A stretch of DNA of 64,000 nt from the NCBI GenBank assembly GCA_965248695.1, contig CBDFKD010000002.1, forward strand, positions 5,161,691-5,225,690, written 5' to 3'. Made by a program: the position numbers and the translations under genes. The notes under the pieces were generated by a model, which saw only the letters and a program-made list of their open reading frames with translations, did no database searches and was not told the DNA's origin. This document shows, piece after piece, positions 1-64,000 of this stretch. Every line of letters starts with the position of its first letter. Positions within the stretch are counted from its first letter, which is position 1. Source of the DNA: Acidobacteriota bacterium (GTDB lineage Bacteria > Acidobacteriota > UBA890 > WLXD01).

Positions 1-1376
1 TGTGGCCCTCCGACAACCGCCAGGCGTTCTACATGAATGGCTCCTATGAGGCGCGCATACCTGTCGGAATTTACGAGCTCGCCGCAACCCACGGGGTCGA
101 GTACCACGCGTACCATGGCGCCTTCGAGGTCAGGGAAGGGGAGACCACAGAGGTAACGGCGTCGCTGCAGCGCTACGACGATCTGCCGAGCCGCGGATGG
201 TTCTCGGGCGAATCGCATGTCCACCTGCAACGCGATCAGGTCGAGGATCTCGACGTCTGGACGCAGATCGCTGCCGAGGACGTTCACGTTGCCAACCTAG
301 TGGAGATGGGCAACATCGGCGGCACGTACTTCACCCAGCCGACATGGGGCACTGACGGCCGATTCGCGCGCCATGGAACCGTGCTCGTGTCCGGCCAGGA
401 AGACCCGAGAACCGGACATCGCGGCCACACCTTGCACTGGGATATCGAGCGCCCGACCCACGCCGAGTCGACCACGTTCTACGACTACCGCGACGTCTTC
501 GAGCAGACCCGCGCAAACGGCGGCATCACCGGCTACGCCCACCTGGGCTCGTTGTTCAACGGCGAGCGCGGGCTCGCCCTCGACATCCCGTATGGCCTCA
601 TCGACTTCATCGAAGTTCTACAGGGCGGCAACCTGCATACCGACCTCTGGTACGACTTCCTCAACCTCGGGTACCGAATCTTGCCGGCCGCCGGCGCCGA
701 CTACCCGTATTTCGGCCCCACGCTTCCTGGCGTGGAGCGCACCTACGTGCAGTTGGACGGCCCGTTCAGCGCCGATGCCTGGTTCGAGGGTTTTCGCCAA
801 GGGCGCACCTACGTCACCAACGGACCATTTCTCGAAGCGACGGTAAACGGCCAGCCCATGGGCGCCGAGCTGCGCGTCGAGCCTGGGGCGCTGCTCAACA
901 TCGTCGCCAGCACGCGCATGAATCCCGAGATCGAACCGCTCGTGCGGCTCGAGCTAGTTGTCCTCGGTGACGTGGCGCACACGGTGCCGGTGCCCACCGG
1001 CGAGGATCACGTGAGCCTCGAGACGACGCTGGTGGCGGATCGGAGCATGTGGCTCGCCGTGCGTGCCTACGGTGTCAACGACGAACGCTGGTACACGACG
1101 GTGGCGCACAGCGCCCCCTTCTACGTCGTGGTCGACGATCAGCCGACCTGGAAGACCGAGGCCGTTCCGGATCTCATTGACGAGCGCCTGCAACACCTGG
1201 AGGAACTGCTCGCCACGCCAATAGACCCGATCGAGGATCTCGAAGCGTTCGAGACCGGGGACCTGCTCATCGAGCAGTGGGACTTGCAGCTACCGCACCT
1301 GACGGAGCGGGTCGAGGAGACTCGAGCGCTCTACGAGGATCTACGGCAACGGCACGGGGAGATCTCGGGGCGGTAG
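1..1376 (+). CDS. CehA/McbA-family (PHP-type) metallohydrolase, 5' end probably outside window
   Basis: ORF open to position 3 with no upstream stop; motif WFSGESHVHLQ (metal-binding His cluster typical of PHP/CehA hydrolases); stop TAG at 1374-1376. Confidence 0.5.
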   Translation, partial: WPSDNRQAFYMNGSYEARIPVGIYELAATHGVEYHAYHGAFEVREGETTEVTASLQRYDDLPSRGWFSGESHVHLQRDQVEDLDVWTQIAAEDVHVANLVEMGNIGGTYFTQPTWGTDGRFARHGTVLVSGQEDPRTGHRGHTLHWDIERPTHAESTTFYDYRDVFEQTRANGGITGYAHLGSLFNGERGLALDIPYGLIDFIEVLQGGNLHTDLWYDFLNLGYRILPAAGADYPYFGPTLPGVERTYVQLDGPFSADAWFEGFRQGRTYVTNGPFLEATVNGQPMGAELRVEPGALLNIVASTRMNPEIEPLVRLELVVLGDVAHTVPVPTGEDHVSLETTLVADRSMWLAVRAYGVNDERWYTTVAHSAPFYVVVDDQPTWKTEAVPDLIDERLQHLEELLATPIDPIEDLEAFETGDLLIEQWDLQLPHLTERVEETRALYEDLRQRHGEISGR

Positions 1377-1834
1377 GGCGGCGACGGTTGAGGGGCATGC
1401 ACCTCGGCCAGGGACCTGCTCTGGAGCTCGACGACCGGTGTAGTCAACGGCCTGCGGCTAAGAGGTTTCTGACCGCCGTGCACGCGAGCCTGGCTACGGT
1501 GCATACCCCTCAACCGCCGCCGCCGCGATCGTCGGAGGACCCCCAGTCTGGGGGGACGGCAATGCCGCAGTCACGACGGAGTCCGCAGGCGGAGGGGCAA
1601 AGTCCTTCGGGAGGTCTCGAGTGCCCGGGGCTCGGCCTGCAGGAGCGTGCTGGACACGGTGCTTCCGGCAACAGAGGACCGCGCGGACTCGAGGCGTTGC
1701 CGGGGAGGGAGTCGACACACTCGCTTCAGCCAGCATCGCGTGCACGGCGCTCAGAACCTATCGGCTTAGACGCGCAAGCAGAAGAGCTCCCTCAACGCCA
1801 GGCAGTGACGTTGGCAGAAGTGAGTGTGTCGACT
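1377..1834. repeat. Structured intergenic repeat element, copy A (3' end interrupted by IS256 insertion)
   Basis: Shares a 45-nt near-identical core (ggtttcYgRccgccgtgcacgcgagcctggctacggYgca) and overall architecture with 8972-9376; two long-range stems with compensatory substitutions between copies; starts immediately after stop codon TAG+ggcgg as in copy B. Confidence 0.6.
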
Positions 1835-3238
1835 GAGATATAACCGGAAGTTGTGGATGGGAGGAAAAAGAAAGGCGGCGTAACCTTCGCTGGGATCATC
1901 AACAACCAGCAGCCGGCTGTGGAGGCCGGGAAGGAGACGCCACTCGTGCTCAAGATTATCGGTGGATCGGACGCGGAGGAAGGACAGCTGACACTGGACG
2001 TCGATGAGCTCGCCCGGCAGGGCGCGCTGCAGATGCTGGCAACAGCACTGGAGTGGGAGGTTCAGGAGTATATCCAGAGCCACGCCGGGCAACTGGATGA
2101 AGCCGGCCGTCGGCAAGTGGTACGCAACGGTCGGGCTCGCGCACGCAAGATCACGTTGGGGTGCGGGACGGTGCAAGTAGCCGCGCCACGGGTCAACGAC
2201 AAGCGGCTCGACGAGCAGGGACTGAGGCAGCGGTTCAGCAGTCGGATCCTGCCGCCCTACATGCGGCGCTCGCCGAAGGTGGCGGAGGTGCTGCCGGTGC
2301 TGTACCTGCGGGGCCTGTCGACGGGCGACTTCAAGGAGGCGCTGCCGATCTTACTGGGACAGGAAGCCAGCGGGCTGTCGGCATCGGCGATCTGCCGGCT
2401 GACGAACGCCTGGAGCACGGAGTACGAGGCATTCCGGAAGCTGGATCTGTCCACCAAGCAGTACGTATACGTGTGGGCGGACGGTGTGCACTTCAACATT
2501 CGACTCGAGGATGATCGGCTGTGCACGCTGGTGATCCTGGGCGTTTTGCCGGACGGAACCAAGGAGCTCATCGCGGTCGAGGACGGGTATCGAGAGAGCA
2601 CCGAGAGCTGGGCGTTCGTGCTCCGGGAGCTGAAGCGTCGAGGCATGCGGGCGCCGCTCGTGGCAGTGGGTGATGGGGCGCTGGGGTTCTGGGCGGCGGT
2701 GCGGGATGTATGGCCCCAGACTCGAGAGCAACGATGCTGGGTGCATCGGCTTGGCAACGTGCTCGACAAGCTACCGAGGCGGCTGCAGGCCAAAGCCAAG
2801 CGCGCGCTGCACGAGATCATCGGTGCGCCAACGCGCGAGGATGCTCAGGAGGGCATGGCGCGGTTCGCAGCCGACTACGGCGCCAAGTACTCCAAGGCCG
2901 TGGCGTCGTTGCAACGCGACTCCGACAAGCTGCTGACGTTCTACGACTTCCCCGCCGACCACTGGGTTCATCTGCGCACGGCCAACCCGATCGAGTCGGC
3001 GTTCGCCACCGTACGCCTGAGACAACGCGTCACCAAGGGCGCCGGCTCACGCACCAAGGCGCTGACGATGGCATTCAAGCTCCTGGAGATGGCACAGCAA
3101 CGATGGCGCCGCATCAACGCTCCTCACCTCACTGCCCTCGTACTCGAGGGCGCCACATTCGTCGATGGAGTTCACCTGATCGCTAGCGAAGACGCCGCCT
3201 GAACAAATCCACCGATCCACAACATTTGCAAATAACTC
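1835..3238 (+). mobile_element. IS256-family insertion sequence (about 1.4 kb) flanked by 9-bp direct repeat gtgtcgact
   Basis: Imperfect about 30-bp terminal inverted repeats (gagatataaccggaagttgtggatgg vs rc gagttatttgcaaatgttgtggatcgg, 22/31 identical); 9-bp TSD at 1826-1834 and 3239-3247; single mutator-type transposase inside. Confidence 0.8.
1853..3202 (+). CDS. IS256-family (mutator-type) transposase
   Basis: 449 aa; strong resemblance to IS256 transposases (…YVYVWADGVHFNIRLEDDR…CWVHRLGNVLDKLP…ANPIESAFATVRLR…). Confidence 0.9.
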   Translation: MDGRKKKGGVTFAGIINNQQPAVEAGKETPLVLKIIGGSDAEEGQLTLDVDELARQGALQMLATALEWEVQEYIQSHAGQLDEAGRRQVVRNGRARARKITLGCGTVQVAAPRVNDKRLDEQGLRQRFSSRILPPYMRRSPKVAEVLPVLYLRGLSTGDFKEALPILLGQEASGLSASAICRLTNAWSTEYEAFRKLDLSTKQYVYVWADGVHFNIRLEDDRLCTLVILGVLPDGTKELIAVEDGYRESTESWAFVLRELKRRGMRAPLVAVGDGALGFWAAVRDVWPQTREQRCWVHRLGNVLDKLPRRLQAKAKRALHEIIGAPTREDAQEGMARFAADYGAKYSKAVASLQRDSDKLLTFYDFPADHWVHLRTANPIESAFATVRLRQRVTKGAGSRTKALTMAFKLLEMAQQRWRRINAPHLTALVLEGATFVDGVHLIASEDAA

Positions 3239-3266
3239 GTGTCGACTCCCTCCGCTCACCGACCCC

Positions 3267-5261
3267 TCAGGTCCGCTCCGCCCACGGATACTGGAACTCC
3301 GGCCTGATCACGTCACCGATGAGGTCCTGAACGGCGCGATGCGCTTGATCCATCGCCGCATGCGTCAGGCTGGTGGCAGCGGCATCCGAGTTGGCCACGG
3401 CAATGCGACCAAATCGCTTCCGGCCGACCACCCAGGGGACCTCGTCGTAGCCCCATTCCGGGTCGTAGAGATCGTTGGCGCCGCCGGCATAGCCATGAGG
3501 CCATCGGTTGACGGTGATCGCGCTGATCTCCTCGGCGGGGTCGAAGCCGCCGCCTGCGAGGGCGCGCCCAAGCTCGTCGCGGATGCGGTACTCGAAGTAA
3601 TCGAACGATGTGGCGAGCAGCTCCTCGCGGCCGGCCCGGAACTGTTCCCTGGCAGAGAGACCAGGCTTGTGCGCGGGCATGCGCTGCAAGTGAAGCGGCT
3701 GAGGATCATCGGGGGTCCGGGCGCAGGTGTAGTCGCCGAGACTCCGATTCATGTCCAGCATCGCCGACCCGTGGTAGCAGCCGGGACCGTAGAAGCTGTT
3801 GATCCCGAGTGCCTCAAACGCCCTCCAGTTGCGCACCACGACGTTCGTGTAGACGAGCGGCTGGCGCACGGCCATCTTCAGCGCCGCCTTCTGCTCGTCG
3901 GGAAAGTCGGGACAGAGGTAGGGGATCATGGAGTTGTAGCAGGCCATGACGCAGGTGGCGCCGCGGGCCCGGTAGGCCTTGCCGTCACGCACGTAGGTGA
4001 CCTCGACCTCGCTGGCAGTGCGGCGCTCGCCGACGTGGCGGACGTTGACCACGGTGCTGTTGAGGCGGACGCGCGCGGCGCTGCCGTCTTCATCGATGGC
4101 GGCGTAGTCGACCGGCGTCGCCACCGAGTCTTCCATCGTCGTTCCCGGGAGAGCCTTCGGAATCAGCCATCTGACGATCAGTCGAGCGATCGCGGCATTG
4201 CCGTCGGGGAAGTGCACTCCCTCGCCGAAGTCGTTACCCTCGCCAAGCCAGCTCTCGGGCGGTCGCTCGAGACGCAGGCCGTCGAAGCCGGGCAGGGAGC
4301 CGGTGCGAAACGCTCCCCAGGCGCTATAGGAGTCGATCCTGGCCGCACCGTTGGAGCCGCCTTCAGCACGGCGCATGAAGAAGGGCATGACACCGGGATC
4401 GGCTTTGACGATCTTCAGAAGATAATCCTGGTAGCTCATCTTCCGCAGACGCGAGACCTTCTCATCGGAGGTCAATCCGGTTAGATAGTCGGTGTTGTCG
4501 TCGTAGGCGCGGGCGATATCGTGTTTGACGACATCAGTTAGCGGCGCATCGGCCAGGAACTGCGTCCATGTGAGCGTGCTACGAACCGAGCCCCAGCCGG
4601 CGGGATCTCCCACCGACAGGTGGTCGGCGCCGAACGTTTCCTGATCAAAGAAGACACCGGCCTGTAGGCCCATCTCGCGGTAAATGCTGCGATCGGCCGC
4701 CGTCGTCCGCAGGAAGCGTTGCTTGTCGATCCCGATGTCCTCCAGCAGCGCCTTTGCCTCGTGCGGGTAGCTGTTAGCGCCGTGGATCATCATCGTGCCG
4801 CCGTAGCCGATGACCAGCTTGCCATCGACCTCGAACTCGTTGCGCTTGGCGTGCCCGCCGAAGTCATCGTGATTGTCGAGAATCAGAATTCGCGCCTCCG
4901 GCAACGCCTTGCGGAAGAAGTACGCCGCCGACAACCCGCTCAGCCCACCACCGACGACGATGAGGTCGTAGCTCTCGCCGGTGTCCTCGGCGTTGTCCCA
5001 GGTCTTCCCATAGCGCATCTCGTGCGCTACTTCGTAGGAGCCCTCGTGACTGCCCCGCATGCCGGTGAGCCGCGGCGGGTAGTACTCGCCCGGCTGCGCT
5101 GCGGAAACGCCTGACCCGTTTGTCGAGCCCTTCGAGCCTGCGGGAGCCCCCGGCCTCCCGGCACCGACCAGGCCGCCGCCAATTGCGACGCTGGCCCCGT
5201 TGAGAAAATCCCGGCGGCTGATGTCACGGTCCATCCCGAGCTCTCGGTCAGTCTTGGTCAC
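3267..5261 (-). CDS. Tat-signal FAD/NAD(P)-binding oxidoreductase (SpdH/spermidine-dehydrogenase-like family, tentative)
   Basis: N-term twin-arginine motif SRRDFLNGASVAIGG; Rossmann dinucleotide motif DLIVVGGGLSGLSAAYFF; 664 aa; GTG start preceded by GAGGA. Confidence 0.6.
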   Translation of the reverse strand: MTKTDRELGMDRDISRRDFLNGASVAIGGGLVGAGRPGAPAGSKGSTNGSGVSAAQPGEYYPPRLTGMRGSHEGSYEVAHEMRYGKTWDNAEDTGESYDLIVVGGGLSGLSAAYFFRKALPEARILILDNHDDFGGHAKRNEFEVDGKLVIGYGGTMMIHGANSYPHEAKALLEDIGIDKQRFLRTTAADRSIYREMGLQAGVFFDQETFGADHLSVGDPAGWGSVRSTLTWTQFLADAPLTDVVKHDIARAYDDNTDYLTGLTSDEKVSRLRKMSYQDYLLKIVKADPGVMPFFMRRAEGGSNGAARIDSYSAWGAFRTGSLPGFDGLRLERPPESWLGEGNDFGEGVHFPDGNAAIARLIVRWLIPKALPGTTMEDSVATPVDYAAIDEDGSAARVRLNSTVVNVRHVGERRTASEVEVTYVRDGKAYRARGATCVMACYNSMIPYLCPDFPDEQKAALKMAVRQPLVYTNVVVRNWRAFEALGINSFYGPGCYHGSAMLDMNRSLGDYTCARTPDDPQPLHLQRMPAHKPGLSAREQFRAGREELLATSFDYFEYRIRDELGRALAGGGFDPAEEISAITVNRWPHGYAGGANDLYDPEWGYDEVPWVVGRKRFGRIAVANSDAAATSLTHAAMDQAHRAVQDLIGDVIRPEFQYPWAERT

Positions 5262-5353
5262 GGCATCCTCGGTCCGAGAAGTAAAATCGTGCGCTAGCGT
5301 TACAGAGACCTTACGTCAGCGCCAGAGGCGGCGATTGCGAGCGCCATATAGCA

Positions 5354-6052
5354 ATGAATGAAGTCATCGGTGCTGTTCATGAATTCCATGACGAAGAGTT
5401 CGCTGCAGGATGGGCTGACCGCTTCGTGCCGACACTCGAACGCCTGGAGTTGTTCGATGTCATGCTCGCCGAGCTGACGTCACGTGTGCCGCCGAGTGGC
5501 TGCGTGGTCGAGCTTGGAATTGGTCCAGGGTACTTGGCAGATCATCTGCTGAGAGCGATGTCCTCGGTTCGCTACTATGGCATCGATTCGTCCGATCCGA
5601 TGCTCGTCATCGCGCGGCAAAGGCTCGGGTCGCACTCAGCCCGAGTCACCTACATACAGGCTGATCTCCTAGCGGCCCATTGGTGGAGGGACATCCGCAC
5701 CCCGGTCGATGCCATCGTTTCAACCTGGGCGTTGCACGATCTGGGCTGCCAGGAGAGCGTCGAGGCAGTCTACGCTCGCTGCGCTCGCATGCTCCAGGAT
5801 GGGGGGATTCTGCTGAACGGAGACTTCATCAAGCCTGACAAGACCATGTACGAATATGAACCGGGTAGATTCGAGATAGCGCGACATCTCGCGATTCTGC
5901 GCCGTGTCGGGTTCACCAAGGCAGACTGCTTGGTCGTGCTCGAAGAGGAAACCGAATCGCCTACGGCGGCGCAGAACTACGCGTGCTTCAGGGCGGTAGT
6001 AGCCCGGACACATCAGAGCCCGGAGCCCGGCAGACGGAAAGGCTGCATATGA
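5354..6052 (+). CDS. Class I SAM-dependent methyltransferase
   Basis: Motif I VVELGIGPGY; 232 aa; stop overlaps start of next gene (ATGA). Confidence 0.6.
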   Translation: MNEVIGAVHEFHDEEFAAGWADRFVPTLERLELFDVMLAELTSRVPPSGCVVELGIGPGYLADHLLRAMSSVRYYGIDSSDPMLVIARQRLGSHSARVTYIQADLLAAHWWRDIRTPVDAIVSTWALHDLGCQESVEAVYARCARMLQDGGILLNGDFIKPDKTMYEYEPGRFEIARHLAILRRVGFTKADCLVVLEEETESPTAAQNYACFRAVVARTHQSPEPGRRKGCI

Positions 6053-8971
6053 AGCGTCTCTTGTCGACCGCACCCGCACTGGCCAGTGCGATCATCCTCT
6101 CGCTCACCGCAGGCGCCTGTTCCAGTCCCGACCCTGCTGACCAGACGCCGTCCGGCTCGGCCGTCGATCGGCCGCTGATGCCGGACTGGGACGCGGAGCG
6201 CAGCGAACGACTGGCGTTTTCCGGCGAGCCGTTTCGCACACCGGAGGGCTTTCGCGTCGAGGAAGTTGCCGGCGACGATCTCATCGGATCGGCCGTGAAT
6301 CTCACGTTCGCGTGGGATGGCCGCCCCATCGTGGCGCTCGAGCAACGGGGACTCGTAATTCTCGACGACGGCGACGGAGACGGTCGCTACGATCGAATGA
6401 CACGGCTCTCAGAAGAGATCAGCACCGCTCACGGCCTTTATGTGCTCGGCCCGGACGATCTGCTCGTGCATGCCGACGGGCCGAGTGATGGCCCCGGCCT
6501 CTATCGTGTGAGCGGCTGGCAGGAGGGTCCCTCGGAGAGCACGGTCGAGCTGCTTCGACGGTCGCGCGGAGGGATCCAGGAGCACGGTCCCCACACGATC
6601 ACCCGAGGCCCCGACGGAGCAATTTACCTGCTCTTCGGCAATCATGCCGTTCCCGACATCGAGCCCTCACAGCGCTCACCACTTCGCGCGCTCCAAGAGG
6701 ATCAGCTACTACCCGTCATTCTGGATCCACGCGGTCATGCAAACACCATTCGTGCCCCGGGCGGAACCATCTGGAGAGTCGACCTCGAGGCCGACTCCTG
6801 GGAGCTGTTCGCCGGCGGGCTGCGCAATCCATTCGACATGGCCTTTTCTCCTGCCGGCGGCCTCTTTGTCTACGAGGCGGACATGGAGTGGGATCGCAGT
6901 CTCCCGTGGTACCGACCCACGCGGGTCCTGCACGCGATCCCGGCCGGCGACTACGGGTGGCGAACCGGCTCCGGCAAAGTAGCGTTCGATAACATCGATA
7001 CGCTCCCCAGCGTCGCCGACGTCGGCCGCGGCTCGCCGGTGGGCGTGGCCTTCTACCGCCATCACGCCTACCCCGCGGCGTTCGACGGCGCGTTATTCCT
7101 AGGCGATTGGGCACGTGGCCGCATACGCGTTCTCTTTCCGCAGGAGCACGGCGCTAGCTGGCAGGGGGAGGCCGTCGACTTCGTTCTTCGAGAGCCTCTC
7201 AATGTGACCGACCTCGCGGTGGGTCCTGACGGCCATCTGTATTTCACCATCGGCGGTCGCCAGACCACTGGTGGGCTGTTCCGAGTGGTCTACGACGGAT
7301 CCGACGGTGGCGCCCGAGGGAGCATGCAAGGCGGTCAGGGGAGCGCTGTCGAGAGGGCCTTGCACCAGCCAATGCCGCGATCCGCCTGGGGCCGCGCGGC
7401 CATCGCACAGCAGCGAGCTGCGGCCGGGGCAAGCTGGGGAGAAGGCCTGCGCGACGCTGTCGAGGACACCGATCGATCGAGGTTGGAGAGACAGAGCGCG
7501 CTGGAGATCCTGCAGCTCTATGGCCCGCAACCGTCTGTTGACGATTTGCGGAGATTCCTGGCGGCAGATGATGCCGGCGTACGAGCTACCGTCGTGACCC
7601 ACCTGGGAACCCGAACCGGCCCTAGCGTCTACCGCGCACTGGCAGTCGCACTGGAAGACCCGGATGCGCGCGTTCGGCGCCGGGCGGCAGAGGCGCTGGC
7701 GCGCTCCGGGAGCGCTGGAGAGGGCGCAACCTGCGGACATCGAAGCTATCCTCGCCGGCCTGGTCGGCCTTCTCGACGACGAGGATCGGTTCGTTCGGTA
7801 CGCTGTCCGCGAGACGCTCGCTCGAGTGGACCCGGATCGCTGGATCTCCAAAGTGGATCTCGCCGGGCCACCTTCGAACGCCGCGTTCGAGGCGATGCTT
7901 GCCTTGGTTCTCCGTCCGGGCTTTCCCGATGCCGAGCTCGTCTTCGAACATCTGCGCCTTCACGTCCAATCACAACCCGGCGAAGTACTGCTGGGCTCCT
8001 ATTTACGCGTGCTCGAGCTCGCCCTGGTGCGCTCCAGGGACGCTGGGGTCGACAGCGTGGAGCTCGAGGGACTGGGCCAGTCCATGTTGGATTGGTTCCC
8101 CACGCAACGCCGCGAGCACAACCGCAAGCTCGAGCGCATCCTCGCCTACCTGGCTCCGCCGGGGGCGGTGGACGCGCTGACGGCAAGGTTGGCGCTCGGC
8201 CGGAACCAGGAGGACGAGATCCACACCCTCTACGCCTTGCGAGCGATCGAAGGCGACTGGAGCGAGGCCCAGCGACAGAGCGTCGTCACCTGGTTCGATC
8301 GTGCTCGAGCGTTCACCGGCGCAGCCAGCATGGTGGGCTATATCGACGCCCTCTGGCAGCGGTGGCTAGCGAACCTCTCCGACGCCGAGCGCGTGGCGGC
8401 GGTCGAACGCCGGCAGGTCTGGTTGAGCGCCGAGCGGGACAGGATCGCGGCACTGGTGGCCGACGAAGACCTGCCGAGCGAGGATGAGCGCCGCATGCTG
8501 CGTCAGATGAGCTTCGATGAGCTGGCAGAGTACGTCGAATACGACGTCATGGCCTACGAGCGCTTCGACCCTGCGCACGGCGAACGCGTCTTCCAGCGTG
8601 CCCGTTGTGCCGACTGCCACGTTTTCGGCGATGTCGGTCGCGGTGGCGGACCCGACCTCTCGACCGTCGTCAGTCGCTTCAGGCGGCGCGAGATCCTGGA
8701 GTCGATCGTCTACCCGTCACGGGTGATCTCCGACCAGTACAGTGCCCTTCGCGTCCGCCTCCGTGACGGACGGAGATACGTCGGCATGCACGCCGCCGAG
8801 AGCGAAGAGGACCTCGTCCTGATCACCGCTACGGGCGAACGGGTCGTCCTGGACAAACAGCTGGTCAGCGAGCGCGAGCCGGCCGACGTATCCCTGATGC
8901 CGGAGGGTCTACTCGAGGCCATGAGCTTCGACGACTTGATGAGCCTGATGCGATACCTGGAAGAAGGGTAG
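6049..8971 (+). CDS. PVC-type heme-binding CxxCH protein with membrane-bound-dehydrogenase and HEAT-repeat domains; apparent frameshift near 7720-7740 (possible pseudogene or sequence error)
   Basis: Lipoprotein-like signal MKRLLSTAPALASAIILSLTAGAC; HEAT-like repeats (DPDARVRRRAAEALA); C-terminal cytochrome c motif CADCH; reading frame switches from frame 1 (5983..8487 ORF) to frame 2 (7664..8971 ORF) around RSG/AQPADIEAILAGL. Confidence 0.6.
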
Positions 8972-9376
8972 GGCGGGCGGGTTCGAGCCCCAATGCGCCG
9001 TAACCAGGGACATGCCCTGGTGCTGGGTGAGCGGCGTAGTCTACGGCCTGGGGCACTGAGGTTTCCGGCCGCCGTGCACGCGAGCCTGGCTACGGCGCAC
9101 TGGGGCTCGAACCCGCCGCCGCGACCGAAGACACTTCTTGCCGGGCGGGCCGGTCGTGCCGCGAACTGAGACGCCGCGGCCCAGCGGTTCCGACGATCGC
9201 CCTCTTCCGTATTCCGGAGGCTGCCGCGACCTCAGGCGCTGCCGGGGAGGAAGTCGACACACCTCCTTCAACCAGCATCGCGTGCACGGCACACACCACC
9301 TAAAGGCGATGACGCGCGAGCAAAGGAGTTCCCCTAGCGCCAGGCGATGACGCTGGTAGAAGGAGGTGTGTCGACT
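8972..9376. repeat. Structured intergenic repeat element, copy B (intact)
   Basis: Homolog of 1377-1834; stem 1 gggttcgagcccc/ggggctcgaaccc and stem 2 gaagtcgacacacctccttc/gaaggaggtgtgtcgac are perfectly complementary; lies between convergent genes. Confidence 0.6.
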
Positions 9377-9419
9377 TGCTCCGCCCTCGTCTCAATCCCG
9401 CTCGCCTGATACCGAAAGA

Positions 9420-10901
9420 TCAATCGCCCGTTTGGCCGAACGTCTCCATGTACCACTTCACGAACCGAGCCGGGCTCCCCTCGTGAGTGGCGTAGCGGCC
9501 AGCGCTGTAGCCGCCCGACTGGATACCGAGGTGGTTGTTGCCGGTAAGCCAGATGTCTTCCATCGTCGTGACGTGCCACAGCGCCTTGAGCTCGTCCGGA
9601 TCGTAGTCGCGCCCCTCGACCGCATCCGGATGCACGAGCCAGATGACCTCGTTGTCGGTTCGGTCGTGCGCACGCGGTGTGTATCGGGCGATCATGACGT
9701 GGTCGTCGTAGCCCTGCCAGTAACCGGTTTGCCAGCGGGTCGTGGCGATATCGGTCTCATGGGTCCACGCGATCCTGGTTGGCAGGAGAGGAGCGACGGG
9801 GTTGCCATCCATGGACCCAGTGACGAACCCCGGGTTGAGCTCGCCGTCAACGTCGCCATAGCCGCCCATGCCTGACGCCCGTCGTTCGGCCGCTGCCGGG
9901 ACCCACTCGTCGACCGCCGTCGCGTGGGCGGCCTTCTGTTCGTCGGTGCGCTCTTCGTCGTAGTTGTGCGCTTTCACCAAGGACCCGTGCGCTGGTCCGC
10001 AGTGGTAGCACTCGATGAAGTTCTCCGTCGCGAGCTTCCAGTTCGACTTCAGCGGGTAGTACTCGCGGGCCGCGACCTTGAGCTTGTCGAAGCGGTAAAT
10101 TTCGTTCAGCGCTCGCACACGAGTCACGGTCGATTCGAACTCGGGGGGCGAATCCGATCGAGATAGATTGATGAAGATCTGGCCAGCGGCGACGCGCACA
10201 TGGCAGGGGAGAAGTCCGTTGTCCGCCGGGTCGAAATCGTCCTGCATGCCATAGGCGTAGATCAGACTTCCTTCGGTGTCATACGTCCAGGCGTGGTACG
10301 GACAGCGGAACACCGGCGAGTTGCCGTTCTGGCCAAGCTGCTTCACTGACAAGCGTGGATCCTGCGGCCTCGTATCCGCGTCGTGGCGGCACACCCGTGA
10401 GCCGCGGTGCCGGCAGACATTGTGGAAGGCGCCGACACTTCCGGTCTGGCTACGAACGAGCAGGATGCTCTCCGAGCGCCCGAACTCGAAAACGAAGAAA
10501 TCGCCCGGGCTCGGAATGCGGCTCGCCTGGTCGACGTACTGCCAGAGATTCTCCGCCAGGAAAGCCTCCTCCACCGCATAGTGCTTCGGGTCCAGGTAGT
10601 ACTCGGCCGGAATCGTGGTGCCTTCTTTCCAGCCGTTGATGCCGGCGTTCTCGGGCACGGTTACTGCGAACCGTGGCGCACCCTTGCCACCGTAGCCCGG
10701 TGCTTCCGCCGGCAAGTCTTTGCGGGCAACCGCAACCGGCGAGCCGATCGCATTCGCTGTTGATGGCCCCTGTGGTGGCGCACCGAACAGGGAGTTGGGC
10801 AAAGCGATTGCCGCGGTCCCAGCGGCTACCGAGGACTTGGCGAACGTGCGGCGGCTTACGCGCTGTCCGCCGTTGACGTCGTGACTGTCCTCGTTGCTCA
10901 T
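9420..10901 (-). CDS. Rieske non-heme iron oxygenase alpha-subunit-like protein with Tat signal
   Basis: Tat motif RRTFAKSSVAAGTAAIALP; Rieske 2Fe-2S motifs CRHRGSRVCRHD…CPYHAW; mononuclear iron motif ENFIECYHCGPAH. Confidence 0.75.
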   Translation of the reverse strand: MSNEDSHDVNGGQRVSRRTFAKSSVAAGTAAIALPNSLFGAPPQGPSTANAIGSPVAVARKDLPAEAPGYGGKGAPRFAVTVPENAGINGWKEGTTIPAEYYLDPKHYAVEEAFLAENLWQYVDQASRIPSPGDFFVFEFGRSESILLVRSQTGSVGAFHNVCRHRGSRVCRHDADTRPQDPRLSVKQLGQNGNSPVFRCPYHAWTYDTEGSLIYAYGMQDDFDPADNGLLPCHVRVAAGQIFINLSRSDSPPEFESTVTRVRALNEIYRFDKLKVAAREYYPLKSNWKLATENFIECYHCGPAHGSLVKAHNYDEERTDEQKAAHATAVDEWVPAAAERRASGMGGYGDVDGELNPGFVTGSMDGNPVAPLLPTRIAWTHETDIATTRWQTGYWQGYDDHVMIARYTPRAHDRTDNEVIWLVHPDAVEGRDYDPDELKALWHVTTMEDIWLTGNNHLGIQSGGYSAGRYATHEGSPARFVKWYMETFGQTGD

Positions 10902-11036
10902 CTACTTCGCCTCTCGACTATTCGAACGTTGGTCGACTCGCGCTTTCGCGAACTCGCCGAGCTTCAACGAACGAAAACCGCGGGAGCCGACGAGCAGATC
11001 GGCTCCCGCGGATTCACTAGCCAACTGACAGAAAGC

Positions 11037-12557
11037 TCAATCGCCGGCCTGGACAATCTCCTTCATGTACCAGTTGATGAAGCTCGACGGCCCGCCCTCG
11101 CGCGTTCCATACCGGCCGCCGCTGTATGCGCCGGACTCGACGCCGTCGTGGTTGTTGTCGGTGATCCAGATATCCTCCTGGATCGTGACGTGCCACAGCC
11201 CCTTGACGTGTTCCGGGTCGTAGTCACGGCCCTCGACTGCGTCGGGGTGCACCAGCCAGACGATCTCGGCGTCAGTGAACTTCTCGTTGCGCGGCGTGAA
11301 CCGAACCACCATGACGTGATCGTCGTAGAACTGCCAGTATCCGGTCGACTCTCCGGTGGTCGCGATGATCGTACGGTGGTCGCCTTCCTTTCTGCCGGGC
11401 AGCCAAGGTGCAGCCTGCTTGCCGTCGATCGTGCCAGTGACAAACCCCGGGTTGAGCAGACCAGTGAGGTTCTCATACTGGGGCTCGCCGCCCATACCTC
11501 CTCCGCCCATGCCGGCATCTTCATCGTCGCGACGACGACGGCTGTCCTCCGGAACCCAGTCCGCCACGGCAGCAGCCTTTTCGTTCATCTGCTGGTCGCT
11601 GAGGTCGTGGTCCCAATTGTGCGTCGTCACCAGGGGTCGGTGGGCCGGGCCGCAGTGGTAGCACTCCTTGAAGTTCTCGAGCGCCAGCTTCCAGTTGGCG
11701 TTGATTGGGTAGGACTCGCGCGCCGCGACCTTGAGGTCTTTCAAGCTGTACTCGGGGGCCAGCCGCCTGAGGGCGGTAACTGCCGAATCGAAATCCGGCG
11801 GCGTGTCTGACTTCGACAGGTTGACGAAGATCTGGCCTTCGGTAACCCGCGTGTGGCACGGGAGCAAACCGTTGTCGGCCGGGTCGAAGTCGTCCTGCAT
11901 GCCGTAGGCGTAGATAAGGCTGCCCTCGGTGTCGTATGTCCAGGCGTGGTACGGGCAGCGGAACACGGGTGAGCTGCCGCTCTGGCCGAGCTGCTTGACC
12001 GACAGACGCGGATCGCTCGGCTTCGAGTCGGAGTCGTGACGGCACAATCGCGATCCGCGGTGACGACAGACGTTGTAGAACCCGCGCACCTCGTTGTCCT
12101 GGCCTCGAACGATCAGAATGCTCTCGGAGCGACCGAACTCGAAGACGTAGAAGTCGCCCGGGTTCGGAATGCGGCTCTCCTGGTCGGTGTACTGCCAGAA
12201 GTTCTCCCCGACGAATTTCTCGTCGGCTTCGAAATGCTTCGCCTCGATGTAGTACTCGGCGGGAATCGTCAGGCCCTCTTTCCAGCCGTTGACGCTCGCC
12301 TTCTTGGCCACCGGGCCGGTGAGCGGGGCTGCGCCCCGGCCGCCGTAGCCAATGTTCTCGTTGCGCGCTTCGACGCGCGCGGCGCGGCCATAGGTGGCCG
12401 TGGTTGCGGTCGTCGTTGCGGCCGTTGCCGGGGTAGCGCCGAAAAGCGATTTCGGGAGAGCGACGGCGGCGGTGCCCGCGGCAACCGAGGACTTGGCGAA
12501 CGTGCGGCGGCTTACGCGCGGCCCGCCGTTCTTGTCGTGGTCGTCCTTCTTGCTCAT
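11037..12557 (-). CDS. Rieske non-heme iron oxygenase alpha-subunit-like protein with Tat signal (tandem paralog)
   Basis: Start ATG at 12557 with AGGAGA RBS; Tat motif SRRTFAKSSVAAGTAAVALP; CRHRGSRLCRHD…CPYHAW; ENFKECYHCGPAH. Confidence 0.75.
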   Translation of the reverse strand: MSKKDDHDKNGGPRVSRRTFAKSSVAAGTAAVALPKSLFGATPATAATTTATTATYGRAARVEARNENIGYGGRGAAPLTGPVAKKASVNGWKEGLTIPAEYYIEAKHFEADEKFVGENFWQYTDQESRIPNPGDFYVFEFGRSESILIVRGQDNEVRGFYNVCRHRGSRLCRHDSDSKPSDPRLSVKQLGQSGSSPVFRCPYHAWTYDTEGSLIYAYGMQDDFDPADNGLLPCHTRVTEGQIFVNLSKSDTPPDFDSAVTALRRLAPEYSLKDLKVAARESYPINANWKLALENFKECYHCGPAHRPLVTTHNWDHDLSDQQMNEKAAAVADWVPEDSRRRRDDEDAGMGGGGMGGEPQYENLTGLLNPGFVTGTIDGKQAAPWLPGRKEGDHRTIIATTGESTGYWQFYDDHVMVVRFTPRNEKFTDAEIVWLVHPDAVEGRDYDPEHVKGLWHVTIQEDIWITDNNHDGVESGAYSGGRYGTREGGPSSFINWYMKEIVQAGD

Positions 12558-12816
12558 TTGCGTTCTCCTGGGCCGCGGCAGCGGTGATCGGTCTGGAAGT
12601 CCAGAAGTTCTCCCTCGGCGCCTGGTGCCCGGAAGCGGCACTCACCCCACTTACGCACGCGCAGAGAACCTACTTTCACTTGTCTAGGTACTACGGTTGC
12701 GGCCGCACTACAACTGGCCGGGCGCCGACCTCCGTATCTTTATCCGGAGCCGGAGCCGCAGCACCTCCTGCTGCATCTATCATCCTTCCATGCCGGTGAA
12801 CGGTCGACCGTACCCC

Positions 12817-14630
12817 TCAGGTACGTTCCGCCCAGGGGTATTGGAACTCGGGACGAATCACGTCGGTCAGCAGCTCCTGCACGGCGCGGTGTGCCTGCTC
12901 GAAGGCCGCCTGGGTTAGCGAGATGGCTGCGGCGTCCGAGTTGGCGATCGTGATGCGCCCGAAACGCTGTCGCCCAACGACCCATGGCGCCTCGTCATAA
13001 CCCCAGTCGGGGTCATACAGGTCATTGGCGCCGCCCGCATAGCCATGCGGCCAGCGGTTGACGGTGATCCCGGCAATGTCGCGCGCCGGGTCGAACCCGC
13101 CGTCGCCGAGCGCCCGGCCGAGCTGGTCGCGGATGCTGCGCTCGAAGGTCTCGAAGCTTGTCGCCTGAAGCTCCTCGCGTCCAGCGCGAAACTGATCTCG
13201 CGCCGACAGTCCGGGCCGAATGGGAAGGCGCTGCAGCCACAACAGGATGGGCTCGTCGGGAGAGGCGGAATGGCGGTAGTCCCCGACGTTGACGCCCCAG
13301 TCCAGATCGATGAACTCGTGGAACCCACCCGGGCTGTGGATGGCACCGACACCCAGGTTGGCAAACGCCGTCCAGTTCTCGATCGCAACCTGCGTGTAGA
13401 CGTACGGCTTCCGTACCGCCAGCTTCAGGGCCTCCTTCTGTGCCTCCGGAACCTCCGGACACAGGTACGGAATCATTGCGTTGTAGCAGGCCATTACGCA
13501 GCTGCCGCCGCCGACGCGGACCGCCCGCCCGTTCTGCACGTAGGTCACCGCGACCTCGTTGGCTGCGCGTCGCTCGCCCGCGTGGCGCGCACTCACCACC
13601 GTGCTGTTGAGACGGATGCGTACCGGATTGCCGGCCTTGTCCAGCTGCGAGTAACGGATCGGCGTGGTTACCGAATCCTCCATCGTCGTCCCCGGCAGCG
13701 CCGCCGGAATGAGCCAACGGACCATTAGCCGCGCGATGCTGGCATTGCCGTCCGGGAAGTGAATTCCCTGGAATGGGTTGTCGCCCGGGGCAGCGTTGCG
13801 CGCCGGACGTTCGAGACCCTCATCTTTCGCAGTCGGGCGATCTTCTCCTCGTCGCTCAACTCCGGTAAATAGTCGCGGTTCTCGGTATAGAGCTGCAGGA
13901 TGCCCGCCTTGGCGGCTTCCGATAGGGGTGTTTGGGCAAGGAAGTCGGTCCAGCGACGGCGCGCCTGGGCACCGCGTGCCCGCCTTGGCTCGCCGACGAC
14001 CAGGCGGTCTGTGCCGAAGGTCTCGCGGTCGAAGAACACGCCGCCGCGCAGACCCATCTCACTGTAGAGGTCGTTCGCCGAGCCGCCAGGGAAGCGCTCC
14101 GCGCTCACGCCGATATCCTCGAGGAGATCCTTGGCCTCCGCCGGATAGTACCCGGTGATGAATTGGGTGCCGCCGTAGCCGATCAACTGCCGGTCGCCGA
14201 CGGTGAACTCGACGCGTTTGGCATGCCCACCGAAGTCGTCATGATTGTCGAGAACGAGCACCCGGGCTTCGGGGAGCGCCTTGCGAAAGTAGTAGGCGGC
14301 GGCAAGGCCACTGAGCCCGGCGCCGACCACCACCAGGTCGTACTGCTCGCCCGATTCCTCTGCCTCGTTCCAGGTCTTGCCGTAGCGCATCTCGTGCGCC
14401 ACCTCGAAGGAACCGTCGTGGCTGCCGCGCATGCCGGTGAGCCTCGGCGGGTAGTAGCTTTCCGGGTCCTGTGTGGGCGTCGCATGGCTGCCTGGGGGCT
14501 GGCCGGTAGGCACGGTGGCGGAGGCTCCAATCGCTGCTGCCGAGCCTCCAACGGCGACGCTGCTGCCGTTAAGGAAATCCCTTCGAGTGATTCGGCGGTC
14601 CATACCAAGCTGCTTGTCAGTCCTTTTCAC
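12817..14630 (-). pseudogene. Disrupted paralog of the Tat-signal FAD oxidoreductase (internal deletion of about 215 bp causing frameshift)
   Basis: N-part (13725..14630) and C-part (12817..13725) are each collinear with gene 3267..5261. The junction RLRKM|GLERP skips about 70 aa of the intact paralog and the downstream frame is out of register. Confidence 0.65.
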
Positions 14631-14778
14631 GGTCGAGTCCCCTTCTCCAGTTTTCGATCGGATACGGCTCGGTATGGACTTCCTGCGCCGGGATACTGGA
14701 CTTCTTGCGCCAGATTGGAAACCCTGTACGGCACTCAGCGAGTTTCTTTGCGCGGTCCCACCGGTGAGGAGGTACGAG

Positions 14779-15288
14779 ATGCGGCAGGTTCAAGGAATGG
14801 GGAAGCTCATAGTGGTCATGGTCGCGGCGGTGTTTGTCGTTGCTTGCGGCGACAGCGAGCCAGCACCGGAGCCGGAGCCAGAGCCCGAAGCGGCAATGCC
14901 GACCGCTGAGGACGAAGTGCGTGAACGGATGATGGAGTTTGTCGGCGCGTATGGCTCCAACGATGTGGAGGGCTACATCGGCTCGTTCGCGGCCGATGGG
15001 ACGCAGTGGTGGCCGGGTCGACGGGTGACGCGCGCCGAGTACCACGATCTGTGGAGCGGCGTTGTCGGCGGCGGCGGTGGTCTGACGGAAGCCAACATAA
15101 GCGATCTACAGATCCACACATCGCCCGGCGGCGACGGCGCGGTGGCATCGTACCTGCTGAAGGTGAAGCGCATCTCGGACGATCCCGAAAGCGTGGATGC
15201 CACTTACCAGATGTCGGCGACTTGGTTTAAGCGCGACGGAAAGTGGGAGATCATTCATTTCCACTGGAACCCTGTTACCAGCGGCTAG
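14779..15288 (+). CDS. NTF2-like/SnoaL-like (DUF4440-like) lipoprotein
   Basis: GGAGG RBS 7 nt upstream of ATG; lipobox VVACGDS; 169 aa. Confidence 0.5.
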   Translation: MRQVQGMGKLIVVMVAAVFVVACGDSEPAPEPEPEPEAAMPTAEDEVRERMMEFVGAYGSNDVEGYIGSFAADGTQWWPGRRVTRAEYHDLWSGVVGGGGGLTEANISDLQIHTSPGGDGAVASYLLKVKRISDDPESVDATYQMSATWFKRDGKWEIIHFHWNPVTSG

Positions 15289-15303
15289 CAGCTCAGGGAG
15301 ACG

Positions 15304-15795
15304 TTGATCGAGATGCGACAAGCAATCGGACGATCTTTGCTGGTAGCGGTCGGCGCGATGGCCATGTTTGCTGCTTCCGCAGCGACCGCGCAGGAGCCTG
15401 AGGTTCTCGAGCAGGAAGTGCGCGATGCTGTCGAGCAGCTCACCGCCACCTACGCTGCGAACGACATCGACGGCTACTTCGCGCTCTACGCACCCGAGCT
15501 CACCTGGTGGGGGCCGAACGGCAGGTGGGACAAGGGGTCCTATCTGGCGTACTGGACCGAGTACATCGAATCTACCGGCGGCCTTGCCTCGGCAGAGAAC
15601 ACCGATGTACAGGTCGCGGTGTCGCCGAGCGGGGATCTGGCGTCAGCGTCGTACCTGCTATCGGTCACACGGGCCAACCCCGGGGATGCGCCCCCGGCGG
15701 TGACCTACCAGATGTCGCCGACCCTGGTGAAACGCAGTGGCAGCTGGACGATCGTCCATCTCCACTTCCAGGTGGTGCCGGAGCCTGAGGAGTAG
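15304..15795 (+). CDS. NTF2-like/SnoaL-like secreted protein (tandem paralog)
   Basis: Signal peptide; shares YQMS..W.KR.G.W.I.H.H motif with previous gene. Confidence 0.5.
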   Translation: MIEMRQAIGRSLLVAVGAMAMFAASAATAQEPEVLEQEVRDAVEQLTATYAANDIDGYFALYAPELTWWGPNGRWDKGSYLAYWTEYIESTGGLASAENTDVQVAVSPSGDLASASYLLSVTRANPGDAPPAVTYQMSPTLVKRSGSWTIVHLHFQVVPEPEE

Positions 15796-15845
15796 ACAGA
15801 CAGGTCGCGCCGGCGGTCCGGTGGCGCAAGGGGGAAAGGCAGGCA

Positions 15846-17801
15846 GTGTCCAATCTGCAGCGGCTCATCGGCTGTGGTGTCGTGCTGGCGATGGTCGGCG
15901 GAGGGCCAATCGCCCTGCACGCCGAAGACGATCGTCCTCCCGGCGAATGGCCGTACTTCGGCGGCGACAAGGCGTTCACGCGCTACTCGGCCCTGGCGCA
16001 GATAAACAGCGACAATGTCGCCGACCTGCAGGTGGTCTGGCGTCGCCCGGCGGTCGACCAGGCGTTTCGGGATGCCTACTCGGAGGTACGCATCCCGGGC
16101 TACTTCCGGTCGACGCCGATCATGCTGGAGGGACTGCTGTTCGCACCCAACGGCGTCGGTCTACTGCGGGCGCTGAACCCGGCGACCGGCGAGACGGTCT
16201 GGGAGCAGGAGCCGTTCGCGCCGACGGTCGGTGAGGCGCGCGGCCGAAGCCCGCGCGGCATCGACACCTGGACCGACGGGACGGATCGGCGGCTGTTCTT
16301 GGTACGCAACGGCCATCTGTACGCCCTCAACGCGCGTACCGGAGAGCCGTACGCCGACTTCGGTGTTCGGGGACGTCTCGATCTGAGCTTCGCTGAGCAG
16401 CGCGCCGGCAGTTTCCGCTGGTCCGCCGGTCCCATCGTCGTGGGCGACGTCATCGTCATTGCCGGAATCACCGGCGGCGCTGGGGACGGCGGCAACCGCA
16501 AGGAGGCCGTGCCGGAGGACGTGCGCGGTTACTCGGTTCGCACGGGCGAGCTGCTGTGGACGTTCAACGTGGTTCCGAAGCCCGGTCAATTCGGCAACGA
16601 CACCTGGGGCGAGGATTCCTGGAAGTCATCCGGCGATCTGGGCTCGTGGTGCTGCGTGACCGCCGACGAGGATCTGGGCTACGTGTATATCCCGCTGACG
16701 GCGCCAACCGCGGCGTACTACGGGGGGCACCGGCCGGGCGACAACCTGTACTCCAATTCATTGGTCGTACTCGACGCCAAGACCGGCAAGCGGGCGTGGC
16801 ATTTCCAGATGGTGCATCACGATGTGTGGGAGTACGACACGGTAGGCCCGGCGACGCTGGGCGAGATCACCGTTGATGGCCGGCGGATCAAAGCCGTGAT
16901 GCAGCCCAGCAAGACGGGTTTTCTGTATGTTTTCGACCGTGCGACAGGGGAGCCTGTGTGGCCGATCGAGGAGCGCCCGGTGCCGCAGTCGAACGTCCCT
17001 GGCGAGCGCCTGTCGCCGACGCAGCCGTTCCCGACCAAGCCCCCGCCGTTCGACATGCAGGGCTTCTCCGAGGACGACCTGATCGACTTCACGCCGGAGC
17101 TCCGGGCGCGAGCGCTCGAGCTCGTGGAGCCGTTCCTGCTGGGCCCGATGTTTACCCCGCCATCTGCGACTGCGGACGATTCGGATGGCAAGCAGGGCAC
17201 GCTGATCAGTCCGGGGGCCTGGGGTTCGGGCAACTGGAATACCGGGGCCTTCGATCCCGAGACCGGGTTCTACTACGCCGTTTCGCACACGATGCCAAAC
17301 GTCTATCCGCTGTCCAGCCCCGACGATCCGGAGGCCACGATCGATTACGAGTGGGGTGATGGGCCCGGCGTCCCGACCATCGATGGGTTGCCGATCTTCA
17401 AGCCCCCGTATGGCCGCATCACGGCCTACGACATGAATCGCGGCGAGCAGGTCTGGATGGTGGCCAACGGTGATGGTCCGCGTGACCATCCACTGCTCGA
17501 GGGGCTCGACGTTCCGCCGCTCGGCATGCTCGGCCGGCCGGCGCCGTTACTTACCAAGAGCTTGCTGTTCCTCGGTGAGAGCAGCGATGCCATCCTCGGT
17601 ATCAGCGTCAACGGCAACAAGTTCCGCGCCTACGACAAGGCCGACGGCAACGTCCTGTGGGAGACGGAGTTGCCCGCCGGCGTCACCGGCGCCCCGATCA
17701 CGTATCTGTACGAGGGCCGGCAGTACATCGTCGTCGCCGTCGGCGGCAACGACGATCCGGCCGAGTGGGTGGCCTTCGCGCTGGACGGGACGACGGATTG
17801 A
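15846..17801 (+). CDS. PQQ-dependent dehydrogenase (quinoprotein alcohol/glucose dehydrogenase family)
   Basis: Signal peptide; hallmark WPYFGGDKAFTRYSALAQINSDNVADLQVVW; repeated beta-propeller W motifs. Confidence 0.8.
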   Translation: MSNLQRLIGCGVVLAMVGGGPIALHAEDDRPPGEWPYFGGDKAFTRYSALAQINSDNVADLQVVWRRPAVDQAFRDAYSEVRIPGYFRSTPIMLEGLLFAPNGVGLLRALNPATGETVWEQEPFAPTVGEARGRSPRGIDTWTDGTDRRLFLVRNGHLYALNARTGEPYADFGVRGRLDLSFAEQRAGSFRWSAGPIVVGDVIVIAGITGGAGDGGNRKEAVPEDVRGYSVRTGELLWTFNVVPKPGQFGNDTWGEDSWKSSGDLGSWCCVTADEDLGYVYIPLTAPTAAYYGGHRPGDNLYSNSLVVLDAKTGKRAWHFQMVHHDVWEYDTVGPATLGEITVDGRRIKAVMQPSKTGFLYVFDRATGEPVWPIEERPVPQSNVPGERLSPTQPFPTKPPPFDMQGFSEDDLIDFTPELRARALELVEPFLLGPMFTPPSATADDSDGKQGTLISPGAWGSGNWNTGAFDPETGFYYAVSHTMPNVYPLSSPDDPEATIDYEWGDGPGVPTIDGLPIFKPPYGRITAYDMNRGEQVWMVANGDGPRDHPLLEGLDVPPLGMLGRPAPLLTKSLLFLGESSDAILGISVNGNKFRAYDKADGNVLWETELPAGVTGAPITYLYEGRQYIVVAVGGNDDPAEWVAFALDGTTD

Positions 17802-18811
17802 CCGCGACAATCGAGCCCCTCCGCATCGGCTTCATCGGTGCCGGCGCAATGGCCACCTGGCAGGTGTACCCGTCGCTACACTTCGCGCCCATTCACCTGC
17901 AGGCGGTTTGCGATCGCGACGAGGCATTGGCCCGTGACACGGCCGGCAAGTTCGGACCGGGGCGCTGGTACACCGACTACCGGGAGATGTGGGCGAGCGA
18001 GGATCTCGAGGCGGTGATCGTTCAGATGCACCCGAAGCCGCGCCAGAAGATCGTGCTGGAGGCTCTCGAGGCCGGCTATCACGTCTTCATTCCGAAGCCG
18101 CCGGCCGCTTCATTGGTGGCAACGGAAGAGCTGGCCGCGGCGGCGCGCCAGGCGCGGCGGACGCTGATGGTCAACTTCCAGCGACGCTTCTGCTTCGGGG
18201 TTCGAAAGGCGCGAGAGATCATGGCGACCGAGTCGTTCGGTGCGATGAGCCAGTTCTTCGGCTCCTTTTGCTGCGGCATCTTCGATCCGGTCCGTGGCCG
18301 CGACTACGAAGACCCGATCCATGCGTACGTGCTCGATTTCGCGCCACACTATCTGGATATAGCCCGGTATATCGGTGGCGAGGTGCAGCAGCTGTCGCTG
18401 TTCCATCAGACGGCCGGTGAGGGCGTCGCGCTGGCCGTTGCCGTGGAGTTCGCAAGCGGTGCGGTCGGGACGCTGCAGCTCAACAGCCAGCGGCTATGGT
18501 GGCGTAACTACGACCGCATCGAGATCACCGGGCAGAGCGAGTACCTCGTTCTCGATGACCTGTGGTCGGTGAAGCACTACGGTCAAGAGCAGAATACCTT
18601 CACCGAGAACTGGAGTGATGAGCGGAGCGGCGAGCTCACCGGCGACGGTCCGTGTCTGAGCGAGTGGGTCAACGCCATCCGCGAGGATCGCGAGCCAGTT
18701 GGCAGCATCGCAGACGCGGTCCGGACCATGCGCTTGTATCAGGCAGTCTGGGACGCGGTCAGAGAAGGACGTTCGGGGGTCGTGTTCGATCGACGGACTG
18801 CTGCCGGCTGA
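17798..18811 (+). CDS. Gfo/Idh/MocA-family NAD(P)-dependent oxidoreductase
   Basis: TTG start overlapping previous stop; Rossmann RIGFIGAGAMA; 337 aa. Confidence 0.7.
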   Translation: MTATIEPLRIGFIGAGAMATWQVYPSLHFAPIHLQAVCDRDEALARDTAGKFGPGRWYTDYREMWASEDLEAVIVQMHPKPRQKIVLEALEAGYHVFIPKPPAASLVATEELAAAARQARRTLMVNFQRRFCFGVRKAREIMATESFGAMSQFFGSFCCGIFDPVRGRDYEDPIHAYVLDFAPHYLDIARYIGGEVQQLSLFHQTAGEGVALAVAVEFASGAVGTLQLNSQRLWWRNYDRIEITGQSEYLVLDDLWSVKHYGQEQNTFTENWSDERSGELTGDGPCLSEWVNAIREDREPVGSIADAVRTMRLYQAVWDAVREGRSGVVFDRRTAAG

Positions 18812-18815
18812 GCCT

Positions 18816-19559
18816 ATGATTGCTCTCGATCGGGTGACGAAGCGGTTCGACTCGGTTGTAGCGATCGACGACCTTTCTTGTGAGTTCCGACGAGGTCAGA
18901 CGCACGTCCTTCTGGGCTCCAGCGGATGCGGGAAATCGACCATCCTCCGCCTCGTGCTCGGCCTGGTATCGGCCGACAGCGGCTCCGTAATGGTCGATGG
19001 ACGTCTGATGGACGCCGCCAGTAGAACCGAGATCCTCGCTGCGATGGGCTACGTCGTACAGGAAGGGGGACTCTACCCACACCTCGATGCCCGCGGCAAC
19101 GTGTCGTTGGCCGCCGAGGCTCGTGGTTGGCCGGCCGATCGAATAGCGCAGAGGATCCAGGATCTGGTGGCACTGGTCGGGTTTGACGCGTCGATCATGC
19201 GTAAGTATCCGCATGAGCTCAGCGGTGGTCAGCGGCAGCGGGTGGGCCTCATGCGCGCCCTGATGTTGGATCCACCGATCCTGCTTCTCGACGAGCCGCT
19301 GGGGGCACTCGATCCGCTCGTGCGCGACGGGCTGCAGGTGCAGCTACGAGAGATCTTTCGCGCCCTCGGCAAGACCGTGCTCCTGGTCACTCATGACATT
19401 CGCGAGGCGGCGATGCTGGGCCAAACCGTCAGCCTGATGACCGAGGGTCGCATGGTTCAGCACGGAGCGTTTCTCGATCTCGCAACGAATCCGGCCAACG
19501 AATTTGTCCGTGCGTTCTTTCAGGCTCAGAAGCCACCACCTCAAATGCGGGGGCTCTGA
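18816..19559 (+). CDS. ABC transporter ATP-binding protein (glycine betaine/choline OpuB/OpuC type)
   Basis: Walker A GSSGCGKST, signature LSGGQRQRV, Walker B LLLDEP. Confidence 0.8.
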   Translation: MIALDRVTKRFDSVVAIDDLSCEFRRGQTHVLLGSSGCGKSTILRLVLGLVSADSGSVMVDGRLMDAASRTEILAAMGYVVQEGGLYPHLDARGNVSLAAEARGWPADRIAQRIQDLVALVGFDASIMRKYPHELSGGQRQRVGLMRALMLDPPILLLDEPLGALDPLVRDGLQVQLREIFRALGKTVLLVTHDIREAAMLGQTVSLMTEGRMVQHGAFLDLATNPANEFVRAFFQAQKPPPQMRGL

Positions 19560-19562
19560 CCG

Positions 19563-21118
19563 ATGCCACGCCGCAAGGGCAGGTGCAACGAGTCGGAGTG
19601 CAACAACGCTTCGCGGACATTCGCCGCTGCCGTGCTCATGGCGCTGCTGTCGACGATTGGCTGCGCTGCCGCCTCCAGTCGCGACTCGCCCGTGGTTCGC
19701 GTCGGATCCAAAGCGTTCACCGAGAGTTTTATCCTCGGCGAGCTCATCGCGCAGATCATCGAGGACGAAGGCGAGGCAGCGGTCGAACGCCAGCTGGGAC
19801 TGGGTGGTGCTGCGATTGCGTTCCGGGCTCTGTCGAGCGGCGAGATCGACGTTTATCCCGAGTACACCGGGACACTGACCCACGCAATCCTCCGGGACCC
19901 GGCCGTTGTCGGGGTAACGGAACTTCGCCTGCGTCTGCGAAACATGGGCCTCTCACAGTCAGTGATCCGCTGGGATTCCAGAATACGTATGCGCTGGCGA
20001 TGCATCGCGAGGCGGCCGATTCTCTCGGCATCGAGAAGATTTCCGACCTCCAAGGGCATCCCGAGTTCCGGGCGGCGTTCAGCGCCGGGTACATCGATCG
20101 CGCCGATGGATGGCCGGGCCTACAACGGCGCTACGCACTCGATTTCGCGGACGTCCGAGTGATCGAGCATTCCCTGAGCTACGAAGCGGTGGCTCGCGGA
20201 GAGGTCGACCTGATCGATATCTACTCCACGGACGGCAAGATCGATCGTTACGACCTCCGTATTCTGGCCGACGATCTGGAGTTCTTCCCCGACTACGACG
20301 CCGTGATGGTCGTTCGTGAGGACTTCATCGCTCGGTACCCCCGCAGCTGGGCGCGGCTGGAGGAGCTCCTCGTAGAGGGGTTCGATGACGCCGGGATGGC
20401 ACGGCTCAACGCGCGTTCGGATCTCGACGGAGAGACGCCACGCGCGGTCGCAGCCGCGTTCTTGAACGGTGGACAGCCCGGTCAGCCGAGCACCATCTCG
20501 ATCAGAGACGAGATCCTCGGGCTGACGCTGGACCACGCCTATCTGGTGCTGCTTTCGCTGGGCCTGGCCAGCCTCGTTAGCGTCCCGCTCGGCGTCGTCG
20601 CCGCACGCTTCCGTCGCCTCGGGCAAACTGCTCTGGTGTCGGTGGGGGTCCTGCAGACAATTCCGTCGCTGGCGCTGCTGTGCTTCATGATCCCGTTGTT
20701 CGGAATCGGGCAGGCGCCGTCTCTGGTGGCGTTGTTTCTGTACGCCCTGTTGCCGATCGTTCGCAGCACCTATACAGGGCTCATCAGCCTGGATCGCCAG
20801 CTACTGGAGATCGCGGAGGTGCTGGGGCTCAGCCGCTGGCAACGGCTGGCCCGTGTCGAGTTGCCCCTCGCGTCGGTCCACATCATGGCTGGAATCAAGA
20901 CGTCGGCGGTGCTTACGGTCGGAACGGCGACCCTCGCCGCCTTCGTCGGCGGCGGTGGCTACGGCACGTTGATCGTTCGAGGGTTGGCCATCAATCACAT
21001 CCCGACGATCCTTGCCGGCGCCGTCCCCGCAGCTGCTATGGCGCTGGTAATCCACGCCGGCTTCGAGCTGCTCGACCGGGTCGTGATCCCGGAGGGTTTG
21101 CGGCGAGCCCACCGCTAG
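19563..21118 (+). CDS. Fused substrate-binding domain + permease of betaine/choline-type ABC transporter; apparent frameshift near 19955-19965
   Basis: N-part SKAFTESFILGELIAQ…IDVYPEYTGT (OpuAC/OpuBC-like SBP) in frame 3 continues in frame 2 (VSDPLGFQNTYALAM…) and then into a 6-TM permease domain. Confidence 0.65.
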
Positions 21119-21121
21119 GCC

Positions 21122-21934
21122 TCAAGGACGCTCGGCGGGACCACCACCGCGAGTCTGGGATCGCGGCGTCCGGAACATCATGCCAGGGATTGTTTGCTGG
21201 TCGTCGGCATCGAAATCGTCGAGTCCGATCCGTACTGCATCGACGTCCTCACGCAGACGGAGGCTCCCGAGCACGAAGTCCCAGTAGGGAAACAGCGACC
21301 CGTAGTTGGAGTCCGTCTCGGACCGCTCTCGGCTGTGATGAACGCGATGCATCGCCGGGGTAACGACGAGGAGCAGAAACCCGCGGTCGATCCATCTGGG
21401 CAGCGCGACGTTGGAGTGGTGAACGAGCACCACCGGCAGGACGATCGCTTCGTAGAGCGCCAGATGCCAGATTGACATGCCGATGAGCTGCATCGCGACG
21501 ATCTTGGTAAAGAACGACAGGACTACTTCGACGGTGTGAAAGCGCACGCCGGTGCTGGCGTCCATGAACGGATCAGCGTGGTGCATGCGGTGGAAGCGCC
21601 ACAGAAACGGGATGGCGTGGTTGCCGCGGTGCCACAAGTACATCCAGAAATCGAACAGCACGATGGCCACCAGCGCGCCCAGCCATGCCGGGAGGTCGTA
21701 GGCGCGCAAGAGGCCATAGCCGTTCGCTGCCCCCCAGCTGTTACCGACAATCGCGAGCCCGGAGAAAACAACTGACACGATGACGGAGTTCAGCACGCCC
21801 ATGAAGAGGTTGCGTGCGTCGTGGCGGATGCGCGCGCCGCGGCGGTCGCCGAACTGCGCATAGAACGGTACCCAGGCCTCGCCGAGCCAGAGCGCGATCA
21901 GAACGAGACCGCCGACCAGGGTCTTGGGCTCCAA
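21122..21934 (-). CDS. Fatty-acid hydroxylase/sterol desaturase superfamily membrane protein
   Basis: Three His boxes HRGNH, HRMHH, HRVHH. Confidence 0.7.
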   Translation of the reverse strand: MEPKTLVGGLVLIALWLGEAWVPFYAQFGDRRGARIRHDARNLFMGVLNSVIVSVVFSGLAIVGNSWGAANGYGLLRAYDLPAWLGALVAIVLFDFWMYLWHRGNHAIPFLWRFHRMHHADPFMDASTGVRFHTVEVVLSFFTKIVAMQLIGMSIWHLALYEAIVLPVVLVHHSNVALPRWIDRGFLLLVVTPAMHRVHHSRERSETDSNYGSLFPYWDFVLGSLRLREDVDAVRIGLDDFDADDQQTIPGMMFRTPRSQTRGGGPAERP

Positions 21935-22133
21935 GACCTATACCCAGGCGCAGATGGTCGTCCCGGAGCCGAGAGTCGCGCCGTCAGGTAGTGACGCCAT
22001 TGTGTTTCCGAGTAGAAGGGACCGGTACGGGGCGATGGTATCCTGCGCCAACTTGAGCCGCACTGGCCGACTTGGCGAGGGGACGACGACGAAGGCGCCT
22101 CTGGAACAGCGAGGTCGATGACCACGCGCGGCG

Positions 22134-23576
22134 ATGCGAAGCCCAGGAACGGAGGCGTCGATGCTCTTGAGTGGCGAGATTGCTGAGGTCGGGCAGCGCG
22201 GCCCCGTCCGGCCCCGCCTGCGGCGTGCCTGGGTGGCGACGCTGGTGCTCCCCGTGTTGCTCGGAACCGCGCAGACGCCGTACCGCGCCGCGGAAGGCAA
22301 TATCGAGTTCGCCCTGACCGGTGATTCGATCATCAGTCGACCGTTGTCGGCCTACGTCGAGCCCGAATTCACGGCGATGGTCGAAGCCATACGCGCCGCT
22401 GACCTGGCGTTTACCAACCTGGAGATCGCGCTCCAGACGGTCGACAAGCTGACGCCGATGGTTTCGGATCGGGAAAGCTACATGTTCGCCGACCCGATCA
22501 TCGCCCAGGAGCTCGCATGGGCCGGCTTCGATGCTGTCAGCCGGGCAAACAACCATGCGCTCGACTACGGCTGGGACGGAATGCGCGCTACCAGCCGTGC
22601 TTTGGACGCCGCCGGGGTGGCGCACGCCGGGGTGGGGGAGAACCTCGCACTCGCCGACGAGGCCACCTACGTGCAGACGGCGAACGGCCGTGTGGCGTTG
22701 ATCTCGACCGCGTCGAGCTTCGATACCTTCCATCCGGCGCGGCCCCAGCGCCCCGATATTCGAGCCACCCCGGGACTCAACCCGATCCGCTACCAGCGCA
22801 CGACCACGCTGCCAGCGGACGAGTTCGCGGCCCTCAAGCAGATTGTACGTAGCCTCGGTCAGGGGGTTGACGAGGCGAGCGCAGAGCTTGTTTTCGCCGG
22901 GGAGACGTTCGCCCTCGGCGACGAAGCCGGTGTGAGAACCACCGCCGACCCGACTGATCTTCAACGTATCCTCTCGAGCGTAGATGCCGCTCGGCGCCAG
23001 TCCGACTGGGTGGTCGTCGCTACCCACACGCACGAGAGCGCCGGACGGCGGGAGCTACCGGCTGATTTTCTGGTGCAGTACGCGCGCGCCGCGATCGACG
23101 CTGGGGCGGACGTGTTCGTGGGCACCGGACCGCATGTGCTGCGCGGCATCGAGATCTACAAGGGGCGCCCTATCTTCTACAGCCTGGGCAACTTCTTCTT
23201 CGAGAACGAGACGGTGCGATACCGCCCGTCGGCTGAGTATCGCGATGTGGATCTGCCGGCTGACAGCCGCACGGTCGACTACTACGACTACCGTCAGCAG
23301 ACTCAGGCGGGATATTTCACCCTCGACGCCTGGTTCTGGGAATCGGTCGTGGCGATGCCGAGATTCGAAGCCGGTGCGTTGAAGGAGATCCGCCTCCTAC
23401 CAGTGACGCTGGGTTACGACACGCCCCGTTCGCGTCGCGGCCGACCGATGCTCGCCGGGCCCGAGCTGGCTCGGAAGATCATCGATGATCTGGCGCGGCT
23501 GTCCGCGCCTTACGGCACCGCGGTTCGATTCGAGGATGCTGTAGGTGTGATCACGCCGCCCGTGACCGGGTGGTGA
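22134..23576 (+). CDS. CapA/PgsA-family metallophosphatase-like protein
   Basis: Motifs ANNHALDYG, GTGPHVLRGIE, SLGNFFFE. Confidence 0.65.
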   Translation: MRSPGTEASMLLSGEIAEVGQRGPVRPRLRRAWVATLVLPVLLGTAQTPYRAAEGNIEFALTGDSIISRPLSAYVEPEFTAMVEAIRAADLAFTNLEIALQTVDKLTPMVSDRESYMFADPIIAQELAWAGFDAVSRANNHALDYGWDGMRATSRALDAAGVAHAGVGENLALADEATYVQTANGRVALISTASSFDTFHPARPQRPDIRATPGLNPIRYQRTTTLPADEFAALKQIVRSLGQGVDEASAELVFAGETFALGDEAGVRTTADPTDLQRILSSVDAARRQSDWVVVATHTHESAGRRELPADFLVQYARAAIDAGADVFVGTGPHVLRGIEIYKGRPIFYSLGNFFFENETVRYRPSAEYRDVDLPADSRTVDYYDYRQQTQAGYFTLDAWFWESVVAMPRFEAGALKEIRLLPVTLGYDTPRSRRGRPMLAGPELARKIIDDLARLSAPYGTAVRFEDAVGVITPPVTGW

Positions 23577-24565
23577 TGCGCCGGGGCCTCATCCGAGCTC
23601 TACCTTGGCTCGCCGTCGGCATCCTGGTTTGCGCCGCCTGTACGGAACCGGAGACAGTAACGGGCGATCGACGGCTGCAGATCGCCGTCATTCCGAAGGG
23701 CTCCACGCATCAGTTCTGGAAGAGCATTCACGCCGGCGCCATCAAGGGCGGATTCGAGGCCGACGTGGACGTGCTCTGGCAGGGCCCGGTGCGCGAGGAT
23801 GACCGCCAAATGCAGATCCAGGTGGTGCAGAACTTCATCAGCCGCGCGGTCGACGCCGTTGTTCTGGCGCCGCTCGATTCCCGTAGCCTGGTGGGACCGG
23901 TCGAAGCGGCGGTCGGCCGCGACATCCCGGTGGTCATCATCGACTCGGGATTGGATTCGACCGCCCAGTCAGCGTTCATCGCCACCAACAACTACGAGGG
24001 TGGACGCCTTTGCGGCCTGCGGTTGGCCGAGGTGCTCGGCGGTAGCGGCAAGGTGTTGCTGTTGCGCTTCATGGAGGGTCACGCGAGCACCACGGCTCGG
24101 GAAGAGGGCTTCCTCGACGCCATTGGCGAGTTCCCCGAGATCGAGGTCGTCAGCGACAACCAGCGCGCCGGCGCGACGCTTGAAACGGCCCTGCAGGCCT
24201 CGCAGAATCTGCTCAACAGATTTCCGGAAGTCGACGGGGTCTTCGCCGCCAACGAGACCTCCACACAGGGCATGTTGCGCGCCCTGCAGACTTCTGGCCG
24301 GGCCGGGATCACGCGTCTCGTCGGCTTCGACGCCAACGCGACGTTGATCGCCGCGCTCGAGGCCGGAACCATCCAAGGGCTGGCGGTGCAGGATCCGTTC
24401 GCGATGGGATACCTCGGTGTCAAGACCGCCGCCGCCGCCGCTCGCGGCAACGAGCACGAGGTGTACGTCGAAACCCGCTTGATGATGATTACCGCCGACA
24501 ACATGGCCGAGCCGGCAGCGCGCGAGCTGTTGTCGCCGGATCTGGAAACCTGGCTCGACGAGTGA
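23570..24565 (+). CDS. Sugar ABC transporter substrate-binding lipoprotein (ribose-binding-protein-like)
   Basis: Lipobox LVCAAC; periplasmic binding protein type I pattern. Confidence 0.75.
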   Translation: MVMRRGLIRALPWLAVGILVCAACTEPETVTGDRRLQIAVIPKGSTHQFWKSIHAGAIKGGFEADVDVLWQGPVREDDRQMQIQVVQNFISRAVDAVVLAPLDSRSLVGPVEAAVGRDIPVVIIDSGLDSTAQSAFIATNNYEGGRLCGLRLAEVLGGSGKVLLLRFMEGHASTTAREEGFLDAIGEFPEIEVVSDNQRAGATLETALQASQNLLNRFPEVDGVFAANETSTQGMLRALQTSGRAGITRLVGFDANATLIAALEAGTIQGLAVQDPFAMGYLGVKTAAAAARGNEHEVYVETRLMMITADNMAEPAARELLSPDLETWLDE

Positions 24566-24604
24566 TCCGGGACACGGGCCGCGAGTCAGCGTCTCGGCCT
24601 CACA

Positions 24605-26146
24605 GTGCCTGAGCCCCTTCTGGAGGTTGACGGCATCGAGAAGGCCTTCGGGCCCGTGCGCGCCTTGCGGGGCGTCTCCGTGCGCCTGGAGCGGGGACAG
24701 GTCCTCGGGCTGATTGGCGAGAACGGCGCCGGTAAGAGCACGCTGATGAATGTCCTTACCGGCGTAGCTCAACCGGACCGAGGCAGCATGCGTCTGGCCG
24801 GGGAACGCTACGCGCCCACGTCGCCGTTGGAAGGGATGCGGGCGGGTATCGCCGCGATCCATCAGGAGCTGAGCCTGGCGCCCCACCTGAGCGTCGAGGC
24901 GAACATCACCCTTGGGCGGGAGCTGTCCCAGATCGGGATGCTGCGCTCGCAGCGAGCCCGCGTACGCGAGGTCCTGGCGTTGCTCCAGCACGGAGACATC
25001 GACCCGGGCGTCTCAGTAGGTGAGCTCAGCCTGGCTCGACAGCAGATCGTCGAGATCGCCCGCGCCCTGTTCGCCGACGCCCGCATCGTGGTCATGGACG
25101 AGCCCACGAGCGCGCTTTCGTCGGCCGATACCGACACCTTGTTTCAGGTGGTGGACCGACTCCGGCGACGCGGCGTCGCGTGCATTTTCGTGAGGCACTT
25201 CCTGGAGGAGGTGCGCCGTATCTGTGATCGGTTCACGATGCTGCGCGACGGGCAGACGGTCGCCAGCGGCGCGCTCGAGCAGACCACAGACGACGAGCTC
25301 ATTTGCCATATGGTGGGTCGGGAGGTCGGCGAGCTCTACCCGCAATCGCAACGCCGGCTCGGGGAGGTGCTTCTGCGGGTCAGCGATCTATCAGGCTGCG
25401 ATGGGAAGCCTTCTGGGGCGGACATTACGATCCGCCGCGGCGAGATTCTGGGCCTCGCCGGGCTCGTCGGTGCCGGGCGAAGCGAAACGTTGCGCTCGCT
25501 GTTCGGCCTGCATCGAGCAGTGACCGGACATCTCGTGGTCAACGGCGGATCCGGGCTGCAAGTTCGCGAGCTGACGCCGGCGCATGCCCTGGATCAGGGC
25601 GTCGATCTACTCAGCGAGGATCGGCAACTCGAGGGGCTGGCGCTGGGGATGTCGATCTCCGCCAACGTCACGCTCTCGGCACTAGGGCGGTATCGCAAAT
25701 GGGGACTATTGGATCGGCGCCGCGAAGATGACGGCGCCGCTGGCTGGGCGCGACGGCTCGGAATCAAGATGCACGACACGGCTTCGCCAGCGGCAACGTT
25801 GTCGGGCGGCAATCAACAGCGAGTGTGTCTCGCGCGCCTCCTGCATCGCGACGCGGATGTGTTGTTGATGGACGAGCCGACCAGAGGCATCGACATCGGC
25901 ACCAAAGCCCGTATCTACCGCCTGATGCACGAGCTCGCCGACTCCGGGAAGGGACTCCTGATGACCAGCTCCTACTTGCCCGAGCTGTTCGGAGTCTGTG
26001 ACACGCTGGCGGTCGTTCACCGGGGAGCGATCTCGGCCCCGCGACCTGTCGGCGGATGGACAATGGAAGAGGTGATGCGTCTCGCTACCTCTGGCGCACC
26101 AGACGCTGGCCTACAGGTGCGTACCGCAGGATCGGAGCCGGCTTGA
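24605..26146 (+). CDS. Sugar ABC transporter ATP-binding protein (two ATPase domains, RbsA/MglA-like)
   Basis: Two Walker A sites (GENGAGKST; GLVGAGRSE) and two signature motifs. Confidence 0.85.
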   Translation: MPEPLLEVDGIEKAFGPVRALRGVSVRLERGQVLGLIGENGAGKSTLMNVLTGVAQPDRGSMRLAGERYAPTSPLEGMRAGIAAIHQELSLAPHLSVEANITLGRELSQIGMLRSQRARVREVLALLQHGDIDPGVSVGELSLARQQIVEIARALFADARIVVMDEPTSALSSADTDTLFQVVDRLRRRGVACIFVRHFLEEVRRICDRFTMLRDGQTVASGALEQTTDDELICHMVGREVGELYPQSQRRLGEVLLRVSDLSGCDGKPSGADITIRRGEILGLAGLVGAGRSETLRSLFGLHRAVTGHLVVNGGSGLQVRELTPAHALDQGVDLLSEDRQLEGLALGMSISANVTLSALGRYRKWGLLDRRREDDGAAGWARRLGIKMHDTASPAATLSGGNQQRVCLARLLHRDADVLLMDEPTRGIDIGTKARIYRLMHELADSGKGLLMTSSYLPELFGVCDTLAVVHRGAISAPRPVGGWTMEEVMRLATSGAPDAGLQVRTAGSEPA

Positions 26147-27114
26147 TGGAGACTCCGAAGGTCCGCATCGCAGCACTCGGTCCCTTCATAGGTCTTGCGG
26201 CCGTGGTGATCTTCTTCGCGGCGATAACCCCGCCGGCGTTCCAGTCGCTGTACAACCTCAAGACGATCCTTACGCAGAGCGTCATCGTCGGCATCGCCGC
26301 TCTGGGCATGACATTCGTCATCGTCTCCAGGGGCATCGACCTGAGCGTAGGCTCGCAGATCGCGCTGGGGACTGTCGTCACCGGGCTGGTGGTGAATTCG
26401 GCCGGGCAGGGATTCGTCGGCCCCCTGCTTGGTGCCGCTGCCGGAGTGGCGGCGTGCGTTGCGGTGGGCGCCCTGAGCGGCGTCCTCATCACGCGGTTCA
26501 ACGTCATTCCGTTCATCGTCACGCTCGGGATGATGCAGATCGCGCGCGGCGTCGCCAAATGGCTTGCCCGCGAAGGGACGCTGGCGATCCCGGACAACTG
26601 GCTCAACGATCTGATGCTGGTCGATCCACGCCCGACGTGGTTGATGTTCGCGCCCGGCGTGTGGATCGCGGTGGCGCTCCTGGCTGCTTCGACGGTCATC
26701 CTGATGCACACTGCGTTCGGGCGTTATGTGTTCGCCATCGGCTCCAGCGAGCGCACCGCCCGGCTATGCGGCGTGCGGGTCGAACGGATGAAAGTCGGAA
26801 TCTACGCGCTGAGCGGCTTCTTCACCGGCGTTGCGGCGGTGATGCAGTGTGCCTACCTCACGGTGGGTGACCCGACATCCGCGGCCGGCTTGGAGCTCGA
26901 CATCATCGCCGCAGTCGTGATCGGCGGCGGATCGCTAGGGGGTGGCGAGGGCAGCGCTGTGGGCTCGGTCGCCGGGGCATTGATCATGGCGGTCCTGCGC
27001 AACGGCAGCAACATGCTCGGAGTGCCGCACTACGTGCAGGAGATCATGATCGGCGCGTTCATGCTCGCCCAAAGCAACGGACATGCAAATGTCACGCAAA
27101 CCTATTTTTTGTAG
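26146..27114 (+). CDS. Sugar ABC transporter permease (RbsC-like)
   Basis: Start overlaps previous stop; multiple TM helices; 322 aa. Confidence 0.8.
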   Translation: METPKVRIAALGPFIGLAAVVIFFAAITPPAFQSLYNLKTILTQSVIVGIAALGMTFVIVSRGIDLSVGSQIALGTVVTGLVVNSAGQGFVGPLLGAAAGVAACVAVGALSGVLITRFNVIPFIVTLGMMQIARGVAKWLAREGTLAIPDNWLNDLMLVDPRPTWLMFAPGVWIAVALLAASTVILMHTAFGRYVFAIGSSERTARLCGVRVERMKVGIYALSGFFTGVAAVMQCAYLTVGDPTSAAGLELDIIAAVVIGGGSLGGGEGSAVGSVAGALIMAVLRNGSNMLGVPHYVQEIMIGAFMLAQSNGHANVTQTYFL

Positions 27115-27297
27115 CAACTTACAGGCGACCCTCTTGTGGGGCTAATTCTGTTCTTTCCGGTCTATTTCGGGGTGTTTCCCGGGTTTCCTGGTACAAAAGT
27201 GGTATCGGGGTGCCGGCGCTCGCGCAGCACAGGAGGGTAGCGTGCGGGGCGAGGCGATGTGGCGGCTCGAAGAACTGCTGAGGCTCGGGAGAGCGGC

Positions 27298-28302
27298 ATG
27301 AGGCACTTCCGGCTGATCTGTGCCGACGTGCTGGAGGGCCTCGCCCGGTTACCCGACGAATCGGTCCACTGCGTGATAACGAGTCCGCCGTATTGGAGGC
27401 TGCGCGACTACGGTACCGACGGCCAGCTCGGGCTGGAGGCCACGCCCGAAGAGTACGTGGAGACCATGACGGGCGTGTTCCGCGAGGTGCGCCGTGTGCT
27501 GCGCTCTGACGGCACGCTGTGGCTGAACATGGGCGACTGCTACGCGAGCGGCGGGTACGGGGCACGAGATCCCGAGAGGTGGCCGGAGCAGAGCCGAAAC
27601 AACCATATGCGGCACGCCAGGGCACCAAGCGGCGGCCTCAAGCCCAAGGATCTCGTCGGCATACCTTGGCGGGTCGCCTTAGCGCTACAGGCGGATGGCT
27701 GGTGGCTGCGAAGCGACATCATCTGGGCCAAGTCGCCACCGATGCCGGAATCGGTCAAGGACCGCCCCACGAAAGCGCACGAGTACGTCTTCCTGCTGTC
27801 GAAGTCCGCTCGCTACTGCTACGACGCAGATGCGGTTCGAACGCCCTATCGCCCTGCGACGCGGAGCGATTTGGTTGATGGCAGGTGGCGAAAATCCAAC
27901 ATCTCTGGGTGGGCAAATTCGCCGAACTTTCACGGGGCCAATCCGACTAGTAGGCCGCAGCGCCCTTGTCACCGCGGCGGCAAAGTCAAGCAAGGTGCGA
28001 ACCTGCGCTCGGTCTGGACCATCTCGAATAGCGGCAAAGATGCGTTTCCCGAAGCGCACTTCGCAACCTTCCCGACCAAGCTCGTGGAGCCGTGTGTGCT
28101 GGCCGGCTGCCCCGAAGGCGGTGTCGTGCTTGACCCCTTCTGCGGCTCAGGCACCACGGGCGTCGTCGCACTCCGCGCAGACCGGCGCTTCGTGGGTATC
28201 GAGCTCAATGAGCAGTACGTGGAGATGGCGCGCCGCAGGATCGGAGATGACGCGCCGCTGCTGAACCGCGAGGACCCGATGCTCCTGGATCTAGCGGCAT
28301 GA
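27298..28302 (+). CDS. Phage DNA methyltransferase (beta-class amino-MTase, N4-C or N6-A)
   Basis: SPPY motif IV near N-terminus, DPFCGSGTT motif I near C-terminus. Confidence 0.8.
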   Translation: MRHFRLICADVLEGLARLPDESVHCVITSPPYWRLRDYGTDGQLGLEATPEEYVETMTGVFREVRRVLRSDGTLWLNMGDCYASGGYGARDPERWPEQSRNNHMRHARAPSGGLKPKDLVGIPWRVALALQADGWWLRSDIIWAKSPPMPESVKDRPTKAHEYVFLLSKSARYCYDADAVRTPYRPATRSDLVDGRWRKSNISGWANSPNFHGANPTSRPQRPCHRGGKVKQGANLRSVWTISNSGKDAFPEAHFATFPTKLVEPCVLAGCPEGGVVLDPFCGSGTTGVVALRADRRFVGIELNEQYVEMARRRIGDDAPLLNREDPMLLDLAA

Positions 28303-28622
28303 TCAGCTTCGAGTCCCCCGCGATCCCCGACGTTGAAGGCGTGGACATCGCCCCGGAGCGCGCACTTGCCGCTGCGGTGATCCGTCGGGCGATTGTCGAC
28401 CTGGGCATGGTGGCAACGTGGCGTGATCGAACCGAGCGGCCCGCTTGCACGTGCAAGAGGCTACGGGAGATCGGCCCCGAATCAGACCTGGTTGCGTGGT
28501 TGTCGCACCCGGAGGAGTTGCGCCCCTGCTCGCTGGGCTGGTGGTGTCAGTACATCGGTGCTGACCCGGTGGCGCTCACCGAACAACTGCGTCATCGAGG
28601 GCTCTTGGAGGCAGCGGCATGA
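28299..28622 (+). CDS. Hypothetical phage protein
   Basis: ATGA overlap with flanking genes; 107 aa. Confidence 0.4.
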   Translation: MISFESPAIPDVEGVDIAPERALAAAVIRRAIVDLGMVATWRDRTERPACTCKRLREIGPESDLVAWLSHPEELRPCSLGWWCQYIGADPVALTEQLRHRGLLEAAA

Positions 28623-29866
28623 CTCCAACGCCCCGCCGGATCGAGGATCTGCAGCCGGCGCCCTACAACCCGCGCACTATCGATGCCCCCTCGCTGGAGG
28701 CGCTGAAGGCATCGCTGGGTACCTTCGGCGACCTCTCAGGTATCACCTTCAACGAGCGCACCGGGCACCTCGTTACGGGCCACCAGCGCGTGCGTGTGCT
28801 ACGCGAACAGCACGGCGAGTCAGCGCGCATCCGTCACGCCGGCAAGGAAGCGTACCTACACGTGGGCTCCGAGCGGTTCCGGTTGCGCGTCGTGAACTGG
28901 GACGAGGAGACGGAGCGCGCCGCGAACATCGCCGCCAACTCGCCCCTGCTCGCAGGCATCTTCACGGACGATCTACCCGACCTGGTGGCGCTGGCCCAAG
29001 AGGAGTTGCCGGAGCTGACCGATGCGCTCCGATTCGATGATCTGCTGGAAACGCTCGACATGGGACCGGAGCCCATCGAACTGCAAGATGACGAGGTGCC
29101 AGAGCCACCAGCCAACCCGGTGACCAAGCCCGGGGACGTATGGACACTGGGGGATCACCGGCTTATCTGTGGCGACGCGCAGGATCCTGGTGTCGTCGCC
29201 GCGCTGCTCGGCGATCATGTCCCGTTGCTCATGATCACCGATCCGCCCTACGGCGTGGAGTACGAGCCGGAATGGCGCGAACGTGATTTGGGAGAAAAAC
29301 ATGCGGGCCGGCGGTCCGGGATTGTACGCAACGACGATTGCGCCGACTGGCGAGAGGCGTTCACCCACTTTACCGGCGATGTCGCCTACGTATGGCACGC
29401 ATCCTTGTTCGGTGCGGTCGTGCTCGAAGGGTTAGCGGCGGCGCGGTTGGGGCCTCGTGCCCAGATCATATGGGCCAAGCCGCAGGGCGTGATCTCACGT
29501 GGTCACTATCAATGGGCTCATGAGCCGGCCTGGTACGCGGTGCGCCGCGGCCGGAGCGCGCGCTGGAGCGGAGACCGGTGCCAAAGCACGCTCTGGCGCA
29601 TCTCCAACCAGCTACGAGCCTCCGAAGGCAAGACGGACCACTCGACGCAAAAGCCGCTTGAGTGCATGGGCCGTCCGATGCGCAACCACGGCAAGGTCGG
29701 CGATGGGGTCTATGACCCGTTCGTGGGCTCGGGTACCACGCTCATCGCCGCCGAGCAGCTGGAGCGCCGCTGTTTCGCCATCGAGATCGACCCCGGCTAC
29801 TGCGACGTAACCGTCGAGCGCTGGGAAAACCTGACCGGCTCCAAGGCCAACCGGTGCACCCCGTGA
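28619..29866 (+). CDS. ParB-like nuclease domain fused to DNA methyltransferase
   Basis: N-terminal ParB/Srx-like segment (…LVTGHQRVRVL…), C-terminal MTase with DPPYGVEY and DPFVGSGTT. Confidence 0.8.
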   Translation: MTPTPRRIEDLQPAPYNPRTIDAPSLEALKASLGTFGDLSGITFNERTGHLVTGHQRVRVLREQHGESARIRHAGKEAYLHVGSERFRLRVVNWDEETERAANIAANSPLLAGIFTDDLPDLVALAQEELPELTDALRFDDLLETLDMGPEPIELQDDEVPEPPANPVTKPGDVWTLGDHRLICGDAQDPGVVAALLGDHVPLLMITDPPYGVEYEPEWRERDLGEKHAGRRSGIVRNDDCADWREAFTHFTGDVAYVWHASLFGAVVLEGLAAARLGPRAQIIWAKPQGVISRGHYQWAHEPAWYAVRRGRSARWSGDRCQSTLWRISNQLRASEGKTDHSTQKPLECMGRPMRNHGKVGDGVYDPFVGSGTTLIAAEQLERRCFAIEIDPGYCDVTVERWENLTGSKANRCTP

Positions 29867-29885
29867 TCATCCCAGGCACACACCC

Positions 29886-30443
29886 ATGAACAACCGCTGC
29901 ACGGCGATTACCACGAGCACCGGAAAACGCTGCAAACGCAAGGCGTTACCCGGATCGGATCGGTGTGCCATCCCCTCGCATGCCGAAGATGTTGTCCAGG
30001 AATGTCCAGGAGCCAACGTGCGCGCGCGCGCGAGGGATTGGGAATCGGTCTACTTCAAAGCGTTAGAGCGTGGACACACCAAGGAGTCTGCTGCCGGTGT
30101 CGCTGGCGTCAGCGCGGCAACGCCCTACAAGCGCGTGCAGCGGGGAGACACGGCGTTCGCCGAGCAGGAGGACATTCACTACAACCGGGGCTTGGGGATG
30201 CTCATGGAGGTGGCGCGGCGACGCATCCTGGATCCCAAGCGCCCTGGAGATCTCGTGCTCAAGCATCTGCTATCGGTTCGTGGCGTCAGCGAGCGCGTGC
30301 AAGTGACGGGTGCCGACGATGGCCCGGTCATCACCAGGATCGAGCGGGTCATCGTGTATCCCGAGAATCGGAATGACGATGCAGACGCTGACCCTAAGGC
30401 TGATGCAGCCGCCGGCCCCGAGGCTCAGGACGATGCGGCATGA
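29886..30443 (+). CDS. Putative terminase small subunit/DNA-binding protein
   Basis: Position immediately upstream of terminase large subunit; basic N-terminus; overlaps terL start. Confidence 0.4.
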   Translation: MNNRCTAITTSTGKRCKRKALPGSDRCAIPSHAEDVVQECPGANVRARARDWESVYFKALERGHTKESAAGVAGVSAATPYKRVQRGDTAFAEQEDIHYNRGLGMLMEVARRRILDPKRPGDLVLKHLLSVRGVSERVQVTGADDGPVITRIERVIVYPENRNDDADADPKADAAAGPEAQDDAA

Positions 30444-31665
30444 CGGGCAGCATGAAGGCACGCTTCAGATCGACACGCCGCACGGGTTTGAGCCGCTGCT
30501 CAAGGAGCGCGCACGGTACCGGGGTGCGTACGGTGGGCGAGGATCAGGCAAGTCATGGTTTTTCGCCTCGCTGCTGGTGCAACGATGCCTAGAGGATCCC
30601 AACACCCGAGCCCTGTGCGTGCGCGAGGTGCAACGGTCGCTGGATCAGTCCGTGAAGCGGCTGCTAGAGGACACCATCGGAAGGCTCGGGGTGTCAGAGC
30701 ACTTCCGCATCCTCAACACGCATATCGAGACCGGCGCCAACGGCCGGATCATCTTTCACGGGATGCAGAACCATACGGCCGAGTCGATCAAGTCGCTGGA
30801 GGGGTATGGGATCGCGTGGGTGGAGGAGGCGCAGTCGCTATCAGCCAAGTCGCTAGAGCTGTTGCGCCCGACGGTGCGCGCCACCGGCTCGGAGCTGTGG
30901 TTTTCGTGGAACCCCAACAGTCCCACCGACCCGGTGGATGCGCTGCTCCGCGGCACCAATGCACCGCCCGGCGCGGTGGTGGTGGAGGCCAACTACGCGG
31001 ACAACCCCTGGTTCCCAGACGTGTTGGCCCAGGAGATGCAGTGGGACCGGGCGCGCGACCCGGACAAGTACGCCCACGTCTGGCTGGGGGAGTACGTGGG
31101 CCGGTCAGAAGCGCGAGTGTTCGACAACTGGAGCGTCGAGCAGTTCGCCGATCCGCCCGAAGGCACAGCGTTGTACTTCGGAGCCGACTGGGGTTTCTCA
31201 GTCGACCCGACGGTGCTGGTGCGCTGCTGGATCGATGGGCGGAAGTTGTACGTGGATCGGGAGGCGTACCAAGTGGGCTGCGAGATCGACCGCACGGCGG
31301 AGCTATTCGACTCCATCGACAACGGCCAGGCACGCGCCTGGCCGATCATCGCCGATTCCGCTCGTCCGGAGACGATCGCGTATCTGCAGCGACACGGGTA
31401 CCCGCGCATCGCCAAAGCGCGCAAGGGGCCGGGAAGCGTGGAAGAAGGTATCGAGTTTCTGCGCAGCTACGACATCGTCGTGCATCCCCGCTGCCACCAC
31501 ATGATCCAGGAGTTGACGTTGTACAGCTACAAGACGGATCGGCGCACGGGACAAGTGATCCCGGTGCTACAGGACACCCACAACCACGTCATCGACGCGC
31601 TGCGCTACGCGGTGGAGCGGGTGCGGAGAGTCGCGGTGAGGCAGCGACAGGTGGCCTGGGGGTGA
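30433..31665 (+). CDS. Phage terminase large subunit
   Basis: Walker A GGRGSGKS; nuclease-domain Asp residues; about 410 aa; start could also be 30373. Confidence 0.85.
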   Translation: MRHDGQHEGTLQIDTPHGFEPLLKERARYRGAYGGRGSGKSWFFASLLVQRCLEDPNTRALCVREVQRSLDQSVKRLLEDTIGRLGVSEHFRILNTHIETGANGRIIFHGMQNHTAESIKSLEGYGIAWVEEAQSLSAKSLELLRPTVRATGSELWFSWNPNSPTDPVDALLRGTNAPPGAVVVEANYADNPWFPDVLAQEMQWDRARDPDKYAHVWLGEYVGRSEARVFDNWSVEQFADPPEGTALYFGADWGFSVDPTVLVRCWIDGRKLYVDREAYQVGCEIDRTAELFDSIDNGQARAWPIIADSARPETIAYLQRHGYPRIAKARKGPGSVEEGIEFLRSYDIVVHPRCHHMIQELTLYSYKTDRRTGQVIPVLQDTHNHVIDALRYAVERVRRVAVRQRQVAWG

Positions 31666-32006
31666 GGAGACGTGAGGAGACGCGCGCGCAGCAGCGAACC
31701 GATCTGCATTCGGTCGTTTCGTTGGTGCGCACGCCACCCCGAACCGGGGCGGCTCCCCGGAGCGATTTCATACAAGCACTCCAACGACCCTTGCATACCT
31801 TCCGAAGGGCAGCGTGGAGCCAACGTGCGGGTGGGACCGTGCAGGGCCACGACTGTCGCAGTAGGGACCGGGGGCGGATTGTTGTCTTCGACCCGAAGCC
31901 AGCCATACGGGGGCGTCCGCAAAAGCCACCTCCCCCACTAAGGACCAGGGGGAGTTGTCGGGTGTGCAAGTAGTAGTTAGAGGAACATATATCAGTAGAT
32001 CTCGTC

Positions 32007-32018
32007 CGCTAGGTCCGG
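32007..32018. repeat. G12 homopolymer tract in phage intergenic region, inside a CCGGGGG…CCCCCGG hairpin
   Basis: Directly read: 12 consecutive G, 54 nt upstream of portal start. Confidence 0.9.
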
Positions 32019-32071
32019 GGGGGGGGGGAAAGGCCCCCGGTATGCGCGAGAGCTGAAAAAGGGGTGGGACG

Positions 32072-33487
32072 ATGCCAGTAGATACCGCTTCCGATACGTA
32101 TGAGGCGTTCGTCACCAAGTGGCAGCGGGTGCGTCATTGCTACGAAGGCTCTGACGCAGTCAAGGAGCAGGGGGCTGGATACCTGCCCCCGCTAGCGAGC
32201 CACGGACGCGAGCCAGCCAAGTACGAGGCTTACAAGCAACGAGCGCTGTTTTACAACGCCACCGGACGCACGGTGGATGGTTTGGCGGGACTGATCTTTC
32301 AGAAAGAGCCAACGCTTCTGCTGCCCGCAAGCATCCAGGATCACGATAGGGACGTGACGCTAGGGGGCGAGTCGGCCGAGACGTTCGCACTCCAAGCTAC
32401 CCGCGAGGTGCTGCTGACGGGTCGCTACGGAATCCTGGTGGAGATGGGCTCCGAACAGGTAGCGGGTAAGCGACCCTACTGGTGTGGGTATCGGGCCGAG
32501 GACATCGTGTCGTGGCGCACGCAGCGTCTGGGTGGCGATGAGATCACTACACGGGTGGTGCTCAGAGAGGTAGCGCGGGAGCCCGATGAGCGAGACGAGT
32601 TCGTCACGCGGCAAATCGATCAGTACCGGGTGCTGCGGCTACGAGACGGGGCATATACGCAAACGGTGTATCGGAAAGCCTCGAAATCCTCCTCCAAGTA
32701 CGAACCATGGACACCGCCGGGGCAGCAGGAGCCGGAAGTGGTGGCGATACGGCGCGGCGAGGCGCTGCCGTTCATTCCCTTCGTGTTCGTGTCTCCAAAC
32801 TCCACGTCGGCTCGGGTGGACAAGCCCCCCCTGCTGGACCTGGTGGATGTGAACCTGTCGCACTACCGGACGATGGCGGACCTAGAGCACGGGCGACACT
32901 TCACGGCACTGCCTACCCCGTGGGTAGCCGGGATCAAGGACGAGGAGTCAGGGCGGTTGGAGATCGGCTCGGGCACAGCGTGGATGCTGGAGCCCACCGG
33001 TAAGGCGGGGATGCTGGAGTTCACCGGCCAGGGGTTAGGGGCGTTGGACAAGGCATCGGAGGAAAAGCGCCTCATGATGGCGACGCTGGGTGCGCGGTTG
33101 TTGGAAGAGCAGCCGCGAGCGGCGGAGACCGCCACGGCGGTAGGGATGCGTCACGCTGGGGCCCACGCCACGCTGCGAACGGTGGCGCAGGCGATCGAGA
33201 GTGCCCTGGGTCAGGCGTGGCGGTATCACGCCTGGTGGATGGGTACGGAAGCCAAGCCAAGCGACGTGGAGGTTGCCTACGAGCTGAACAAGGACTTCGT
33301 GGCGGTGCCGATGAGGGCCGACATGTTGCGCTCCTTGGTGTTGGCGTTGCAGGCGGACGCGGTGTCGTTTGAGACCTTCTGGGCGGCGATGCAGAAGGGC
33401 GAGCTGGCGCGGCCGGGGGTGAGTGCGGAGGAGGAACAAGCGGAGATCGGGCGTCAGGGACCGGCGCTCGTGGGAGAGGTGGCGTGA
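32072..33487 (+). CDS. Phage portal protein (DUF4055-type)
   Basis: 471 aa immediately after terminase; composition/length typical of portal. Confidence 0.7.
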   Translation: MPVDTASDTYEAFVTKWQRVRHCYEGSDAVKEQGAGYLPPLASHGREPAKYEAYKQRALFYNATGRTVDGLAGLIFQKEPTLLLPASIQDHDRDVTLGGESAETFALQATREVLLTGRYGILVEMGSEQVAGKRPYWCGYRAEDIVSWRTQRLGGDEITTRVVLREVAREPDERDEFVTRQIDQYRVLRLRDGAYTQTVYRKASKSSSKYEPWTPPGQQEPEVVAIRRGEALPFIPFVFVSPNSTSARVDKPPLLDLVDVNLSHYRTMADLEHGRHFTALPTPWVAGIKDEESGRLEIGSGTAWMLEPTGKAGMLEFTGQGLGALDKASEEKRLMMATLGARLLEEQPRAAETATAVGMRHAGAHATLRTVAQAIESALGQAWRYHAWWMGTEAKPSDVEVAYELNKDFVAVPMRADMLRSLVLALQADAVSFETFWAAMQKGELARPGVSAEEEQAEIGRQGPALVGEVA

Positions 33488-33786
33488 GCAGGGTTCTAAG
33501 AGTTGACGGGATATCGGTAGCCGTTGAGGAGGTGCCTCGTATCCATATAACCGAGGAGGCTCACGGCGAGTTTATTAGCCAGCCGACGCCGCACATTCGG
33601 CTAGCAGAGGACTTGCCGGACGGTGAATGGAAGCACTATGTGCTGCTGCATGAGTGGGTGCATGCGGTGTTATTCGTGCGGGGGCTGAGCTCGGTTCTCG
33701 AAGAGCATCAAGAACTCGAAGAGTTGGTATGCAACGCCATTGCATCCGAGATGGTCAAGGGGGGGTTATTTCCCGATGCCACGTAG
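33484..33786 (+). CDS. Small HExxH-motif protein (possible minimal metallopeptidase)
   Basis: LLHEWVHAV motif; 100 aa; overlaps portal stop. Confidence 0.45.
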   Translation: MSRVLRVDGISVAVEEVPRIHITEEAHGEFISQPTPHIRLAEDLPDGEWKHYVLLHEWVHAVLFVRGLSSVLEEHQELEELVCNAIASEMVKGGLFPDAT

Positions 33787-34054
33787 AGAGCCTGCGTATC
33801 GGGAGCTTCATGCGGCCGCCGACAGGATCGAGCCGCGCCTGGAGCGGGCGTTCGTACGGGCCATGGAGCGCTTGCGGGATCAGGTGTCGATCAACGAGCT
33901 AGCGCTAGCGCTGTCGGCCGGCGATGCGAAGGGGGCGCTGCGGCGGGTGCCGGTGGGTGAGGTTCGGGAGGCGTTGGAGGGAGTGGGAGACAGCGTGCAG
34001 GAGGCGTTCATGCGCGGTGGAAGACTCGGGGCGAAGCGAATCAATGAGCTCTAG
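33776..34054 (+). CDS. Hypothetical phage protein
   Basis: Shares 40-bp direct repeat (ERAFVRAMERLR) with next gene. Confidence 0.3.
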   Translation: MPRREPAYRELHAAADRIEPRLERAFVRAMERLRDQVSINELALALSAGDAKGALRRVPVGEVREALEGVGDSVQEAFMRGGRLGAKRINEL

Positions 34055-34055
34055 G

Positions 34056-34370
34056 ATGGAGCGGGCGTTCGTACGGGCCATGGAGCGCTTGCGGGAGGGT
34101 CTGTACGACGAGGCTGGTGCCGAGAGCTTGATGGCGCCTGTTCTGGTGGAGTGGCACGACTCGTACGGCTGTTCTGCCAGTTGGCAGCCATTGGATATGA
34201 TCGAGCCTGCGGCTCTCGTGTACCGGTCTGTAGGGTGGTTGGTACACGAAGACGATCAGTGTCTCGTGGTTGTGCCCCACCTGACGGACCAGACTGAGGG
34301 AGTTGCCCGCCAGGGGTGCGGCGACATGACGATTCCACGCTGCGCGGTGCTACGCGCGTCCAACGCCTAA
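34056..34370 (+). CDS. Hypothetical phage protein
   Basis: Starts MERAFVRAMERLREG; 104 aa. Confidence 0.3.
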   Translation: MERAFVRAMERLREGLYDEAGAESLMAPVLVEWHDSYGCSASWQPLDMIEPAALVYRSVGWLVHEDDQCLVVVPHLTDQTEGVARQGCGDMTIPRCAVLRASNA

Positions 34371-34384
34371 CGAGCCGGTAAGCG

Positions 34385-34966
34385 ATGGCCACGACCAGCA
34401 CTTCCTTCCGGTTCGACGCCACGCTCCCGGCAGCACAGCGCGCCGCTGCCCGCCATGCGGCACGGCTCGTCAAGGGAGTCTCAGAGGAGACCCGTCGGGG
34501 TATTCGTGCAGCCATCGTGCGCGCCATCCGCGAGGGGCAGCCTCCGTTCGAGGCGGCACGCGCGATCCAACCGATGATCGGACTGAACGCGCAACAGGTC
34601 CAAGCGGCGCTGAATTACCGCGCCGAGCTGATCGACCAGGGGCTGACGCTGCAGTTTGTCGACCGCAAGGTGGACCGCTACGTGCAGAAGAAGCTTCGGG
34701 AGCGAGCCCGAACGATCGCCCGCACCGAGATCATGAACGCGCTCAATGCGGGGCAGGAAGAATCCTGGCGTCAGGCGCAGCGGGCGGGGCTGTTGCCCAA
34801 GGGGCAGAAGAAAGTATGGATCGTCACGCCGGATGATCGGCTCTGCCCGATTTGTGAGCCGATGCGTGACGCCGTGGCGGAGGTTGGTAAGCCGTTTCCG
34901 ATTCCGGGGCCACCGGCGCATCCTCGGTGCCGGTGCGCGGTGGGGATCGCTACAGACGGCCGCTAG
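34385..34966 (+). CDS. Phage head morphogenesis protein (SPP1 gp7 / Mu F-like)
   Basis: C-terminal HPRCRC motif typical of this family. Confidence 0.7.
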   Translation: MATTSTSFRFDATLPAAQRAAARHAARLVKGVSEETRRGIRAAIVRAIREGQPPFEAARAIQPMIGLNAQQVQAALNYRAELIDQGLTLQFVDRKVDRYVQKKLRERARTIARTEIMNALNAGQEESWRQAQRAGLLPKGQKKVWIVTPDDRLCPICEPMRDAVAEVGKPFPIPGPPAHPRCRCAVGIATDGR

Positions 34967-35214
34967 AGCACGTTAATCGCGTGTAGCACGCAGTCTCCCC
35001 TGATACCACCAGATCGGGGAGGAGAAACGATCTTCGCCACAGCAGCAATCTCCATAGCGAAGACATAGCTATAGAAGAACAAAGTTAGTCACTTTTGCGC
35101 AAGGGGGGTGTTGACACCGCAACCAGGATCGTCGTATTGATTCAAGGAGACGGATTCAGACGCAACGGACCGTAGCCGGGGGGCCACGGTCGGTCGCGCT
35201 GACAGGGTGGGAGC

Positions 35215-35976
35215 ATGCAAGTCGTCGTTGAAGATCTGGGTGCCGTTGCCGAAGCACTTCGCGACGAGTACGTGGAGCGTGACGGTAAGTACGTACTGAA
35301 GCTCGAAGGCGATGTGCCGGGGATGGTGGTGGCCTCGGAGCTGGAGGAGCAGAAGAAGGCCACGGCGCATTTCCGGGATAGCAACGTTGGTCTGAACAGC
35401 AAGATCGGTGATTTGACCACGAGGCTCGATGAGATCTCCGGTCTTGAGGACAAGTACACGAGCGCCGTCACGGAGCTTGAGACGTTGAAGAAGACGGCGC
35501 CCAAGAAGGACGCGGAGATGCAAGCGATCCAGGCGCAGCTAGAGTCATTGGCAAAAAAGCTCGATGAGTCCAATGCGCGCGAGGTGGCGGCACGGCAGCA
35601 AGCGGCACGGAAGGATCTTGAGTCGCAGCTGCGAACCGTGGGATCCAAGCTCGGAGTACGTGACGAGGCGTGGGAAGACTTTTTGTCTCGTGGAACAGCG
35701 GTCTTCCAGCTGACCGAAGAGGACGGCAAGGTCGTTGCCAAGCGTGGCGAGGAGCCGTTGTTTTCCGAAATCAACCCGGCGCTGCCGCTCACGATGCAAG
35801 AGTGGGGCGAGAGGCTACAGCGACAAGCGGCGCATCTGTTCAAGGAATCCACCGGAGGTGGAGCACGCCCGAGCGATACGAGCGGTTCCACAACGGGCAT
35901 GGCACGTATGGTTTCGGAAGATCAGTTCGGGGGGAGCTTGGAGGACATTGCGGCCGGCAAGGCCGTAGTACAGTAG
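35215..35976 (+). CDS. Phage scaffolding protein
   Basis: Coiled-coil-rich 253 aa immediately upstream of coat gene. Confidence 0.6.
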   Translation: MQVVVEDLGAVAEALRDEYVERDGKYVLKLEGDVPGMVVASELEEQKKATAHFRDSNVGLNSKIGDLTTRLDEISGLEDKYTSAVTELETLKKTAPKKDAEMQAIQAQLESLAKKLDESNAREVAARQQAARKDLESQLRTVGSKLGVRDEAWEDFLSRGTAVFQLTEEDGKVVAKRGEEPLFSEINPALPLTMQEWGERLQRQAAHLFKESTGGGARPSDTSGSTTGMARMVSEDQFGGSLEDIAAGKAVVQ

Positions 35977-35990
35977 AGGACAGCAGTACC

Positions 35991-36280
35991 GAGCGTGACG
36001 TAGCACGCCATTAGGCTACGGCGGCTAACAGGGTCTCTTTAGATCCAGGGGGCCGCGCCCCGGTGGGGACGAATCGGAAGTAACCGAGCGTGACGCGGTG
36101 CGGTACGAAGCCGCGGCGGCTGGTGGATCTTGAAGGATCCAAGGGCCGTGCCCCGGTGGGGACGAATTCGGTAGTACTAAGACATATTCTGAGAGCGTGA
36201 CGTGGCACGCCATTAGGTCACGGCGGCTAACAGGGTCTCTTCAGATCCAGGGGGCCGCGCCCCGGTGGGGACGAATCCGC
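35991..36280. repeat. Three tandem about 100-bp repeat units, each with two hairpins, between scaffold and coat genes
   Basis: Units start at 35991, 36087, 36193; each ends ccagggggccgcgccccggtggggacgaat; units 1 and 3 near-identical, unit 2 diverged but hairpin-preserving. Confidence 0.8.
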
Positions 36281-36309
36281 AACTTCTTTTGTGGAGGAGT
36301 GCCCCGACA

Positions 36310-37425
36310 GTGGCCAATACCAACACCACCACGCATATCGTTGACCGTCTGTTGGCACAGGGTCTGTTGGCTCTGCGCGAGATGGTGGTCATGCCGCGGT
36401 TCGTCAACCGCGCCTACGAAAACGTTCCGGGCGATCAGTACTCGACGATCGATGTACCGATCCCCTCGGCGATCGCCGCAACCGCGGTAACGCCTTCCAA
36501 CACGCCGCCCGACGATGCCGGGATCGCGCCGACGAAGGTGTCGCTCGTACTGGATCAGTGGTACGAGGCGCCGTTTTTCCTCAACGACAAGGAAATGCTG
36601 GAGGTGCAGTCGGGAACGATCCCGATGCAAGCCTCCGAGGCGATCAAGGCGCTGGCGAACAACATCGACAACGCCATCCTTGCCAAGTACAAGGACATCT
36701 ACGGGTACGCCGGCACGGCGGGCACCACGCCGTTTACGAGCGACCTGTCGGCGTTCGTGAACGCCCGCAAGGTGCTCAACGAACAGCTCGCGCCACTGGA
36801 TCCACGCTTTTGCGTGATCGATCCGGATGCAGAGGCGAACGCGCTGAACCTGCGCGCCTTCCAGGACGCCAGTTACCGGGGTGACCGTCAGGGTATCTTG
36901 CGTGGTGAGATCGGCGAGAAGCTCGGCTCCATGTGGGCGATGGACCAGAACGTTCCAACGCATACCACGGGCGGCGGCTCAGGCTGGCTGGTGAACCAGT
37001 CGGACCATGTGGTGGGCAACGGAACCGTGACGATCGATACCGGCTCGGGCGATCCCGCCGAGGGCGACATCTTCACGGTGGCCGGTGACACGCAGACCTA
37101 CGTCGTGGAGGCCTACGGGAGCAACGTCATCACCTACGCACCGGCGTCGAAGGTTGCCTGGGCCGACGATGCGGCGCTGACGTTCAAGGGCAGCCACACG
37201 GTGAACCTGGCGTTTCACCGTGACGCCTTCGCGTTGGCCATGCGGCCGTTCCAGGGAGCCGACCCGATGGGAGTCGGGACGTTCCGCGCGGCGGTCGACC
37301 CGGTATCGGGCTTGGCGCTGCGACTGGAAGTGTCGCGTCAGCACAAGAGGACTCGCTTCTCCTACGACTCCCTCTACGGTGTGCAGACGGTTCGCCCGGA
37401 GCTGGCGGTGCGCGTCGCAGGCTAA
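36310..37425 (+). CDS. Major capsid protein (P22 coat-like)
   Basis: GTG start with GGAGGAG RBS; P22-coat-like N-terminal pattern (…VVMPRFVNRAYENVPGDQYSTIDVPIP…). Confidence 0.75.
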   Translation: MANTNTTTHIVDRLLAQGLLALREMVVMPRFVNRAYENVPGDQYSTIDVPIPSAIAATAVTPSNTPPDDAGIAPTKVSLVLDQWYEAPFFLNDKEMLEVQSGTIPMQASEAIKALANNIDNAILAKYKDIYGYAGTAGTTPFTSDLSAFVNARKVLNEQLAPLDPRFCVIDPDAEANALNLRAFQDASYRGDRQGILRGEIGEKLGSMWAMDQNVPTHTTGGGSGWLVNQSDHVVGNGTVTIDTGSGDPAEGDIFTVAGDTQTYVVEAYGSNVITYAPASKVAWADDAALTFKGSHTVNLAFHRDAFALAMRPFQGADPMGVGTFRAAVDPVSGLALRLEVSRQHKRTRFSYDSLYGVQTVRPELAVRVAG

Positions 37426-37447
37426 TCGGCTGGGTCCACAATGATGA

Positions 37448-37484
37448 GGCTCGGTCGCGCTGGCTGCGTGCTCGCGACCGAGCC
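37448..37484 (+). terminator. Strong 12-bp-stem hairpin directly after coat gene (terminator/attenuator-like, no U tract)
   Basis: ggctcggtcgcg…cgcgaccgagcc perfect inverted repeat. Confidence 0.5.
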
Positions 37485-37506
37485 CACACCCCCTAGGTGA
37501 CAAAGC

Positions 37507-37683
37507 GATGGCTGCAATACCGACTCAGAAAGTCCGTCGCAAAAGCGATGGGGCGGAGTGCGTGATCAATCGAGAAGAGTTCAACGAACACGACTACGAG
37601 GAGATAGCCAAGCCGAAGGCTAGAGGCGGTGGCAAGCCGAAGTCCAAGGCGCAGCCTACGAAAAGGCGCAAGGGGAACTGATG
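37507..37683 (+). CDS. Small basic protein (58 aa)
   Basis: ORF below 60-aa track cutoff; ATGA overlap with next gene. Confidence 0.3.
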
Positions 37684-38220
37684 GCGACCTCGGTACTGAA
37701 TGCGACCGTCGGCGGGGCTTGGAGCAACACCTACGCCACGCTGGGGGAGGCCGAGCAGTACCACGAGGACCGGGTCGCGTCCGGTACGGCGTGGACAGCC
37801 ACGAGCACCGAGGAGGATGCCAAGACCAAGGCGCTGTTGATGGCGACGCTGCTGCTGGACCGAGCCTTTGAGTGGAGCGGGCACGCGGTGGATCGGAACC
37901 AGGCGCTGCAATGGCCCCGCACGGGGATGCTCAAGCCGACCGGGTTTGAGCACGTCGCCTCCACCGAGATCCCGGTGCAGATCAAGAACGCGCAGGCGGA
38001 ATACGCCCGGCAACTGCTGGCCGATCTCGGCCGCACGGATGATTCCGATATCGAGACCAAAGGCATCACCAGGATCAAGGCAGGGCCGGTGGAGTTGGAG
38101 TTCAAAGACTCCGTGTTTGCCAAGGCGGTGCCGGACCTGGTGGTGCTGCTGCTCCCGGAGCACTGGTACTACGCGGTACGGGGCCGTGCCTCCGGTACGC
38201 GACAGCTGGTGAGGGCGTAG
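37681..38220 (+). CDS. Head-tail connector (gp6-like)
   Basis: ATLGEAEQYH…DAKTKALLMATLLLDRAFEW pattern. Confidence 0.6.
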   Translation: MATSVLNATVGGAWSNTYATLGEAEQYHEDRVASGTAWTATSTEEDAKTKALLMATLLLDRAFEWSGHAVDRNQALQWPRTGMLKPTGFEHVASTEIPVQIKNAQAEYARQLLADLGRTDDSDIETKGITRIKAGPVELEFKDSVFAKAVPDLVVLLLPEHWYYAVRGRASGTRQLVRA

Positions 38221-38224
38221 CGAT

Positions 38225-38581
38225 ATGGGCTTGGAGAGTCTCGTTGCCTCCGGTGTGGCGCTGGCCAACAGCCTCACGAGCGACCTGCAGCACGACGTGG
38301 TCCACGAAGCGTATGAAGGCCCCAATGACCAGGGGGCACCGACGTATGGCTCAGCGGTACAGCGGCCAGCGCTCGTGGAGCACAGGCAGCGACAGGTGCG
38401 CGGCGACGAGGGCAACGTGGTGATGGCGCGGGCCAAGGTGAGCTTTCTGCACCCGGTGCGGATCGGTCCGTTGGATCGGATCACGCTACCGGACGGCACG
38501 ACGGGGCCGATCCTGGATATCGAGGGGATGGTGAATGGCTCCACCGGGGCACCCTACATGCTCGAGGTGTGGCTGGGATGA
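38225..38581 (+). CDS. Head closure/head-tail joining protein
   Basis: Position and size in siphovirus head-tail module. Confidence 0.45.
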   Translation: MGLESLVASGVALANSLTSDLQHDVVHEAYEGPNDQGAPTYGSAVQRPALVEHRQRQVRGDEGNVVMARAKVSFLHPVRIGPLDRITLPDGTTGPILDIEGMVNGSTGAPYMLEVWLG

Positions 38582-38949
38582 GCGTACGGATCGAGGGGTT
38601 GTCTGAGCTGAGGCGCAAGCTGGGGGCCGTAACGGCTCGCATGCCGAGCAAGATCGAGGCGGCGTTGCACCGGGAGGCTCAAAAGATCGCCACCAAGAGC
38701 CGTCGGCGAACCCCGGTGGATACCGGCGCACTACGTGCCAGCCACAACGTGGAGGCGCCCAGGCGGTCGGGTCGGGATGTATCGGTGCGGATCGGTGTTG
38801 GGGGGCCGGCGGTGAGCTACGCACACCGCGTACACGAGGACCTAGAGGCGCGCCACACGGTGGGCGAGGCGAAGTTTCTGGAGAACTCCGTGACCGAGGC
38901 GATTCCAGGGATGGCGGCGCGGATCGGCAAGGGGTTGTTGGAGCGCTGA
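38569..38949 (+). CDS. HK97 gp10-family protein
   Basis: IATKSRRRTPVDTGALRAS…YAHRVHE pattern. Confidence 0.55.
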   Translation: MAGMSVRIEGLSELRRKLGAVTARMPSKIEAALHREAQKIATKSRRRTPVDTGALRASHNVEAPRRSGRDVSVRIGVGGPAVSYAHRVHEDLEARHTVGEAKFLENSVTEAIPGMAARIGKGLLER

Positions 38950-39341
38950 TGGCCTTTCTGCAGGAGGTGAAGAGCTACTTGGTCACCGAGAGCATCACGG
39001 ATCCGATCTATAGGGGAACGATGCCGGCGACGCCGGATACGGCGGTGGCGCTGTACCAGTACCCCGGGGAGGCGCCGTCGCGGGGGTTCGGGGTCACCGG
39101 CGGGGTGGCCTACGAGCGGCCGCGGCTGCAAGTCGTGGTGCGCGGTGCACCGCACGACCACGACACGCCGCTGGCCACCGCCACGAGTATCCGTGACGCG
39201 CTGGTGAAGGTTCAGGGCACCGAGCTGTCCGGAACGCTGTACCACTGGATCAGCCCTCTACAAGACCCGGGACTGTTCAAGCGCGACGAAAAAGAGCGCG
39301 TCTTGATCGTCTTTAACTGCCGCACGGAGAAGCACCGATGA
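38949..39341 (+). CDS. Tail terminator/tail completion-like protein
   Basis: Position before major tail gene. Confidence 0.4.
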   Translation: MAFLQEVKSYLVTESITDPIYRGTMPATPDTAVALYQYPGEAPSRGFGVTGGVAYERPRLQVVVRGAPHDHDTPLATATSIRDALVKVQGTELSGTLYHWISPLQDPGLFKRDEKERVLIVFNCRTEKHR

Positions 39342-39526
39342 CCGAAGCGGGGCCTGAAACAGATGCTCACAGCAGTCGGCTCGTGGATGCTCGCGGCAAC
39401 GCGATCCCCACTCATTTAGATGATGGATCGTGCCCGCAATGCGGGGCCTCGGAGGACAGGCAGCAGAAAGCCTTCGGAGGTACGAGCTGGTGTTTGAAGT
39501 GCGGGCATAACTACAGGAGCGACTGA
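39338..39526 (+). CDS. Small zinc-ribbon protein
   Basis: CPQC…CLKC. Confidence 0.4.
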   Translation: MTEAGPETDAHSSRLVDARGNAIPTHLDDGSCPQCGASEDRQQKAFGGTSWCLKCGHNYRSD

Positions 39527-39530
39527 TCTC

Positions 39531-39797
39531 ATGGCTACCCAAAAGCTGCGCGTGACGAACCGTCGCGGCGCCATCACGTATCCCATCGATCCGAAGGCCG
39601 TGCAGGCGATCGCTAAGGCGGGTGGGCTATCGCGCATGGGCGCCAAACAGCGCGCCGGGATCGAGCTTAGGACCGTCGAGGCTGGGGGCGACTGCTCCGA
39701 TATGCCCAAGAAGCTGCAACAGGTTCAGATCCAGTCCGGCAACGTCGAGATCGTCACGCCGCGCTTCAAGGCGAAGTCTCAACGGGGAGGTAAGTAA
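39531..39797 (+). CDS. Hypothetical phage protein
   Basis: 88 aa. Confidence 0.35.
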   Translation: MATQKLRVTNRRGAITYPIDPKAVQAIAKAGGLSRMGAKQRAGIELRTVEAGGDCSDMPKKLQQVQIQSGNVEIVTPRFKAKSQRGGK

Positions 39798-40534
39798 TGG
39801 CACGCCACGGTCCCGCCGATGTGTTCCTTACGGTGGATGGCTACGACCTGACGGCCGCGAGTCCACAGCAGCTATCCGAAACGGTCACCGTCCCCACCGT
39901 GCGTACCGATGGGCTGGGAGATGGGTGGCAAAAGCACACGCCCATCGGTGTGCGCCAAGTGGAGCTGAGCATTGAGGGAGCGTTCTTTGATACCGGAGCC
40001 AACAACAGCCACGCGGCGCTAGGGGGCTCGGTGCCGAGCTCGGTGCAGGCGGTACCGCGCCTGCTCGTGTACGGCCCCTCCAGGGGCGTGGGGGATGCGT
40101 GCGTGGGTCTGTCGGGTCTGTATCAGCAGAGTTACCAGGTAATGATGTCGCAAGGCGATCTACACCGAGCCAACGCCACATACCTGGTGACCGGGCAGCG
40201 CGACGAGTGTGTGCTTTTGCAGCCGCTGGAAGCCAAAACGGCCGACTGGAATACCGAGAGCCAGACGCTGGACAACGGTGCCAGTTCGGCCAACGGCGCT
40301 GTGGGGTACCTCGTCGTGAACGCCGCTGCGGGCATCACGGGCTTGTCGGTCAAGATCCGCGACTCGGCCGATAACACAGTGTTCGCAGATCTCATTACGT
40401 TCACCAACAACGTCTCGGCTCCGTTCGCCGAACGCCTCGGTGCAACCGGCACGGTGGATCGCTACATCGCCGTGAGTGGCGCGCTGACGGGTACCGGCTC
40501 GATCACCTCACTGATCGCAATGTCTCGTTTGTAA
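39797..40534 (+). CDS. Major tail (tube) protein
   Basis: Position between head-tail genes and chaperones; 245 aa. Confidence 0.55.
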   Translation: MARHGPADVFLTVDGYDLTAASPQQLSETVTVPTVRTDGLGDGWQKHTPIGVRQVELSIEGAFFDTGANNSHAALGGSVPSSVQAVPRLLVYGPSRGVGDACVGLSGLYQQSYQVMMSQGDLHRANATYLVTGQRDECVLLQPLEAKTADWNTESQTLDNGASSANGAVGYLVVNAAAGITGLSVKIRDSADNTVFADLITFTNNVSAPFAERLGATGTVDRYIAVSGALTGTGSITSLIAMSRL

Positions 40535-40576
40535 TCGACAACAACGGCCCGCAATGCGGGCGGGAGAAAGACAACG

Positions 40577-40999
40577 ATGCCTGGAAAGTACGGCTCCTCA
40601 TCGGTATCGGTGACCATCGAGGATGCTCCCGGTGGGACGGCCCGCGACATCTCCAACTACTTGCTCGAAGGGGTCGATCCACAGATCGAGGCGGCGTTTG
40701 TGGAGACCACCACCTACGGGGATGCCTGGGGAGAGCACACGCCCACGGGCATGAGGATGGTGAACCAGCTCACCTTCAATCTGATCTGGGACACGAGCAC
40801 GAACGGCCCGCACGACATCTTCAAGGATGTCGATGATGGTCCCCAGGATGACGGCCGCGAGGTTGTCATTACGGCCGGTGACGGTAAGACCCTCACGGGC
40901 GATGTGCGGGTGGTGAGCTTCCAGGTGGTGATGAGTGCCGAGGACATCCACAAGGCGGTCGTGGTGCTGCAGCCGACCGGCGCGTGGACCTGGGCGTAA
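40577..40999 (+). CDS. Tail-tube-like paralog
   Basis: …TTYGDAWGEHTPTGMRMVNQLTF… parallels …DGLGDGWQKHTPIGVRQVELSIEG… of previous gene. Confidence 0.4.
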   Translation: MPGKYGSSSVSVTIEDAPGGTARDISNYLLEGVDPQIEAAFVETTTYGDAWGEHTPTGMRMVNQLTFNLIWDTSTNGPHDIFKDVDDGPQDDGREVVITAGDGKTLTGDVRVVSFQVVMSAEDIHKAVVVLQPTGAWTWA

Positions 41000-41028
41000 G
41001 AGCAGCCAAAGACAAAGGAGAAACGTAG

Positions 41029-41436
41029 ATGTTGGTGACAGGAGAGCCCGTACAGCGGGAGATTCCACACGAGCCGGGGCAGCACTTTCTACTCAACCGG
41101 CTCTCGTGGAAGCAGCTGCGCAAAGCGCGCAGCCTGCAGGAGGATTATTCCCGCGAGTCCGCTAAGGCTTGGGGAGCGGAGTTCCTTGAGGTGCTTTCGA
41201 AGGGTGGCGACAGAGCCGAGGGGGAGATTCGCAAGGTGCTCCAAGAGCAGCGCTATCAGGCGGCCAACTACGACACGGGCTATCTGATCGACATGGGCGT
41301 GGCGGCCTGGTCCTACGATGCCTCCTGCGACTCCGAGAACAAGGCGGCGCTGGATGAGCGCACCACACAGTGGGCCGCTCAGGAAATCATCGATCTGACC
41401 ATGCCTCCGTCAGAGGCTCAGGAGGGGGAAGCCTAG
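41029..41436 (+). CDS. Tail assembly chaperone (G-like)
   Basis: Immediately upstream of tape measure gene. Confidence 0.6.
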   Translation: MLVTGEPVQREIPHEPGQHFLLNRLSWKQLRKARSLQEDYSRESAKAWGAEFLEVLSKGGDRAEGEIRKVLQEQRYQAANYDTGYLIDMGVAAWSYDASCDSENKAALDERTTQWAAQEIIDLTMPPSEAQEGEA

Positions 41437-41801
41437 TCCGGCTGTATCGCCACTTCGAGGGTATTGGTGATGAGCCGGTGCCCGAGGCGTGGTTCATCAG
41501 TCGGCTATGTGAGGAGTTTGGATGCACGCCACTGCAGGTGGTGGAGGATCTCGAAAACGACCCGGAGCGCTGGATGCTGCGCATCCTGCCGCTGCGGGCT
41601 TTGGCGCGCGCGTACCAAAGCTACAAGGCGGCTCAATCCAAGAAAGAACTTGGCAAGGCCATCCATCAAGACCCGTGGGTGCGGCGGGTCGTCGAGATCG
41701 ACTTTGCCGAGAAGCGACGGCAGATAGAAGCCAACAAGCAAGGCGGCGACGAGGATGATTCCGATCGGGGTGCTCGAGGCGATCCTGCGGCTGCGGGATG
41801 A
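41029..41801 (+). CDS. Tail assembly chaperone GT-like product via programmed -1 frameshift
   Basis: Frame-3 ORF 41370..41801 overlaps 3' end of G; G-rich run caggagggggaagcc just before G stop. Confidence 0.5.
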
Positions 41802-44800
41802 GATGAGCCCGAAGCTGCAGGTCGCCGGCGAGCAGCTGCAGCAGACGGGCCGGTCCATGACCAGAGTCGGTGCCGGGCTGACGGCGGGGCTGACGTTGCC
41901 CATCGCTGGGGTTGGCATCGCGGCGATTAAGGCGGCGACCGACTTCAACAAGGGAATGGCCAACGTCGCCACGCTGATCCCCGGCAACACCGAGCGTGTC
42001 AAGGAGCTGAAGCGCTCGGTGCAGGACATGGCTGTAGCCACCGGCAAGAGCACGACCGACATCTCAGAAGGTCTGTATCAGGTCGTTTCCGCCTTCGGCG
42101 ATACCGCCGACACGGCGAAGATTCTCCAGACGAACGTCGAAGCCGCAGCAGCTGGCTTGGCCACCACGAGCGAGGCAATTGCGCTTACATCGGCCGTCAC
42201 CAAAGCCTACGGGGACACAAGCGCGGAGGCCGTACAGGCTGCTGCCGACATGGCGTTCGTGACCGTCAAGCTTGGCCAAACATCGTTTCCTGAGCTGGCT
42301 GCGTCTATCGGCAAGGTCGCGATCGGCGCCGCCGGCTTGAAGATCAGCCAGCAAGAACTGAACGCCGTGTTTGCCACGATGACAGGCGTAACCGGCGGCG
42401 CTGCGGAGGTGGCCACGCAGTTCCGCGGCGCGATGACCGGCCTGAAGAAACCGAGCGACGACATGATCGTCGCGCTCGACGAGATCGGTTTCTCAACAGA
42501 GGTGTACGGCGCTCGAGCAGGAGAGGCCGCAGTCGAGAGTCTCGGCTTTCAAGGCACGCTGGCAGCTCTAACGGAGGCCTCGGGCGGCAACGCAGCCGCG
42601 ATGGCGAAGCTGTTCGGGTCAACCGAGAGCTGGGACTTCATCGCCGGCCTCGCAGGCTCGCAGGCCGAGACGTTCGGCAGCAAGTTGGGCGAGTTGGCCG
42701 AGTTCTCTGGTGCGGCAACCGAAGCGCTCAACGAGCAACAACGCGGCGTCAACGAGGCCGGCTTCCATTGGGAGGTGCTGAAGCAGAAGGTGGTCGTGGC
42801 TGCGCAGAAGTTCGGAGACGAGCTCTTGCCGATCGTGATGCGCGTCGGGGAGAGTTTGCGACCGTTGTTGGACATGGTGCTCCGGGGCGCGGAATGGTTC
42901 GGCAAGCTGCCGGTGCCGGTGCAGACGGCAGGGGTGATGTTAGCGGGGCTGGCGGCGGCGGCGGGGCCGGTGCTGATCGTGCTCGGAACGATGGCCTCCT
43001 CGATTGGAACGCTACTGCCGCTGCTTACAGGAGCAGGTTTGGCGGGAGCGGCAAGCAGCGTCATTGCTGTCCTTACTGGCCCGGTGGGGTGGGTTCTGGC
43101 GATCGGCGCCGTGGTCAGTGCCCTCGGTTTTCTCGTGCTCAAGGTACAGGAATCGAATCGGATTCTCGAAGAACACAAGCGTCGGGCCGAAGAGATTTCG
43201 GAGGCGGCGCGCGACTACGAACGCGAGGCGCAGCTGCTTGCCGGCACCTTTCGCGGTGCTCTGAGTCAGGGGCTGGATGCGGCGCGTCAGGCGACCGATG
43301 AATATCTCGACTCGCTGGAACTTGGCGCCGAAGGTGTCGTGGAGCTTTCCAGTGGCCTGCGGCTGCTGCTGAACGACAACAAGCTAACGAGAGAGCAGTT
43401 CAATGAGCTGTCCGGTGCGCTCGCCGAGTACCGGCAGCGGTCCAAGGATGCTGCTTTACAGCTACCAATTTTGAGTGCGGAACAGGATCGAGCTAGGGAG
43501 GCGGCAAGGCTTCTCGCAGAGGCGCTGGAGGGCTTCACGCTTGCCGAAGATGTTGCCAAGGATATCGACAAGCTGCGCCTAGCGGTCGAGTCCGCTGAAG
43601 CGCCGACCGTGCAGTTGGAGGCCGCTTGGAAGGACCTGGTAGCAAAGATGCAAGAGGCCGGATTGGAGATACCGGTCTCCATGAGCGCCATCGCCGACAG
43701 CCTCAATATCGTCGAGCGGAGCTTCGAGCGCGCCCGCGAGGAACAGGAAAAGCGATGGGACACAGCCAACCTCAAAGCGCTGAATGATGGATTCGACCAG
43801 CTCCAAACCGAGCTGCTTGAAGCCGAAAAAGCTGCGCTCCAAGCCGGGGAAGCGCTGAAGAATTTTGTTATCCAGCCGCCGGACCCGAGCACCATCCCAC
43901 AAATCGATGCTGTCACCCTGGCGGCCGAGAGGCTCGGGCTTAAGGCGGTCAACGTCGAGGAGCTGAATAAGAGCTTTGCTGACCTGCAAGCCGTCGTTGC
44001 AGCTGGGGGCTTCGCCCCATCGGATCTGAAGCGCATCTACGACGATCTGTACCGGACGTTCCAACAGCTGGGGCCATTGACCGACGAGCAGGCCGCTGCA
44101 TTTGAACGGCTCCGCGGGCAGATCGAGCAACAACCAAACCTGTCGTTTTTCGGCAAGATCGGCGATTCGCTCAAGTCCGTCTTTGGCAAGCTGGCAGAGC
44201 TGGGCTCGGTGTTCACCAACGCACTCGGGACGCTGTTCACGGATGGCTTAAGCGGCGCTCTAGGAGCTCTCCAAACCGGCCTGTCGCAGCTGCTGTCCAA
44301 GGCGTTCAACAGCGTCATTCCGGGGTTGGGTACCTTGGCGGCACCGCTGATCTCGGCGATCGAGAACCTGCTCTCCGGCATGTTCGGCAAGGCCCACGCG
44401 GCCGATCACGTAGCCGAGCAGTTTGGCATCGCCCTGTCCGACGGGCTCGCCAAGGCCATCGACGACCTCGCCGCCAGTCAGTTCCAAGGCAACTTCGATG
44501 CGGCTTTCCGCTCGATGATGGCGCAGGCGATCCAAGAGGCTTCGATCACCACAGAGGCGGAGCTATCCAAGTGGGTCACGCTGACCCATCAGATCCTCTC
44601 GTCTGTGGACGAGGGGTTCATGAGCCTGCAGCAGGCCGTCGAGTCGATGTCGGACTCCTGGTTGGCTCTGGTGCCCGCGATGGAGGCGACGGGAGCGTCG
44701 GCGATGGGCCTGCAGGCGCAGATATCGGATCTGATATCTCGGGGCGTTGACCTGGACACGCTCGCCACACAGCTGCAGCCTGTGATCTCGGCGATGTTCG

Positions 44801-46611
44801 ATTCCGGCATCTCCGGAGCGCAAGAGCTCGTGGACTGGCTCAACACCATGGGTGTGGAGATCGACGGCGTTGCCACGAGCGCCGAGGCCGCCGTCGCCGC
44901 CATCGAGGCCGCGTTCGGTGCCGGTGACTTCAGCGCCATGAGTACCGCGATCCGCGACGCGATCGCGGCGGGTGTTGATCTGTCGAGTCTACAAGGGCTG
45001 CTGACGGACGTGATGGCCCAGTACAAGGACCTGGTACTGGGAGCCTCCCAGGAAGTTGTCGCCGGGGTGGAGGCGCTGTTTGCCACCGTACGGCGAGAAG
45101 TCGAGGTGCTGGCCGAGGACGGCTCTACCCAGACCATCGAGCAGCTGCGGCTCACCAAGCGGGAGGCGGAGTTTGCCGCCTCGGCCCTGCTGGTCACCTT
45201 CGAGCAGATGCGTGCCGCTGGCGTGCCGCTCACAGAGATCTTCGAGGCCATGGGAGATCAGATCACCCAGTTGGCTGACAACTTCAAAGGCGCACTGCCC
45301 CCGGTGCTCGCCGAGGTGGACGCGCTGTTTTCGGCCATGCAGGGGAGCGCCGCCAAGGCGATCGAGAAGGTTGACGCCATCGGCGGCTCTATCGGCGCGC
45401 TGGGGGAAATGGGCCTGCTGAGCGCCGGGCAGCTGGATTTCTTTGGCGACAAGATCGACCGCGCCTACGCCAAGCTCATCGAAGGCGGTGCGGGCTCGGA
45501 GCAAGCGATGGCGCTGCTTGGGCCGCAGCTGCGGCAGCTGATTGACCTGTCCGAGCAATACGGTTTCAAGATCGACCGCAACACCCGGGCGCTGATCGAT
45601 CAGGCTGATGCGTCGGGTCTGCTTCCGCCAGCGATCGAGCCGGTCGAGGATATCTTCGGCGACATCCGCTCGGTGATCATCCTGTTGGCTGAGTCGCTCG
45701 GTGTGCAGGTACCGGCAGCGATCAAGCAGGCAGCAGATGCGGCGCAAGAGGCTGAGAACCGGATCAAGAGCCCCTTCAAGCGCGCCTTCATGGAGATGGC
45801 CGCGGATGCCGGCTGGGCAGCGCGAGAGACGCGCGGGGTATGGAGACAGCTGTCGCCGGATCTGCGGCGCGTGTTCGAGGAGGGTGGTGAAGTTGGCCGC
45901 GCCCAGTTCAAACAAATCGCCATGGCCGCCGGGCTGAGCGCGGCACAGGTGCGGCAGCTGTGGGGCTCGGACATGCGCACCGTCGAAGACATCTTCGGCC
46001 ACGCCGGAACGACCGGCGAGGAGGAAAACGTCAAGGTGGGCGAGGCGGCCGAGCGCGAGGCGAAGCGGTCGGCGCGCGAGATGCGCATCGCATTCATCGA
46101 CCGGGTCATCCCGGCGCTGCGCCGCATCGGACAGGTCGGTGAGATTGAGGCGAAGCGGCTGGGGGACGCGTTCGTGGGGGCGGCAAAGGACTCTGCGGCC
46201 GAGTGGGAAGCGACGCAGCGAGCCACCGTCGGTAACTCTTCGATTCTGGATATCTCACGACGCGGCATCGAAGCGGCCGAGGTGCTCGGTGGTAGTCAGG
46301 TCGAAGCGGCCATGCGTGCCGCGCACACCTGGAGCCTCGCCTCGGACACGATTGCCCGGTCGATGAACCGTACGGAATCAGCGGTTTCCGCGATTCCCTC
46401 GTCGGTGTCCGTGTCGGTGGGCACGGGGCCAAGGGATTCGATTCCCGCACCGGTCGCGGCTGCATCGGCCCCCGCACCATCCAGGCGCCCCGACGAGACG
46501 TTATTGCGCGAACTGCTCCATGAGCTCCGTGCGCTCCGGCAGGACCAGCGCACCTACTTGCCGGACGCGCTGCGCACCGCTGCCCGGCACGGGAAGCAGA
46601 CGAGCAGCTGA
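41755..46611 (+). CDS. Tail tape measure protein (1618 aa)
   Basis: Very long Ala/Gly/Leu-rich helical protein with TM segments mid-protein. Confidence 0.9.
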   Translation: MIPIGVLEAILRLRDEMSPKLQVAGEQLQQTGRSMTRVGAGLTAGLTLPIAGVGIAAIKAATDFNKGMANVATLIPGNTERVKELKRSVQDMAVATGKSTTDISEGLYQVVSAFGDTADTAKILQTNVEAAAAGLATTSEAIALTSAVTKAYGDTSAEAVQAAADMAFVTVKLGQTSFPELAASIGKVAIGAAGLKISQQELNAVFATMTGVTGGAAEVATQFRGAMTGLKKPSDDMIVALDEIGFSTEVYGARAGEAAVESLGFQGTLAALTEASGGNAAAMAKLFGSTESWDFIAGLAGSQAETFGSKLGELAEFSGAATEALNEQQRGVNEAGFHWEVLKQKVVVAAQKFGDELLPIVMRVGESLRPLLDMVLRGAEWFGKLPVPVQTAGVMLAGLAAAAGPVLIVLGTMASSIGTLLPLLTGAGLAGAASSVIAVLTGPVGWVLAIGAVVSALGFLVLKVQESNRILEEHKRRAEEISEAARDYEREAQLLAGTFRGALSQGLDAARQATDEYLDSLELGAEGVVELSSGLRLLLNDNKLTREQFNELSGALAEYRQRSKDAALQLPILSAEQDRAREAARLLAEALEGFTLAEDVAKDIDKLRLAVESAEAPTVQLEAAWKDLVAKMQEAGLEIPVSMSAIADSLNIVERSFERAREEQEKRWDTANLKALNDGFDQLQTELLEAEKAALQAGEALKNFVIQPPDPSTIPQIDAVTLAAERLGLKAVNVEELNKSFADLQAVVAAGGFAPSDLKRIYDDLYRTFQQLGPLTDEQAAAFERLRGQIEQQPNLSFFGKIGDSLKSVFGKLAELGSVFTNALGTLFTDGLSGALGALQTGLSQLLSKAFNSVIPGLGTLAAPLISAIENLLSGMFGKAHAADHVAEQFGIALSDGLAKAIDDLAASQFQGNFDAAFRSMMAQAIQEASITTEAELSKWVTLTHQILSSVDEGFMSLQQAVESMSDSWLALVPAMEATGASAMGLQAQISDLISRGVDLDTLATQLQPVISAMFDSGISGAQELVDWLNTMGVEIDGVATSAEAAVAAIEAAFGAGDFSAMSTAIRDAIAAGVDLSSLQGLLTDVMAQYKDLVLGASQEVVAGVEALFATVRREVEVLAEDGSTQTIEQLRLTKREAEFAASALLVTFEQMRAAGVPLTEIFEAMGDQITQLADNFKGALPPVLAEVDALFSAMQGSAAKAIEKVDAIGGSIGALGEMGLLSAGQLDFFGDKIDRAYAKLIEGGAGSEQAMALLGPQLRQLIDLSEQYGFKIDRNTRALIDQADASGLLPPAIEPVEDIFGDIRSVIILLAESLGVQVPAAIKQAADAAQEAENRIKSPFKRAFMEMAADAGWAARETRGVWRQLSPDLRRVFEEGGEVGRAQFKQIAMAAGLSAAQVRQLWGSDMRTVEDIFGHAGTTGEEENVKVGEAAEREAKRSAREMRIAFIDRVIPALRRIGQVGEIEAKRLGDAFVGAAKDSAAEWEATQRATVGNSSILDISRRGIEAAEVLGGSQVEAAMRAAHTWSLASDTIARSMNRTESAVSAIPSSVSVSVGTGPRDSIPAPVAAASAPAPSRRPDETLLRELLHELRALRQDQRTYLPDALRTAARHGKQTSS

Positions 46612-48158
46612 TGGCGGAGGTGGCGATGGAGTTTTACCTGTCAGGATCCTGGAGGGACGTGAGCGTCGACGTGCTCGCTGCCCACCCGATCAGCTGGCAG
46701 CGCGGCATTCCCGGCTCCGGGCCGCAAGATCTGATCGGGCAGCCGGGTCGCATGAACTGGGTGATGAACAACGGCAACAACTCCGGCGGTGTTGCCGGCT
46801 ACTACTCACCCGGGCACGCCAGCGTGCGGACCGGGTTCAAGCACGGTATGCGTGTACGGCTGACGATCGATGCAGGCAACGACTCCGCCGGCAACAACGT
46901 CAGCCGCACCGTGTTCGCCGGCAAGCTCAAGGAGGCCAACCCGATACCGGGCGCCTACACGGTGCACGAAACACACTGCATCGCCTGTGACTGGCTGGAG
47001 GACCTGGCGGATCTGAAGGACGTGCGCCTGAGCCTACGGGAAAACGTTCGCTCCGATCAGTTAATCGATGACCTCGTGGCGCTAGTGGCCATGGCGCCGA
47101 CCAGCAAGAGCCTCGATGTGGGCATCGACACCTACACGTTCGCCTTTGACGATCTCGGGGACAAAGATCCCAGCCCGATGTCGCTGGCGCACGCCATCTG
47201 CATGAGCGAACGGGGCTACCTGTATGTGCGGGGTAACACGACCGATGGCGAGACGCTGCGGTTCGAAAACCGTCACGCGCGCGCCACCAAGAGCCTGGAT
47301 TTGACGCTCACCGCCTCGCAGGTGCGCGACATCCGCGTGCCTTCGGCCATGGATCGGATCTACAACCACGTCGAAGCGACGGCCCACCCGCGCAACAAGG
47401 GCAGCACCATCATCGTGCTCGTGAGCCTGGATGAAGAGATCGAACTCCGATCTGGACAGACCGTTGAACTGTTCGTCGCCTACACCGATCCGAACAACAA
47501 GGACGCCCGTATAGGTGGCGCCAACATGGTCGCACCGGTATCGGGTACTGATTACACGGCCCGTGACGCCGCCAACGGTGGGGGGAGTCTCATCACCTCC
47601 CAGTTTGACCTATCCGACACGGAGTTTCAGGGCTCCGGGTGCAATATCGTGGCCACCAATAACGCCGACAAAACAGGCTACCTGCGAGGCCCCGGCACCA
47701 GCCCAGGCATGCAGATACGGGGCAAGCCGCTGTATCGGTACTCGCCCGTATCGCAGCGCGGCAAAGGCTCCACCGACAGCATCACCGACTACGGAGAGCG
47801 GTGGTTGCGCATCGACATGCCCTACCAGGACAACGTTCTGGTGGCGCAAGACGTAGCGAACTTCACCGCCAACGTCTATGACGGGATCCTCAACACGCCG
47901 ACCGAAGTGTCACCAATGACCGAGAGGCCTGCTCTGTTGGTGTCCTGTCTGCCGGTGGATATTGGCTCGCGCATCAAGGTGACCGAGGCGCAGTCCGGGG
48001 TGGATGGCGCGGAGGTGTTCATCAACGGCGTCCGCGGTCGGGTGCTCAACAAGACGGTGAGCTTGGAGTGGATTGTGGCCCCGGCTGATACGACCGCCGT
48101 GTTCATTCTGGATGATCCGGTGGCCGGGATCCTGGACGCCAACGCACTGGGGTACTGA
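46611..48158 (+). CDS. Distal tail protein (Dit-like)
   Basis: Position directly after tape measure gene; 515 aa. Confidence 0.6.
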   Translation: MAEVAMEFYLSGSWRDVSVDVLAAHPISWQRGIPGSGPQDLIGQPGRMNWVMNNGNNSGGVAGYYSPGHASVRTGFKHGMRVRLTIDAGNDSAGNNVSRTVFAGKLKEANPIPGAYTVHETHCIACDWLEDLADLKDVRLSLRENVRSDQLIDDLVALVAMAPTSKSLDVGIDTYTFAFDDLGDKDPSPMSLAHAICMSERGYLYVRGNTTDGETLRFENRHARATKSLDLTLTASQVRDIRVPSAMDRIYNHVEATAHPRNKGSTIIVLVSLDEEIELRSGQTVELFVAYTDPNNKDARIGGANMVAPVSGTDYTARDAANGGGSLITSQFDLSDTEFQGSGCNIVATNNADKTGYLRGPGTSPGMQIRGKPLYRYSPVSQRGKGSTDSITDYGERWLRIDMPYQDNVLVAQDVANFTANVYDGILNTPTEVSPMTERPALLVSCLPVDIGSRIKVTEAQSGVDGAEVFINGVRGRVLNKTVSLEWIVAPADTTAVFILDDPVAGILDANALGY

Positions 48159-48553
48159 TGATGCACCGCTACATACTGGGCATTCGGGACCAGCACTTGG
48201 TCGTTGACGAGACCAGGTTGCTTGCCAAGCTCGACCAACAGGTCGCCAAGTCACAGCGTCTGGGAGCGCGCATCCAGGTGCACCCGGAGGGCGAGGAGAT
48301 TGTGGCGTACTGCAACCACGGCCGCTGGGTGGCGGACTGCCCGTGCGGCGGGGGCGTGGCGGTGGAGCCGGAGTTTGACAAGGCAGCCTGCTTCGGGTGC
48401 GGGGCGGTGTACTCGTCAGTCCGGTTCCCTCGGCACCGTGACCAGATCGAGCGACAGCTGCTGAAGCGTCCCCGGATGGACAACCGCAACTGGGAGCCGG
48501 GCGAGACGGTACGGCAGCTGCGTCGGGACAACCGCAGCCGGGGGATCAGGTAG
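48158..48553 (+). CDS. Cys-rich hypothetical protein
   Basis: CNHGRWVADCPCGGG…CFGCG. Confidence 0.4.
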   Translation: MMHRYILGIRDQHLVVDETRLLAKLDQQVAKSQRLGARIQVHPEGEEIVAYCNHGRWVADCPCGGGVAVEPEFDKAACFGCGAVYSSVRFPRHRDQIERQLLKRPRMDNRNWEPGETVRQLRRDNRSRGIR

Positions 48554-49801
48554 ATGGCCTGGACGACTCCCAAGACATTCGTGGCCGGTGCCGTGCTGAC
48601 GGCGGCGGAGCTGAACACGCATATGCGTGACAACCTGAACCATCTGTTCGACAGCATCGACGATGTCGGCACGCTCTTCAACATCGCCTCCAAGACGGCT
48701 GCCTACACCGCCACCACCGCCGACACGGTACTGCTGTGCGATGCCTCCTCGGGTGCCTTCACTCTCACGCTGCCGGCAGCCTCGGGCAACGCTGGGCTGT
48801 ACTACCTGATCAAGAAGATCGACTCCTCCGCCAACGCCATCACCATCGATGCCAACGGCTCAGAGACCATCGATGGGGCCACGACCTACGTGTCGGAGAT
48901 GGAGGATCAAGCGGTACTGATCGTTTGCGATGGCTCCAACTGGGAGACGCTATCGCACACCGCCAACAGTCTGCTGAACGTGGTCTCCAAGACCAGCGCC
49001 TATACGGCCTCGGCCACCGTAGACCAGGTGATCTTGTGCGATGCTTCTTCGGCAGCTTTCACCCTCACGCTGCCAGCCGCTTCGAGCAACGCCGGGGTGT
49101 ACCTGTACATCAAAAAGATCGACTCCTCCGCCAACGCGGTGACGATCGATGGCAATGCCTCAGAGACCATCGATGGGGCCACCACGTTCGTGGTGAACTA
49201 CGAGGATCAGGCCGTTGTCCTCGCGTGCGACGGGACCAACTGGGAGACGCTAGCGCGGACCAGCACGCCGGTCTCCGCAATGGCCTTGATCGCCGCGGCG
49301 ACGCCAGCCAGCGGAACGATCTCGATGAGCTCCCTCACCACCACCGACTACGACGCGCTGTGGCTGGTGGTTACGGGTCTGGAGTCCGATACCGATCAGG
49401 ATGAAGTAGAGATGCAGCTCAATGCCACCACCGCGGGCTACCACTATGCGGACGAGATCGTCAGCGAGACGACCATCGAGCAATCCTTCGGCGCCGGCAA
49501 CGCCGGCTCGATCAAGCTGCTGTCCAATAGCGTCGGGGCCCGGAGGCTGGGCAATGCCGCCGATGAGGGGGCGTTCTTTTCGGTCTGGATCGACAACGAC
49601 CACCACGCCAACGAGTTTCTGGTGTTTTACCAAGGCTCCTATGTGGACGCTGACGGCAGGCTCTGGTCCTCGCTCGGCGGCAGCGGCTGGGTGGATCTGG
49701 GCACCGCCACCTCGATCACGCAGATTGACATCAAGGCCACCACGGGCAACCTGGATGCAGGCACAGCACGTTTGTACGGGCTCCGAAAGGCGGCGGCATG
49801 A
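48554..49801 (+). CDS. Tail fiber/receptor-binding protein with internal about 110-aa tandem repeat
   Basis: Typical N-terminus MAWTTPKTFVAGAVLTAAELNTHMRDNLN; repeated KTxAYTA…LCDASS.AFTLTLPAAS.NAG.Y..IKKIDSSANA.TID.N.SETIDGATT. Confidence 0.65.
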   Translation: MAWTTPKTFVAGAVLTAAELNTHMRDNLNHLFDSIDDVGTLFNIASKTAAYTATTADTVLLCDASSGAFTLTLPAASGNAGLYYLIKKIDSSANAITIDANGSETIDGATTYVSEMEDQAVLIVCDGSNWETLSHTANSLLNVVSKTSAYTASATVDQVILCDASSAAFTLTLPAASSNAGVYLYIKKIDSSANAVTIDGNASETIDGATTFVVNYEDQAVVLACDGTNWETLARTSTPVSAMALIAAATPASGTISMSSLTTTDYDALWLVVTGLESDTDQDEVEMQLNATTAGYHYADEIVSETTIEQSFGAGNAGSIKLLSNSVGARRLGNAADEGAFFSVWIDNDHHANEFLVFYQGSYVDADGRLWSSLGGSGWVDLGTATSITQIDIKATTGNLDAGTARLYGLRKAAA

Positions 49802-50226
49802 ACTACAAGCTCCTGGTGCGGGATGAGGACGGAGAGATCCTGGCCTCAAGGCGCGCACCGAAACAGCCGGATGGCTCCTATGAAGGGCAGCCCCTGGACT
49901 ACGTCGCGCCCAACGATCCGAAGGCCGTGCGCTACGGCATCGACGAGGTTGTGGCCACGGACGTGTGGACGGGCTCCGGCGCCCTGCGCTCCGGCTACTC
50001 GGTGGTTGTGATCGACTCCGCAGTGCACCCGAAGATGACAGCGCACAAGGTGCTGGAGGGGCAGCTGGTGGACAAGAGTGCCTCGGAGCGGGAGGCTTCG
50101 GAGCGGGCCTCCAAGCCGGCCGAGGAGCGCCGGCGCGAGGATGCGCTCGCGTGGCTGGCAGAAAACCCCGATGCGTTGGTGCCCGCCTCACGAGTGTTGC
50201 AGTTGATGGGGCAGGCGGATGCATGA
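49798..50226 (+). CDS. Hypothetical phage protein
   Basis: 142 aa. Confidence 0.4.
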   Translation: MNYKLLVRDEDGEILASRRAPKQPDGSYEGQPLDYVAPNDPKAVRYGIDEVVATDVWTGSGALRSGYSVVVIDSAVHPKMTAHKVLEGQLVDKSASEREASERASKPAEERRREDALAWLAENPDALVPASRVLQLMGQADA

Positions 50227-50440
50227 GGGGGTCGCGCAGCTGGACTACGAGGCTCTGGAGCGGCTGTATTGGCAGCTACCGGAGCCGATGCGGAGCCAGT
50301 TTCAGCAGCAACCGTGCATCCAGAAGGTACGGTGCCCACAGTGCCAGAGTCGACTGCTTGATCTACGAGGTAGCATCGCGCACATTAAGTGCAGGTGCGG
50401 CAAGGTCCACAAGCTGGGCCGGCTGAGCCTGACAATCTAA
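50219..50440 (+). CDS. Small zinc-ribbon protein
   Basis: CPQC…CRC. Confidence 0.35.
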   Translation: MHEGVAQLDYEALERLYWQLPEPMRSQFQQQPCIQKVRCPQCQSRLLDLRGSIAHIKCRCGKVHKLGRLSLTI

Positions 50441-50481
50441 GAGCCCCGAGAGGGCCTAAAACCTAACCGAGACCCGAGAGG

Positions 50482-50509
50482 TCCAGGCGTATTCGCCTGG
50501 GCCTTTTTG
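50482..50509 (+). terminator. Intrinsic terminator (hairpin ccaggcg-tatt-cgcctgg followed by cctttttgt)
   Basis: GC stem + T tract directly read. Confidence 0.7.
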
Positions 50510-50524
50510 TATGCAGAGACTCCG

Positions 50525-51559
50525 ATGACGAGCAACATGAATCGCCGGCAGCTGCTCAAGAGGGGCGGCGCCAGCAGCGCGCTGCTGGGCGTGGGCGACC
50601 TTTCCCCGCTGCTGGCCCCACGCATACTCGTGGGTCCCTTCGTACAGGAACTGCTCACGTACCGGCGCGCCACCCAGCTGCGACTCGTGCGTCAGGCCCA
50701 AGAGCTCGGTCTGGATGCCCTCGGCTTTTGCCTGTGGCCCATCGTGCCGGGGGGCGTGGAGATAATCCGCTACCCGGTGCCGTATGCCGGCTACGACCTG
50801 TCCCGGCCCACGGTGCCGTACCAGCGACGCCTGCACGAGACCGTGAGTGCCTCGGTGGCGGCCGGCATCCGGCCCTACGTCTACGGGCCGATGTTCCCGG
50901 ACCTACGCCGTTACCACCCGATGTTCGAGCGCATGAGGTTCGGTGGCCGCGGCATCCGTGCGGCGGACTGGGCCACTTGGAGCCCGCTGGCGCACGATGC
51001 CTGGAGCCATTTCCTGTTGCGCATCCACGCCGAGTACGGCGACGCGGTGGCCTACGTGGACGGTGTGGAGCCATTCACGCGCTACCTGCCGCCGCCCCCG
51101 AACCACTTCACGGCTCAGATGAGGCAGGCGCTCCCGGGCATCCTGTCGGCGGGCATCCACGAGCGTCACTTTAACCCCGGCGACTCCGACATCCCGCATG
51201 CCCGCGTCGTGGCTTCCGACGGCTGGGGCCGCAGCACGCGGCGCTGGCACTGGGGCCGCCCGACAACAGGGACGGGTCCCGTCCGCCGGCCCTTGGCGGC
51301 GCTGCCCCCGGGTAAGGCATCCGACCAGCGAACCGCTGAGGGCCAGGTGGCCTCCTACTTTCGTGGCGCTGCCGATACGGCCCAGGCGCAGGGCGCCGAG
51401 GCGTTCCTGGTGCTGCACACCCCTGGCTGGGTGGTGTCCTCGGAAAAGGAGGCCAAGGCGCAGGCCAACGACCCGGACCACTACCAGGGTCACCCGGCGG
51501 TGGCGAGTCTGCATGCACCGCCCTTCGGGGCCATCTATCAACAGCTGGCGGCGGCATGA
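50525..51559 (+). CDS. Secreted (Tat-like RR signal) hypothetical protein; candidate moron
   Basis: MNRRQLLKRGGASSALLGV; bracketed by terminator upstream and lysis genes downstream; start could be 50537. Confidence 0.5.
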   Translation: MTSNMNRRQLLKRGGASSALLGVGDLSPLLAPRILVGPFVQELLTYRRATQLRLVRQAQELGLDALGFCLWPIVPGGVEIIRYPVPYAGYDLSRPTVPYQRRLHETVSASVAAGIRPYVYGPMFPDLRRYHPMFERMRFGGRGIRAADWATWSPLAHDAWSHFLLRIHAEYGDAVAYVDGVEPFTRYLPPPPNHFTAQMRQALPGILSAGIHERHFNPGDSDIPHARVVASDGWGRSTRRWHWGRPTTGTGPVRRPLAALPPGKASDQRTAEGQVASYFRGAADTAQAQGAEAFLVLHTPGWVVSSEKEAKAQANDPDHYQGHPAVASLHAPPFGAIYQQLAAA

Positions 51560-51864
51560 GCGAGGAGCGGCTAGCGCGCATCGAGACGGCCGTGGCGCGC
51601 ACGGAAGCCAACGTGGCTGCCCTCAAAGGGGATGTCGAAACGCTCAATGAACGGCTGTGGAGGGGCAACGGCGGCAAGAGCCTCATGGTTCGCATAGAGC
51701 TGCTTGAGCAAACCCAGGTGACCACGGAGCACATCGAGCAGTTAGAAGCAGATCGAGAGAAACGAGAGGCAGCTCGCCGCTGGCACATCCGACACCTATG
51801 GGCCGCCATCGGAGCCGTGGTGGCCACCATCGTAGCCGGCTGGATCTTCGGAGGAGGGAGTTGA
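51556..51864 (+). CDS. Membrane protein (holin-like, C-terminal TM)
   Basis: …HLWAAIGAVVATIVAGWIFGG. Confidence 0.4.
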   Translation: MSEERLARIETAVARTEANVAALKGDVETLNERLWRGNGGKSLMVRIELLEQTQVTTEHIEQLEADREKREAARRWHIRHLWAAIGAVVATIVAGWIFGGGS

Positions 51865-52067
51865 TGAGCAAATTTTCGTTGTCTCAACGTGTAATGAAGC
51901 ATCTGGGCCCGTGGCAGCGCGCGCAGTCGCTCGCAGTGCGGATCGCTAAGGCGGTGGTGCTGGTGTGCCTAGCGTTCGGCGTGGTGTTCGCCGGGTTTTT
52001 CGGCAAGGTGCTGATCGTCGTCGTGCTGCTCGGCTGGGCGGCGCTGGCGGTGCTGGTGGGGCTATGA
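51864..52067 (+). CDS. Small membrane protein (holin candidate)
   Basis: AVVLVCLAFGVVFAGFFGKVLIVVVLLGWAALAVLVGL. Confidence 0.4.
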   Translation: MSKFSLSQRVMKHLGPWQRAQSLAVRIAKAVVLVCLAFGVVFAGFFGKVLIVVVLLGWAALAVLVGL

Positions 52068-52098
52068 GACTCGCCGGCCTGCTCGCCTGGGGGCTGCC

Positions 52099-52455
52099 AT
52101 GAGCGACGACAAGCGCCTGATTGCCGTGTTGGGAGGGCTAACAGGCGTCGGTGTCCTGCTGCTACTGCTGGGGCTGGCCTCCGAGGTCCGCACGGCGACC
52201 GGTGTCTCACCCACGAATCTGGGGCTCGTGCTACAGGCATTCGGCAAACGCCTTCTGGCCGTGACGCTTGGCCTGGGGGTGCACCAGGTGATCGACCGCG
52301 CCTTCCTGCCGTTCCTGCGCATTGAGCAGGCCTTTCGCCGGGAGGGCAAGTTCTCCACCGATGCCATGAGCAATGAGGAGCGCATGGTGTGGGTCGCCGG
52401 TTGGTTCTTGACCTTGGCGGTCATCGTCCTCGCCTTCGCCTCGGCGGCGAGCTAA
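52099..52455 (+). CDS. Membrane protein (holin candidate, 2-3 TM)
   Basis: Two hydrophobic helices; 118 aa. Confidence 0.45.
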   Translation: MSDDKRLIAVLGGLTGVGVLLLLLGLASEVRTATGVSPTNLGLVLQAFGKRLLAVTLGLGVHQVIDRAFLPFLRIEQAFRREGKFSTDAMSNEERMVWVAGWFLTLAVIVLAFASAAS

Positions 52456-52973
52456 TGGCCGGCGCGATCCAGGTCACAGCCGCGCTGTTGGCGGTGTTCT
52501 ATGGCGAGCTCGCCGGCGCGGGGTTGCCACTCGATCCGTTCGAGTCGCGGTTTCGGGCGCAGATCCAAGTGGAGTCGGCTTGGCGGCCCGAGGCGCGCTC
52601 CAAGTACGCCGCCGGACTCGCACAGTTCACCCCTGCCACGTGGAGCGACATCGCGCCGTACACCGAGCCCTCGTGCGCTGGCGCCCCCGAGACTGACCCG
52701 GCCTGCTCGATCCGCTCGCAGATCGTGTACATGCGCCGACTATTGATCCGATACAGCGACTCGGCGACCCCGGAGGACCAGTGGGCGTTTGCCTCGGCTG
52801 CCTACAACGGCGGTCCTGGATGGATCAGCCGCGAGAAGGCGCGGTGTGCGGCGGCTCCAGACTGCGAGCCGCGCCGCTGGTGGGGCCACGTCGAGCTGCA
52901 CTGTTTACGCGCCGCGTGGGCGTGCCGTGAAAACCGCGCCTACCCGCGCAAAATCGTCGCGCGGCTGCCGTAG
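52455..52973 (+). CDS. Lytic transglycosylase-type endolysin (SLT domain)
   Basis: QVESAWRPEARSKYAAGLAQFTPATW. Confidence 0.75.
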   Translation: MAGAIQVTAALLAVFYGELAGAGLPLDPFESRFRAQIQVESAWRPEARSKYAAGLAQFTPATWSDIAPYTEPSCAGAPETDPACSIRSQIVYMRRLLIRYSDSATPEDQWAFASAAYNGGPGWISREKARCAAAPDCEPRRWWGHVELHCLRAAWACRENRAYPRKIVARLP

Positions 52974-52980
52974 CGAAAGC

Positions 52981-53670
52981 ATGAGACTCCGCACTGCCAT
53001 TCTCCTCATCGCCCTCGCCACCCTCGTGGGCTTCGGTGCCGGATGGTGGCACTTCGCACCCTCGCTGCTGTCGCCTGAGGGGCTGGTCGGGCTGGCCTCG
53101 GGGCTGCTGGATCAGCAGCGCCGCGAGTCGCTGGCCCAGTACGAGGCGATGCAGGCGACCCACGCGGCCGAGATCGCCGCCTATGAAGCCGACCTCTCCG
53201 CTACAGAACGAGCGCTCGGCCAGCTGGGTCTCCGACTCGCCGAGCGCGATGCAGAGGCGGTCGAGGCGGAGCAGGCCCTTGGCCGCACTCTCCAGCTGGC
53301 GGCACAGCGCGAGGCGCAGCTGCGCGATGAGATCTTGGCGGCCGTCCCCGGGCTCGAGGTGCCCCTGGAGGAGCTACAGGCACAGCACCGCGGCGTGGTG
53401 AAGGGGTTCGAGCTACGGGTCAAGGCGCTGCAGCAGAGCGTCGAGACTCGTGACCAGCTGATCGTGAACCTGCGACAGCAGCTGGGTACCACTCGCCAGC
53501 TATACGAGACAACGCAAGCGCGGCTCGACCTGGCGGAGGCGCGGCGCAAGAGCCTCGAAGGACGGCGCGTGCGGCTAGCTCCAGCGCTGCTGATCGGCGG
53601 GATACGCGACCTGAGCGGCACAGACGGCTGGAGGGCTGGCGTCGCCGTCGGGATTGCGATCACCTGGTAG
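52981..53670 (+). CDS. Spanin-like protein (N-terminal TM + coiled coil)
   Basis: Start ATG 52981; MRLRTAILLIALATLVGFGAGWW then coiled coil. Confidence 0.5.
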   Translation: MRLRTAILLIALATLVGFGAGWWHFAPSLLSPEGLVGLASGLLDQQRRESLAQYEAMQATHAAEIAAYEADLSATERALGQLGLRLAERDAEAVEAEQALGRTLQLAAQREAQLRDEILAAVPGLEVPLEELQAQHRGVVKGFELRVKALQQSVETRDQLIVNLRQQLGTTRQLYETTQARLDLAEARRKSLEGRRVRLAPALLIGGIRDLSGTDGWRAGVAVGIAITW

Positions 53671-53722
53671 GAACCTCGAAGCTGCGCCTGACCAATCCGG
53701 TGCCGAGACGGTGAGGATGCAG

Positions 53723-54421
53723 CTAGCTGGAGTTGAACCGAACCTCTAGCTCCTTGACAACATCCAGCAGGGTTGCTGTCGACGCCGGTAACAATACGTA
53801 GTACAGCGGCTCTCCGTCTCCAGCACCGGCCCGCGGTTCGATAACAAAAACCTTTTCGGCGAGAGTTGCCGCAAATGACGTGACGCTGTCTTTGGCCTCG
53901 TAGGTCACGCGGTACCCGATGCGCAACGGGAGCAAATGGTGTTCGTCAGCGTAGGGGCTCACGGTTGCCGGTTCGAGGGTCTGCTCGACGAACTCCTGGA
54001 ACGCAGAGGAGAACATCCGTCGAAAGTCGATGTCGAGGGTGCAGATGCAGAAACTGTCCTGTGTCTCTGCGATGGGGACCATCGCGTCAACGTCGCACAG
54101 GCCGGACTCGACGAAACACTGCATGAGCTGGGCGTGGAACTCGTCCGCGTTTTCCGATGTGCCGAGCACCGTCGAGGAGATCCGCCGGGGCTCTACCCGC
54201 GTATGCATGATCGGCACCGCCGTGTCTTCGTCCAGCTGGTACGCGCCCCTCTCGAATACCACGGTATCTAGCCCGGCTTCGCCCAGGTTCGGGTTTACGT
54301 TGTTGAAACCGAACTCGGTGATGAGCTTGTTGCCAAGGCCTGCTGACAACACGGCCCCCGCAGGAAGCACGTCCGATCTAAAGATGCGCGTCTGGCTGAC
54401 GCTCAGTCGTCGAACCTTCAC
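53723..54421 (-). CDS. Hypothetical protein (232 aa), third gene of a toxin/HTH operon
   Basis: Translationally coupled to upstream HTH gene (4-nt overlap); no recognisable motif. Confidence 0.5.
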   Translation of the reverse strand: MKVRRLSVSQTRIFRSDVLPAGAVLSAGLGNKLITEFGFNNVNPNLGEAGLDTVVFERGAYQLDEDTAVPIMHTRVEPRRISSTVLGTSENADEFHAQLMQCFVESGLCDVDAMVPIAETQDSFCICTLDIDFRRMFSSAFQEFVEQTLEPATVSPYADEHHLLPLRIGYRVTYEAKDSVTSFAATLAEKVFVIEPRAGAGDGEPLYYVLLPASTATLLDVVKELEVRFNSS

Positions 54422-55092
54422 GCGACTATCCCCTGCTCAGCTCCGCTGGAGATTCCGGACGCCGGGCGCGCCTGAACCGAGGGGGCAATCGAGTCGTCCA
54501 TTGTGCTGGCGTAGTGGGAGATGTCGTCCTGCGGGATGAGACTACTGGCCCCTTGGGATTCCAGCCCGCTCTGGGGCACGCAGCTTGGTGCCAGATGCTG
54601 TTGGGTTGGTGCTCCTGGGGCGGGGTACCACCACATTGCCTTGCTGCCGATCGACGAGCCGGCAGAATGCCATATGCGAAGAAGGTCCGCGATCGTGATG
54701 GCAGTAGACGTATCCTCCTCTACTGCTCGGCCGTGGAACTCTGGATCCTCGTCAAACGAGGCCTGCCACAGGGTGGCAGGGCTGCGATCCTCGATCTCAA
54801 ACAGCATCTCACCAAAGCTCTCGAACCGCACCGACAATCCGATGTCGAAGATCTCGGCCAGCCGCTTAAGCGTCCCGATCCGCCCCGCCGGTTCGTTCGG
54901 ATCCTCTAGGCGGGAAATAGCTGACTGGCCGGTTCCGAGGAGTTCGGCAAGTTGCTCCTGAGATAGGCCCCGGTGCTTCCGGAGGATCCGAATCTGTGAC
55001 GCTACGACAGAATCGACGAACGAGTCGATGTAGGCATGCCGGTACTCTGGGTCACGAAACTCCTCGCGTAAGTGGTCTATGTCACGGGTCAA
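54418..55092 (-). CDS. XRE-family HTH regulator (HigA-like antitoxin with disordered C-terminal tail)
   Basis: LRKHRGLSQEQLAELLGTGQSAISRLE. Confidence 0.7.
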   Translation of the reverse strand: MTRDIDHLREEFRDPEYRHAYIDSFVDSVVASQIRILRKHRGLSQEQLAELLGTGQSAISRLEDPNEPAGRIGTLKRLAEIFDIGLSVRFESFGEMLFEIEDRSPATLWQASFDEDPEFHGRAVEEDTSTAITIADLLRIWHSAGSSIGSKAMWWYPAPGAPTQQHLAPSCVPQSGLESQGASSLIPQDDISHYASTMDDSIAPSVQARPASGISSGAEQGIVA

Positions 55093-55666
55093 AACGCTGC
55101 CTCCAATCCGCGTCGTCGATGATCGCTACTCGTCGCTTATTGGCTTTCGCACAACTGTTCCGGGGGTTCCACTTGCCGCCCACCTCGAACGCGCCCATCA
55201 GGAACGTGAACTCCGTGGTCTTGTCGATCGGCCCCTTGCACAATATGGGTCGTAGCTGCACTCCTCCGACTTGGATGCGGAGCTTGTAGAGATGCCGGTA
55301 CTTCCGTGTCGCGTCTTTGATTGGACCGGCAAGGAGCTCTGTCGAAACCGTCGGACCCTCTTCCCTGAGCAGTTTCGCCTTGTCGTTGAATCTGGCCTGC
55401 GCCCGACGCTGAAGACCATCGCGCCAGGAGGTAATCGTCCCCTGGCCTCTACCATCTACGTACTCATGCAAGGAGAAGATGGGCGTTGACGGTACCTTAT
55501 CACGATACTGTGATGCTGCGAGTTGACGGCGCTTTCGGCGACTCACCTGGCGGGCAGCGATTATCACGGGCCATCCGGCGGGTATCGGGCGCACCCCCCA
55601 GTTCCTCCCCCACCGTAGAAAACACCGTGCGGCCCTTCGAAAAGGCCGCCCGGCGCTTGCGGGCAC
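55082..55666 (-). CDS. Putative RelE/HigB-like toxin (phage gp49/DUF891-like); true start probably internal
   Basis: …RHLYKLRIQVGGVQLRPILCKG…FTFLMGAFE… resembles gp49-family; overlaps downstream HTH by 11 nt (toxin-upstream HigBA order). Confidence 0.4.
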   Translation of the reverse strand: MPASAGRPFRRAARCFLRWGRNWGVRPIPAGWPVIIAARQVSRRKRRQLAASQYRDKVPSTPIFSLHEYVDGRGQGTITSWRDGLQRRAQARFNDKAKLLREEGPTVSTELLAGPIKDATRKYRHLYKLRIQVGGVQLRPILCKGPIDKTTEFTFLMGAFEVGGKWNPRNSCAKANKRRVAIIDDADWRQRFDP

Positions 55667-55904
55667 GTCGAAGCCCCTCAGCTTCGCGCGGCGGGAAAGA
55701 TAGCACGCGAGAAGATCGCCGGCACTTCAGCTGCCTGCCAGCAGATGCGGCGCCAGGCATGGCACAGGTGCTCGCGGCCAAAAAGCGGTCTTGATGAGCA
55801 ACCAAAAGAGCGGCCGGAGGAGGTATCGTAGCGAACGTACCGTTCCGACCGCTCTTTCGTTCTTCGTGTACCGGGTGGTGGTGGGCTGGTGCCGGCTCCG
55901 GGCT

Positions 55905-55946
55905 TCCTATCTACGGGTCACGGGTTCGATCCCCGCCACCTCCACA
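55905..55946 (+). other. tRNA 3'-end-like fragment (T-arm GGGTTCGATCCCC + acceptor-like CACCTCCA); candidate att-site remnant
   Basis: T-loop consensus and acceptor 3' strand present but no foldable 5' half upstream. Confidence 0.35.
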
Positions 55947-56029
55947 CCGTTACCACCACACTAAACCTCCCGCGCACGTAGTCGTCAACGCTGATCGGCC
56001 ACTCGGGTACAAAATAAGGCTGGAGCATT

Positions 56030-56305
56030 TCATTTGCCGGCTTCGGGGGCAACGAAGATCTCCTTCGCATCGTGCGATGACAGCGTGATTTCCCGGTCCT
56101 CGTTATCGCCGATGTAACCAACGTCTGCGAGCGTCACAGTTCTTCCAACATCTTCCGGTGCTACCACGATGCTCAGAGGCAGTTCGGAGGATCTCGGAAA
56201 CATGTACATTCGCGTTAGGAAGCCGCGATTCACAGCCTCAGCCAACTCAGCGGCAGCAACGTCTTTCGTGATGCCTTCGATGCTCGCGTATTCAGCTACG
56301 TCCAA
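56030..56305 (-). CDS. Hypothetical protein (91 aa)
   Basis: ORF with upstream hairpin. Confidence 0.4.
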   Translation of the reverse strand: MDVAEYASIEGITKDVAAAELAEAVNRGFLTRMYMFPRSSELPLSIVVAPEDVGRTVTLADVGYIGDNEDREITLSSHDAKEIFVAPEAGK

Positions 56306-56355
56306 ATAGCGCCCCCCCGTTCGACGGTATACAGTCTCGATCTAAATAGCACCTA

Positions 56356-56407
56356 GCCCGAGGGTAGAGAGACAATCCGATCAGAGGAAGGTGCTCTCTA
56401 CCCTCGG
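56356..56407. promoter_or_regulatory. Perfect 15-bp-stem hairpin (cccgagggtagagag / ctctctaccctcggg)
   Basis: Directly read inverted repeat between two minus-strand genes. Confidence 0.5.
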
Positions 56408-56561
56408 GGGCTTGGATCTGGTCGCATCAAGAGCCTCAGCGGCCGGCGGATCAGGTTCGGGCGGCCCGCCGTGCTCATCGGTGCCGTGCGGAGCCCTGGG
56501 CGTGGATGGGAGCCGGGTGTCGCCGTCGGGATCGCGGTTACCTGGTAGGGAGGCGTGTGAT

Positions 56562-56774
56562 TTACCCCAACACCACTAGAGTATCGATCGTTGTCCCTAG
56601 CGCTCTAGCAATGCGGGACAGCGCGGCTGTAGAGCCGGGCTTGAGCCCACGTTCGATCTCAGACAGATATCCTGTAGCGATGCCCGTCTTGGCGGTGAGG
56701 TCGCGCACTGTGATGCCGTAGTGGGCGCGGAATGCAACGATTGGGCGTTCACCCTCCATAATGGCAAGTGCCAC
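56562..56774 (-). CDS. Short XRE-family HTH protein (Cro/CI-like)
   Basis: ITVRDLTAKTGIATGYLSEIERG. Confidence 0.7.
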   Translation of the reverse strand: MALAIMEGERPIVAFRAHYGITVRDLTAKTGIATGYLSEIERGLKPGSTAALSRIARALGTTIDTLVVLG

Positions 56775-56859
56775 CTCGTGCGGGATACGGCTCCCATCAT
56801 CTGCCTCGAGTGCGGCTAACCGATCCTCAAGTTCTTCCTTGCTGGCAACAAGGGCATCG

Positions 56860-56877
56860 TGAATTTATTGCAATTCA
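56860..56877. promoter_or_regulatory. Operator-like palindrome TGAATTtattgcAATTCA in AT-rich region upstream of HTH gene
   Basis: Directly read; AT-rich 56840-56890. Confidence 0.4.
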
Positions 56878-57032
56878 TAATTTCTGGATAATTTGCAGTT
56901 GCTTCTGCAGTTCACCTGTACTGAACGAAGACGAAGTGATCGACCAGTACGGCATCGCGCCCGAGCGGGAACACCAGAAAGGCCGCCTGCGGCTGATCAG
57001 CTTACGAGAGGCGTCTGCCTGAGAAGAAAGGT

Positions 57033-57119
57033 GCCATCGTGGCGAAATCGGCAAACGCACCCGGTTTGCGACCGGGCGGCTGTCTAGGCCTTGTGGGTTC
57101 GAGTCCCACCGATGGCACC
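57033..57119 (+). tRNA. Class-II (long variable arm) tRNA-like gene, Leu-type scaffold, non-canonical anticodon loop UUUGCGA
   Basis: Acceptor GCCATCG/CGATGGC, UG at 8-9, 3-bp D stem GCG/CGC with AAATCGGCAAA loop, anticodon stem CCCGG/CCGGG, 16-nt variable arm, T arm GTGGG-TTCGAGT-CCCAC, discriminator A. Confidence 0.65.
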
Positions 57120-57639
57120 TAAAGTACCTCCAGCAGCATCGAACCGTAGCCGCCGTGCCGCCACGATGGCGAATGTTACTTGTAACAGTATGGCGCAACG
57201 TGACACAGACCGTAAGGAACCGTCGAAGCCCGGCCCTGATGCCGAGCGGCTGAAGATCGACGACGATCCCGAGGAAGCCCTACAGCGGCTCCTGAAGAAC
57301 GCCCCCGCGCCAGAAGAACCGCGACCGCCCCGTCGACCGCGTTGACTGACAACAGCCGGTATTCAGCGACCGTCGCCACCCTCAGCAGATTTCAACAGGT
57401 ACATACTCCCGAATACCTTTGAACAAAATATCGGGTGGCCCTCGTTTCTTCGATAGGCCACCCGAAGAAGTCCCGTAGCTCAGGGACACCCGTCTCACGT
57501 GCCCCCTAGGTTAGCACAAGCGAAGCGCTCCACAGCGCCGGTTTTGAGATAACGAACCAAAGGTGGTCGTCGTGAATGCCGGTCGTGTCGTGAAAGCTGT
57601 CGCCGGCCTCAACAATCACCCCGCTGCACCAGCTGATCG

Positions 57640-57735
57640 GATTATGTCGACCTTCTTGCTGAACGCGTTTGTTAGGCGAGTAAATCTGCGCATGTTCATG
57701 CGCATGGTCAGGTTCTGCCGCTCGATTCGCCGGAG
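57640..57735 (-). pseudogene. C-terminal fragment of an IS1-family transposase (…ERQNLTMRMNMRRFTRLTNAFSKK…)
   Basis: Matches conserved C-terminal motif of the intact IS1-family transposase at 59026..59895 but diverged in sequence. Confidence 0.5.
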
Positions 57736-57892
57736 AGCCGATGAGCTAGAAGAACTTCTCATCGAAAGCGTCGATGACCCATCCGACCTCGACCACGAGC
57801 GCGTCAAGGCTCTCGAATACAGCCAAGCCGGTATCAGGCCCCATACCTTCGCCGAAGACTACGCGCGCGACCACAAGCGTATCCATTCGGCA
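57727..57892. repeat. 165-bp segment duplicated (near-)identically at 62548-62712
   Basis: Directly read identity. Confidence 0.9.
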
Positions 57893-58098
57893 ACTAATGC
57901 AGATCCGAATCCGAAAATGAGAGCAAACCGCAACAGCGATCGCGTCGGCTGCGAGAATGCCCCCGGCAAACGGGTGCTGTCCTAATTTGAACTGCTCGAA
58001 GTTTATGAGTGATTTACAACGATTTATATCATGCAGGATGGACTCTCCCTTAACTTACTTTATACTTTCACTTAAATCGTATTGACGGGAGAGAGACT

Positions 58099-58701
58099 AT
58101 GGTTCTAGGCTCTGACAGGTTGTGGGAAACGGCGTTTAGGGGACTCATGGACCCGAAATTGCTTGTCGAAAGGTACCAGTACTTATCCAGGAAGCGACGC
58201 GAGATCGAGGGGAAGATGGCGGCCCTGGCGGAAATGCAGCAAGTCTTAGGGGTGGAATTGGACGACGTAAACGACCAGCGCGCCATGCTTTGGCTTCAGC
58301 TCGATCGACAGGCTCTGCTTGATCGTGACGATATCCGCGAGTATCTCGGTGACGCCACGAAGCCGCCTGGCATCAAGCGCGTGCGTGCCGAACAGGTAGA
58401 CCGAGACTTGATGAGATACCTGGCCAATCAAGATGGTCGGGAATGGCGCGTCCGGGACATCCTCACGCACAAGAACGCCATGCGGCTCGGCCATATGTCT
58501 GATAGCGGTGTTCGGGCGGCGATTAACCGCGCCATCGAGCGCGGCGAACTGGAGAAGACTGGCGGATGGGGGATCGTTCGCGTATCGGACCGAGGTAAGG
58601 AGTCTTACGGTCTTGATGCCGAGGCTGACTTGGAAGAACAAGACATGGACCTGGCCGAGAAAGAGGCCATGGAAAAGGAGAAGGCTAGGCCACCGTTCTG
58701 A
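58099..58701 (+). CDS. Hypothetical protein (200 aa) in low-GC island
   Basis: AT-rich upstream region 57990-58098; GGGAGAGAG RBS. Confidence 0.45.
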   Translation: MVLGSDRLWETAFRGLMDPKLLVERYQYLSRKRREIEGKMAALAEMQQVLGVELDDVNDQRAMLWLQLDRQALLDRDDIREYLGDATKPPGIKRVRAEQVDRDLMRYLANQDGREWRVRDILTHKNAMRLGHMSDSGVRAAINRAIERGELEKTGGWGIVRVSDRGKESYGLDAEADLEEQDMDLAEKEAMEKEKARPPF

Positions 58702-59004
58702 ACAAAGAGCCCGCCGCTGCGGTAACAGCGACGGGCTCCGACAACTTGTGATGGCCTCGTGGACAACAGACGGTCAAGTCGCGGGACTGGAAATCCCGAG
58801 ATCCCGGTTCGACACCGGGCGGGGCCTCACCTTTCTCCCCTGACAGCAAGGAGGGTCAGATGATAGCGCGAGCACCACCGTCAGCGCATCCCTGAACGCC
58901 GAAGGGGCCGGGGTGCGTCTCACGATGCTCCCCGGCCACCTATAAGTCGCCCGGCCCGCTGCACGAACAGCGAACCGGGCTAGATCCAAGACGCGGGCAT
59001 AGGC

Positions 59005-59930
59005 CGCATCGGACCCTCACAGCCATTGTGGTCCTGCCCGCCATCCGGAGCAAGACCGATGGCGAACGTACTGGCCCCCGAGAAGAAGCGCATGATCATC
59101 GCCGCCCTGGTGGAGGGCAACAGCATCCGCAGCATCGAGCGCATGACCGGCTGTCACCGAGACACGATCTGCCGGCTGCTCGTGCGGGTAGGTGAAGGCT
59201 GCGAAGCCATGATGCGCGAGCGGTTCACCGGTTTGCGCCTTGACGATCTCCAGGTCGATGAAATCTGGACCTACGTCCAGAAGAAGCAGGCCACGGTGAT
59301 CAGGTCCGGCAAGCGCGTGAATCCCAAGCATGGTGATCAATGGGTTTTCGTCGCGCTCGATGCCGAAACGAAGTTGGTGCCGCATTGGATCGTCGGCAAG
59401 CGCGACGGCTACAACTCCTACCAGATGATCTCGGAGCTGGCCCGTAGGATCGACGGGCCGTTCCAACTGACCACGGACGCTTTCGCTGGCTACAAGGCCG
59501 CTCTCGGAGTCGTGGCGGCTCGTGGTATCGACTACGCACAGCAGACCAAGAGCTATACGGCCACGAATCCATCCTTCGGACGTTACTCACCACCAAGGGT
59601 CAGCCACTGCACAACTCAGGTTGTGGCCGGAGATCCAGATCCGGAGGCGATCTCCACGAGCTACGTCGAGCGTCAGAACCTGACCATGCGGATGAGTATG
59701 CGACGGTTCACCCGGCTGACGAACGGCTTCTCAAAGTCGCTGCGCAACCTGGAAGCCGCTGTGTCGCTGCACTTCGCCTGGTACAACTTCGTGCGGATTC
59801 ACGACAGCCTGCGGAGCACGCCGGCCGTTGTGGCCGAAGTAGTTAGTACCGAGTTGGCGATGGACGACCTGCTGGCCTTCGAGGCGGGCTACTAATGCTC
59901 GGTGATTTCCACAGGATATCCACAACGGGT
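59005..59930 (+). mobile_element. IS1-family insertion sequence (boundaries approximate)
   Basis: Imperfect terminal inverted repeats around cattgtggtcctg / caggatatccacaacgg; single fused InsAB-like ORF. Confidence 0.45.
59026..59895 (+). CDS. IS1-family transposase (single-ORF InsA-InsB type)
   Basis: N-terminal HTH; C-terminal YVERQNLTMRMSMRRFTRLTNGFSKSLRNLEAAVSLHFAWYNF matches IS1 InsB C-terminus. Confidence 0.85.
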   Translation: MWSCPPSGARPMANVLAPEKKRMIIAALVEGNSIRSIERMTGCHRDTICRLLVRVGEGCEAMMRERFTGLRLDDLQVDEIWTYVQKKQATVIRSGKRVNPKHGDQWVFVALDAETKLVPHWIVGKRDGYNSYQMISELARRIDGPFQLTTDAFAGYKAALGVVAARGIDYAQQTKSYTATNPSFGRYSPPRVSHCTTQVVAGDPDPEAISTSYVERQNLTMRMSMRRFTRLTNGFSKSLRNLEAAVSLHFAWYNFVRIHDSLRSTPAVVAEVVSTELAMDDLLAFEAGY

Positions 59931-60189
59931 GGCGCTCCTGTTGATGATGACCCCCAACATGTTGTGGTCGTGATGTTGACCACGGGACTTCCCGCAGGCT
60001 ACAACAACAAAGACCCGACGGGTTCACCGTCGGGCCTTTGACCAAACCAGTTGTCACCCGGCGTAGGCGCGCCGGGACTTTGATGCTCTGTCGGAGCATA
60101 GGCCGCTCTGACCTTGAGCGTCAAGTCGCACCCGGTGCGTCTGTCGGGTGGCAACGCAGCGCCCGCATTATGCGGGAGGAGTAACTGCA

Positions 60190-60345
60190 ATGCCAACTAC
60201 AGGCAAGACTGCCACCACGTCCGGGATCTACCGGGCCAGCGACTGCGGCTACGAAATCGCCCTCAGCCGAGGGGAACGATTTCCACCGTGTCCGATGCAT
60301 CGGCGTGCTGTGACGTGGACTCTGGTGAGGGCGACGAAGCACTAA
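60190..60345 (+). CDS. Small Cys-containing protein (51 aa)
   Basis: GGGAGGAG RBS 7 nt upstream of ATG; C…CPMH. Confidence 0.35.
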   Translation: MPTTGKTATTSGIYRASDCGYEIALSRGERFPPCPMHRRAVTWTLVRATKH

Positions 60346-60724
60346 CGTAGCCCGACACCGCATCACTGTTGTAACCGAAGAGGTGCCCCATTACCCAATC
60401 GGGGCACCTCTTCCTCGTCTCCAAGAGAGCTTCTAGGGCGTAGGCGTGACGATATACGCCTAGCGCCCACTGGCCGCGTTCGACCTCCAAGAGGAACCCG
60501 CTGATCGGCAGCGATAGCGAGGACAAGAGAGTCTGTAGCTCGCTGGCGAACGCGGGCAAGTCTTCGCTCGCGATGTTGCGCGCTCCGACCTCGGCAATGG
60601 GTTTACCACCCCAAGCTACCCATTCGGCATACGCCGAAATCCGGCCCGCTTCGTAGTCGGTGATCATTTTTTTGAGATCACTCCGATCCGGCGCGCTGTC
60701 GCCCTCCATTAGGCTAACAGGCAC
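60263..60724 (-). CDS. Hypothetical protein (153 aa)
   Basis: ORF only. Confidence 0.4.
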   Translation of the reverse strand: MPVSLMEGDSAPDRSDLKKMITDYEAGRISAYAEWVAWGGKPIAEVGARNIASEDLPAFASELQTLLSSLSLPISGFLLEVERGQWALGVYRHAYALEALLETRKRCPDWVMGHLFGYNSDAVSGYVSASSPSPESTSQHADASDTVEIVPLG

Positions 60725-60809
60725 AAACGCTCCTCGAAACGGCCAGCAAAATCCGTACCAAACTGACTTTCAGTGACTTTCATAATGGGACACTACCCAT
60801 ACGAGATCA

Positions 60810-61424
60810 CTACCCTGGCAGGCGGCCGGGGCTGGCGCGAACGCCGAGCACGGTGTTGGTTTCCGGGTCGATGTCGCATTGGTAGGTGTGGTTCTGCCAA
60901 GCACCGAGGCCATTTTGGAACTGGATCTTGTCGCCGATCAGGGTGAGGGTTCCGGCAGACTGATCCTTCCAGCGGAAGCGGCTGAACTTTGGCTCAAGGA
61001 AGCCGTCTGTCCACTGGTGGCTGTATTGCGCTAGCCGCTCGATGCGGTCTTCGCAGTACACACCTGTAGAGATGTGCCTGTTGCCCCAGCAGTTGAGGTC
61101 TTGCCGACAGGCCGTGTCGCTGACCGAAGGTGCGGAAGACGAGCCTGACCCTGGGTCATCCGTGCTGAGGACGTAGACGCAAAAAGCCAGTCCTAGCAGA
61201 AGCATCACCACACATCCCATGGCGGTCTTGCTGGCCTGCTTTTTCTCTGCAGCCGCCGTCTCGGCGGTGAGGCTGGGTGCCGAGTCCTCGGGCTCGGGGG
61301 CTGCAGTGGCTGGGGGCGCGGCCGCGGCCGGATCCTCCGTTCCAACCGGGCAACCGCACTGCGGACAGGCTGCCGCCTGGTCGGAAATCTGAGCCTTGCA
61401 TTCAGGGCATTCGATCAGAGCCAA
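60810..61424 (-). CDS. Zinc-ribbon membrane protein (N-terminal CPEC…CPQCGC, one TM, Cys-containing C-terminal domain)
   Basis: Motifs directly read. Confidence 0.5.
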   Translation of the reverse strand: MALIECPECKAQISDQAAACPQCGCPVGTEDPAAAAPPATAAPEPEDSAPSLTAETAAAEKKQASKTAMGCVVMLLLGLAFCVYVLSTDDPGSGSSSAPSVSDTACRQDLNCWGNRHISTGVYCEDRIERLAQYSHQWTDGFLEPKFSRFRWKDQSAGTLTLIGDKIQFQNGLGAWQNHTYQCDIDPETNTVLGVRASPGRLPG

Positions 61425-61714
61425 CGTCGGTTTCCCCGTTCAGCGTTCACCGACCCTCGGGTGAGGTCGGCCTGTAGCGTGTAGAGCCTGCCGTAGCAGG
61501 CGCTCTCGGTCCTCCAGCGCGCTCCCCACGCGGCCTTCTCATCTTCTCCTTGTGTTAACAGACATTTGTCTAGTATGGTCTGCCACTTTGGATTAGAGCA
61601 CACACGTACGGATACCGCTACCGGAAGCAGCCCCCTCGCCTCCCGGTTCGGAATGCTGGGAGGCATAAAGCATGGAGTGGATTGCGGCCAGTTTCGGATT
61701 TCTAGTCGGGGTCA

Positions 61715-62119
61715 TCATCGGTGTTCGATGGGGCGTAGCTTCGGTGCTGCGCGTGGCTCGGGATCGTCGCCGTATTCGGCTCCGAGTTCCCTAACAATCT
61801 TTTCAAGCTCGTCTACGTCCGCTTCGTATTCTTCTTTGATCTGGAAAAGCAAATCCATCAGGCGGAGGGTTCGTATGCGCGAGCGCGTGAGCCCCGGCAG
61901 ATGAACCGCCAAGGCATCAATGAGCCCCTGGCCGCTCGGGTGCGACTTGCCCGTGATCCAGTTACTCAGCGTCGGTTGTGGGACACCTATTAGGCGGGCA
62001 GTAGCGCTCTTGTTCATGCCGCTTTCCTCGATCGAAGCCTCGATCGCCGAGCCCAGGTACCGCCTGAGGTAGATGTGTCCGTGTTTCTTGCGGGGTCGCA
62101 CGCGATCAATACTTAGCAC
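61715..62119 (-). CDS. XRE-family HTH protein (divergent partner)
   Basis: MNKSATARLIGVPQPTLSNWITGKS. Confidence 0.55.
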   Translation of the reverse strand: MLSIDRVRPRKKHGHIYLRRYLGSAIEASIEESGMNKSATARLIGVPQPTLSNWITGKSHPSGQGLIDALAVHLPGLTRSRIRTLRLMDLLFQIKEEYEADVDELEKIVRELGAEYGDDPEPRAAPKLRPIEHR

Positions 62120-62181
62120 TTCCTGCCGACGGGTGCCGGAAAGCTATTGCGCTATCCAGTGAAACAGGTTATCTTTCTTCT

Positions 62182-62415
62182 ATGAGATTCAGCAGAGAAA
62201 CACTCCGATCTGCACGGGAAGAGGCGGGAATGTCCCGCGAGGACGCTGCCTTCTTCTTGCGGCAGTCTGGAAACGGTGTGTCGGTACGCACACTGCTTAA
62301 TTGGGAGAGCGGTCGGTCGGAACCGCCGGCAGGCCAACTCGTGAATTTGGCGAATTTGTACGGCGTGAACCCAGTTGCATTTTTTTCACCAGATTCAACC
62401 AGTAACGCAGCCTAA
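62182..62415 (+). CDS. XRE-family HTH protein (Cro-like)
   Basis: MSREDAAFFLRQSGNGVSVRTLLNWESGRS. Confidence 0.65.
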   Translation: MRFSRETLRSAREEAGMSREDAAFFLRQSGNGVSVRTLLNWESGRSEPPAGQLVNLANLYGVNPVAFFSPDSTSNAA

Positions 62416-62547
62416 GACGAATACTCATACTCGACGAGGTCGCATAGAAACCCCATGACGCTACCGAACGCAGACACCCACACGCCACTGCGGAATCAGG
62501 CGGGTAGCGCAGTGGGCGAGGCCATCGTCACGCTTCTCATGGAGCTT

Positions 62548-62712
62548 CGCCGGAGAGCCGATGAGCTAGAAGAACTTCTCATCGAAAGCGTCGATGACCC
62601 ATCCGACCTCGACCACGAGCGCGTCAAGGCTCTCGAATACAGCCAAGCCGGTATCAGGCCCCATACCTTCGCCGAAGACTACGCGCGCGACCACAAGCGT
62701 ATCCATTTGCAC
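62548..62712. repeat. Second copy of the 165-bp duplicated segment
   Basis: Identical to 57727-57892. Confidence 0.9.
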
Positions 62713-63432
62713 TTTTGGGGGTGCAGAGAAGACGAGGGTCGCGATTTTTGCGTTGTGTACCAGGCGGGGCTTGGTGACGGCGATGAACGTTTTGGGCTGG
62801 CCAGCGGATTCGTCATCGACGAGAGCGTTCAAACGGAAGCGCTCGGGCATCGCGGCGACGACCGAGAGCAATTTGTGCTTGTTCCGGTTGTCCAGTCTTC
62901 TCAGAAGGGAGAGGGGCGCCATCACGGGATCGTCACCTTGGTACGGCTGAACTCGCTCGATCAAGGATCTGGCCTCAGCGGGAAGGCTGGCAATGCGCCG
63001 AGCCCCGCGCGATTCGTATGCCCGTTCGGAGTCGAAGATCGGAAACAGGGTCAGTGTGTCATCAAGATCCGCCCCAGAAAGCTCCCAGGCGATGTAGTCG
63101 AGCGAGCACCGCAGGTTGTGGATGCAATCGCCGATGGTCAGCGCCCACTCACTACTGGGCAAAGCAGGAGGATCTTTGACGCGAGCGACGTAGCGGACTT
63201 CGTCGATCTCAGCCTCAACGACGATTCGATAGAGGTTCGCTTCAAAGAAGGAGTCAGTTTCTCTTTTAAGCGCTTCGAGGTGCTGTCTCGCCCGACGAAG
63301 TTTGGCGCGACTTCCATCAAGCCCCAATTGGCACAGCTCCTCGGGATTGAGGTCGACGACGACGGGGAGGCGGCGTGAGCGGCGTGAGGCTAGTCGAACT
63401 CGACGCCTTCCAGAAGCTCGTCGACGGTGCAT
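62566..63432 (-). CDS. Hypothetical protein (288 aa) with possible HEPN-like Rx4-6H motif (RLDNRNKH); antisense ORF 62455..63378 is an alternative
   Basis: Diverse composition with amphipathic helices (IHNLRCSLDYIAWELS); downstream of and overlapping minus-strand HTH gene; C-terminal 50 aa lie in the 165-bp repeat. Confidence 0.4.
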   Translation of the reverse strand: MHRRRASGRRRVRLASRRSRRLPVVVDLNPEELCQLGLDGSRAKLRRARQHLEALKRETDSFFEANLYRIVVEAEIDEVRYVARVKDPPALPSSEWALTIGDCIHNLRCSLDYIAWELSGADLDDTLTLFPIFDSERAYESRGARRIASLPAEARSLIERVQPYQGDDPVMAPLSLLRRLDNRNKHKLLSVVAAMPERFRLNALVDDESAGQPKTFIAVTKPRLVHNAKIATLVFSAPPKVQMDTLVVARVVFGEGMGPDTGLAVFESLDALVVEVGWVIDAFDEKFF

Positions 63433-63650
63433 TCCAGGGCGCGGGCGATCTTCGCGACGTTCTCGATTCCAGGGCTTCTTGTGTTGCCGCTCAGAATCTT
63501 GTTCAGCTGGCTTCGAGCCATCCGCGCCCGATAAGCCGTCTCCTCGATCGAGATTTCCTTCTCCTGGATTACGGCTCGCACACGCTGCCCAAACGTCAAG
63601 CTCATGCGCCAGACGCTATTCGTGTGAGTTTCCCCCATCAATCTTCGCAA
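63390..63650 (-). CDS. XRE-family HTH protein
   Basis: ISIEETAYRARMARSQLNKILSG. Confidence 0.6.
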   Translation of the reverse strand: MRRLMGETHTNSVWRMSLTFGQRVRAVIQEKEISIEETAYRARMARSQLNKILSGNTRSPGIENVAKIARALECTVDELLEGVEFD

Positions 63651-63657
63651 ATACTAC

Positions 63658-63704
63658 TTGACGAATCTGCAACTTCTCTTGTATAAATATAGACAGCGCA
63701 GATT
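63658..63704 (+). promoter_or_regulatory. Sigma70-like promoter (TTGACG-18-TATAAA) flanked by 6-bp inverted repeat ATCTGC/GCAGAT, between divergent HTH genes
   Basis: Directly read. Confidence 0.5.
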
Positions 63705-63731
63705 TGCAAGGTCATAACCGGAAGCTCGATC

Positions 63732-63941
63732 ATGGATAATCGCATCAAGGAAGAACGCGAAAAGCGGGGCATGACTCAAATGGCCTTGGCTGTCGCCGCT
63801 GGGCTCCACCCAGGACACGTCAGCCGGATCGAAAACGGCTCCGGCTGCGAGCTGAAGACTGCACGCAAACTCGCTGACGCGCTCGAAGTAACCCTCGATG
63901 AGCTAGTCGGGCCGCGACGAAGCTGCCTAGGAGCCCCATGA
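63732..63941 (+). CDS. XRE-family HTH protein (Cro-like)
   Basis: MTQMALAVAAGLHPGHVSRIENG. Confidence 0.7.
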   Translation: MDNRIKEEREKRGMTQMALAVAAGLHPGHVSRIENGSGCELKTARKLADALEVTLDELVGPRRSCLGAP

Positions 63942-64000
63942 CGCTACCGAGCCCCACCACCCCCACGCCACTGCGGAGTGAGGCGAACGGCGCAGTCAAC

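Follow-up and report, generated by a model that had tools for sequence, protein, structure and literature searches.

RAYT tyrosine transposases mobilise GTAG-tagged REPs, and TIRYT genes with TIR repeats have been described in Acidobacteria (PMC3733652). GTAG-tagged REPs lie mainly downstream of genes and provide TAG stop codons, which can be formed from the terminal GTAG itself (PMC3733652). REPs measure 20-40 nt and REPINs ~70-110 nt; they are intergenic palindromes with stems of 5-13 bp that occur as single units and inverted dimers, produce no target duplication, and are vertically inherited within restricted lineages. One end of the palindrome carries the tetranucleotide GTAG (or CGTC). 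Compensatory changes are documented in the arms of REPIN DNA hairpins (PMC3116915). ERIC/IRU, BIME/RIP and Correia elements are imperfect palindromes of 100-170 bp able to fold into long RNA hairpins; they occupy 3' UTRs and transcribed intergenic regions and may point either way. ERIC/IRU and BIME/RIP are hosted by enterobacteria, and in BIME/RIP inverted palindromes surround a conserved internal protein-binding motif.

The palindromic modules described here, from a 64-kb window (the whole stretch of DNA analysed) of an Acidobacteriota lineage, resemble REPs and REPINs in several of these habits, from placement downstream of genes and, in some units, contribution of a stop codon to single and inverted paired units, compensatory arm changes and lineage-restricted vertical inheritance. 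They share with the second group their size, transcribed setting and long hairpins, and their core between variable arms recalls the internal motif of BIME/RIP. They differ from REPs and REPINs in their length (~150 nt), in their stems (30-36 bp), in a loop more conserved than the arms, which is the opposite of REPINs, and in an apparently low copy number; no RAYT/TIRYT gene is linked to them in the window or in the loci of about 20 kb from relatives. Unlike ERIC, BIME and Correia elements, to which they have no sequence similarity, their arms are much more perfectly paired, and the TA target duplication of Correia and ERIC is absent. We put at roughly one in two the probability that the modules form a lineage-specific REP/REPIN/ERIC-like family of palindromic DNA repeats, MITE-like and co-transcribed in 3' UTRs, and hold it to be about an even chance that what looked like a "450-bp element" is in each case two diverged members, M1-type and M2-type, of one ~150-bp repeat family, paired in inverted orientation. 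The family is new and rare, and matches no described RNA family.

The original prediction, made from the same DNA, had described two copies of a single ~450-nt non-coding unit with two long-range stems, each lying directly after a TAG stop codon. Both copies exist: the TAG codons at 1374-1376 (copy A) and 8969-8971 (copy B) run directly into ...GGGCGG. The two copies align with a mean column identity of 79% and share an exact block of 25 nt, GCCGTGCACGCGAGCCTGGCTACGG, found in the window at 1475 and 9071 only (chance expectation 0). The single unit dissolved into two homologous modules of ~150 nt that are inverted relative to each other (M1 minus strand, M2 plus strand) and set apart by a fast-evolving spacer of 100-160 nt; in one relative a module stands alone. 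Copy B spans 8969-9395. Copy A had been placed at 1377-1834, and a copy is indeed present there, but an insertion sequence (IS) cuts it, so that it runs from 1374 to 1834, resumes at 3248-3262 beyond the IS and has its true right end at ~3262. The features of the two loci are as follows, with L003 and L138 denoting orthologous loci in related genomes.

33..1376, plus strand: 3' part of the gene for a CehA/McbA-family metallohydrolase (full length 708 aa; homology search, name as in the source records), whose stop codon adjoins A-M1.
1367..1532, minus strand: M1 of copy A (covariance model 148.6 bits; inverted repeat; core match; fold), with arms 1377-1412 and 1489-1524 (36 nt, 86% complementary) and core 1475-1493; its GTAGGGCGG end overlaps the TAG at 1374-1376.
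1533..1691, no strand: spacer of copy A, poorly conserved (51.8% identity and 23 gap columns against L138).
1692..1834, plus strand: M2 of copy A, 5' part up to the IS insertion point (inverted repeat; model match 1710-1834, 109 bits, ending at model position 144), with left arm 1704-1737, core 1730-1748 and right arm 1807-1834; 1710-1737 and 1807-1834 are 86% complementary over 28 nt.
1835..3238, plus strand: IS256-family IS, outside the element (Pfam Transposase_mut, E = 1.2e-58), with inverted repeats 1835-1865 and 3208-3238, transposase ORF 1853-3202 and a 9-bp target duplication, GTGTCGACT, at 1826-1834 and 3239-3247.
3239..3262, plus strand: second copy of the target duplication (3239-3247) and 3' remainder of A-M2 (3248-3262), GTGTCGACTCCCTCC, which pairs with 1704-1718 as a 15-nt inverted repeat, 100% complementary; ~8 nt separate the outer end, CCGCTCA, from the stop codon of the convergent gene (3267-3269).
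3267..5261, minus strand: FAD/NAD(P)-binding oxidoreductase (NAD_binding_8; Pfam), convergent with the CehA gene, its stop facing A-M2.
5983..8971, plus strand: DUF7133-HEAT-cytochrome c protein (Pfam, homologs), its stop adjoining B-M1; two overlapping frames in the window (5983-8487 and 7664-8971), one ORF of 1048 aa in L003.
8962..9128, minus strand: M1 of copy B (model 137.5 bits; inverted repeat; 90.8% identity to L003), with arms 8967-9008 and 9085-9126 (42 nt, 86% complementary) and core 9071-9089; it contributes the TAG stop at 8969-8971.
9129..9232, no strand: spacer of copy B (54.8% identity and 18 gap columns against L003), in which the conserved stretch is a short block at ~9209-9231 (TTCCGTATTCCGG..) only.
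9233..9395, plus strand: M2 of copy B (model 146 bits; inverted repeat; 84.9% identity to L003), with arms 9246-9279 and 9349-9382 (34 nt, 91% complementary) and core 9272-9290; 32 nt separate its outer end, CCGCCCT (9381-9387), from the stop of the Rieske gene, which is convergent (9420).
9420..10901, minus strand: Rieske ring-hydroxylating oxygenase alpha subunit (Pfam), convergent, its stop facing B-M2.

Every unit is built from the same parts: an outer tag, (G)TAGGGCGG or GAGGGCGG, a near-perfect stem of 30-36 bp, a conserved mismatch or small internal loop below the top of the stem, and an interior of ~75 nt that contains the invariant core CGCGTGCACGGC, common to both module types. The homology of M1 and M2 is seen in alignments and in nhmmer and covariance model matches, and the core pattern CCAGnnyCGCGTGCACGGC has four matches in the window against 0.12 expected. 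Paralogs of one type are about 70% (M1A-M1B) or about 78% (M2A-M2B) identical; paralogs are only 45-50% identical overall, yet their loop blocks are invariant. M1-type units start with GGTAGGGCGG across the stop codon (in the window and in the orthologous loci L003, L131 and L138), and M2-type units carry GAGGGCGG, AGAGGGCGG or GTGAGCGG in place of GTAG. The modules sit at gene 3' ends: a stop codon lies 0-32 nt from every module, with the AGGGCGG end toward the gene, in 5 of 5 independent placements. Because the tag of each unit points toward its gene and the genes are convergent, the two units face each other and look like one element.

The placement of B-M1 can be compared with homologs that have no module. 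Proteins of module-bearing genomes end in ...YLEEG*, whereas module-less homologs end in ...YLEEGQN* or ...YLEDGAD*, two residues longer, and the DNA of the two groups diverges exactly at TAGGGCGG. Together, the protein ends and the point of DNA divergence are the signature of an insertion. Under the repeat-family reading, insertion would occur at gene 3' ends, and B-M1 would have supplied the TAG stop while removing two codons. The flanks of A, B, the orthologs and the solo unit contain no direct repeat of the kind left by target duplication, and among the relatives' loci there is no clean empty site, just decayed or deleted versions.

The IS256-family element in copy A offers a simple explanation for the repeat, namely that it is the terminal part of this adjacent IS, an outcome for which the original prediction had allowed. 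A Mutator/IS256-family transposase gene does begin only 19 nt past copy A, but the IS is bounded by its own inverted repeats, which are unrelated to the arms of the module, and by a 9-bp duplication of module sequence, while the stem of A-M2 is split and resumes beyond it. When the IS is removed, the joined sequence folds as a full module and is 94% identical to L138 over the module core and 87.3% over the wider M2 segment. The IS is missing from copy B and from all orthologs, and the stem is uninterrupted in L134 and L138. The explanation is accordingly vanishingly improbable: the IS256-family element was inserted into the module as an independent event, and its position inside the A-M2 stem shows that this unit can be disrupted in this genome.

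The two stems quoted in the original prediction are genuine and longer than first drawn, at 30-36 bp, and the compensatory changes that it listed are correct. Against shuffles the folding z-scores lie between −4.4 and −9.0, with none of the shuffles folding as well. The sequence of the arms differs between copies; the interior core is constant. In an alignment of nine modules, drawn from several genomes, pairing holds in 91.6% of cells and both sides have changed in 18 of 33 pairs, as against 34-51% paired and two to seven such pairs in a control in which the partner was slid by 1-3 columns, and the observed covariation score was reached by none of 500 shuffles. With 11 modules, both sides have changed in 21 of 30 pairs. 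No coding capacity was found in the modules; as the original prediction held, the sequence is non-coding and maintains its hairpin by compensatory change. Frames of the MTREQRSS... kind in the M2 interior of copy B, L003 and L124 were rejected as a small peptide, since the M2 of copy A has no start codon, the Shine-Dalgarno spacing is just 2-3 nt and M1 has no equivalent. A TAG readthrough or PYLIS-like signal was likewise discarded, the frame after the TAG not being conserved between A and B.

Compensatory change of this kind is expected of an RNA, and one alternative reading takes each module as a functional structured RNA, either a 3'-UTR or intercistronic element acting in cis, or a small RNA processed from the long stem. 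We regard this reading as unlikely, and as doubtful its more specific form, in which the long helix would offer a protein the conserved loop motif CGCGUGCACGGC (or its complement) and selection would maintain the pairing of the RNA. The strong stem covariation favours it, as do an A.A mismatch or small internal loop conserved below the top of the stem, the invariance of the loop blocks across such divergent paralogs, the conservation of orthologous modules far above the adjacent spacer, and a placement that guarantees co-transcription with the upstream gene. Covariation alone does not prove an RNA, however, because REPIN DNA hairpins also change in compensatory fashion (PMC3116915). Between the window and L138, A-M1 differs by two indels mirrored in both arms and by C:G to G:C swaps with no wobble intermediate, and in L131 another indel is mirrored across the arms. 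These changes fit hairpin-templated correction of DNA palindromes, in which one arm may serve as the template for the other; such changes at low divergence, and near-perfect stems of 30 bp, are more typical of DNA palindromes than of RNA. Also against an RNA, the stems have 13 G.U against 6 A.C, which would favour the strand antisense to the genes on either side, a difference that is not significant, and no conserved promoter-like block precedes M1 on that strand, on its spacer side. M1 and M2 have no convincing interior fold in common, just a weak 4-bp helix, and units are lost or decayed in sister lineages, with one disrupted by the IS here.

As the original prediction had stated, no described RNA family is recognised. 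A search of the whole window with Rfam 15 at the gathering threshold returned two tRNAs only, and a permissive scan of A, B and the solo unit returned only VA models and generic long-hairpin models of plant and animal microRNA precursors, at 12-38 bits against thresholds of 62-268 bits. A broader reading, to which we assign only a minor share of the probability, is that of a new class of ~150-nt structured nucleic-acid element, RNA or single-stranded DNA; it is similarly tentative that the 30-36-bp helix, free in sequence yet always perfectly paired, would display the invariant, palindrome-containing CGCGTGCACGGC and the conserved mismatch to a dedicated protein. Such an element could be a 3'-UTR element for the decay or termination of catabolic-gene mRNAs, or the hairpin recognised by an HUH-type mobilisation system of Acidobacteriota that has yet to be discovered.

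The palindrome within the core raises the further possibility that the modules are sites of double-stranded or cruciform DNA, a BIME/RIP-like platform on which a nucleoid protein, a topology protein or a regulator would bind, which we consider improbable. An equally low standing is given to the form in which a regulator of the catabolic cluster of Rieske and FAD-oxidoreductase genes would use the palindromic CGTGCACG as its operator. The 8-bp perfect palindrome of the core occurs in the window in the four modules only, all known copies lie within one catabolic gene neighbourhood, and the types of mismatch have no strand preference. About three occurrences of CGTGCACG are expected by chance in the window, however, so that the four seen are no enrichment in themselves; the modules sit at gene 3' ends rather than at promoters, and a simple operator does not explain 30-bp covarying arms. 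As for the GTGCAC within the core pattern, the idea that it is an avoided restriction site is not supported (14 observed against 22.6 expected).

Intact, decayed and solo modules are found at the same loci in related metagenome-assembled genomes (MAGs) of Acidobacteriota, with orthologs of the window loci in L003, L138, L131 and L134. The modules of orthologs are 76-91% identical, against 52-55% for the spacers; B-M1, B-M2 and A-M2 reach 85-91%, and A-M1 (75.8%) is conserved to no greater degree than third codon positions. The solo, M2-like unit lies at 16336-16499 of L124, between two same-strand genes, with the ribosome-binding site of the following gene 3 nt away. The distribution is patchy. 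The closest relatives have intact modules. Elsewhere, the core is degenerate and M2 collapsed in L128, remnants of 108-142 nt are left in L123 and L124, a left-arm stub alone remains in L125, and in L134 a deletion of 590 bp has removed the element together with the gene end. No module stands next to orthologs of 67% identity or at the more distant orthologous loci (L132, L133 and L135-L137). Searching 185,579 species genomes for the core pattern gave 13 matches, 12 of them chance occurrences with no stem and L003 alone real. The same pattern matched 108 loci in metagenome contigs, none a true member by nhmmer or covariance model, and a single site in viral contigs, a chance match with no long stem; blastn against plasmids and phages gave nothing relevant. 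The family is restricted to a narrow group of uncultured Acidobacteriota.

These comparisons also bear on whether the M1-spacer-M2 composite of ~430-470 bp is itself the unit, as a foldback-type MITE or a recombinase-invertible segment, which we think is quite unlikely. M1 lies on the left and M2 on the right in both A and B, the similar divergence of the two paralog pairs fits duplication as a unit, and the composite ends in a 7-bp terminal inverted repeat, AGGGCGG / CCGCCCT, with a 29-nt, 90% complementary inverted repeat flanking 232 bp; Acidobacteria also have RAYT-like genes with long terminal inverted repeats, some of which are self-complementary and recur within the genome (PMC3733652). 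The order of the modules is explained equally well if each unit follows its own gene, however, and the solo module, the poor conservation of M1 tips against M2 tips, and the missing target duplication all argue against a composite unit. The ORFs scanned in the window include no transposase or recombinase located between the modules or next to them, apart from the unrelated IS256-family one. A MITE with ~150-bp imperfect terminal inverted repeats ending AGGGCGG...CCGCCCT and its internal gene lost, a version that we judge to have little chance of being correct, has against it that the arm sequences vary between copies, with only these end motifs in common, and that no parent IS was found. The other version, an inverton in which a site-specific recombinase would act at the common palindromic core, is comparably improbable and is not supported: the spacer has the same orientation in the window as in L003 and in L138, with no inversion polymorphism in any ortholog pair, and no recombinase gene is adjacent.

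Other suggestions of the original prediction were a PATE/MITE-like element, an attC-like recombination site and a bridge- or omega-like guide RNA. The first comes nearest to the evidence, although conserved terminal inverted repeats and a target duplication, as expected of a MITE, were not found. Like the modules, PATEs are non-coding, have neither classical terminal inverted repeats nor target duplications, are recognised through hairpins and insert beside a short specific sequence; they differ in having two short subterminal hairpins on the same strand, in contrast to long, mutually inverted hairpins and solo units. PATEs derive from IS200/IS605; no TnpA/TnpB gene lies near the modules. The attC sites are also imperfect palindromes (~60-140 bp) directly after a stop codon, with structure conserved over sequence and conserved mismatches. 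In M1, however, the order R''(RYYYAAC)...R'(GTTRRRY) is reversed, with GTTGAGG 5' and CCTCAAC 3' and R/Y positions violated; M2 has GTCGAC instead of the boxes; the modules form inverted pairs and not one-orientation arrays; and attC sites do not typically have a conserved internal core. The window ORFs that were scanned include no integron integrase, and the attC option was dropped. A bridge or omega RNA fared no better, with no Rfam match and no adjacent IS110 or TnpB gene, the neighbours being the CehA-family hydrolase, oxidoreductases, the Rieske oxygenase and the IS256-family transposase. A retron was rejected for want of an adjacent reverse transcriptase, and an intrinsic (Rho-independent) terminator because no terminator-like site or T-run is present at the modules on either strand.

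If the modules are a REP/REPIN/ERIC-like repeat family, each would be transcribed together with the gene upstream, as a hairpin in the 3' UTR or between cistrons. Selection would fall on the hairpin, which would correct itself, and this would keep the arms complementary. While the DNA is single-stranded, in mobilisation or replication, the hairpin would form, and it might also form in mRNA, acting there as a 3'-end stabiliser or terminator. The obvious candidate for a mobilising enzyme would be an HUH tyrosine transposase of the RAYT/TIRYT type; no partner transposase was found in the window or in the relatives' loci of about 20 kb, and tblastn with an approximate IS200 TnpA query, a weak test, gave a best window match of E = 6.8. 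Several observations count against the repeat-family reading. The copy number looks low, with four modules in 64 kb; the GTAG tag is present in M1-type units only; the units are ~5x the length of a REP, with a loop motif more conserved than the arms, unlike REPINs; the wobble count does not favour the mRNA-sense strand; and neither arm is followed by a U-tract on either strand. That most modules are conserved clearly above the spacer suggests a host-level function that would be superfluous for purely selfish DNA.

Should the modules instead be RNAs or recognition hairpins with a protein partner, they would define a new RNA system or DNA-protein system linked to clusters of catabolic genes. The repeats have a practical consequence for genome reconstruction: the contigs of L131 and L134 both terminate within A-M2, so that the repeats break MAG assemblies and mark a rearrangement-prone spot in the locus. 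Read as DNA repeats, they also provide a clean natural example of long DNA hairpins that keep their arms complementary, by mirrored indels and G:C to C:G swaps, and a caution for the discovery of non-coding RNAs by covariation. If the repeat-family reading is correct, the modules would constitute a new family of palindromic intergenic repeats, with unusually long stems and a conserved loop, from a lineage of uncultured soil Acidobacteriota in which such elements have barely been described.

Two copies of the repeat lie in the window, at 1374-1834 (copy A) and 8969-9395 (copy B), with the sequence originally described; in both, GGCGG comes directly after the TAG stop codon at which the copy starts. 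Alignment of A with B gives a mean column identity of 79%, with a gap of ~40 nt midway, and reveals an identical 25-nt block, GCCGTGCACGCGAGCCTGGCTACGG, found nowhere else in the window (0 expected by chance). The two stems quoted in the original prediction are real, but are merely the inner portions of much longer inverted repeats, which delimit a left (M1) and a right (M2) hairpin in each copy and are accompanied by a recurrent motif:

Stems and motif matches in copies A and B
1377-1412 and 1489-1524: arms of the A-M1 stem, 36 nt, 86% complementarity
1710-1737 and 1807-1834: arms of the A-M2 stem, 28 nt, 86% complementarity
8967-9008 and 9085-9126: arms of the B-M1 stem, 42 nt, 86% complementarity
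9246-9279 and 9349-9382: arms of the B-M2 stem, 34 nt, 91% complementarity
1475-1493 and 9071-9089, minus strand: motif CCAGnnyCGCGTGCACGGC
1730-1748 and 9272-9290, plus strand: the same motif

Folding of each half on either strand gave z-scores of −4.4 to −9.0 relative to shuffled sequences, none of which folded as well, and the motif matches four times in the window where 0.12 matches are expected. The feature is real and statistically solid. It is not, however, the single element of about 450 bp first proposed: the left and right halves are homologous in inverted orientation, and all four align over their full length once the left halves are reverse-complemented. Each "element" therefore consists of two modules of ~150 nt, M1, which shows the family orientation when read on the minus strand, and M2, which shows it on the plus strand, separated by a spacer of ~160 nt in A and ~100 nt in B. 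A module carries an outer tag on its gene side (GTAGGGCGG in M1, GAGGGCGG or GTGAGCGG in M2) and a stem of 30-36 bp with a conserved mismatch or small internal loop ~6 bp below its conserved top, GCCAGG/CCTGGC. The interior is ~75 nt long; the core and a CCAG...TGG hairpin are the only blocks common to M1 and M2, and no interior fold common to both was found.

Copy A is interrupted. The open reading frame at 1853-3202 encodes a Mutator/IS256-family transposase (Pfam Transposase_mut, E = 1.2e-58) and belongs to a complete IS256-family element of 1404 bp (1835-3238), which has its own imperfect 31-nt inverted repeats (1835-1865 and 3208-3238) and is flanked by a target duplication of 9 bp, GTGTCGACT (1826-1834 and 3239-3247). 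Beyond it, GTGTCGACTCCCTCC at 3239-3253 is perfectly complementary to 1704-1718. These three features place the insertion inside the A-M2 right arm; the true end of the module is near 3262, ~8 nt away from the convergent gene's stop codon. In two relatives (loci L134 and L138) the A-M2 stem is uninterrupted and the insertion sequence absent. These stems and the boundaries of the insertion sequence exclude the possibility that the repeat is simply the end of a known insertion sequence. Two independent MAG contigs break within A-M2: L131 ends in this module, at 7032 in its own numbering, and L134 starts in it. Assembly was apparently disrupted by the long inverted repeat or by polymorphism of the insertion sequence at this site.

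Placement at gene 3' ends, suggested as a check, was borne out: the AGGGCGG end faces a stop codon at a distance of 0-32 nt in five of five independent placements (A-M1, A-M2, B-M1, B-M2 and a solo unit in L124, from a relative), so that the mRNA of the adjacent gene would read tag, arm, interior, arm. The flanking genes are convergent at both A and B, which is sufficient by itself to account for the two units facing each other. Next to B-M1, the protein ends ...YLEEG* in module-bearing genomes and ...YLEEGQN* or ...YLEDGAD* in module-free homologs, and DNA divergence starts exactly at TAGGGCGG; the shorter protein end and this boundary show that the module supplies the stop codon. These sequences give B-M1 an insertion signature. 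In providing a stop codon, B-M1 resembles the GTAG-tagged REPs, which are reported to do likewise and to lie mainly downstream of genes (PMC3733652).

No described family had been recognized from the sequence alone, and none in Rfam matched the modules at gathering thresholds; permissive scans returned solely generic long-hairpin microRNA-precursor models, far under threshold. The modules are not members of any Rfam family, nor are they classical MITEs, attC sites, intrinsic terminators or REPs in the strict sense; from the last they differ in size and conservation pattern, and their tag agrees only in part. Plasmid and phage collections contained no match to the element. Pattern scans gave 13 matches in a collection of 185,579 species with a single genome each, of which only L003, in an Acidobacteriota MAG, was real; 108 loci in metagenomes, with no true member; and a single match in viral contigs, lacking a long stem. 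A covariance model (R1) built from nine modules found no copy in the 64-kb window beyond those known. L003, in a genome of ~88% DNA identity, is orthologous to copy B and in synteny with it.

Orthologous loci were retrieved through the flanking proteins, and the window was compared with the genome that carries both L003 and L138:

Identity between the window and the L003/L138 genome
M1: 90.8% at locus B, 75.8% at locus A
M2: 84.9% at locus B, 87.3% at locus A (94% over the module core alone)
Spacer, with indels: 54.8% at locus B, 51.8% at locus A
Third codon positions of the flanking genes: 75.6% and 85.2% at locus B, 74.3% and 73.0% at locus A

Conservation is clearly higher in the modules than in the spacer, and in three of the four it is at least that of synonymous sites. 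A-M1 has drifted at about the synonymous rate, yet 34 of its 36 stem pairs are kept in L138. Behind the CehA/McbA hydrolase gene, the state of locus A varies among relatives:

State of locus A in relatives
L138 (same MAG as L003): complete M1-spacer-M2, without the insertion sequence
L131: M1 intact, M2 cut short after its start by the contig end
L134: contig starts within the M2 right arm
L128-130: M1 with a degenerate core, M2 collapsed
L125-127: left-arm stub only
L123 and L124: remnants of 108-142 nt

Orthologs of locus A at 67% protein identity have no module. L003 has locus B; L134 has lost the element, and with it 142 nt from the end of the upstream gene, through a deletion of 590 bp, and homologs at 73-75% identity lie in other contexts and carry no modules. 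The solo M2-like module of L124 (16336-16499) sits between two same-strand oxidoreductase genes, 12 nt past the stop codon of the first and 3 nt from the second gene's ribosome-binding site; its left arm differs from that of B-M2 at 5 of 17 positions, and the right arm carries the compensating change for all five.

The catabolic cluster is arranged differently in all related MAGs examined, where insertions and deletions fall at hairpin-module sites. Paralogs with 72-81% DNA identity, tandem or segmental, encode FAD oxidoreductases (NAD_binding_8; 3262-5084 and 12812-14456) and Rieske oxygenase alpha subunits (9411-10901 and 11028-12557). Frameshifts seem to divide two genes, the DUF7133-HEAT-cytochrome c gene (5983-8487 and 7664-8971; a single 1048-aa frame in L003) and an NAD_binding_8 paralog (12817-13725 and 13725-14630); several homologs in related assemblies are fragmentary too, and the two are either pseudogenes or long-read assembly indel errors.

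The remainder of the window includes a prophage-like region (~27000-55100) and repeats beyond it:

Other features of the window
27259-28302 and 28619-29866: two N6/N4 DNA methylases, prophage-like region
32072-33487: DUF4055 portal-like protein, prophage-like region
35985-36282, plus strand: three tandem units of ~95-105 nt (35988-36075, 36083-36170, 36190-36277)
36265-37425: P22-type coat protein, prophage-like region
41755-46611: tape-measure-like protein, 1618 aa, prophage-like region
54418-55092: HTH_3 repressor-like frame, prophage-like region
55874 (Arg), 57033 (Ala) and 58753 (Ser): tRNA genes beyond the prophage-like region
57726-57887 and 62546-62707: 162-nt direct repeat, 100% identical, 4.8 kb apart
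57661-57725 and 59666-59730: 65-nt inverted repeat

The tandem units, just upstream of the coat protein gene, have a common three-hairpin, cloverleaf-like fold, with compensatory changes in two hairpins of unit 2 relative to units 1 and 3; they have no Rfam match at E ≤ 1, are not tRNAs by ARAGORN, and could be a structured phage RNA. The direct repeat flanks a tRNA gene and a frame at 59026-59895 with weak IS1/IS240 DDE and HTH matches; both repeats may mark mobile-element or integration-site boundaries.

The covariation first noticed between the two copies is also seen in larger sets of modules. In a sequence-only alignment of nine modules, 91.6% of the cells are paired and both partners have changed in 18 of 33 pairs, while sliding the partner by 1-3 columns left 34-51% paired and 2-7 two-sided changes; none of 500 shuffles reached the observed covariation score. 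Eleven modules give two-sided change in 21 of 30 pairs. Compensatory changes are also documented for REPIN DNA hairpins (PMC3116915). In L138 the stem top is compensated from CCAGG/CCTGG to CGGGG/CCCCG, and A-M1 differs from that of the window by two indels mirrored across both arms; L131 has one further mirrored indel. G:C to C:G swaps are frequent in the arms, with no wobble intermediate, and the GGGG/CCCC run of A-M1 is CCCC/GGGG in B-M1. Template-switch mutation is established in quasi-palindromes, and we therefore infer that templated correction of a DNA palindrome fits these concerted events, at ~12% genome divergence, at least as well as the stepwise compensation of an RNA. In confident stems, after hand correction of two mis-anchored rows, mismatches number 13 G·U versus 6 A·C on the strand antisense to the flanking genes, a difference that is not significant, and the mRNA-sense strand is not favoured. 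No conserved promoter-like block was found on the spacer side of M1, and no U-tract follows the hairpins.

A simple selfish repeat does not account for several features: copy number appears low, the core in the loop is invariant, the modules are clearly more constrained than the spacer, and no target duplication, clean empty site or partner transposase was found for them. These features leave some room for three rivals: a functional structured RNA, which is unlikely, and, each with little probability, a composite foldback or inverton, in which the inverted pair would be one entity, and a protein-binding site in DNA. The reading with the best support, at a probability of about one half, is that these long palindromes are intergenic DNA repeats of a family confined to one lineage and akin to the REP, REPIN, ERIC and MITE elements. 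In the "450-bp element", two diverged subfamily members form an inverted pair, which may at one time have been duplicated as a whole, the M1A-M1B and M2A-M2B identities being similar (~70% and ~78%). As such a family, the units would have inserted at the 3' ends of genes and would be co-transcribed as 3'-UTR or intercistronic hairpins, their hairpin form being maintained, with decay in some lineages.

What the first reader, a model, noticed from the sequence alone, without database searches (positions are those of the whole stretch)
3267..17801. Locus of Tat-exported redox enzymes: paired Rieske oxygenases without reductase partners, SpdH-like flavoproteins, a CxxCH cytochrome and a PQQ dehydrogenase
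Rieske non-heme-iron oxygenase alpha subunits are normally cytoplasmic and fed by NAD(P)H reductase/ferredoxin. Here two tandem paralogs both carry twin-arginine signals and complete Rieske plus mononuclear-iron motifs, and no reductase, ferredoxin or beta subunit is nearby. Flanking genes encode two Tat-signal FAD oxidoreductases (one decayed), a periplasmic PVC-type heme c protein, two NTF2-like lipoproteins and a PQQ quinoprotein dehydrogenase. This suggests a periplasmic oxygenase pathway supplied with electrons by cytochrome c/PQQ rather than NAD(P)H, possibly for amine/polyamine or betaine-type substrates (an OpuB-like transporter is adjacent).
Basis: partly seen in the sequence, partly recalled or inferred. 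Interest (0 to 1): 0.7.

Follow-up and report, generated by a model that had tools for sequence, protein, structure and literature searches.

The report
Periplasmic Rieske oxygenases with heme partners
Two tandem genes encode Rieske iron-sulfur oxygenases that, unlike every studied relative, carry export signals and lie next to periplasmic dehydrogenases and small cytochromes, here and in about 35 related loci, which suggests an undescribed way of powering this enzyme class outside the cytoplasm without NAD(P)H.

Summary
Window 3267-17801 holds two intact tandem Rieske oxygenase (RO) genes. Both have an SRRTFAK twin-arginine N-terminus and complete Rieske and mononuclear-iron motifs. Also present: one intact and one decayed homolog of spermidine dehydrogenase SpdH (FAD plus surface heme b), a frameshifted PVC-type heme c gene, two secreted NTF2-like proteins and a soluble PQQ dehydrogenase.

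The ROs belong to Group V, the quaternary-ammonium monooxygenases (Stc2, GbcA, CntA), but form a separate monophyletic clade. That clade, mostly Acidobacteriota, has three markers:
- an RR signal in 101 of 104 members (the other three are truncated gene calls);
- a 17-27 aa insert between the Rieske cluster ligands, in the partner-docking region;
- a Gly/Met-rich loop.

Across 31 clade loci against 134 loci of cytoplasmic relatives, three neighbours are strongly enriched: SpdH-like genes (11 vs 2), PQQ dehydrogenases (11 vs 1) and a small monoheme cytochrome c (11 vs 0). They often form tight operons such as SpdH-RO-cyt c and PQQ-RO-cyt c. Three cytochrome family members chosen blind all sat next to an RO and a PQQ dehydrogenase.

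Best reading: an NAD(P)H-independent periplasmic RO fed by substrate dehydrogenases through exposed hemes. Electron transfer is inferred, not shown. The window's own copy lacks the conserved cytochrome. I found no description of such a system in the literature searched.

The parts
9420..10901 (-). RO-1: Tat-signal Group V Rieske non-heme-iron oxygenase alpha subunit, 493 aa
   Evidence: PF00355 and PF00848. Best PDB matches are 3n0q, Stc2 and CntA. AF2 model pLDDT 81. All cofactor ligands are invariant in 104 homologs.
10779..10901 (-). RO-1 twin-arginine signal peptide, residues 1-41 (S16-R-R-T-F-A-K22, weakly hydrophobic h-region, LFGA end)
   Evidence: The motif is conserved in 101 of 104 clade members. 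The region is disordered in the model. The TIGR01409 HMM is below its cut-off.
10338..10388 (-). Clade-specific 17-aa insert (RHDADTRPQDPRLSVKQ) between the CxH and CxxH ligands of the Rieske cluster in RO-1
   Evidence: Present in all Tat-clade members and absent from all cytoplasmic relatives. Low pLDDT, 54-60. It lies in the region mapped as the reductase docking surface in YeaW (PMC9508527).
11037..12560 (-). RO-2: tandem paralog, 507 aa, 63-65% identical to RO-1, with the same signal and motifs
   Evidence: DNA repeats D1, D5-D7 and D9 link the two genes. The start at 12560 is taken from homologs P0003 and P0005.
12817..14630 (-). SpdH-like flavocytochrome pseudogene directly upstream of RO-2 and RO-1 on the same strand (formerly an SpdH-RO-RO operon)
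   Evidence: tblastn shows that residues 276-330 are missing and the frame changes at 13815-13821. The N-terminal part passes the TAT HMM at 21.6 bits.
3267..5261 (-). Intact SpdH homolog: Tat signal, FAD motif, and both heme b ligands (FEVAH, NRWPHGY)
   Evidence: PDB 7D9F at E 1e-148. TAT HMM 19.0 bits. Heme ligands His54 and His562 are from PMC12564564. The ligands are conserved in all RO-adjacent copies.
15846..17801 (+). Soluble, Sec-signal PQQ-dependent dehydrogenase, 651 aa
   Evidence: PF01011 at 558 bits. Nearest NCBIfam model is TIGR03074, without its membrane anchor. An 85% identical ortholog lies next to an RO in L012. The family is enriched 11 of 31 against 1 of 134.
14797..15795 (+). 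Two secreted NTF2-like (SnoaL_3/DUF4440) proteins upstream of the PQQ dehydrogenase; the first is a lipoprotein
   Evidence: Pfam. Homologs lie directly downstream of RO-cyt c in L089 and L168.
6049..8971 (+). PVC-type heme c protein (propeller, HEAT repeats and C-terminal CADCH domain), split by a 1-nt frameshift near 7710. It is inside the interval but is not a conserved partner.
   Evidence: TIGR02604 and TIGR02603. Frameshift. It holds the only CxxCH in a real ORF of the window. No homolog in the related loci.
5354..6052 (+). SAM-dependent methyltransferase; inside the interval and not conserved next to related ROs
   Evidence: Pfam. No hits in the related loci.

Best explanation
RO-1 and RO-2 are Group V (Stc2/GbcA/CntA-type) Rieske monooxygenases. 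They are folded and loaded with cofactors in the cytoplasm and then exported to the periplasm by the Tat pathway.

The periplasm holds no NAD(P)H. I propose that the two electrons needed per turnover come from periplasmic substrate dehydrogenases with exposed redox centres. These are SpdH-type flavocytochromes b (FAD to surface heme b) and PQQ dehydrogenases. In many lineages a small His/Met monoheme cytochrome c, encoded immediately after the RO gene, probably relays the electrons. The clade-specific insert between the Rieske ligands would be the remodelled docking site for this heme partner.

The likely substrates are N-alkylated or quaternary amines, which would be dealkylated in the periplasm for nitrogen or carbon scavenging. 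The dehydrogenase may oxidise the RO's own product, or a co-substrate amine, and so return the electrons.

In this window the original SpdH-RO-RO operon has lost its SpdH gene. The intact SpdH paralog (3267-5261) and the PQQ dehydrogenase (15846-17801) remain as candidate donors.

Shown: gene content, motifs, clade structure and conserved neighbourhoods. Inferred: export, the direction and partners of electron transfer, and the substrate class.
For: - Signal. RRx[FLIVM] followed by an uncharged stretch of at least 12 residues occurs in 101 of 104 homologs. The three exceptions are N-terminally truncated gene calls. Every complete homolog at 43% identity or more has the signal, and none of about 130 relatives at 28-40% identity does.
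- Clade. It is monophyletic and carries a Rieske-domain insert and a GMGG loop found only in it.
- Group V signature. Bridging Glu and the ECxHC cysteine pair are invariant. The closest folds are Stc2 and CntA.
- Neighbour enrichment, Tat clade against cytoplasmic clade: SpdH-like 11/31 vs 2/134 (p 1e-7); PQQ dehydrogenase 11/31 vs 1/134 (p 2e-8); small cytochrome c 11/31 vs 0/134 (p 2e-9). Dimethylglycine-dehydrogenase-type genes run the other way, 1/31 vs 52/134.
- Operons: L087 SpdH-RO-cyt c; L082 and L168 PQQ-RO-cyt c; L096, L005 and L007 RO-SpdH. In the longest-ORF calls the cytochrome ORF overlaps the RO stop in L087, L088, L093 and L094; the true start may lie a little downstream, so the two genes are adjacent or overlapping.
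- SpdH passes electrons from FAD to a surface heme b and reduces cytochrome c in vitro (PMC12564564). Both heme ligands are conserved in all RO-adjacent copies.
- The insert lies in the CxH...CxxH region around which the YeaW reductase-docking residues map (PMC9508527).
Against: - The TAT profile HMM is below its cut-off for the ROs. No dedicated Tat or signal-peptide predictor could be run.
- Textbook RO Rieske clusters sit near -100 to -150 mV. His/Met cytochromes c and PQQ are positive, and the SpdH heme onset is about +60 mV vs SHE (converted from -0.14 V vs Ag/AgCl). Electron transfer to the RO would therefore be uphill unless this clade's cluster potential is raised.
- Gene adjacency could reflect consecutive pathway steps rather than electron transfer.
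- These genomes carry many SpdH and PQQ paralogs, and the control loci come mostly from other phyla. This inflates the enrichment.
- The window itself has no small cytochrome c. Its only heme c gene is frameshifted, and the SpdH gene next to the ROs is a pseudogene.
Confidence: 0.6

Rival explanations
1. The ROs are periplasmic, but the neighbouring dehydrogenases and cytochrome c are only consecutive enzymes of the same amine or alcohol catabolic pathway. They would send their electrons to the respiratory chain. The RO would be reduced by a different, unidentified donor encoded elsewhere, such as an exported ferredoxin or a quinol-linked membrane protein.
For: SpdH and PQQ dehydrogenases are known to reduce cytochrome c on the way to respiration (established knowledge). 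In L086 the cytochrome gene overlaps the PQQ gene, not the RO. The redox-potential mismatch favours a lower-potential donor. Seven of 31 clade loci show none of the three partners.
Against: No ferredoxin or reductase motif occurs in any of the 31 loci. The cytochrome is placed directly after the RO, overlapping its stop in the longest-ORF calls, even where no dehydrogenase lies within 10 kb (L091, L097). The clade-specific change in the Rieske docking region argues for a changed partner.
Confidence: 0.2
2. The exported Rieske/iron protein is not a substrate oxygenase. It would act as an electron sink or oxidase, reducing O2 with electrons from the dehydrogenases. Alternatively it would oxidise a substrate and pass electrons outward to cytochrome c, as the Tat-exported Rieske subunit of arsenite oxidase does.
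For: The thermodynamic direction Rieske to cytochrome c is the usual one for exported Rieske proteins (established knowledge). The RO-cyt c pair is the most tightly linked unit.
Against: The full 2-His-1-carboxylate site, the bridging Glu, the Group V Cys pair and many pocket residues are invariant across 104 sequences. This fits conserved oxygenase chemistry. I know of no RO-fold enzyme that works as an O2-independent dehydrogenase.
Confidence: 0.1
3. The proteins stay in the cytoplasm or are anchored to its face of the membrane. The RR segment would be a vestigial or non-export feature, and a standard NAD(P)H reductase encoded elsewhere would serve them.
For: The TAT HMM is below its cut-off. 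Cytoplasmic relatives also usually lack an adjacent reductase.
Against: The RR-x-F motif, h-region and variable linker are kept across 45-86% identity in more than 100 sequences. All enriched neighbours are themselves secreted proteins (Tat, Sec or lipoprotein signals).
Confidence: 0.07

Closest known systems
Group V Rieske monooxygenases: stachydrine demethylase Stc2 (PDB 3VCA, 4QUP), GbcA and carnitine monooxygenase CntA (6Y8J)
   Same: Same two-domain fold (Foldseek E 1e-31 to 1e-22). Same CxH/CxxH Rieske ligands, HxxxxH...D iron site, bridging glutamate and ECxHC cysteine pair. No beta subunit gene is evident (NTF2-like genes are present but not of the beta-subunit family).
   Different: Only 28-30% identity; the GbcA equivalog model scores 225-233 bits against a 670 cut-off. 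The window proteins have an N-terminal extension of about 90 aa with a twin-arginine signal, a 17-27 aa insert between the Rieske ligands and a Gly/Met loop. Their neighbours are periplasmic dehydrogenases and cytochrome c rather than betaine-catabolic genes such as dimethylglycine dehydrogenase.
Spermidine dehydrogenase SpdH of Pseudomonas aeruginosa (PDB 7D9F-7D9J)
   Same: Full-length homology at E 1e-148. Tat signal, FAD motif and both heme b ligands are conserved.
   Different: The family is strongly expanded, with many paralogs per genome in these Acidobacteriota. It is repeatedly operonic with an RO. The substrates are unknown.
Cellobiose dehydrogenase or PQQ pyranose dehydrogenase driving lytic polysaccharide monooxygenases in fungi (functional analogy, from my own knowledge)
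   Same: An oxygenase outside the NAD(P)H-containing compartment is powered by a substrate dehydrogenase (flavocytochrome b or PQQ enzyme) through an exposed heme.
   Different: Unrelated proteins. The oxygenase there is a copper enzyme and the setting is eukaryotic and extracellular. No homology is implied.
Methanol dehydrogenase-cytochrome cL-pMMO 'direct coupling' model in methanotrophs (from my own knowledge)
   Same: A PQQ dehydrogenase oxidises the oxygenase's product and returns electrons to it through a c-type cytochrome in the periplasm.
   Different: The oxygenase there is a membrane copper enzyme, and that model is itself debated.
Tat-exported Rieske proteins of the bc1 complex and arsenite oxidase (AioB)
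   Same: A Rieske [2Fe-2S] domain is exported folded by Tat and exchanges electrons with periplasmic cytochrome c.
   Different: Those are small, high-potential electron-transfer subunits. They have no mononuclear-iron catalytic domain, and electrons flow from the Rieske cluster to cytochrome c.

Membership tests
Rieske non-heme iron oxygenase alpha subunit | Rieske CxH...CxxH [2Fe-2S] ligands | tested here: met
   C163, H165, C200 and H203 are invariant in 104 sequences. PF00355.
Rieske non-heme iron oxygenase alpha subunit | 2-His-1-carboxylate mononuclear iron site with a bridging acidic residue | tested here: met
   E297, H300, H305 and D400 are invariant. PF00848 at 98-107 bits.
Rieske non-heme iron oxygenase alpha subunit | NAD(P)H-dependent flavin reductase, with or without ferredoxin, as electron donor | tested here: inconclusive
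   None in the window or in 31 clade loci. However, only 3 of 134 loci of cytoplasmic relatives have one adjacent, and whole genomes were not available.
Group V (quaternary-ammonium) Rieske monooxygenases | Cys-x-x-Cys pair flanking the first iron-binding His, with a bridging Glu | tested here: met
   E297-C298-Y-H300-C301 is invariant. The feature is defined in PMC10952381.
Group V (quaternary-ammonium) Rieske monooxygenases | Activity on a quaternary ammonium substrate | not testable with these tools
   The position equivalent to CntA Tyr203 is Phe295. No assay is possible.
GbcA (NCBIfam NF058607 equivalog) | Score at or above the curated cut-off of 670 bits | tested here: not met
   225.0 and 233.3 bits.
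Tat-exported proteins | S/T-R-R-x-F-L-K motif followed by a weakly hydrophobic uncharged stretch near the N-terminus | tested here: met
   SRRTFAK at residues 16-22. Across the clade the median uncharged run is 16 residues.
Tat-exported proteins | TIGR01409 TAT_signal_seq HMM at or above 16.7 bits | tested here: not met
   ROs: not reported for the window's two; homologs score 15.4 and 15.1 bits. SpdH-like proteins pass at 19.0 and 21.6 bits.
Tat-exported proteins | Experimental Tat-dependent export | not testable with these tools
   Needs a reporter or fractionation experiment.
Spermidine dehydrogenase SpdH family | FAD dinucleotide motif plus the two axial His ligands of surface heme b (His54, His562 in PaSpdH) | tested here: met
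   VVGGGLSGL, FEVAH and NRWPHGY.
PQQ-dependent dehydrogenase | Eight-bladed PQQ propeller (PF01011) | tested here: met
   558.5 bits over the full model. The subfamily models TIGR03074 and TIGR03075 are below their cut-offs.
PVC-type heme-binding CxxCH protein | TIGR02603 C-terminal heme domain and TIGR02604 N-terminal domain in one intact ORF | tested here: not met
   TIGR02603 scores 92.8 bits against 68 (met). TIGR02604 scores 88 against 122 (not met). The ORF is split by a frameshift near 7710.

The most novel reading that the evidence does not exclude
These loci encode a self-contained periplasmic redox loop, which would be a new electron-transfer class of Rieske oxygenase. The RO dealkylates or hydroxylates an amine-type substrate. 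A PQQ dehydrogenase or an SpdH-type flavocytochrome b then oxidises the product (an aldehyde, an alcohol or the demethylated amine). The two electrons released return through a dedicated monoheme cytochrome c, or directly from the surface heme b, to a Rieske cluster whose potential and docking surface have been retuned by the clade-specific insert. Net oxygenation would then need no NAD(P)H and no respiratory input.
Probability: 0.3. Interest if true: 0.9.

Novelty: new variant of a known kind. Interest (0 to 1): 0.75.

Why it matters
Rieske oxygenases are classified, engineered and assayed on the premise that electrons arrive from NAD(P)H through a flavin reductase, with or without a ferredoxin, inside the cytoplasm. 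A 2025 review of the field does not mention periplasm, cytochrome c or signal peptides at all.

A natural clade that works outside the cytoplasm with heme or PQQ partners would have several consequences:
- It would add a new electron-supply class to the family.
- It would offer a cofactor-independent scaffold for biocatalysis.
- It would make a thermodynamic question directly testable: how a Rieske oxygenase can be driven by positive-potential donors.
- It would point to periplasmic breakdown of methylated or quaternary amines as a nitrogen- and carbon-scavenging strategy of uncultured Acidobacteriota, relevant to methylamine and osmolyte turnover.

Tried and rejected
- TAT profile HMM on the RO N-termini: below cut-off or silent. 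The Tat call rests on motif conservation instead.
- Small cytochrome c family and the heme c plus unknown-domain module, searched in the whole window by tblastn and a CxxCH scan: absent.
- Conservation of the window's other genes next to related ROs. No hits for the PVC-type heme protein, methyltransferase, OpuB-like transporter, Gfo/Idh/MocA oxidoreductase or fatty-acid hydroxylase. One hit each for the CehA-like hydrolase (L096) and, weakly, the transporter (L074). I treat them as window-specific.
- First tblastn for NTF2-like homologs found none. jackhmmer later found two, in L089 and L168.
- Reductase or ferredoxin motif scan as a discriminator: uninformative, because cytoplasmic relatives rarely have one adjacent either.
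- Riboswitch or RNA clues to the substrate: Rfam found only tRNAs in the window and nothing in seven related loci.
- Exact-sequence look-up of RO-1 and of P0015: not on record.
- The AF2 model gives no usable geometry for the insert, because its confidence there is low.
- Four literature searches for exported or periplasmic Rieske oxygenases returned nothing relevant. One 'Tat signal' hit concerned a bile-salt amidase.
- The extra Cys after the first Rieske motif (SRLC) was considered as a clade marker and rejected. Cytoplasmic relatives have it too.

Full report
**1. What is in the window**

The window is GC-rich, about 64%. ORF listing with Pfam and NCBIfam scans gives this gene map for 1-21 kb:

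| Coordinates | Strand | Gene |
|---|---|---|
| 33-1376 | + | CehA/McbA-type metallohydrolase |
| 1853-3202 | + | Mutator-family transposase |
| 3267-5261 | - | SpdH homolog |
| 5354-6052 | + | SAM methyltransferase |
| 6049-8971 | + | PVC-type heme c protein |
| 9420-10901 | - | RO-1 |
| 11037-12560 | - | RO-2 |
| 12817-14630 | - | Second SpdH-like gene |
| 14797-15288, 15304-15795 | + | Two NTF2-like proteins |
| 15846-17801 | + | PQQ dehydrogenase |
| ~17795-18811 | + | Gfo/Idh/MocA oxidoreductase |
| 18816-19559 | + | ABC ATPase |
| 19563-21118 | + | OpuAC-permease fusion |

Three genes are damaged:
- The second SpdH copy lacks about 55 residues and changes frame at 13815-13821. It is a true pseudogene.
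- The PVC heme gene has a single-base frameshift near 7710.
- The OpuB-like gene has a single-base frameshift near 19950.

These last two could be real decay or assembly errors.

**2. The Rieske proteins**

Both are complete. The Rieske ligands are C163/H165/C200/H203. The iron ligands are H300/H305/D400, and the bridging residue is E297. All are invariant in an alignment of 104 homologs.

Their nearest solved relatives are 3N0Q, stachydrine demethylase Stc2 and carnitine monooxygenase CntA, by sequence and by fold (AF2 model pLDDT 81, Foldseek E 1e-32 to 1e-22). They carry the ECxHC cysteine pair and bridging glutamate that mark the Group V quaternary-ammonium monooxygenases (PMC10952381).

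They are not GbcA orthologs: they score 225-233 bits against a cut-off of 670.

**3. The twin-arginine signal**

Both proteins start with about 15 polar residues. Then come S-R-R-T-F-A-K, a weakly hydrophobic stretch (SSVAAGTAAIALP), a variable linker of about 50 aa, and the catalytic core from about residue 90.

- The TIGR01409 HMM does not reach its cut-off on the ROs. Homologs score 15.1-15.4 bits against 16.7, and the window's two are not reported. Both SpdH-like proteins pass.
- The motif is nevertheless a conserved trait of the clade. RRx[FLIVM] occurs in 101 of 104 homologs, and the three exceptions are gene calls that start inside the h-region. The strict [ST]RRxFx[KR] form occurs in 77.
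- In 165 fetched loci, every N-terminally complete homolog at 43% identity or more has the extension and the RR motif. None of about 130 relatives at 28-40% identity has either.

I regard export as very likely but not proven.

**4. A distinct clade**

A neighbour-joining tree places all signal-bearing proteins in one clade, nested among cytoplasmic GbcA/Stc2-like enzymes. Two further features are found only in the clade:
- A 17-27 aa insert (RHDADxxPxDPRLSVKQL) lies between the CxH and CxxH cluster ligands. In the CntA ortholog YeaW, the residues implicated in reductase docking (Arg83, Lys104, Lys117) surround these ligands (PMC9508527). The insert therefore remodels the partner-docking face. 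It is modelled with low confidence.
- A variable Gly/Met-rich loop with a GMGG core lies in the catalytic domain. Its function is unexplained.

The clade is compact. It collapses to a handful of clusters at 50% identity, within a family of about 4,100 clusters at E below 1e-10. It has more than 100 clusters at 90% identity. It is found mostly in uncultured Acidobacteriota, often as several paralogs per genome, and also in Woeseia and other Gammaproteobacteria.

**5. Conserved neighbours**

I clustered all ORFs from 31 clade loci (0.50 Mb) and 134 loci of cytoplasmic relatives (1.67 Mb).

| Neighbour family | Clade loci (of 31) | Cytoplasmic loci (of 134) | p |
|---|---|---|---|
| SpdH-like flavocytochromes | 11 | 2 | 1e-7 |
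| PQQ dehydrogenases | 11 | 1 | 2e-8 |
| 150-190 aa monoheme cytochrome c | 11 | 0 | 2e-9 |
| Dimethylglycine-dehydrogenase-type (DAO+GCV_T) | 1 | 52 | 3e-5 |

The cytochrome has a CxxCH motif, a conserved MP and a signal or lipoprotein leader (PF13442). Twenty-four of the 31 clade loci hold at least one of the three partners.

The arrangements look like operons:
- L087: SpdH, RO, cytochrome c.
- L082 and L168: PQQ dehydrogenase, RO, cytochrome c, followed by an NTF2-like gene in L168.
- L089: RO, cytochrome c, NTF2-like gene.
- L096, L005 and L007: RO, then SpdH.
- In L087, L088, L093 and L094 the cytochrome ORF, taken at its longest, overlaps the RO stop codon. The true start may lie slightly downstream, so the genes are adjacent or overlapping.

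As a reciprocal test I searched the cytochrome family and looked up three members chosen only for contig length. All three lie beside an RO and a PQQ dehydrogenase.

Less frequent neighbours, all enriched in clade loci or seen only there:
- TonB-type outer-membrane proteins and amidohydrolases;
- arginase-family, amidase and formamidase genes;
- an ammonium transporter (L082, L168, L004);
- a two-gene module encoding a weak heme c domain plus an unknown domain.

**6. The partners**

The window's flavoprotein is a genuine SpdH homolog (PDB 7D9F, E 1e-148). P. aeruginosa SpdH passes electrons from FAD to a surface-exposed heme b ligated by His54 and His562. It reduces cytochrome c and even electrodes directly (PMC12564564). 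Both histidines, the FAD motif and the Tat motif are conserved in the window copy, in the pseudogene fragments and in every full-length RO-adjacent copy examined.

PQQ dehydrogenases are periplasmic enzymes that normally reduce c-type cytochromes (established knowledge). All three enriched neighbours are therefore periplasmic electron donors or carriers. That is what an oxygenase would need in a compartment without NAD(P)H.

**7. Most likely mechanism**

The window encodes members of a Tat-exported Group V RO clade. I propose that substrate dehydrogenases supply its electrons through exposed hemes, via the small cytochrome c where that gene is present, and that the Rieske insert serves as the new docking element.

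The probable substrates are N-alkyl or quaternary amines. The evidence is Group V ancestry, the pairing with amine dehydrogenases, and the nitrogen-related neighbours. A closed loop, in which the dehydrogenase oxidises the RO's product and returns the electrons, is attractive but speculative.

In this window the ancestral SpdH-RO-RO operon has lost its SpdH gene. The small cytochrome is absent from the 64 kb, and the only heme c gene is frameshifted and not conserved elsewhere. The local system either relies on the intact SpdH paralog, on the PQQ dehydrogenase or on genes elsewhere, or it is partly degenerate. A transposase and a repeat element flank the locus.

**8. Weaknesses**

- No experiment supports export or electron transfer.
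- Canonical RO Rieske clusters sit near -100 to -150 mV. The proposed donors are positive, so transfer would be uphill unless this clade's potential is shifted.
- Adjacency may reflect consecutive pathway steps rather than redox partnership.
- The control loci come from other phyla, and these genomes are rich in SpdH and PQQ paralogs.
- 'No reductase nearby' does not discriminate (3 of 134 controls).
- Rfam gave no regulatory clue to the substrate.

**9. Novelty**

Four full-text searches found no report of an exported or periplasmic Rieske oxygenase, or of a cytochrome c-, PQQ- or SpdH-linked one. A 2025 review of RO electron transfer mentions none of these terms. Public annotations call these proteins generic 'aromatic ring-hydroxylating dioxygenase subunit alpha'.

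I classify the finding as a new variant of a known kind: a known enzyme superfamily with an undescribed location and electron-supply logic.

The closest functional analogies are the fungal CDH/PDH-LPMO systems and the methanol dehydrogenase-pMMO coupling model. Both analogies come from my own knowledge and were not tested here.

Noticed in passing
window 27259-53670: A prophage-like block: two DNA methylases, large terminase (30310-31665), portal-like DUF4055 protein (32072-33487), P22-type coat protein (36265-37425), a 1618-aa tape-measure protein (41755-46611) and a lysozyme-like gene. tRNA genes follow at 55874-58828; ARAGORN finds three (Arg, Ala, Ser) and Rfam confirms two.
   Followed up: partly
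window 1397-1834 and 8993-9376: An intergenic element of about 400 bp is present twice at about 80% identity, with internal inverted repeats (8967-9008/9085-9126 and 9246-9279/9349-9382). One copy lies upstream of the Mutator-family transposase. The other lies between the PVC heme gene and RO-1. It may be a MITE or an IS-associated repeat.
   Followed up: partly
window ~7710 and ~19950: Single-base frameshifts split the PVC-type heme c gene and the OpuAC-permease gene. With the SpdH pseudogene and the transposase, this suggests either local gene decay or indel errors from a long-read assembly. The large prophage ORFs are intact.
   Followed up: partly
RO-1 residues ~343-352 (window ~9846-9875); RO-2 'DAGMGGGGMGGEP'; L081 'GMGGEGMDGEGMDGEGMDD': Nearly all Tat-clade ROs have a variable Gly/Met/Asp-rich loop with a GMGG core, and the cytoplasmic relatives do not. 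It resembles the Met-rich loops of periplasmic Cu(I)-binding or antioxidant proteins. Its function is unknown.
   Followed up: partly
L081 7588-9824; L002 1357-3696; L009 5628-7868 (fused); L090 2258-6123; L098 460-1722: A two-gene module, fused in L009, lies between the PQQ dehydrogenase and the RO in 5 of 31 clade loci and 0 of 134 controls. One gene encodes a protein of about 294 aa with a weak PKD-like match. The other encodes about 451 aa with an N-terminal CxxCH (weak cytochrome c match) and a His-rich C-terminal domain with no Pfam family. It may be another periplasmic heme-linked redox enzyme.
   Followed up: partly
L082 4662-6053; L168 891-2294; L004 ~18143-19489: An Amt ammonium transporter gene lies next to the PQQ-RO-cytochrome c operon. 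This fits release of ammonia or methylamine in the periplasm.
   Followed up: no
L089 2223-2735; L168 6569-7072; window 14797-15795: The window's secreted NTF2-like (SnoaL_3/DUF4440) proteins have homologs placed directly after RO-cytochrome c in two other loci. RO beta subunits also have an NTF2-like fold, so a structural or accessory role is conceivable. I did not test this.
   Followed up: partly
window 33-1376; L096 6701-8017: A CehA/McbA-family metallohydrolase (175 bits) lies at the edge of the window locus. A 58% identical homolog lies about 2 kb upstream of the RO-SpdH pair in L096.
   Followed up: no

Follow-up and report, generated by a model that had tools for sequence, protein, structure and literature searches.

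A siphovirus late-gene block without integration, control or replication genes, probably a truncated prophage

The 64-kb stretch of DNA analysed here (the window) carries the late half of a siphovirus prophage, comprising methylases, packaging, head, tail and lysis genes and a terminal cargo operon. This element spans 27.1 to ~55.7 kb (~28.6 kb), has the same G+C as its host and is probably an ordinary decaying prophage, defective and truncated, without genes for integration, control or replication. As it stands, the element alone can neither excise nor replicate, nor can it regulate its own expression.

From the methylases through the lysis cassette (27.26–53.67 kb), ~35 genes lie on one strand, followed by a minus-strand operon of three cargo genes that reaches 55.67 kb (Table 1). 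The original prediction had claimed a full head, tail and lysis set; this was confirmed by Pfam, PHROGs and transmembrane and coiled-coil features, and every gene that it named is intact in the Pfam and PHROGs comparisons. No frameshift, premature stop or IS was found across the ~35 late genes of the window copy, which for a dead element would imply either young age or selection.

Table 1 Features of the element and its borders (window coordinates).
Feature	Position	Strand	Evidence or remark
Sugar ABC transporter binding protein	23570-24565		Pfam
Sugar ABC transporter ATPase	24605-26146		Pfam
Sugar ABC transporter permease	26056-27114		Pfam
Left junction, 145 bp	27115..27258		Host permease stop codon to first phage gene
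DNA methylase 1 (N6_N4_Mtase)	27259..28302	+	Pfam PF01555, E = 2e-55
107-aa protein, conserved in sister copies	28299..28622	+	No family match (Pfam, PHROGs, NCBIfam)
DNA methylase 2, 415 aa	28619..29866	+	Pfam PF01555, E = 1e-18
Candidate small terminase (terS)	29886..30443	+	Position only, directly upstream of TerL; no family match (Pfam, PHROGs, NCBIfam)
Large terminase TerL, PBSX/Terminase_3 type (headful family)	30310..31665	+	Pfam Terminase_3, E = 3e-30, plus Terminase_3C
Portal, DUF4055 type, intact	32072..33487	+	Pfam DUF4055, E = 4e-39
Small head-region ORFs including g104 (33740-34054) and a tandem paralogue	33484..34370	+	
MuF-like minor head protein	34385..34966	+	Pfam Phage_Mu_F, E = 6e-14
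Scaffolding protein	35215..35976	+	phrog_206, E = 3e-19
Major capsid protein, P22-coat-like	36265..37425	+	Pfam P22_CoatProtein, E = 1e-18
Head-tail adaptor Ad1, two connectors, tail-completion (Neck1)	37681..39341	+	phrog_477, phrog_3881, phrog_5, phrog_2595
Major tail protein and two tail-assembly chaperone candidates	39797..41436	+	phrog_9522, E = 2e-20
Tape measure protein, 1618 aa	41755..46611	+	phrog_1533, E = 4e-53
Distal tail, tip and fibre proteins (515, 131, 415, 142, 73, 350 aa)	46611..51559	+	Weak baseplate match, phrog_20556
Three small membrane proteins (XhlA-like, holin-like)	51556..52455	+	TM segments; weak phrog_937 match
SLT-domain endolysin	52389..52973	+	Pfam SLT, E = 5e-11; phrog_669 endolysin, E = 6e-26
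Spanin-like protein	52981..53670	+	N-terminal TM segment, coiled coil, hydrophobic C-terminus
Cargo operon, three genes (194 aa, Xre-HTH 224 aa, 232 aa)	53723..55666	-	
Xre-HTH cargo gene, 224 aa	54418-55092	-	HTH_3, E = 2e-9
Degenerate tRNA-like fragment	55874..55946	+	T-arm and acceptor 3′ strand well formed, 5′ half poor
Second spanin gene, 3′ end only	56411..56549	+	Translation ending in GRPAVLIGAVRSPGRGWEPGVAVGIAVTW and a stop, matching spanin C-termini; repeat family D5
Class II tRNA, anticodon UGC	57033..57119	+	Rfam tRNA, 58 bits

Two methyltransferases had been predicted ahead of terS and terL, and both are PF01555 matches, with terS assigned by position only. Methylase 1 probably starts at an ATG at 27299, the context of which is conserved with the methylase start in comparison locus L249. 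In methylase 2 the recognisable methylase motifs sit in the C-terminal third; its CcrM-like NCBIfam match is weak and under cut-off, and a full-length homologue (44%) adjoins TerL in L005. The 107-aa protein has homologues in L081 and L165 (67–78% aa identity), and relatives L162 and L249 likewise have terS immediately upstream of TerL. TerL itself is 92–95% aa identical to P0226 and P0227, while the portal, 100% identical to P0218 on the 5.76 Mb contig, aligns with those of relatives from end to end. Homologues of g104 occur in 31 of 87 loci (L162–L248), and the same region holds an exact 40-bp repeat (33840–33879 and 34057–34096), the 217 bp between the repeats being missing in L081. The MuF-like protein matches that of L162 in size and position, and the major capsid protein shares 52% aa identity with that of ~76 kb Vibrio siphoviruses.

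The chaperone-candidate ORFs are conserved in position among relatives. Compared with L165, the tape measure gene is 96% identical at the nucleotide level over 43505–45963 and the distal tail genes are collinear (69–94% aa identity, with the exception of g415 at 27%). Most of the 97 endolysin homologues come from the same kind of assemblies, and spanin homologues come after the endolysin in L164, L165 and L166, with a Gp49 pair intervening in L168. Fragments of the cargo operon also lie 3′ of the lysis genes in L165 (96–99% nt identity). Its 194-aa protein has a weak Gp49/RelE toxin likeness (the Gp49 similarity is only E = 0.07), and its Xre-type HTH protein, which has antitoxin-type NCBIfam matches below cut-off and, from its translation, a low-complexity C-terminus, resembles an antitoxin more than a CI repressor.

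Searches with Pfam, PHROGs and NCBIfam bore out the predicted lack of integrase, excisionase and replication genes: 27.1–55.7 kb gave no match to an integrase, resolvase, DDE transposase, excisionase or replication domain. Nor was there a recombinase or replication gene in the rest of the 64-kb window, IS transposases (IS256-type, IS1/IS1595-type) aside. The claim that a CI/Cro pair is lacking stood in that no such switch lies inside the element, but one Xre-type HTH gene, the sole HTH gene there, is present in the form of the antitoxin-like cargo gene. Divergent Xre pairs occur only at 61.7–64 kb, outside the element; no regulator was found upstream of the methylases, and the cluster has no linked host-type regulator.

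At the left border, host genes identified by Pfam run up to 27114, with a sugar ABC transporter adjoining the element; the rest of 1–19.5 kb holds metabolic genes and one IS256-type transposase. The left junction shares no 10-mer with 50–64 kb beyond chance-like matches, no att repeat links 27050–27270 with 50–64 kb, and this border has neither a tRNA or tmRNA nor an IS or repeat that could be a breakpoint signature.

The right edge is a patchwork of the degenerate tRNA-like fragment, the second spanin 3′ end, odd tRNAs, IS pieces and Xre regulators, with debris that also includes an IS1595-type fragment and an exact 162-bp repeat. The element had been drawn as far as 57119; it actually ends at ~55.7–55.9 kb, and 55.75–57.0 kb belongs to the patchwork. 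The second spanin 3′ end within it is, judging by its translation, a remnant of another related prophage, outside the main element. ARAGORN reads 55874–55945 as a whole tRNA-Arg(CCT). Rfam listed no tRNA match there, only an 18-bit tmRNA-like match against a 47-bit gathering score, and the fold scores no better than shuffled sequence (z = -0.96); the earlier description as a ‘tRNA 3′-end-like fragment’ is therefore fair and preferred over a whole tRNA. The fragment is absent from all 249 comparison loci. A search for it as an att direct repeat went against that idea: the window has a single copy of its sequence and nothing to pair with it at the left border, and the arrangement of a tRNA-integrated island, with an intact gene at one end and a 3′ copy at the other, was not found. 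The class II tRNA, which differs from the fragment at its 3′ end, is partly repeated beside L165: 63 nt from its start occur there together with the preceding 17 nt, and that copy of the gene breaks off at the T-arm. We regard the class II tRNA as a neighbour of the element and not as a likely att site. On its far side (57.1–64 kb), nothing but Xre regulators, IS pieces and unknowns was seen, and G+C from 57 to 64 kb is lower (58–60%).

The phage family is represented repeatedly in the 5.76 Mb source contig and a sister 4.36 Mb genome, by several copies or remnants at different loci, some interrupted by IS elements. In L081, methylases and TerL are followed by an IS-split portal, and a MatE-type neighbour is among the sister-copy loci; in L249, tRNA-fMet is followed after ~300 bp by a methylase, then TerL and ISs. 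L165 is intact from tape measure through lysis, with degraded cargo, and has an inverted methylase block beside tRNA-Thr. Lysis remnants adjoin ISs in L164 and L166, further truncated portal and endolysin variants lie on the 4.36 and 5.76 Mb contigs, and the source contig has an extra endolysin, P0221. Comparison with sister copies gave dN/dS of 0–0.36 and a mosaic identity of 69% to 100% aa, and this combination of purifying selection and mosaicism fits phage lineages that evolved independently better than duplication of a single dead element. Four copies (the window, L081, L249 and the inverted L165 block) start with the methylase block against non-phage DNA, which looks more like a normal prophage terminus than like the site of a chance deletion; the missing module would then be expected on the right, where it might still exist beyond 64 kb. 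The left junctions of the copies have no significant shared end sequence.

Metagenomic relatives with the portal–MuF–scaffold–coat–connector module are on contigs of 36–63 kb, and the cultured phages closest to it in coat (52% aa) and portal (about 35% aa) have 55–79 kb genomes, so the 28.6 kb element is too short for a whole phage. A defective or cryptic prophage, one of the readings originally offered, agrees with the gene content as described, with a length that is short for the head type and with the IS-cut remnants of the family in the lineage. The ancestor was probably an entire temperate phage, ~40 kb long or longer, that integrated with its methylase end beside host DNA. Its other end, with the lysogeny switch, replication genes and recombinase, would later have been deleted, overwritten or moved, probably by IS elements and by recombination between the related prophages, several in number, that share the chromosome, and the right edge would now lie within the debris of those events. 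As the late genes are still intact, the loss would be recent, or decay only now starting. No integrase was found in the contexts of the Pfam-annotated relatives and no complete relative carrying one was encountered, so we infer the ancestral layout. In alphaproteobacteria, an integrase is missing in 40% of 889 predicted prophage regions (PMC5721377).

Two other readings keep the early genes in existence. Some phages have attP beside packaging genes, and the prophage might be complete, with the methylase end as its true attL and the lysogeny, early and integrase modules to the right of the cargo operon, mostly beyond 64000. The four methylase-first copies, two of them downstream of a tRNA gene (L249 and the L165 block), would suit this, as would the lower G+C beyond 57 kb, the divergent Xre pairs of CI/Cro kind (61715–62119(-)/62182–62415(+) and 63390–63650(-)/63732–63941(+)) and the size, since 28.6 kb of late and 12–20 kb of early genes would fit those of relatives. 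However, from the cargo operon to 64 kb a spanin remnant, IS pieces and odd tRNAs occur instead of any replication or recombination gene, and, IS-like sequence aside, all that recurs beside L165 from 57.1–64 kb is a 288-aa protein at 25% identity. L165 itself reaches host-type genes (tRNA-Thr, TonB receptor) ~9 kb past the spanin with no early region between, and in L168 the lysis genes give way to toxin–antitoxin pairs and then host outer-membrane genes; we consider a complete prophage unlikely. Inversion or translocation via related prophage or IS copies could instead have split the prophage, leaving its early half elsewhere in the 5.76 Mb chromosome, where this half, with the integrase, would adjoin a tRNA or tmRNA ending in GGTTCGATCCCCGCCACCTCCA. 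The multiple related copies per genome lie in both orientations (the inverted L165 methylase block; P0221), segment 55754–55861 is inverted relative to L165 and joined directly to the tRNA at 57016, and the tRNA-like 3′ fragment at the right edge is an orphan. The lack of a breakpoint signature at the left junction counts against such a split, to which we give little credence.

In a further reading, the cluster is a domesticated particle producer (GTA-like or PBSX-like): the host would retain the late genes and lysis cassette for DNA packaging and release or as a weapon against competitors, with the methylases guarding packaged or host DNA. This could account for late genes that are all intact where mobility and control genes are missing. 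The low dN/dS against sister copies, the host-like G+C and the retention of intact tail and lysis genes in L165 despite degraded cargo are consistent with it, but low dN/dS is equally expected if the phage genes diverged in active phages. Moreover, several copies occur per genome at different loci with different host neighbours, an IS splits the portal in one and another ends right after TerL, no host-type regulator is linked, and the head type is akin to that of 55–79 kb phages, not to a reduced capsid. With neither the RcGTA hallmark (HK97 capsid with protease) nor that of PBSX (tail sheath), and with scattered mosaic copies, the GTA-like cluster raised in the original prediction found no positive support, and we judge domestication highly improbable. 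A truncated prophage is the reading that we favour.

Set against a functional temperate prophage, the element has the packaging, head, tail and lysis genes and lacks a recombinase, a switch or replication module and att repeats. A Mu-like transposable phage was also rejected: there is no transposase, the portal is DUF4055 and not DUF935, the MuF domain is not specific, and no significant end sequence is common to the left junctions of the copies. Like PBSX of Bacillus subtilis, the element joins a late-gene block to a lysis cassette without replication or integration functions, and its TerL falls in the family that NCBI names ‘PBSX family terminase’. PBSX, however, is particle-producing, with a contractile tail and an adjacent Xre repressor over the late operon, whereas the window element, known from its genes alone, has a siphovirus tail and no controlling repressor identified. 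RcGTA similarly has head, tail and packaging genes without integrase or replication genes, but its clusters are ~15 kb (28.6 kb for the element) and encode an HK97 capsid and prohead protease with no scaffold, a Phage_portal-type portal and GTA-specific tail genes, where the element has a P22-like coat, a separate scaffold, a DUF4055 portal and no protease. RcGTA is single-copy and inherited vertically (PMC5721377), whereas the element recurs at dispersed sites, next to MatE, tRNA-fMet and other genes, in copies that are mosaic and in part broken.

The same head-gene families, in the same order, are found in the Vibrio phage MAR10/KF4 group, Dinoroseobacter phage R5C and Xanthomonas phage Xp15 (coat 52% and portal 32–36% aa identical to those of the element), and in metagenomic relatives the shared module extends as far as the tail chaperones. 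These siphoviruses differ in having 55–79 kb genomes with full early regions, of which the 28.6 kb element has none. Closest in kind are cryptic and defective prophages such as the E. coli K-12 remnants, of which Bobay, Touchon and Rocha reportedly gave an account in 2014: like them, the element has lost some modules and kept others intact, lies among IS and prophage remnants and has no integrase. It differs from them in what survives, a late operon set (~28.6 kb) that is unusually clean, complete and free of visible damage.

The phage genes of the element form a tight single-strand run that begins 145 bp past the stop codon of a host sugar transporter permease, so that the left border is sharp. 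They proceed from DNA methylases through head and tail to lysis genes; a three-gene cargo operon follows on the opposite strand. Searches with three profile libraries across 27.1–55.7 kb found no recombinase, transposase, excisionase or replication domain, and the original prediction of late genes lacking an integrase or replication module was therefore correct. The G+C content of the window is ~64%, falling to 58–60% from ~55 kb rightward. Insertion sequences (ISs) are abundant in this genome lineage; the IS256-type gene near the start of the window has 87% nucleotide identity to copies beside phage remnants in sister contigs.

Features of the element and its surroundings, in window coordinates where available
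Feature	Position	Strand	Remarks
IS256-type (Transposase_mut) transposase gene	1853–3202	+	
Host metabolic genes	left of 27114		Rieske oxygenases, PQQ dehydrogenase, oxidoreductases
Further host genes	left of 27114		OpuAC-type transporter, PGA_cap protein
Sugar ABC transporter, three genes	permease ends at 27114		host
Two N6/N4 DNA methylases, conserved 107-aa gene between	start of element		family searches
Small terminase (terS) candidate	after methylases		assigned by position
Large terminase (TerL)	after terS candidate		Terminase_3 (PBSX-family)
Head genes, in order			DUF4055 portal, small head-region genes, short MuF, scaffold, P22-like coat
Exact 40-bp repeat	33840–33879; 34057–34096		encloses 177 bp
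Scaffold–coat gap	35988–36279		three direct repeats
Connection and tail genes, in order			adaptor, connector proteins, major tail protein, two chaperone candidates
Distal tail, in order			1618-aa tape measure, six distal-tail proteins
Lysis cassette, in order			three small membrane proteins, SLT endolysin, spanin-like protein
Cargo operon, three genes	55666 to 53723	−	opposite strand to late genes
Cargo 194-aa protein			weak Gp49/RelE-like similarity, E = 0.07
Cargo Xre-HTH protein			best curated matches are antitoxins, every one below cut-off
Cargo 232-aa protein			third operon member, no assigned function
72-nt tRNA-like piece	right of cargo operon		
91-aa ORF	next		
Second spanin gene, 3′ end	56411–56549	+	last ~40 codons (…GWEPGVAVGIAVTW, stop); gene body absent
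Xre gene	next		
Class II tRNA	57033–57119	+	Rfam 58 bits
IS fragments	next		include IS1595-type transposase fragment, 57616–57807
Exact 162-bp repeat	57726–57887; 62546–62707		
Second odd tRNA, anticodon GGA (serine)	58753–58828	+	Rfam 50 bits
IS1/IS1595-type transposase	next		
Divergent Xre pair	61715–62119; 62182–62415	−; +	CI/Cro kind
288-aa gene	62566–63432	−	
Divergent Xre pair, up to window end	63390–63650; 63732–63941	−; +	CI/Cro kind

The right border is not clean. The element had been drawn as far as 57119, but the element proper stops near 55.7–55.9 kb, and mixed sequence lies beyond the cargo operon, including the end of a second spanin gene left over from another related prophage. 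The 72-nt piece was called tRNA-Arg by ARAGORN; in Rfam only an 18-bit tmRNA-like match, and no tRNA match, was listed for it, and its fold does not surpass that of shuffled sequence. Its 5′ half may be a third spanin 3′ end, making the piece chimeric (63% over 46 nt), but the similarity in translation is very weak. Attachment repeats sought with the sequence of this fragment, as had been proposed, were not found: it is single-copy within the window, and no repeats connect the left junction with 50–64 kb. Neither tRNA feature is thus demonstrable as an attachment site.

The D-arm (GUGGCGAAAUCGGCAAACGC) and A73 of the class II tRNA resemble those of bacterial tRNA-Leu, but the anticodon within its loop UUUGCGA is UGC, for alanine, and the G3:U70 pair is absent. 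A sister copy at 15184–15247 of L165, a related locus described below, has an identical anticodon loop and is cut at the T-arm. Judged by these features, the tRNA may either be decayed or insert leucine at GCA codons. A 108-bp stretch close by (55754–55861) corresponds to L165 15068–15172, where its orientation is inverted and it abuts sequence beginning at window position 57016, with the junction at a shared GCCTG; this arrangement suggests that the DNA beside the class II tRNA has undergone inversion or recombination locally. The second odd tRNA is without the long variable arm typical of serine tRNAs and has U as its discriminator base; it lies between a 200-aa gene and the IS1/IS1595-type transposase. 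The 162-bp repeat arises from the 288-aa gene, whose 3′ end is duplicated beside the IS1595-type fragment, and a 25%-identical 288-aa gene occurs at 11.5–13.8 kb of L165 in a ~2 kb insert flanked by ~200-bp inverted repeats. The two Xre pairs flank the 288-aa gene to the right of the tRNAs, where G+C is lower, and may be part of a defence locus or of a different mobile element.

Within the head region, the three direct repeats that fill the scaffold–coat gap are ~95–107 bp long, are 72–95% alike and each terminate in GGGCCGCGCCCCGGTGGGGACGAATC; a regulatory RNA and a small repeat element are both possibilities. The 177 bp enclosed by the 40-bp repeat are missing from the related locus L081 (13075–13208), and a small conserved head-region gene is present as two overlapping tandem paralogues in the window and as one hybrid gene in L081.

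The window portal is 100% identical to P0218, a portal entry encoded on a 5,761,898-bp contig, and assemblies of comparable samples contain close relatives of the element. No close relative of the host was found among species-representative genomes, in which the permease was at most 63% identical to any match and the best matches were Bacteroidota and PVC-group MAGs; an exact-match search of those genomes with 61 nt found nothing, nor did exact look-ups of three window proteins. A host of the PVC group is weakly suggested. L081 lies at the end of a 4.36 Mb contig, adjoining a MatE gene, and comprises a small ORF, three methylases, terS, TerL and a portal; TerL is 93% identical to that of the window in nucleotides and the portal 99.6% in its 3′ part, the L081 portal being split by an IS. 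In L249, host genes and a tRNA-fMet are separated by ~300 bp from a single methylase, terS and TerL, beyond which there are ISs only. L165, 3.8 Mb from L081 on the same contig, holds the tape measure (96% nucleotide identity), genes for tail and lysis, remains of the cargo operon seen in the window, an insert resembling a transposon and, of the class II tRNA, the first 63 nt. Unrelated genes, a methylase block in inverted orientation, an IS and tRNA-Thr are also present there. Remnants of the lysis cassette adjoin ISs in L164 and L166, whose contigs also carry sulfatase and PSCyt1 genes, and in the more distant L168 lysis genes lead through Gp49 and HicAB toxin–antitoxin pairs to host outer-membrane genes. 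Cluster listings gave further truncated portal and endolysin variants on the 4.36 Mb and 5.76 Mb contigs. No integrase or replication genes were present in the annotated contexts of these loci.

The copies are mosaic (69–100% amino acid identity; dN/dS 0–0.36), which is consistent with gene divergence inside working phages and cannot tell subsequent decay from domestication. The head-gene module is common to metagenomic phages on 36–63 kb contigs and is also found in cultured siphoviruses of 55–79 kb (coat 52%, portal ~35% amino acid identity). A megablast search of GenBank phages with 25 kb of the element gave no match, and neither the portal nor the 350-aa tail protein, each used by itself to scan viral contigs, found anything; in viral loci found via TerL, this was the sole gene shared with the element. 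The data document repeated colonisation of an uncultured, IS-rich lineage by an uncharacterised siphovirus family.

We favour an ordinary truncated, defective prophage. Because the same head module sits in the larger contigs and siphoviruses, an element of 28.6 kb whose terminase is of the headful type probably falls short of the entire genome of such a phage. Pieces of the family are scattered over the lineage at different loci, some broken by ISs, which argues for repeated infection followed by decay rather than one conserved domesticated locus, and the right-edge debris, with its remnant of another related prophage, counts in the same direction. Against truncation, the ~35 late genes of the window copy are undamaged. 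Size, broken copies and debris thus uphold the defective prophage of the original prediction, while its alternative of a domesticated particle cluster found no support. Decay by frameshift in the interval from portal to MuF was rejected, as relatives likewise show this series of small genes and a MuF that is short; a Mu-like transposable phage was likewise rejected, there being no transposase and the portal being of the wrong type.

The prophage could instead be complete, with its remaining part outside the window. Four copies, including that of the window, begin with a methylase block adjoining non-phage DNA, two of them downstream of tRNA genes, which suggests a regular prophage end; the lysogeny, early and integrase part would then lie right of the lysis/cargo end, possibly past 64 kb. 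However, the right side within the window offers Xre pairs but no replication or recombination genes, and in L165 the ~9 kb that separate the spanin from host-type genes contain no early region. On these grounds we consider such a hidden remainder unlikely, and a prophage split by rearrangement, with early and integrase modules elsewhere beside a partner tRNA or tmRNA ending in GGTTCGATCCCCGCCACCTCCA, less probable again. No end sequence common to the left junctions of the copies beat shuffled controls; a candidate motif of the window and L081 (CAAC..TTACAG) was discarded (z ≤ 2.7 against shuffles, local alignment), the weak similarity being confined to near the ribosome-binding site.

That the element is a domesticated cluster resembling gene transfer agents (GTAs) is very improbable: this reading is based solely on absent genes, and integrase-less regions are common among prophage predictions (40% of 889 in alphaproteobacteria; PMC5721377). 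It is also very improbable that ~29 kb late-gene-only cassettes, always methylase-first and complete, are kept for particles (siphovirus-type GTA or killer) by an uncultured bacterium, possibly of the PVC group, or mobilised by a helper phage, and are not broken prophages. Complete structural genes without an integrase are common and alone are not evidence of domestication. If the favoured reading is true, the element is of little significance, one more integrase-less prophage remnant; the finding is ordinary, in a poorly known host lineage.

Where tested, the defining features of known agents were absent from the element. Neither a single conserved locus nor a linked host regulator was found for it. 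It differs from RcGTA, the gene transfer agent of Alphaproteobacteria, whose gene families it lacks, and from PBSX, the defective Bacillus subtilis prophage with a contractile tail, in having no tail sheath. Were the late cassette maintained and expressed, it would represent a new case in which a phage was independently domesticated to produce particles, beyond the groups already known to have such phages.
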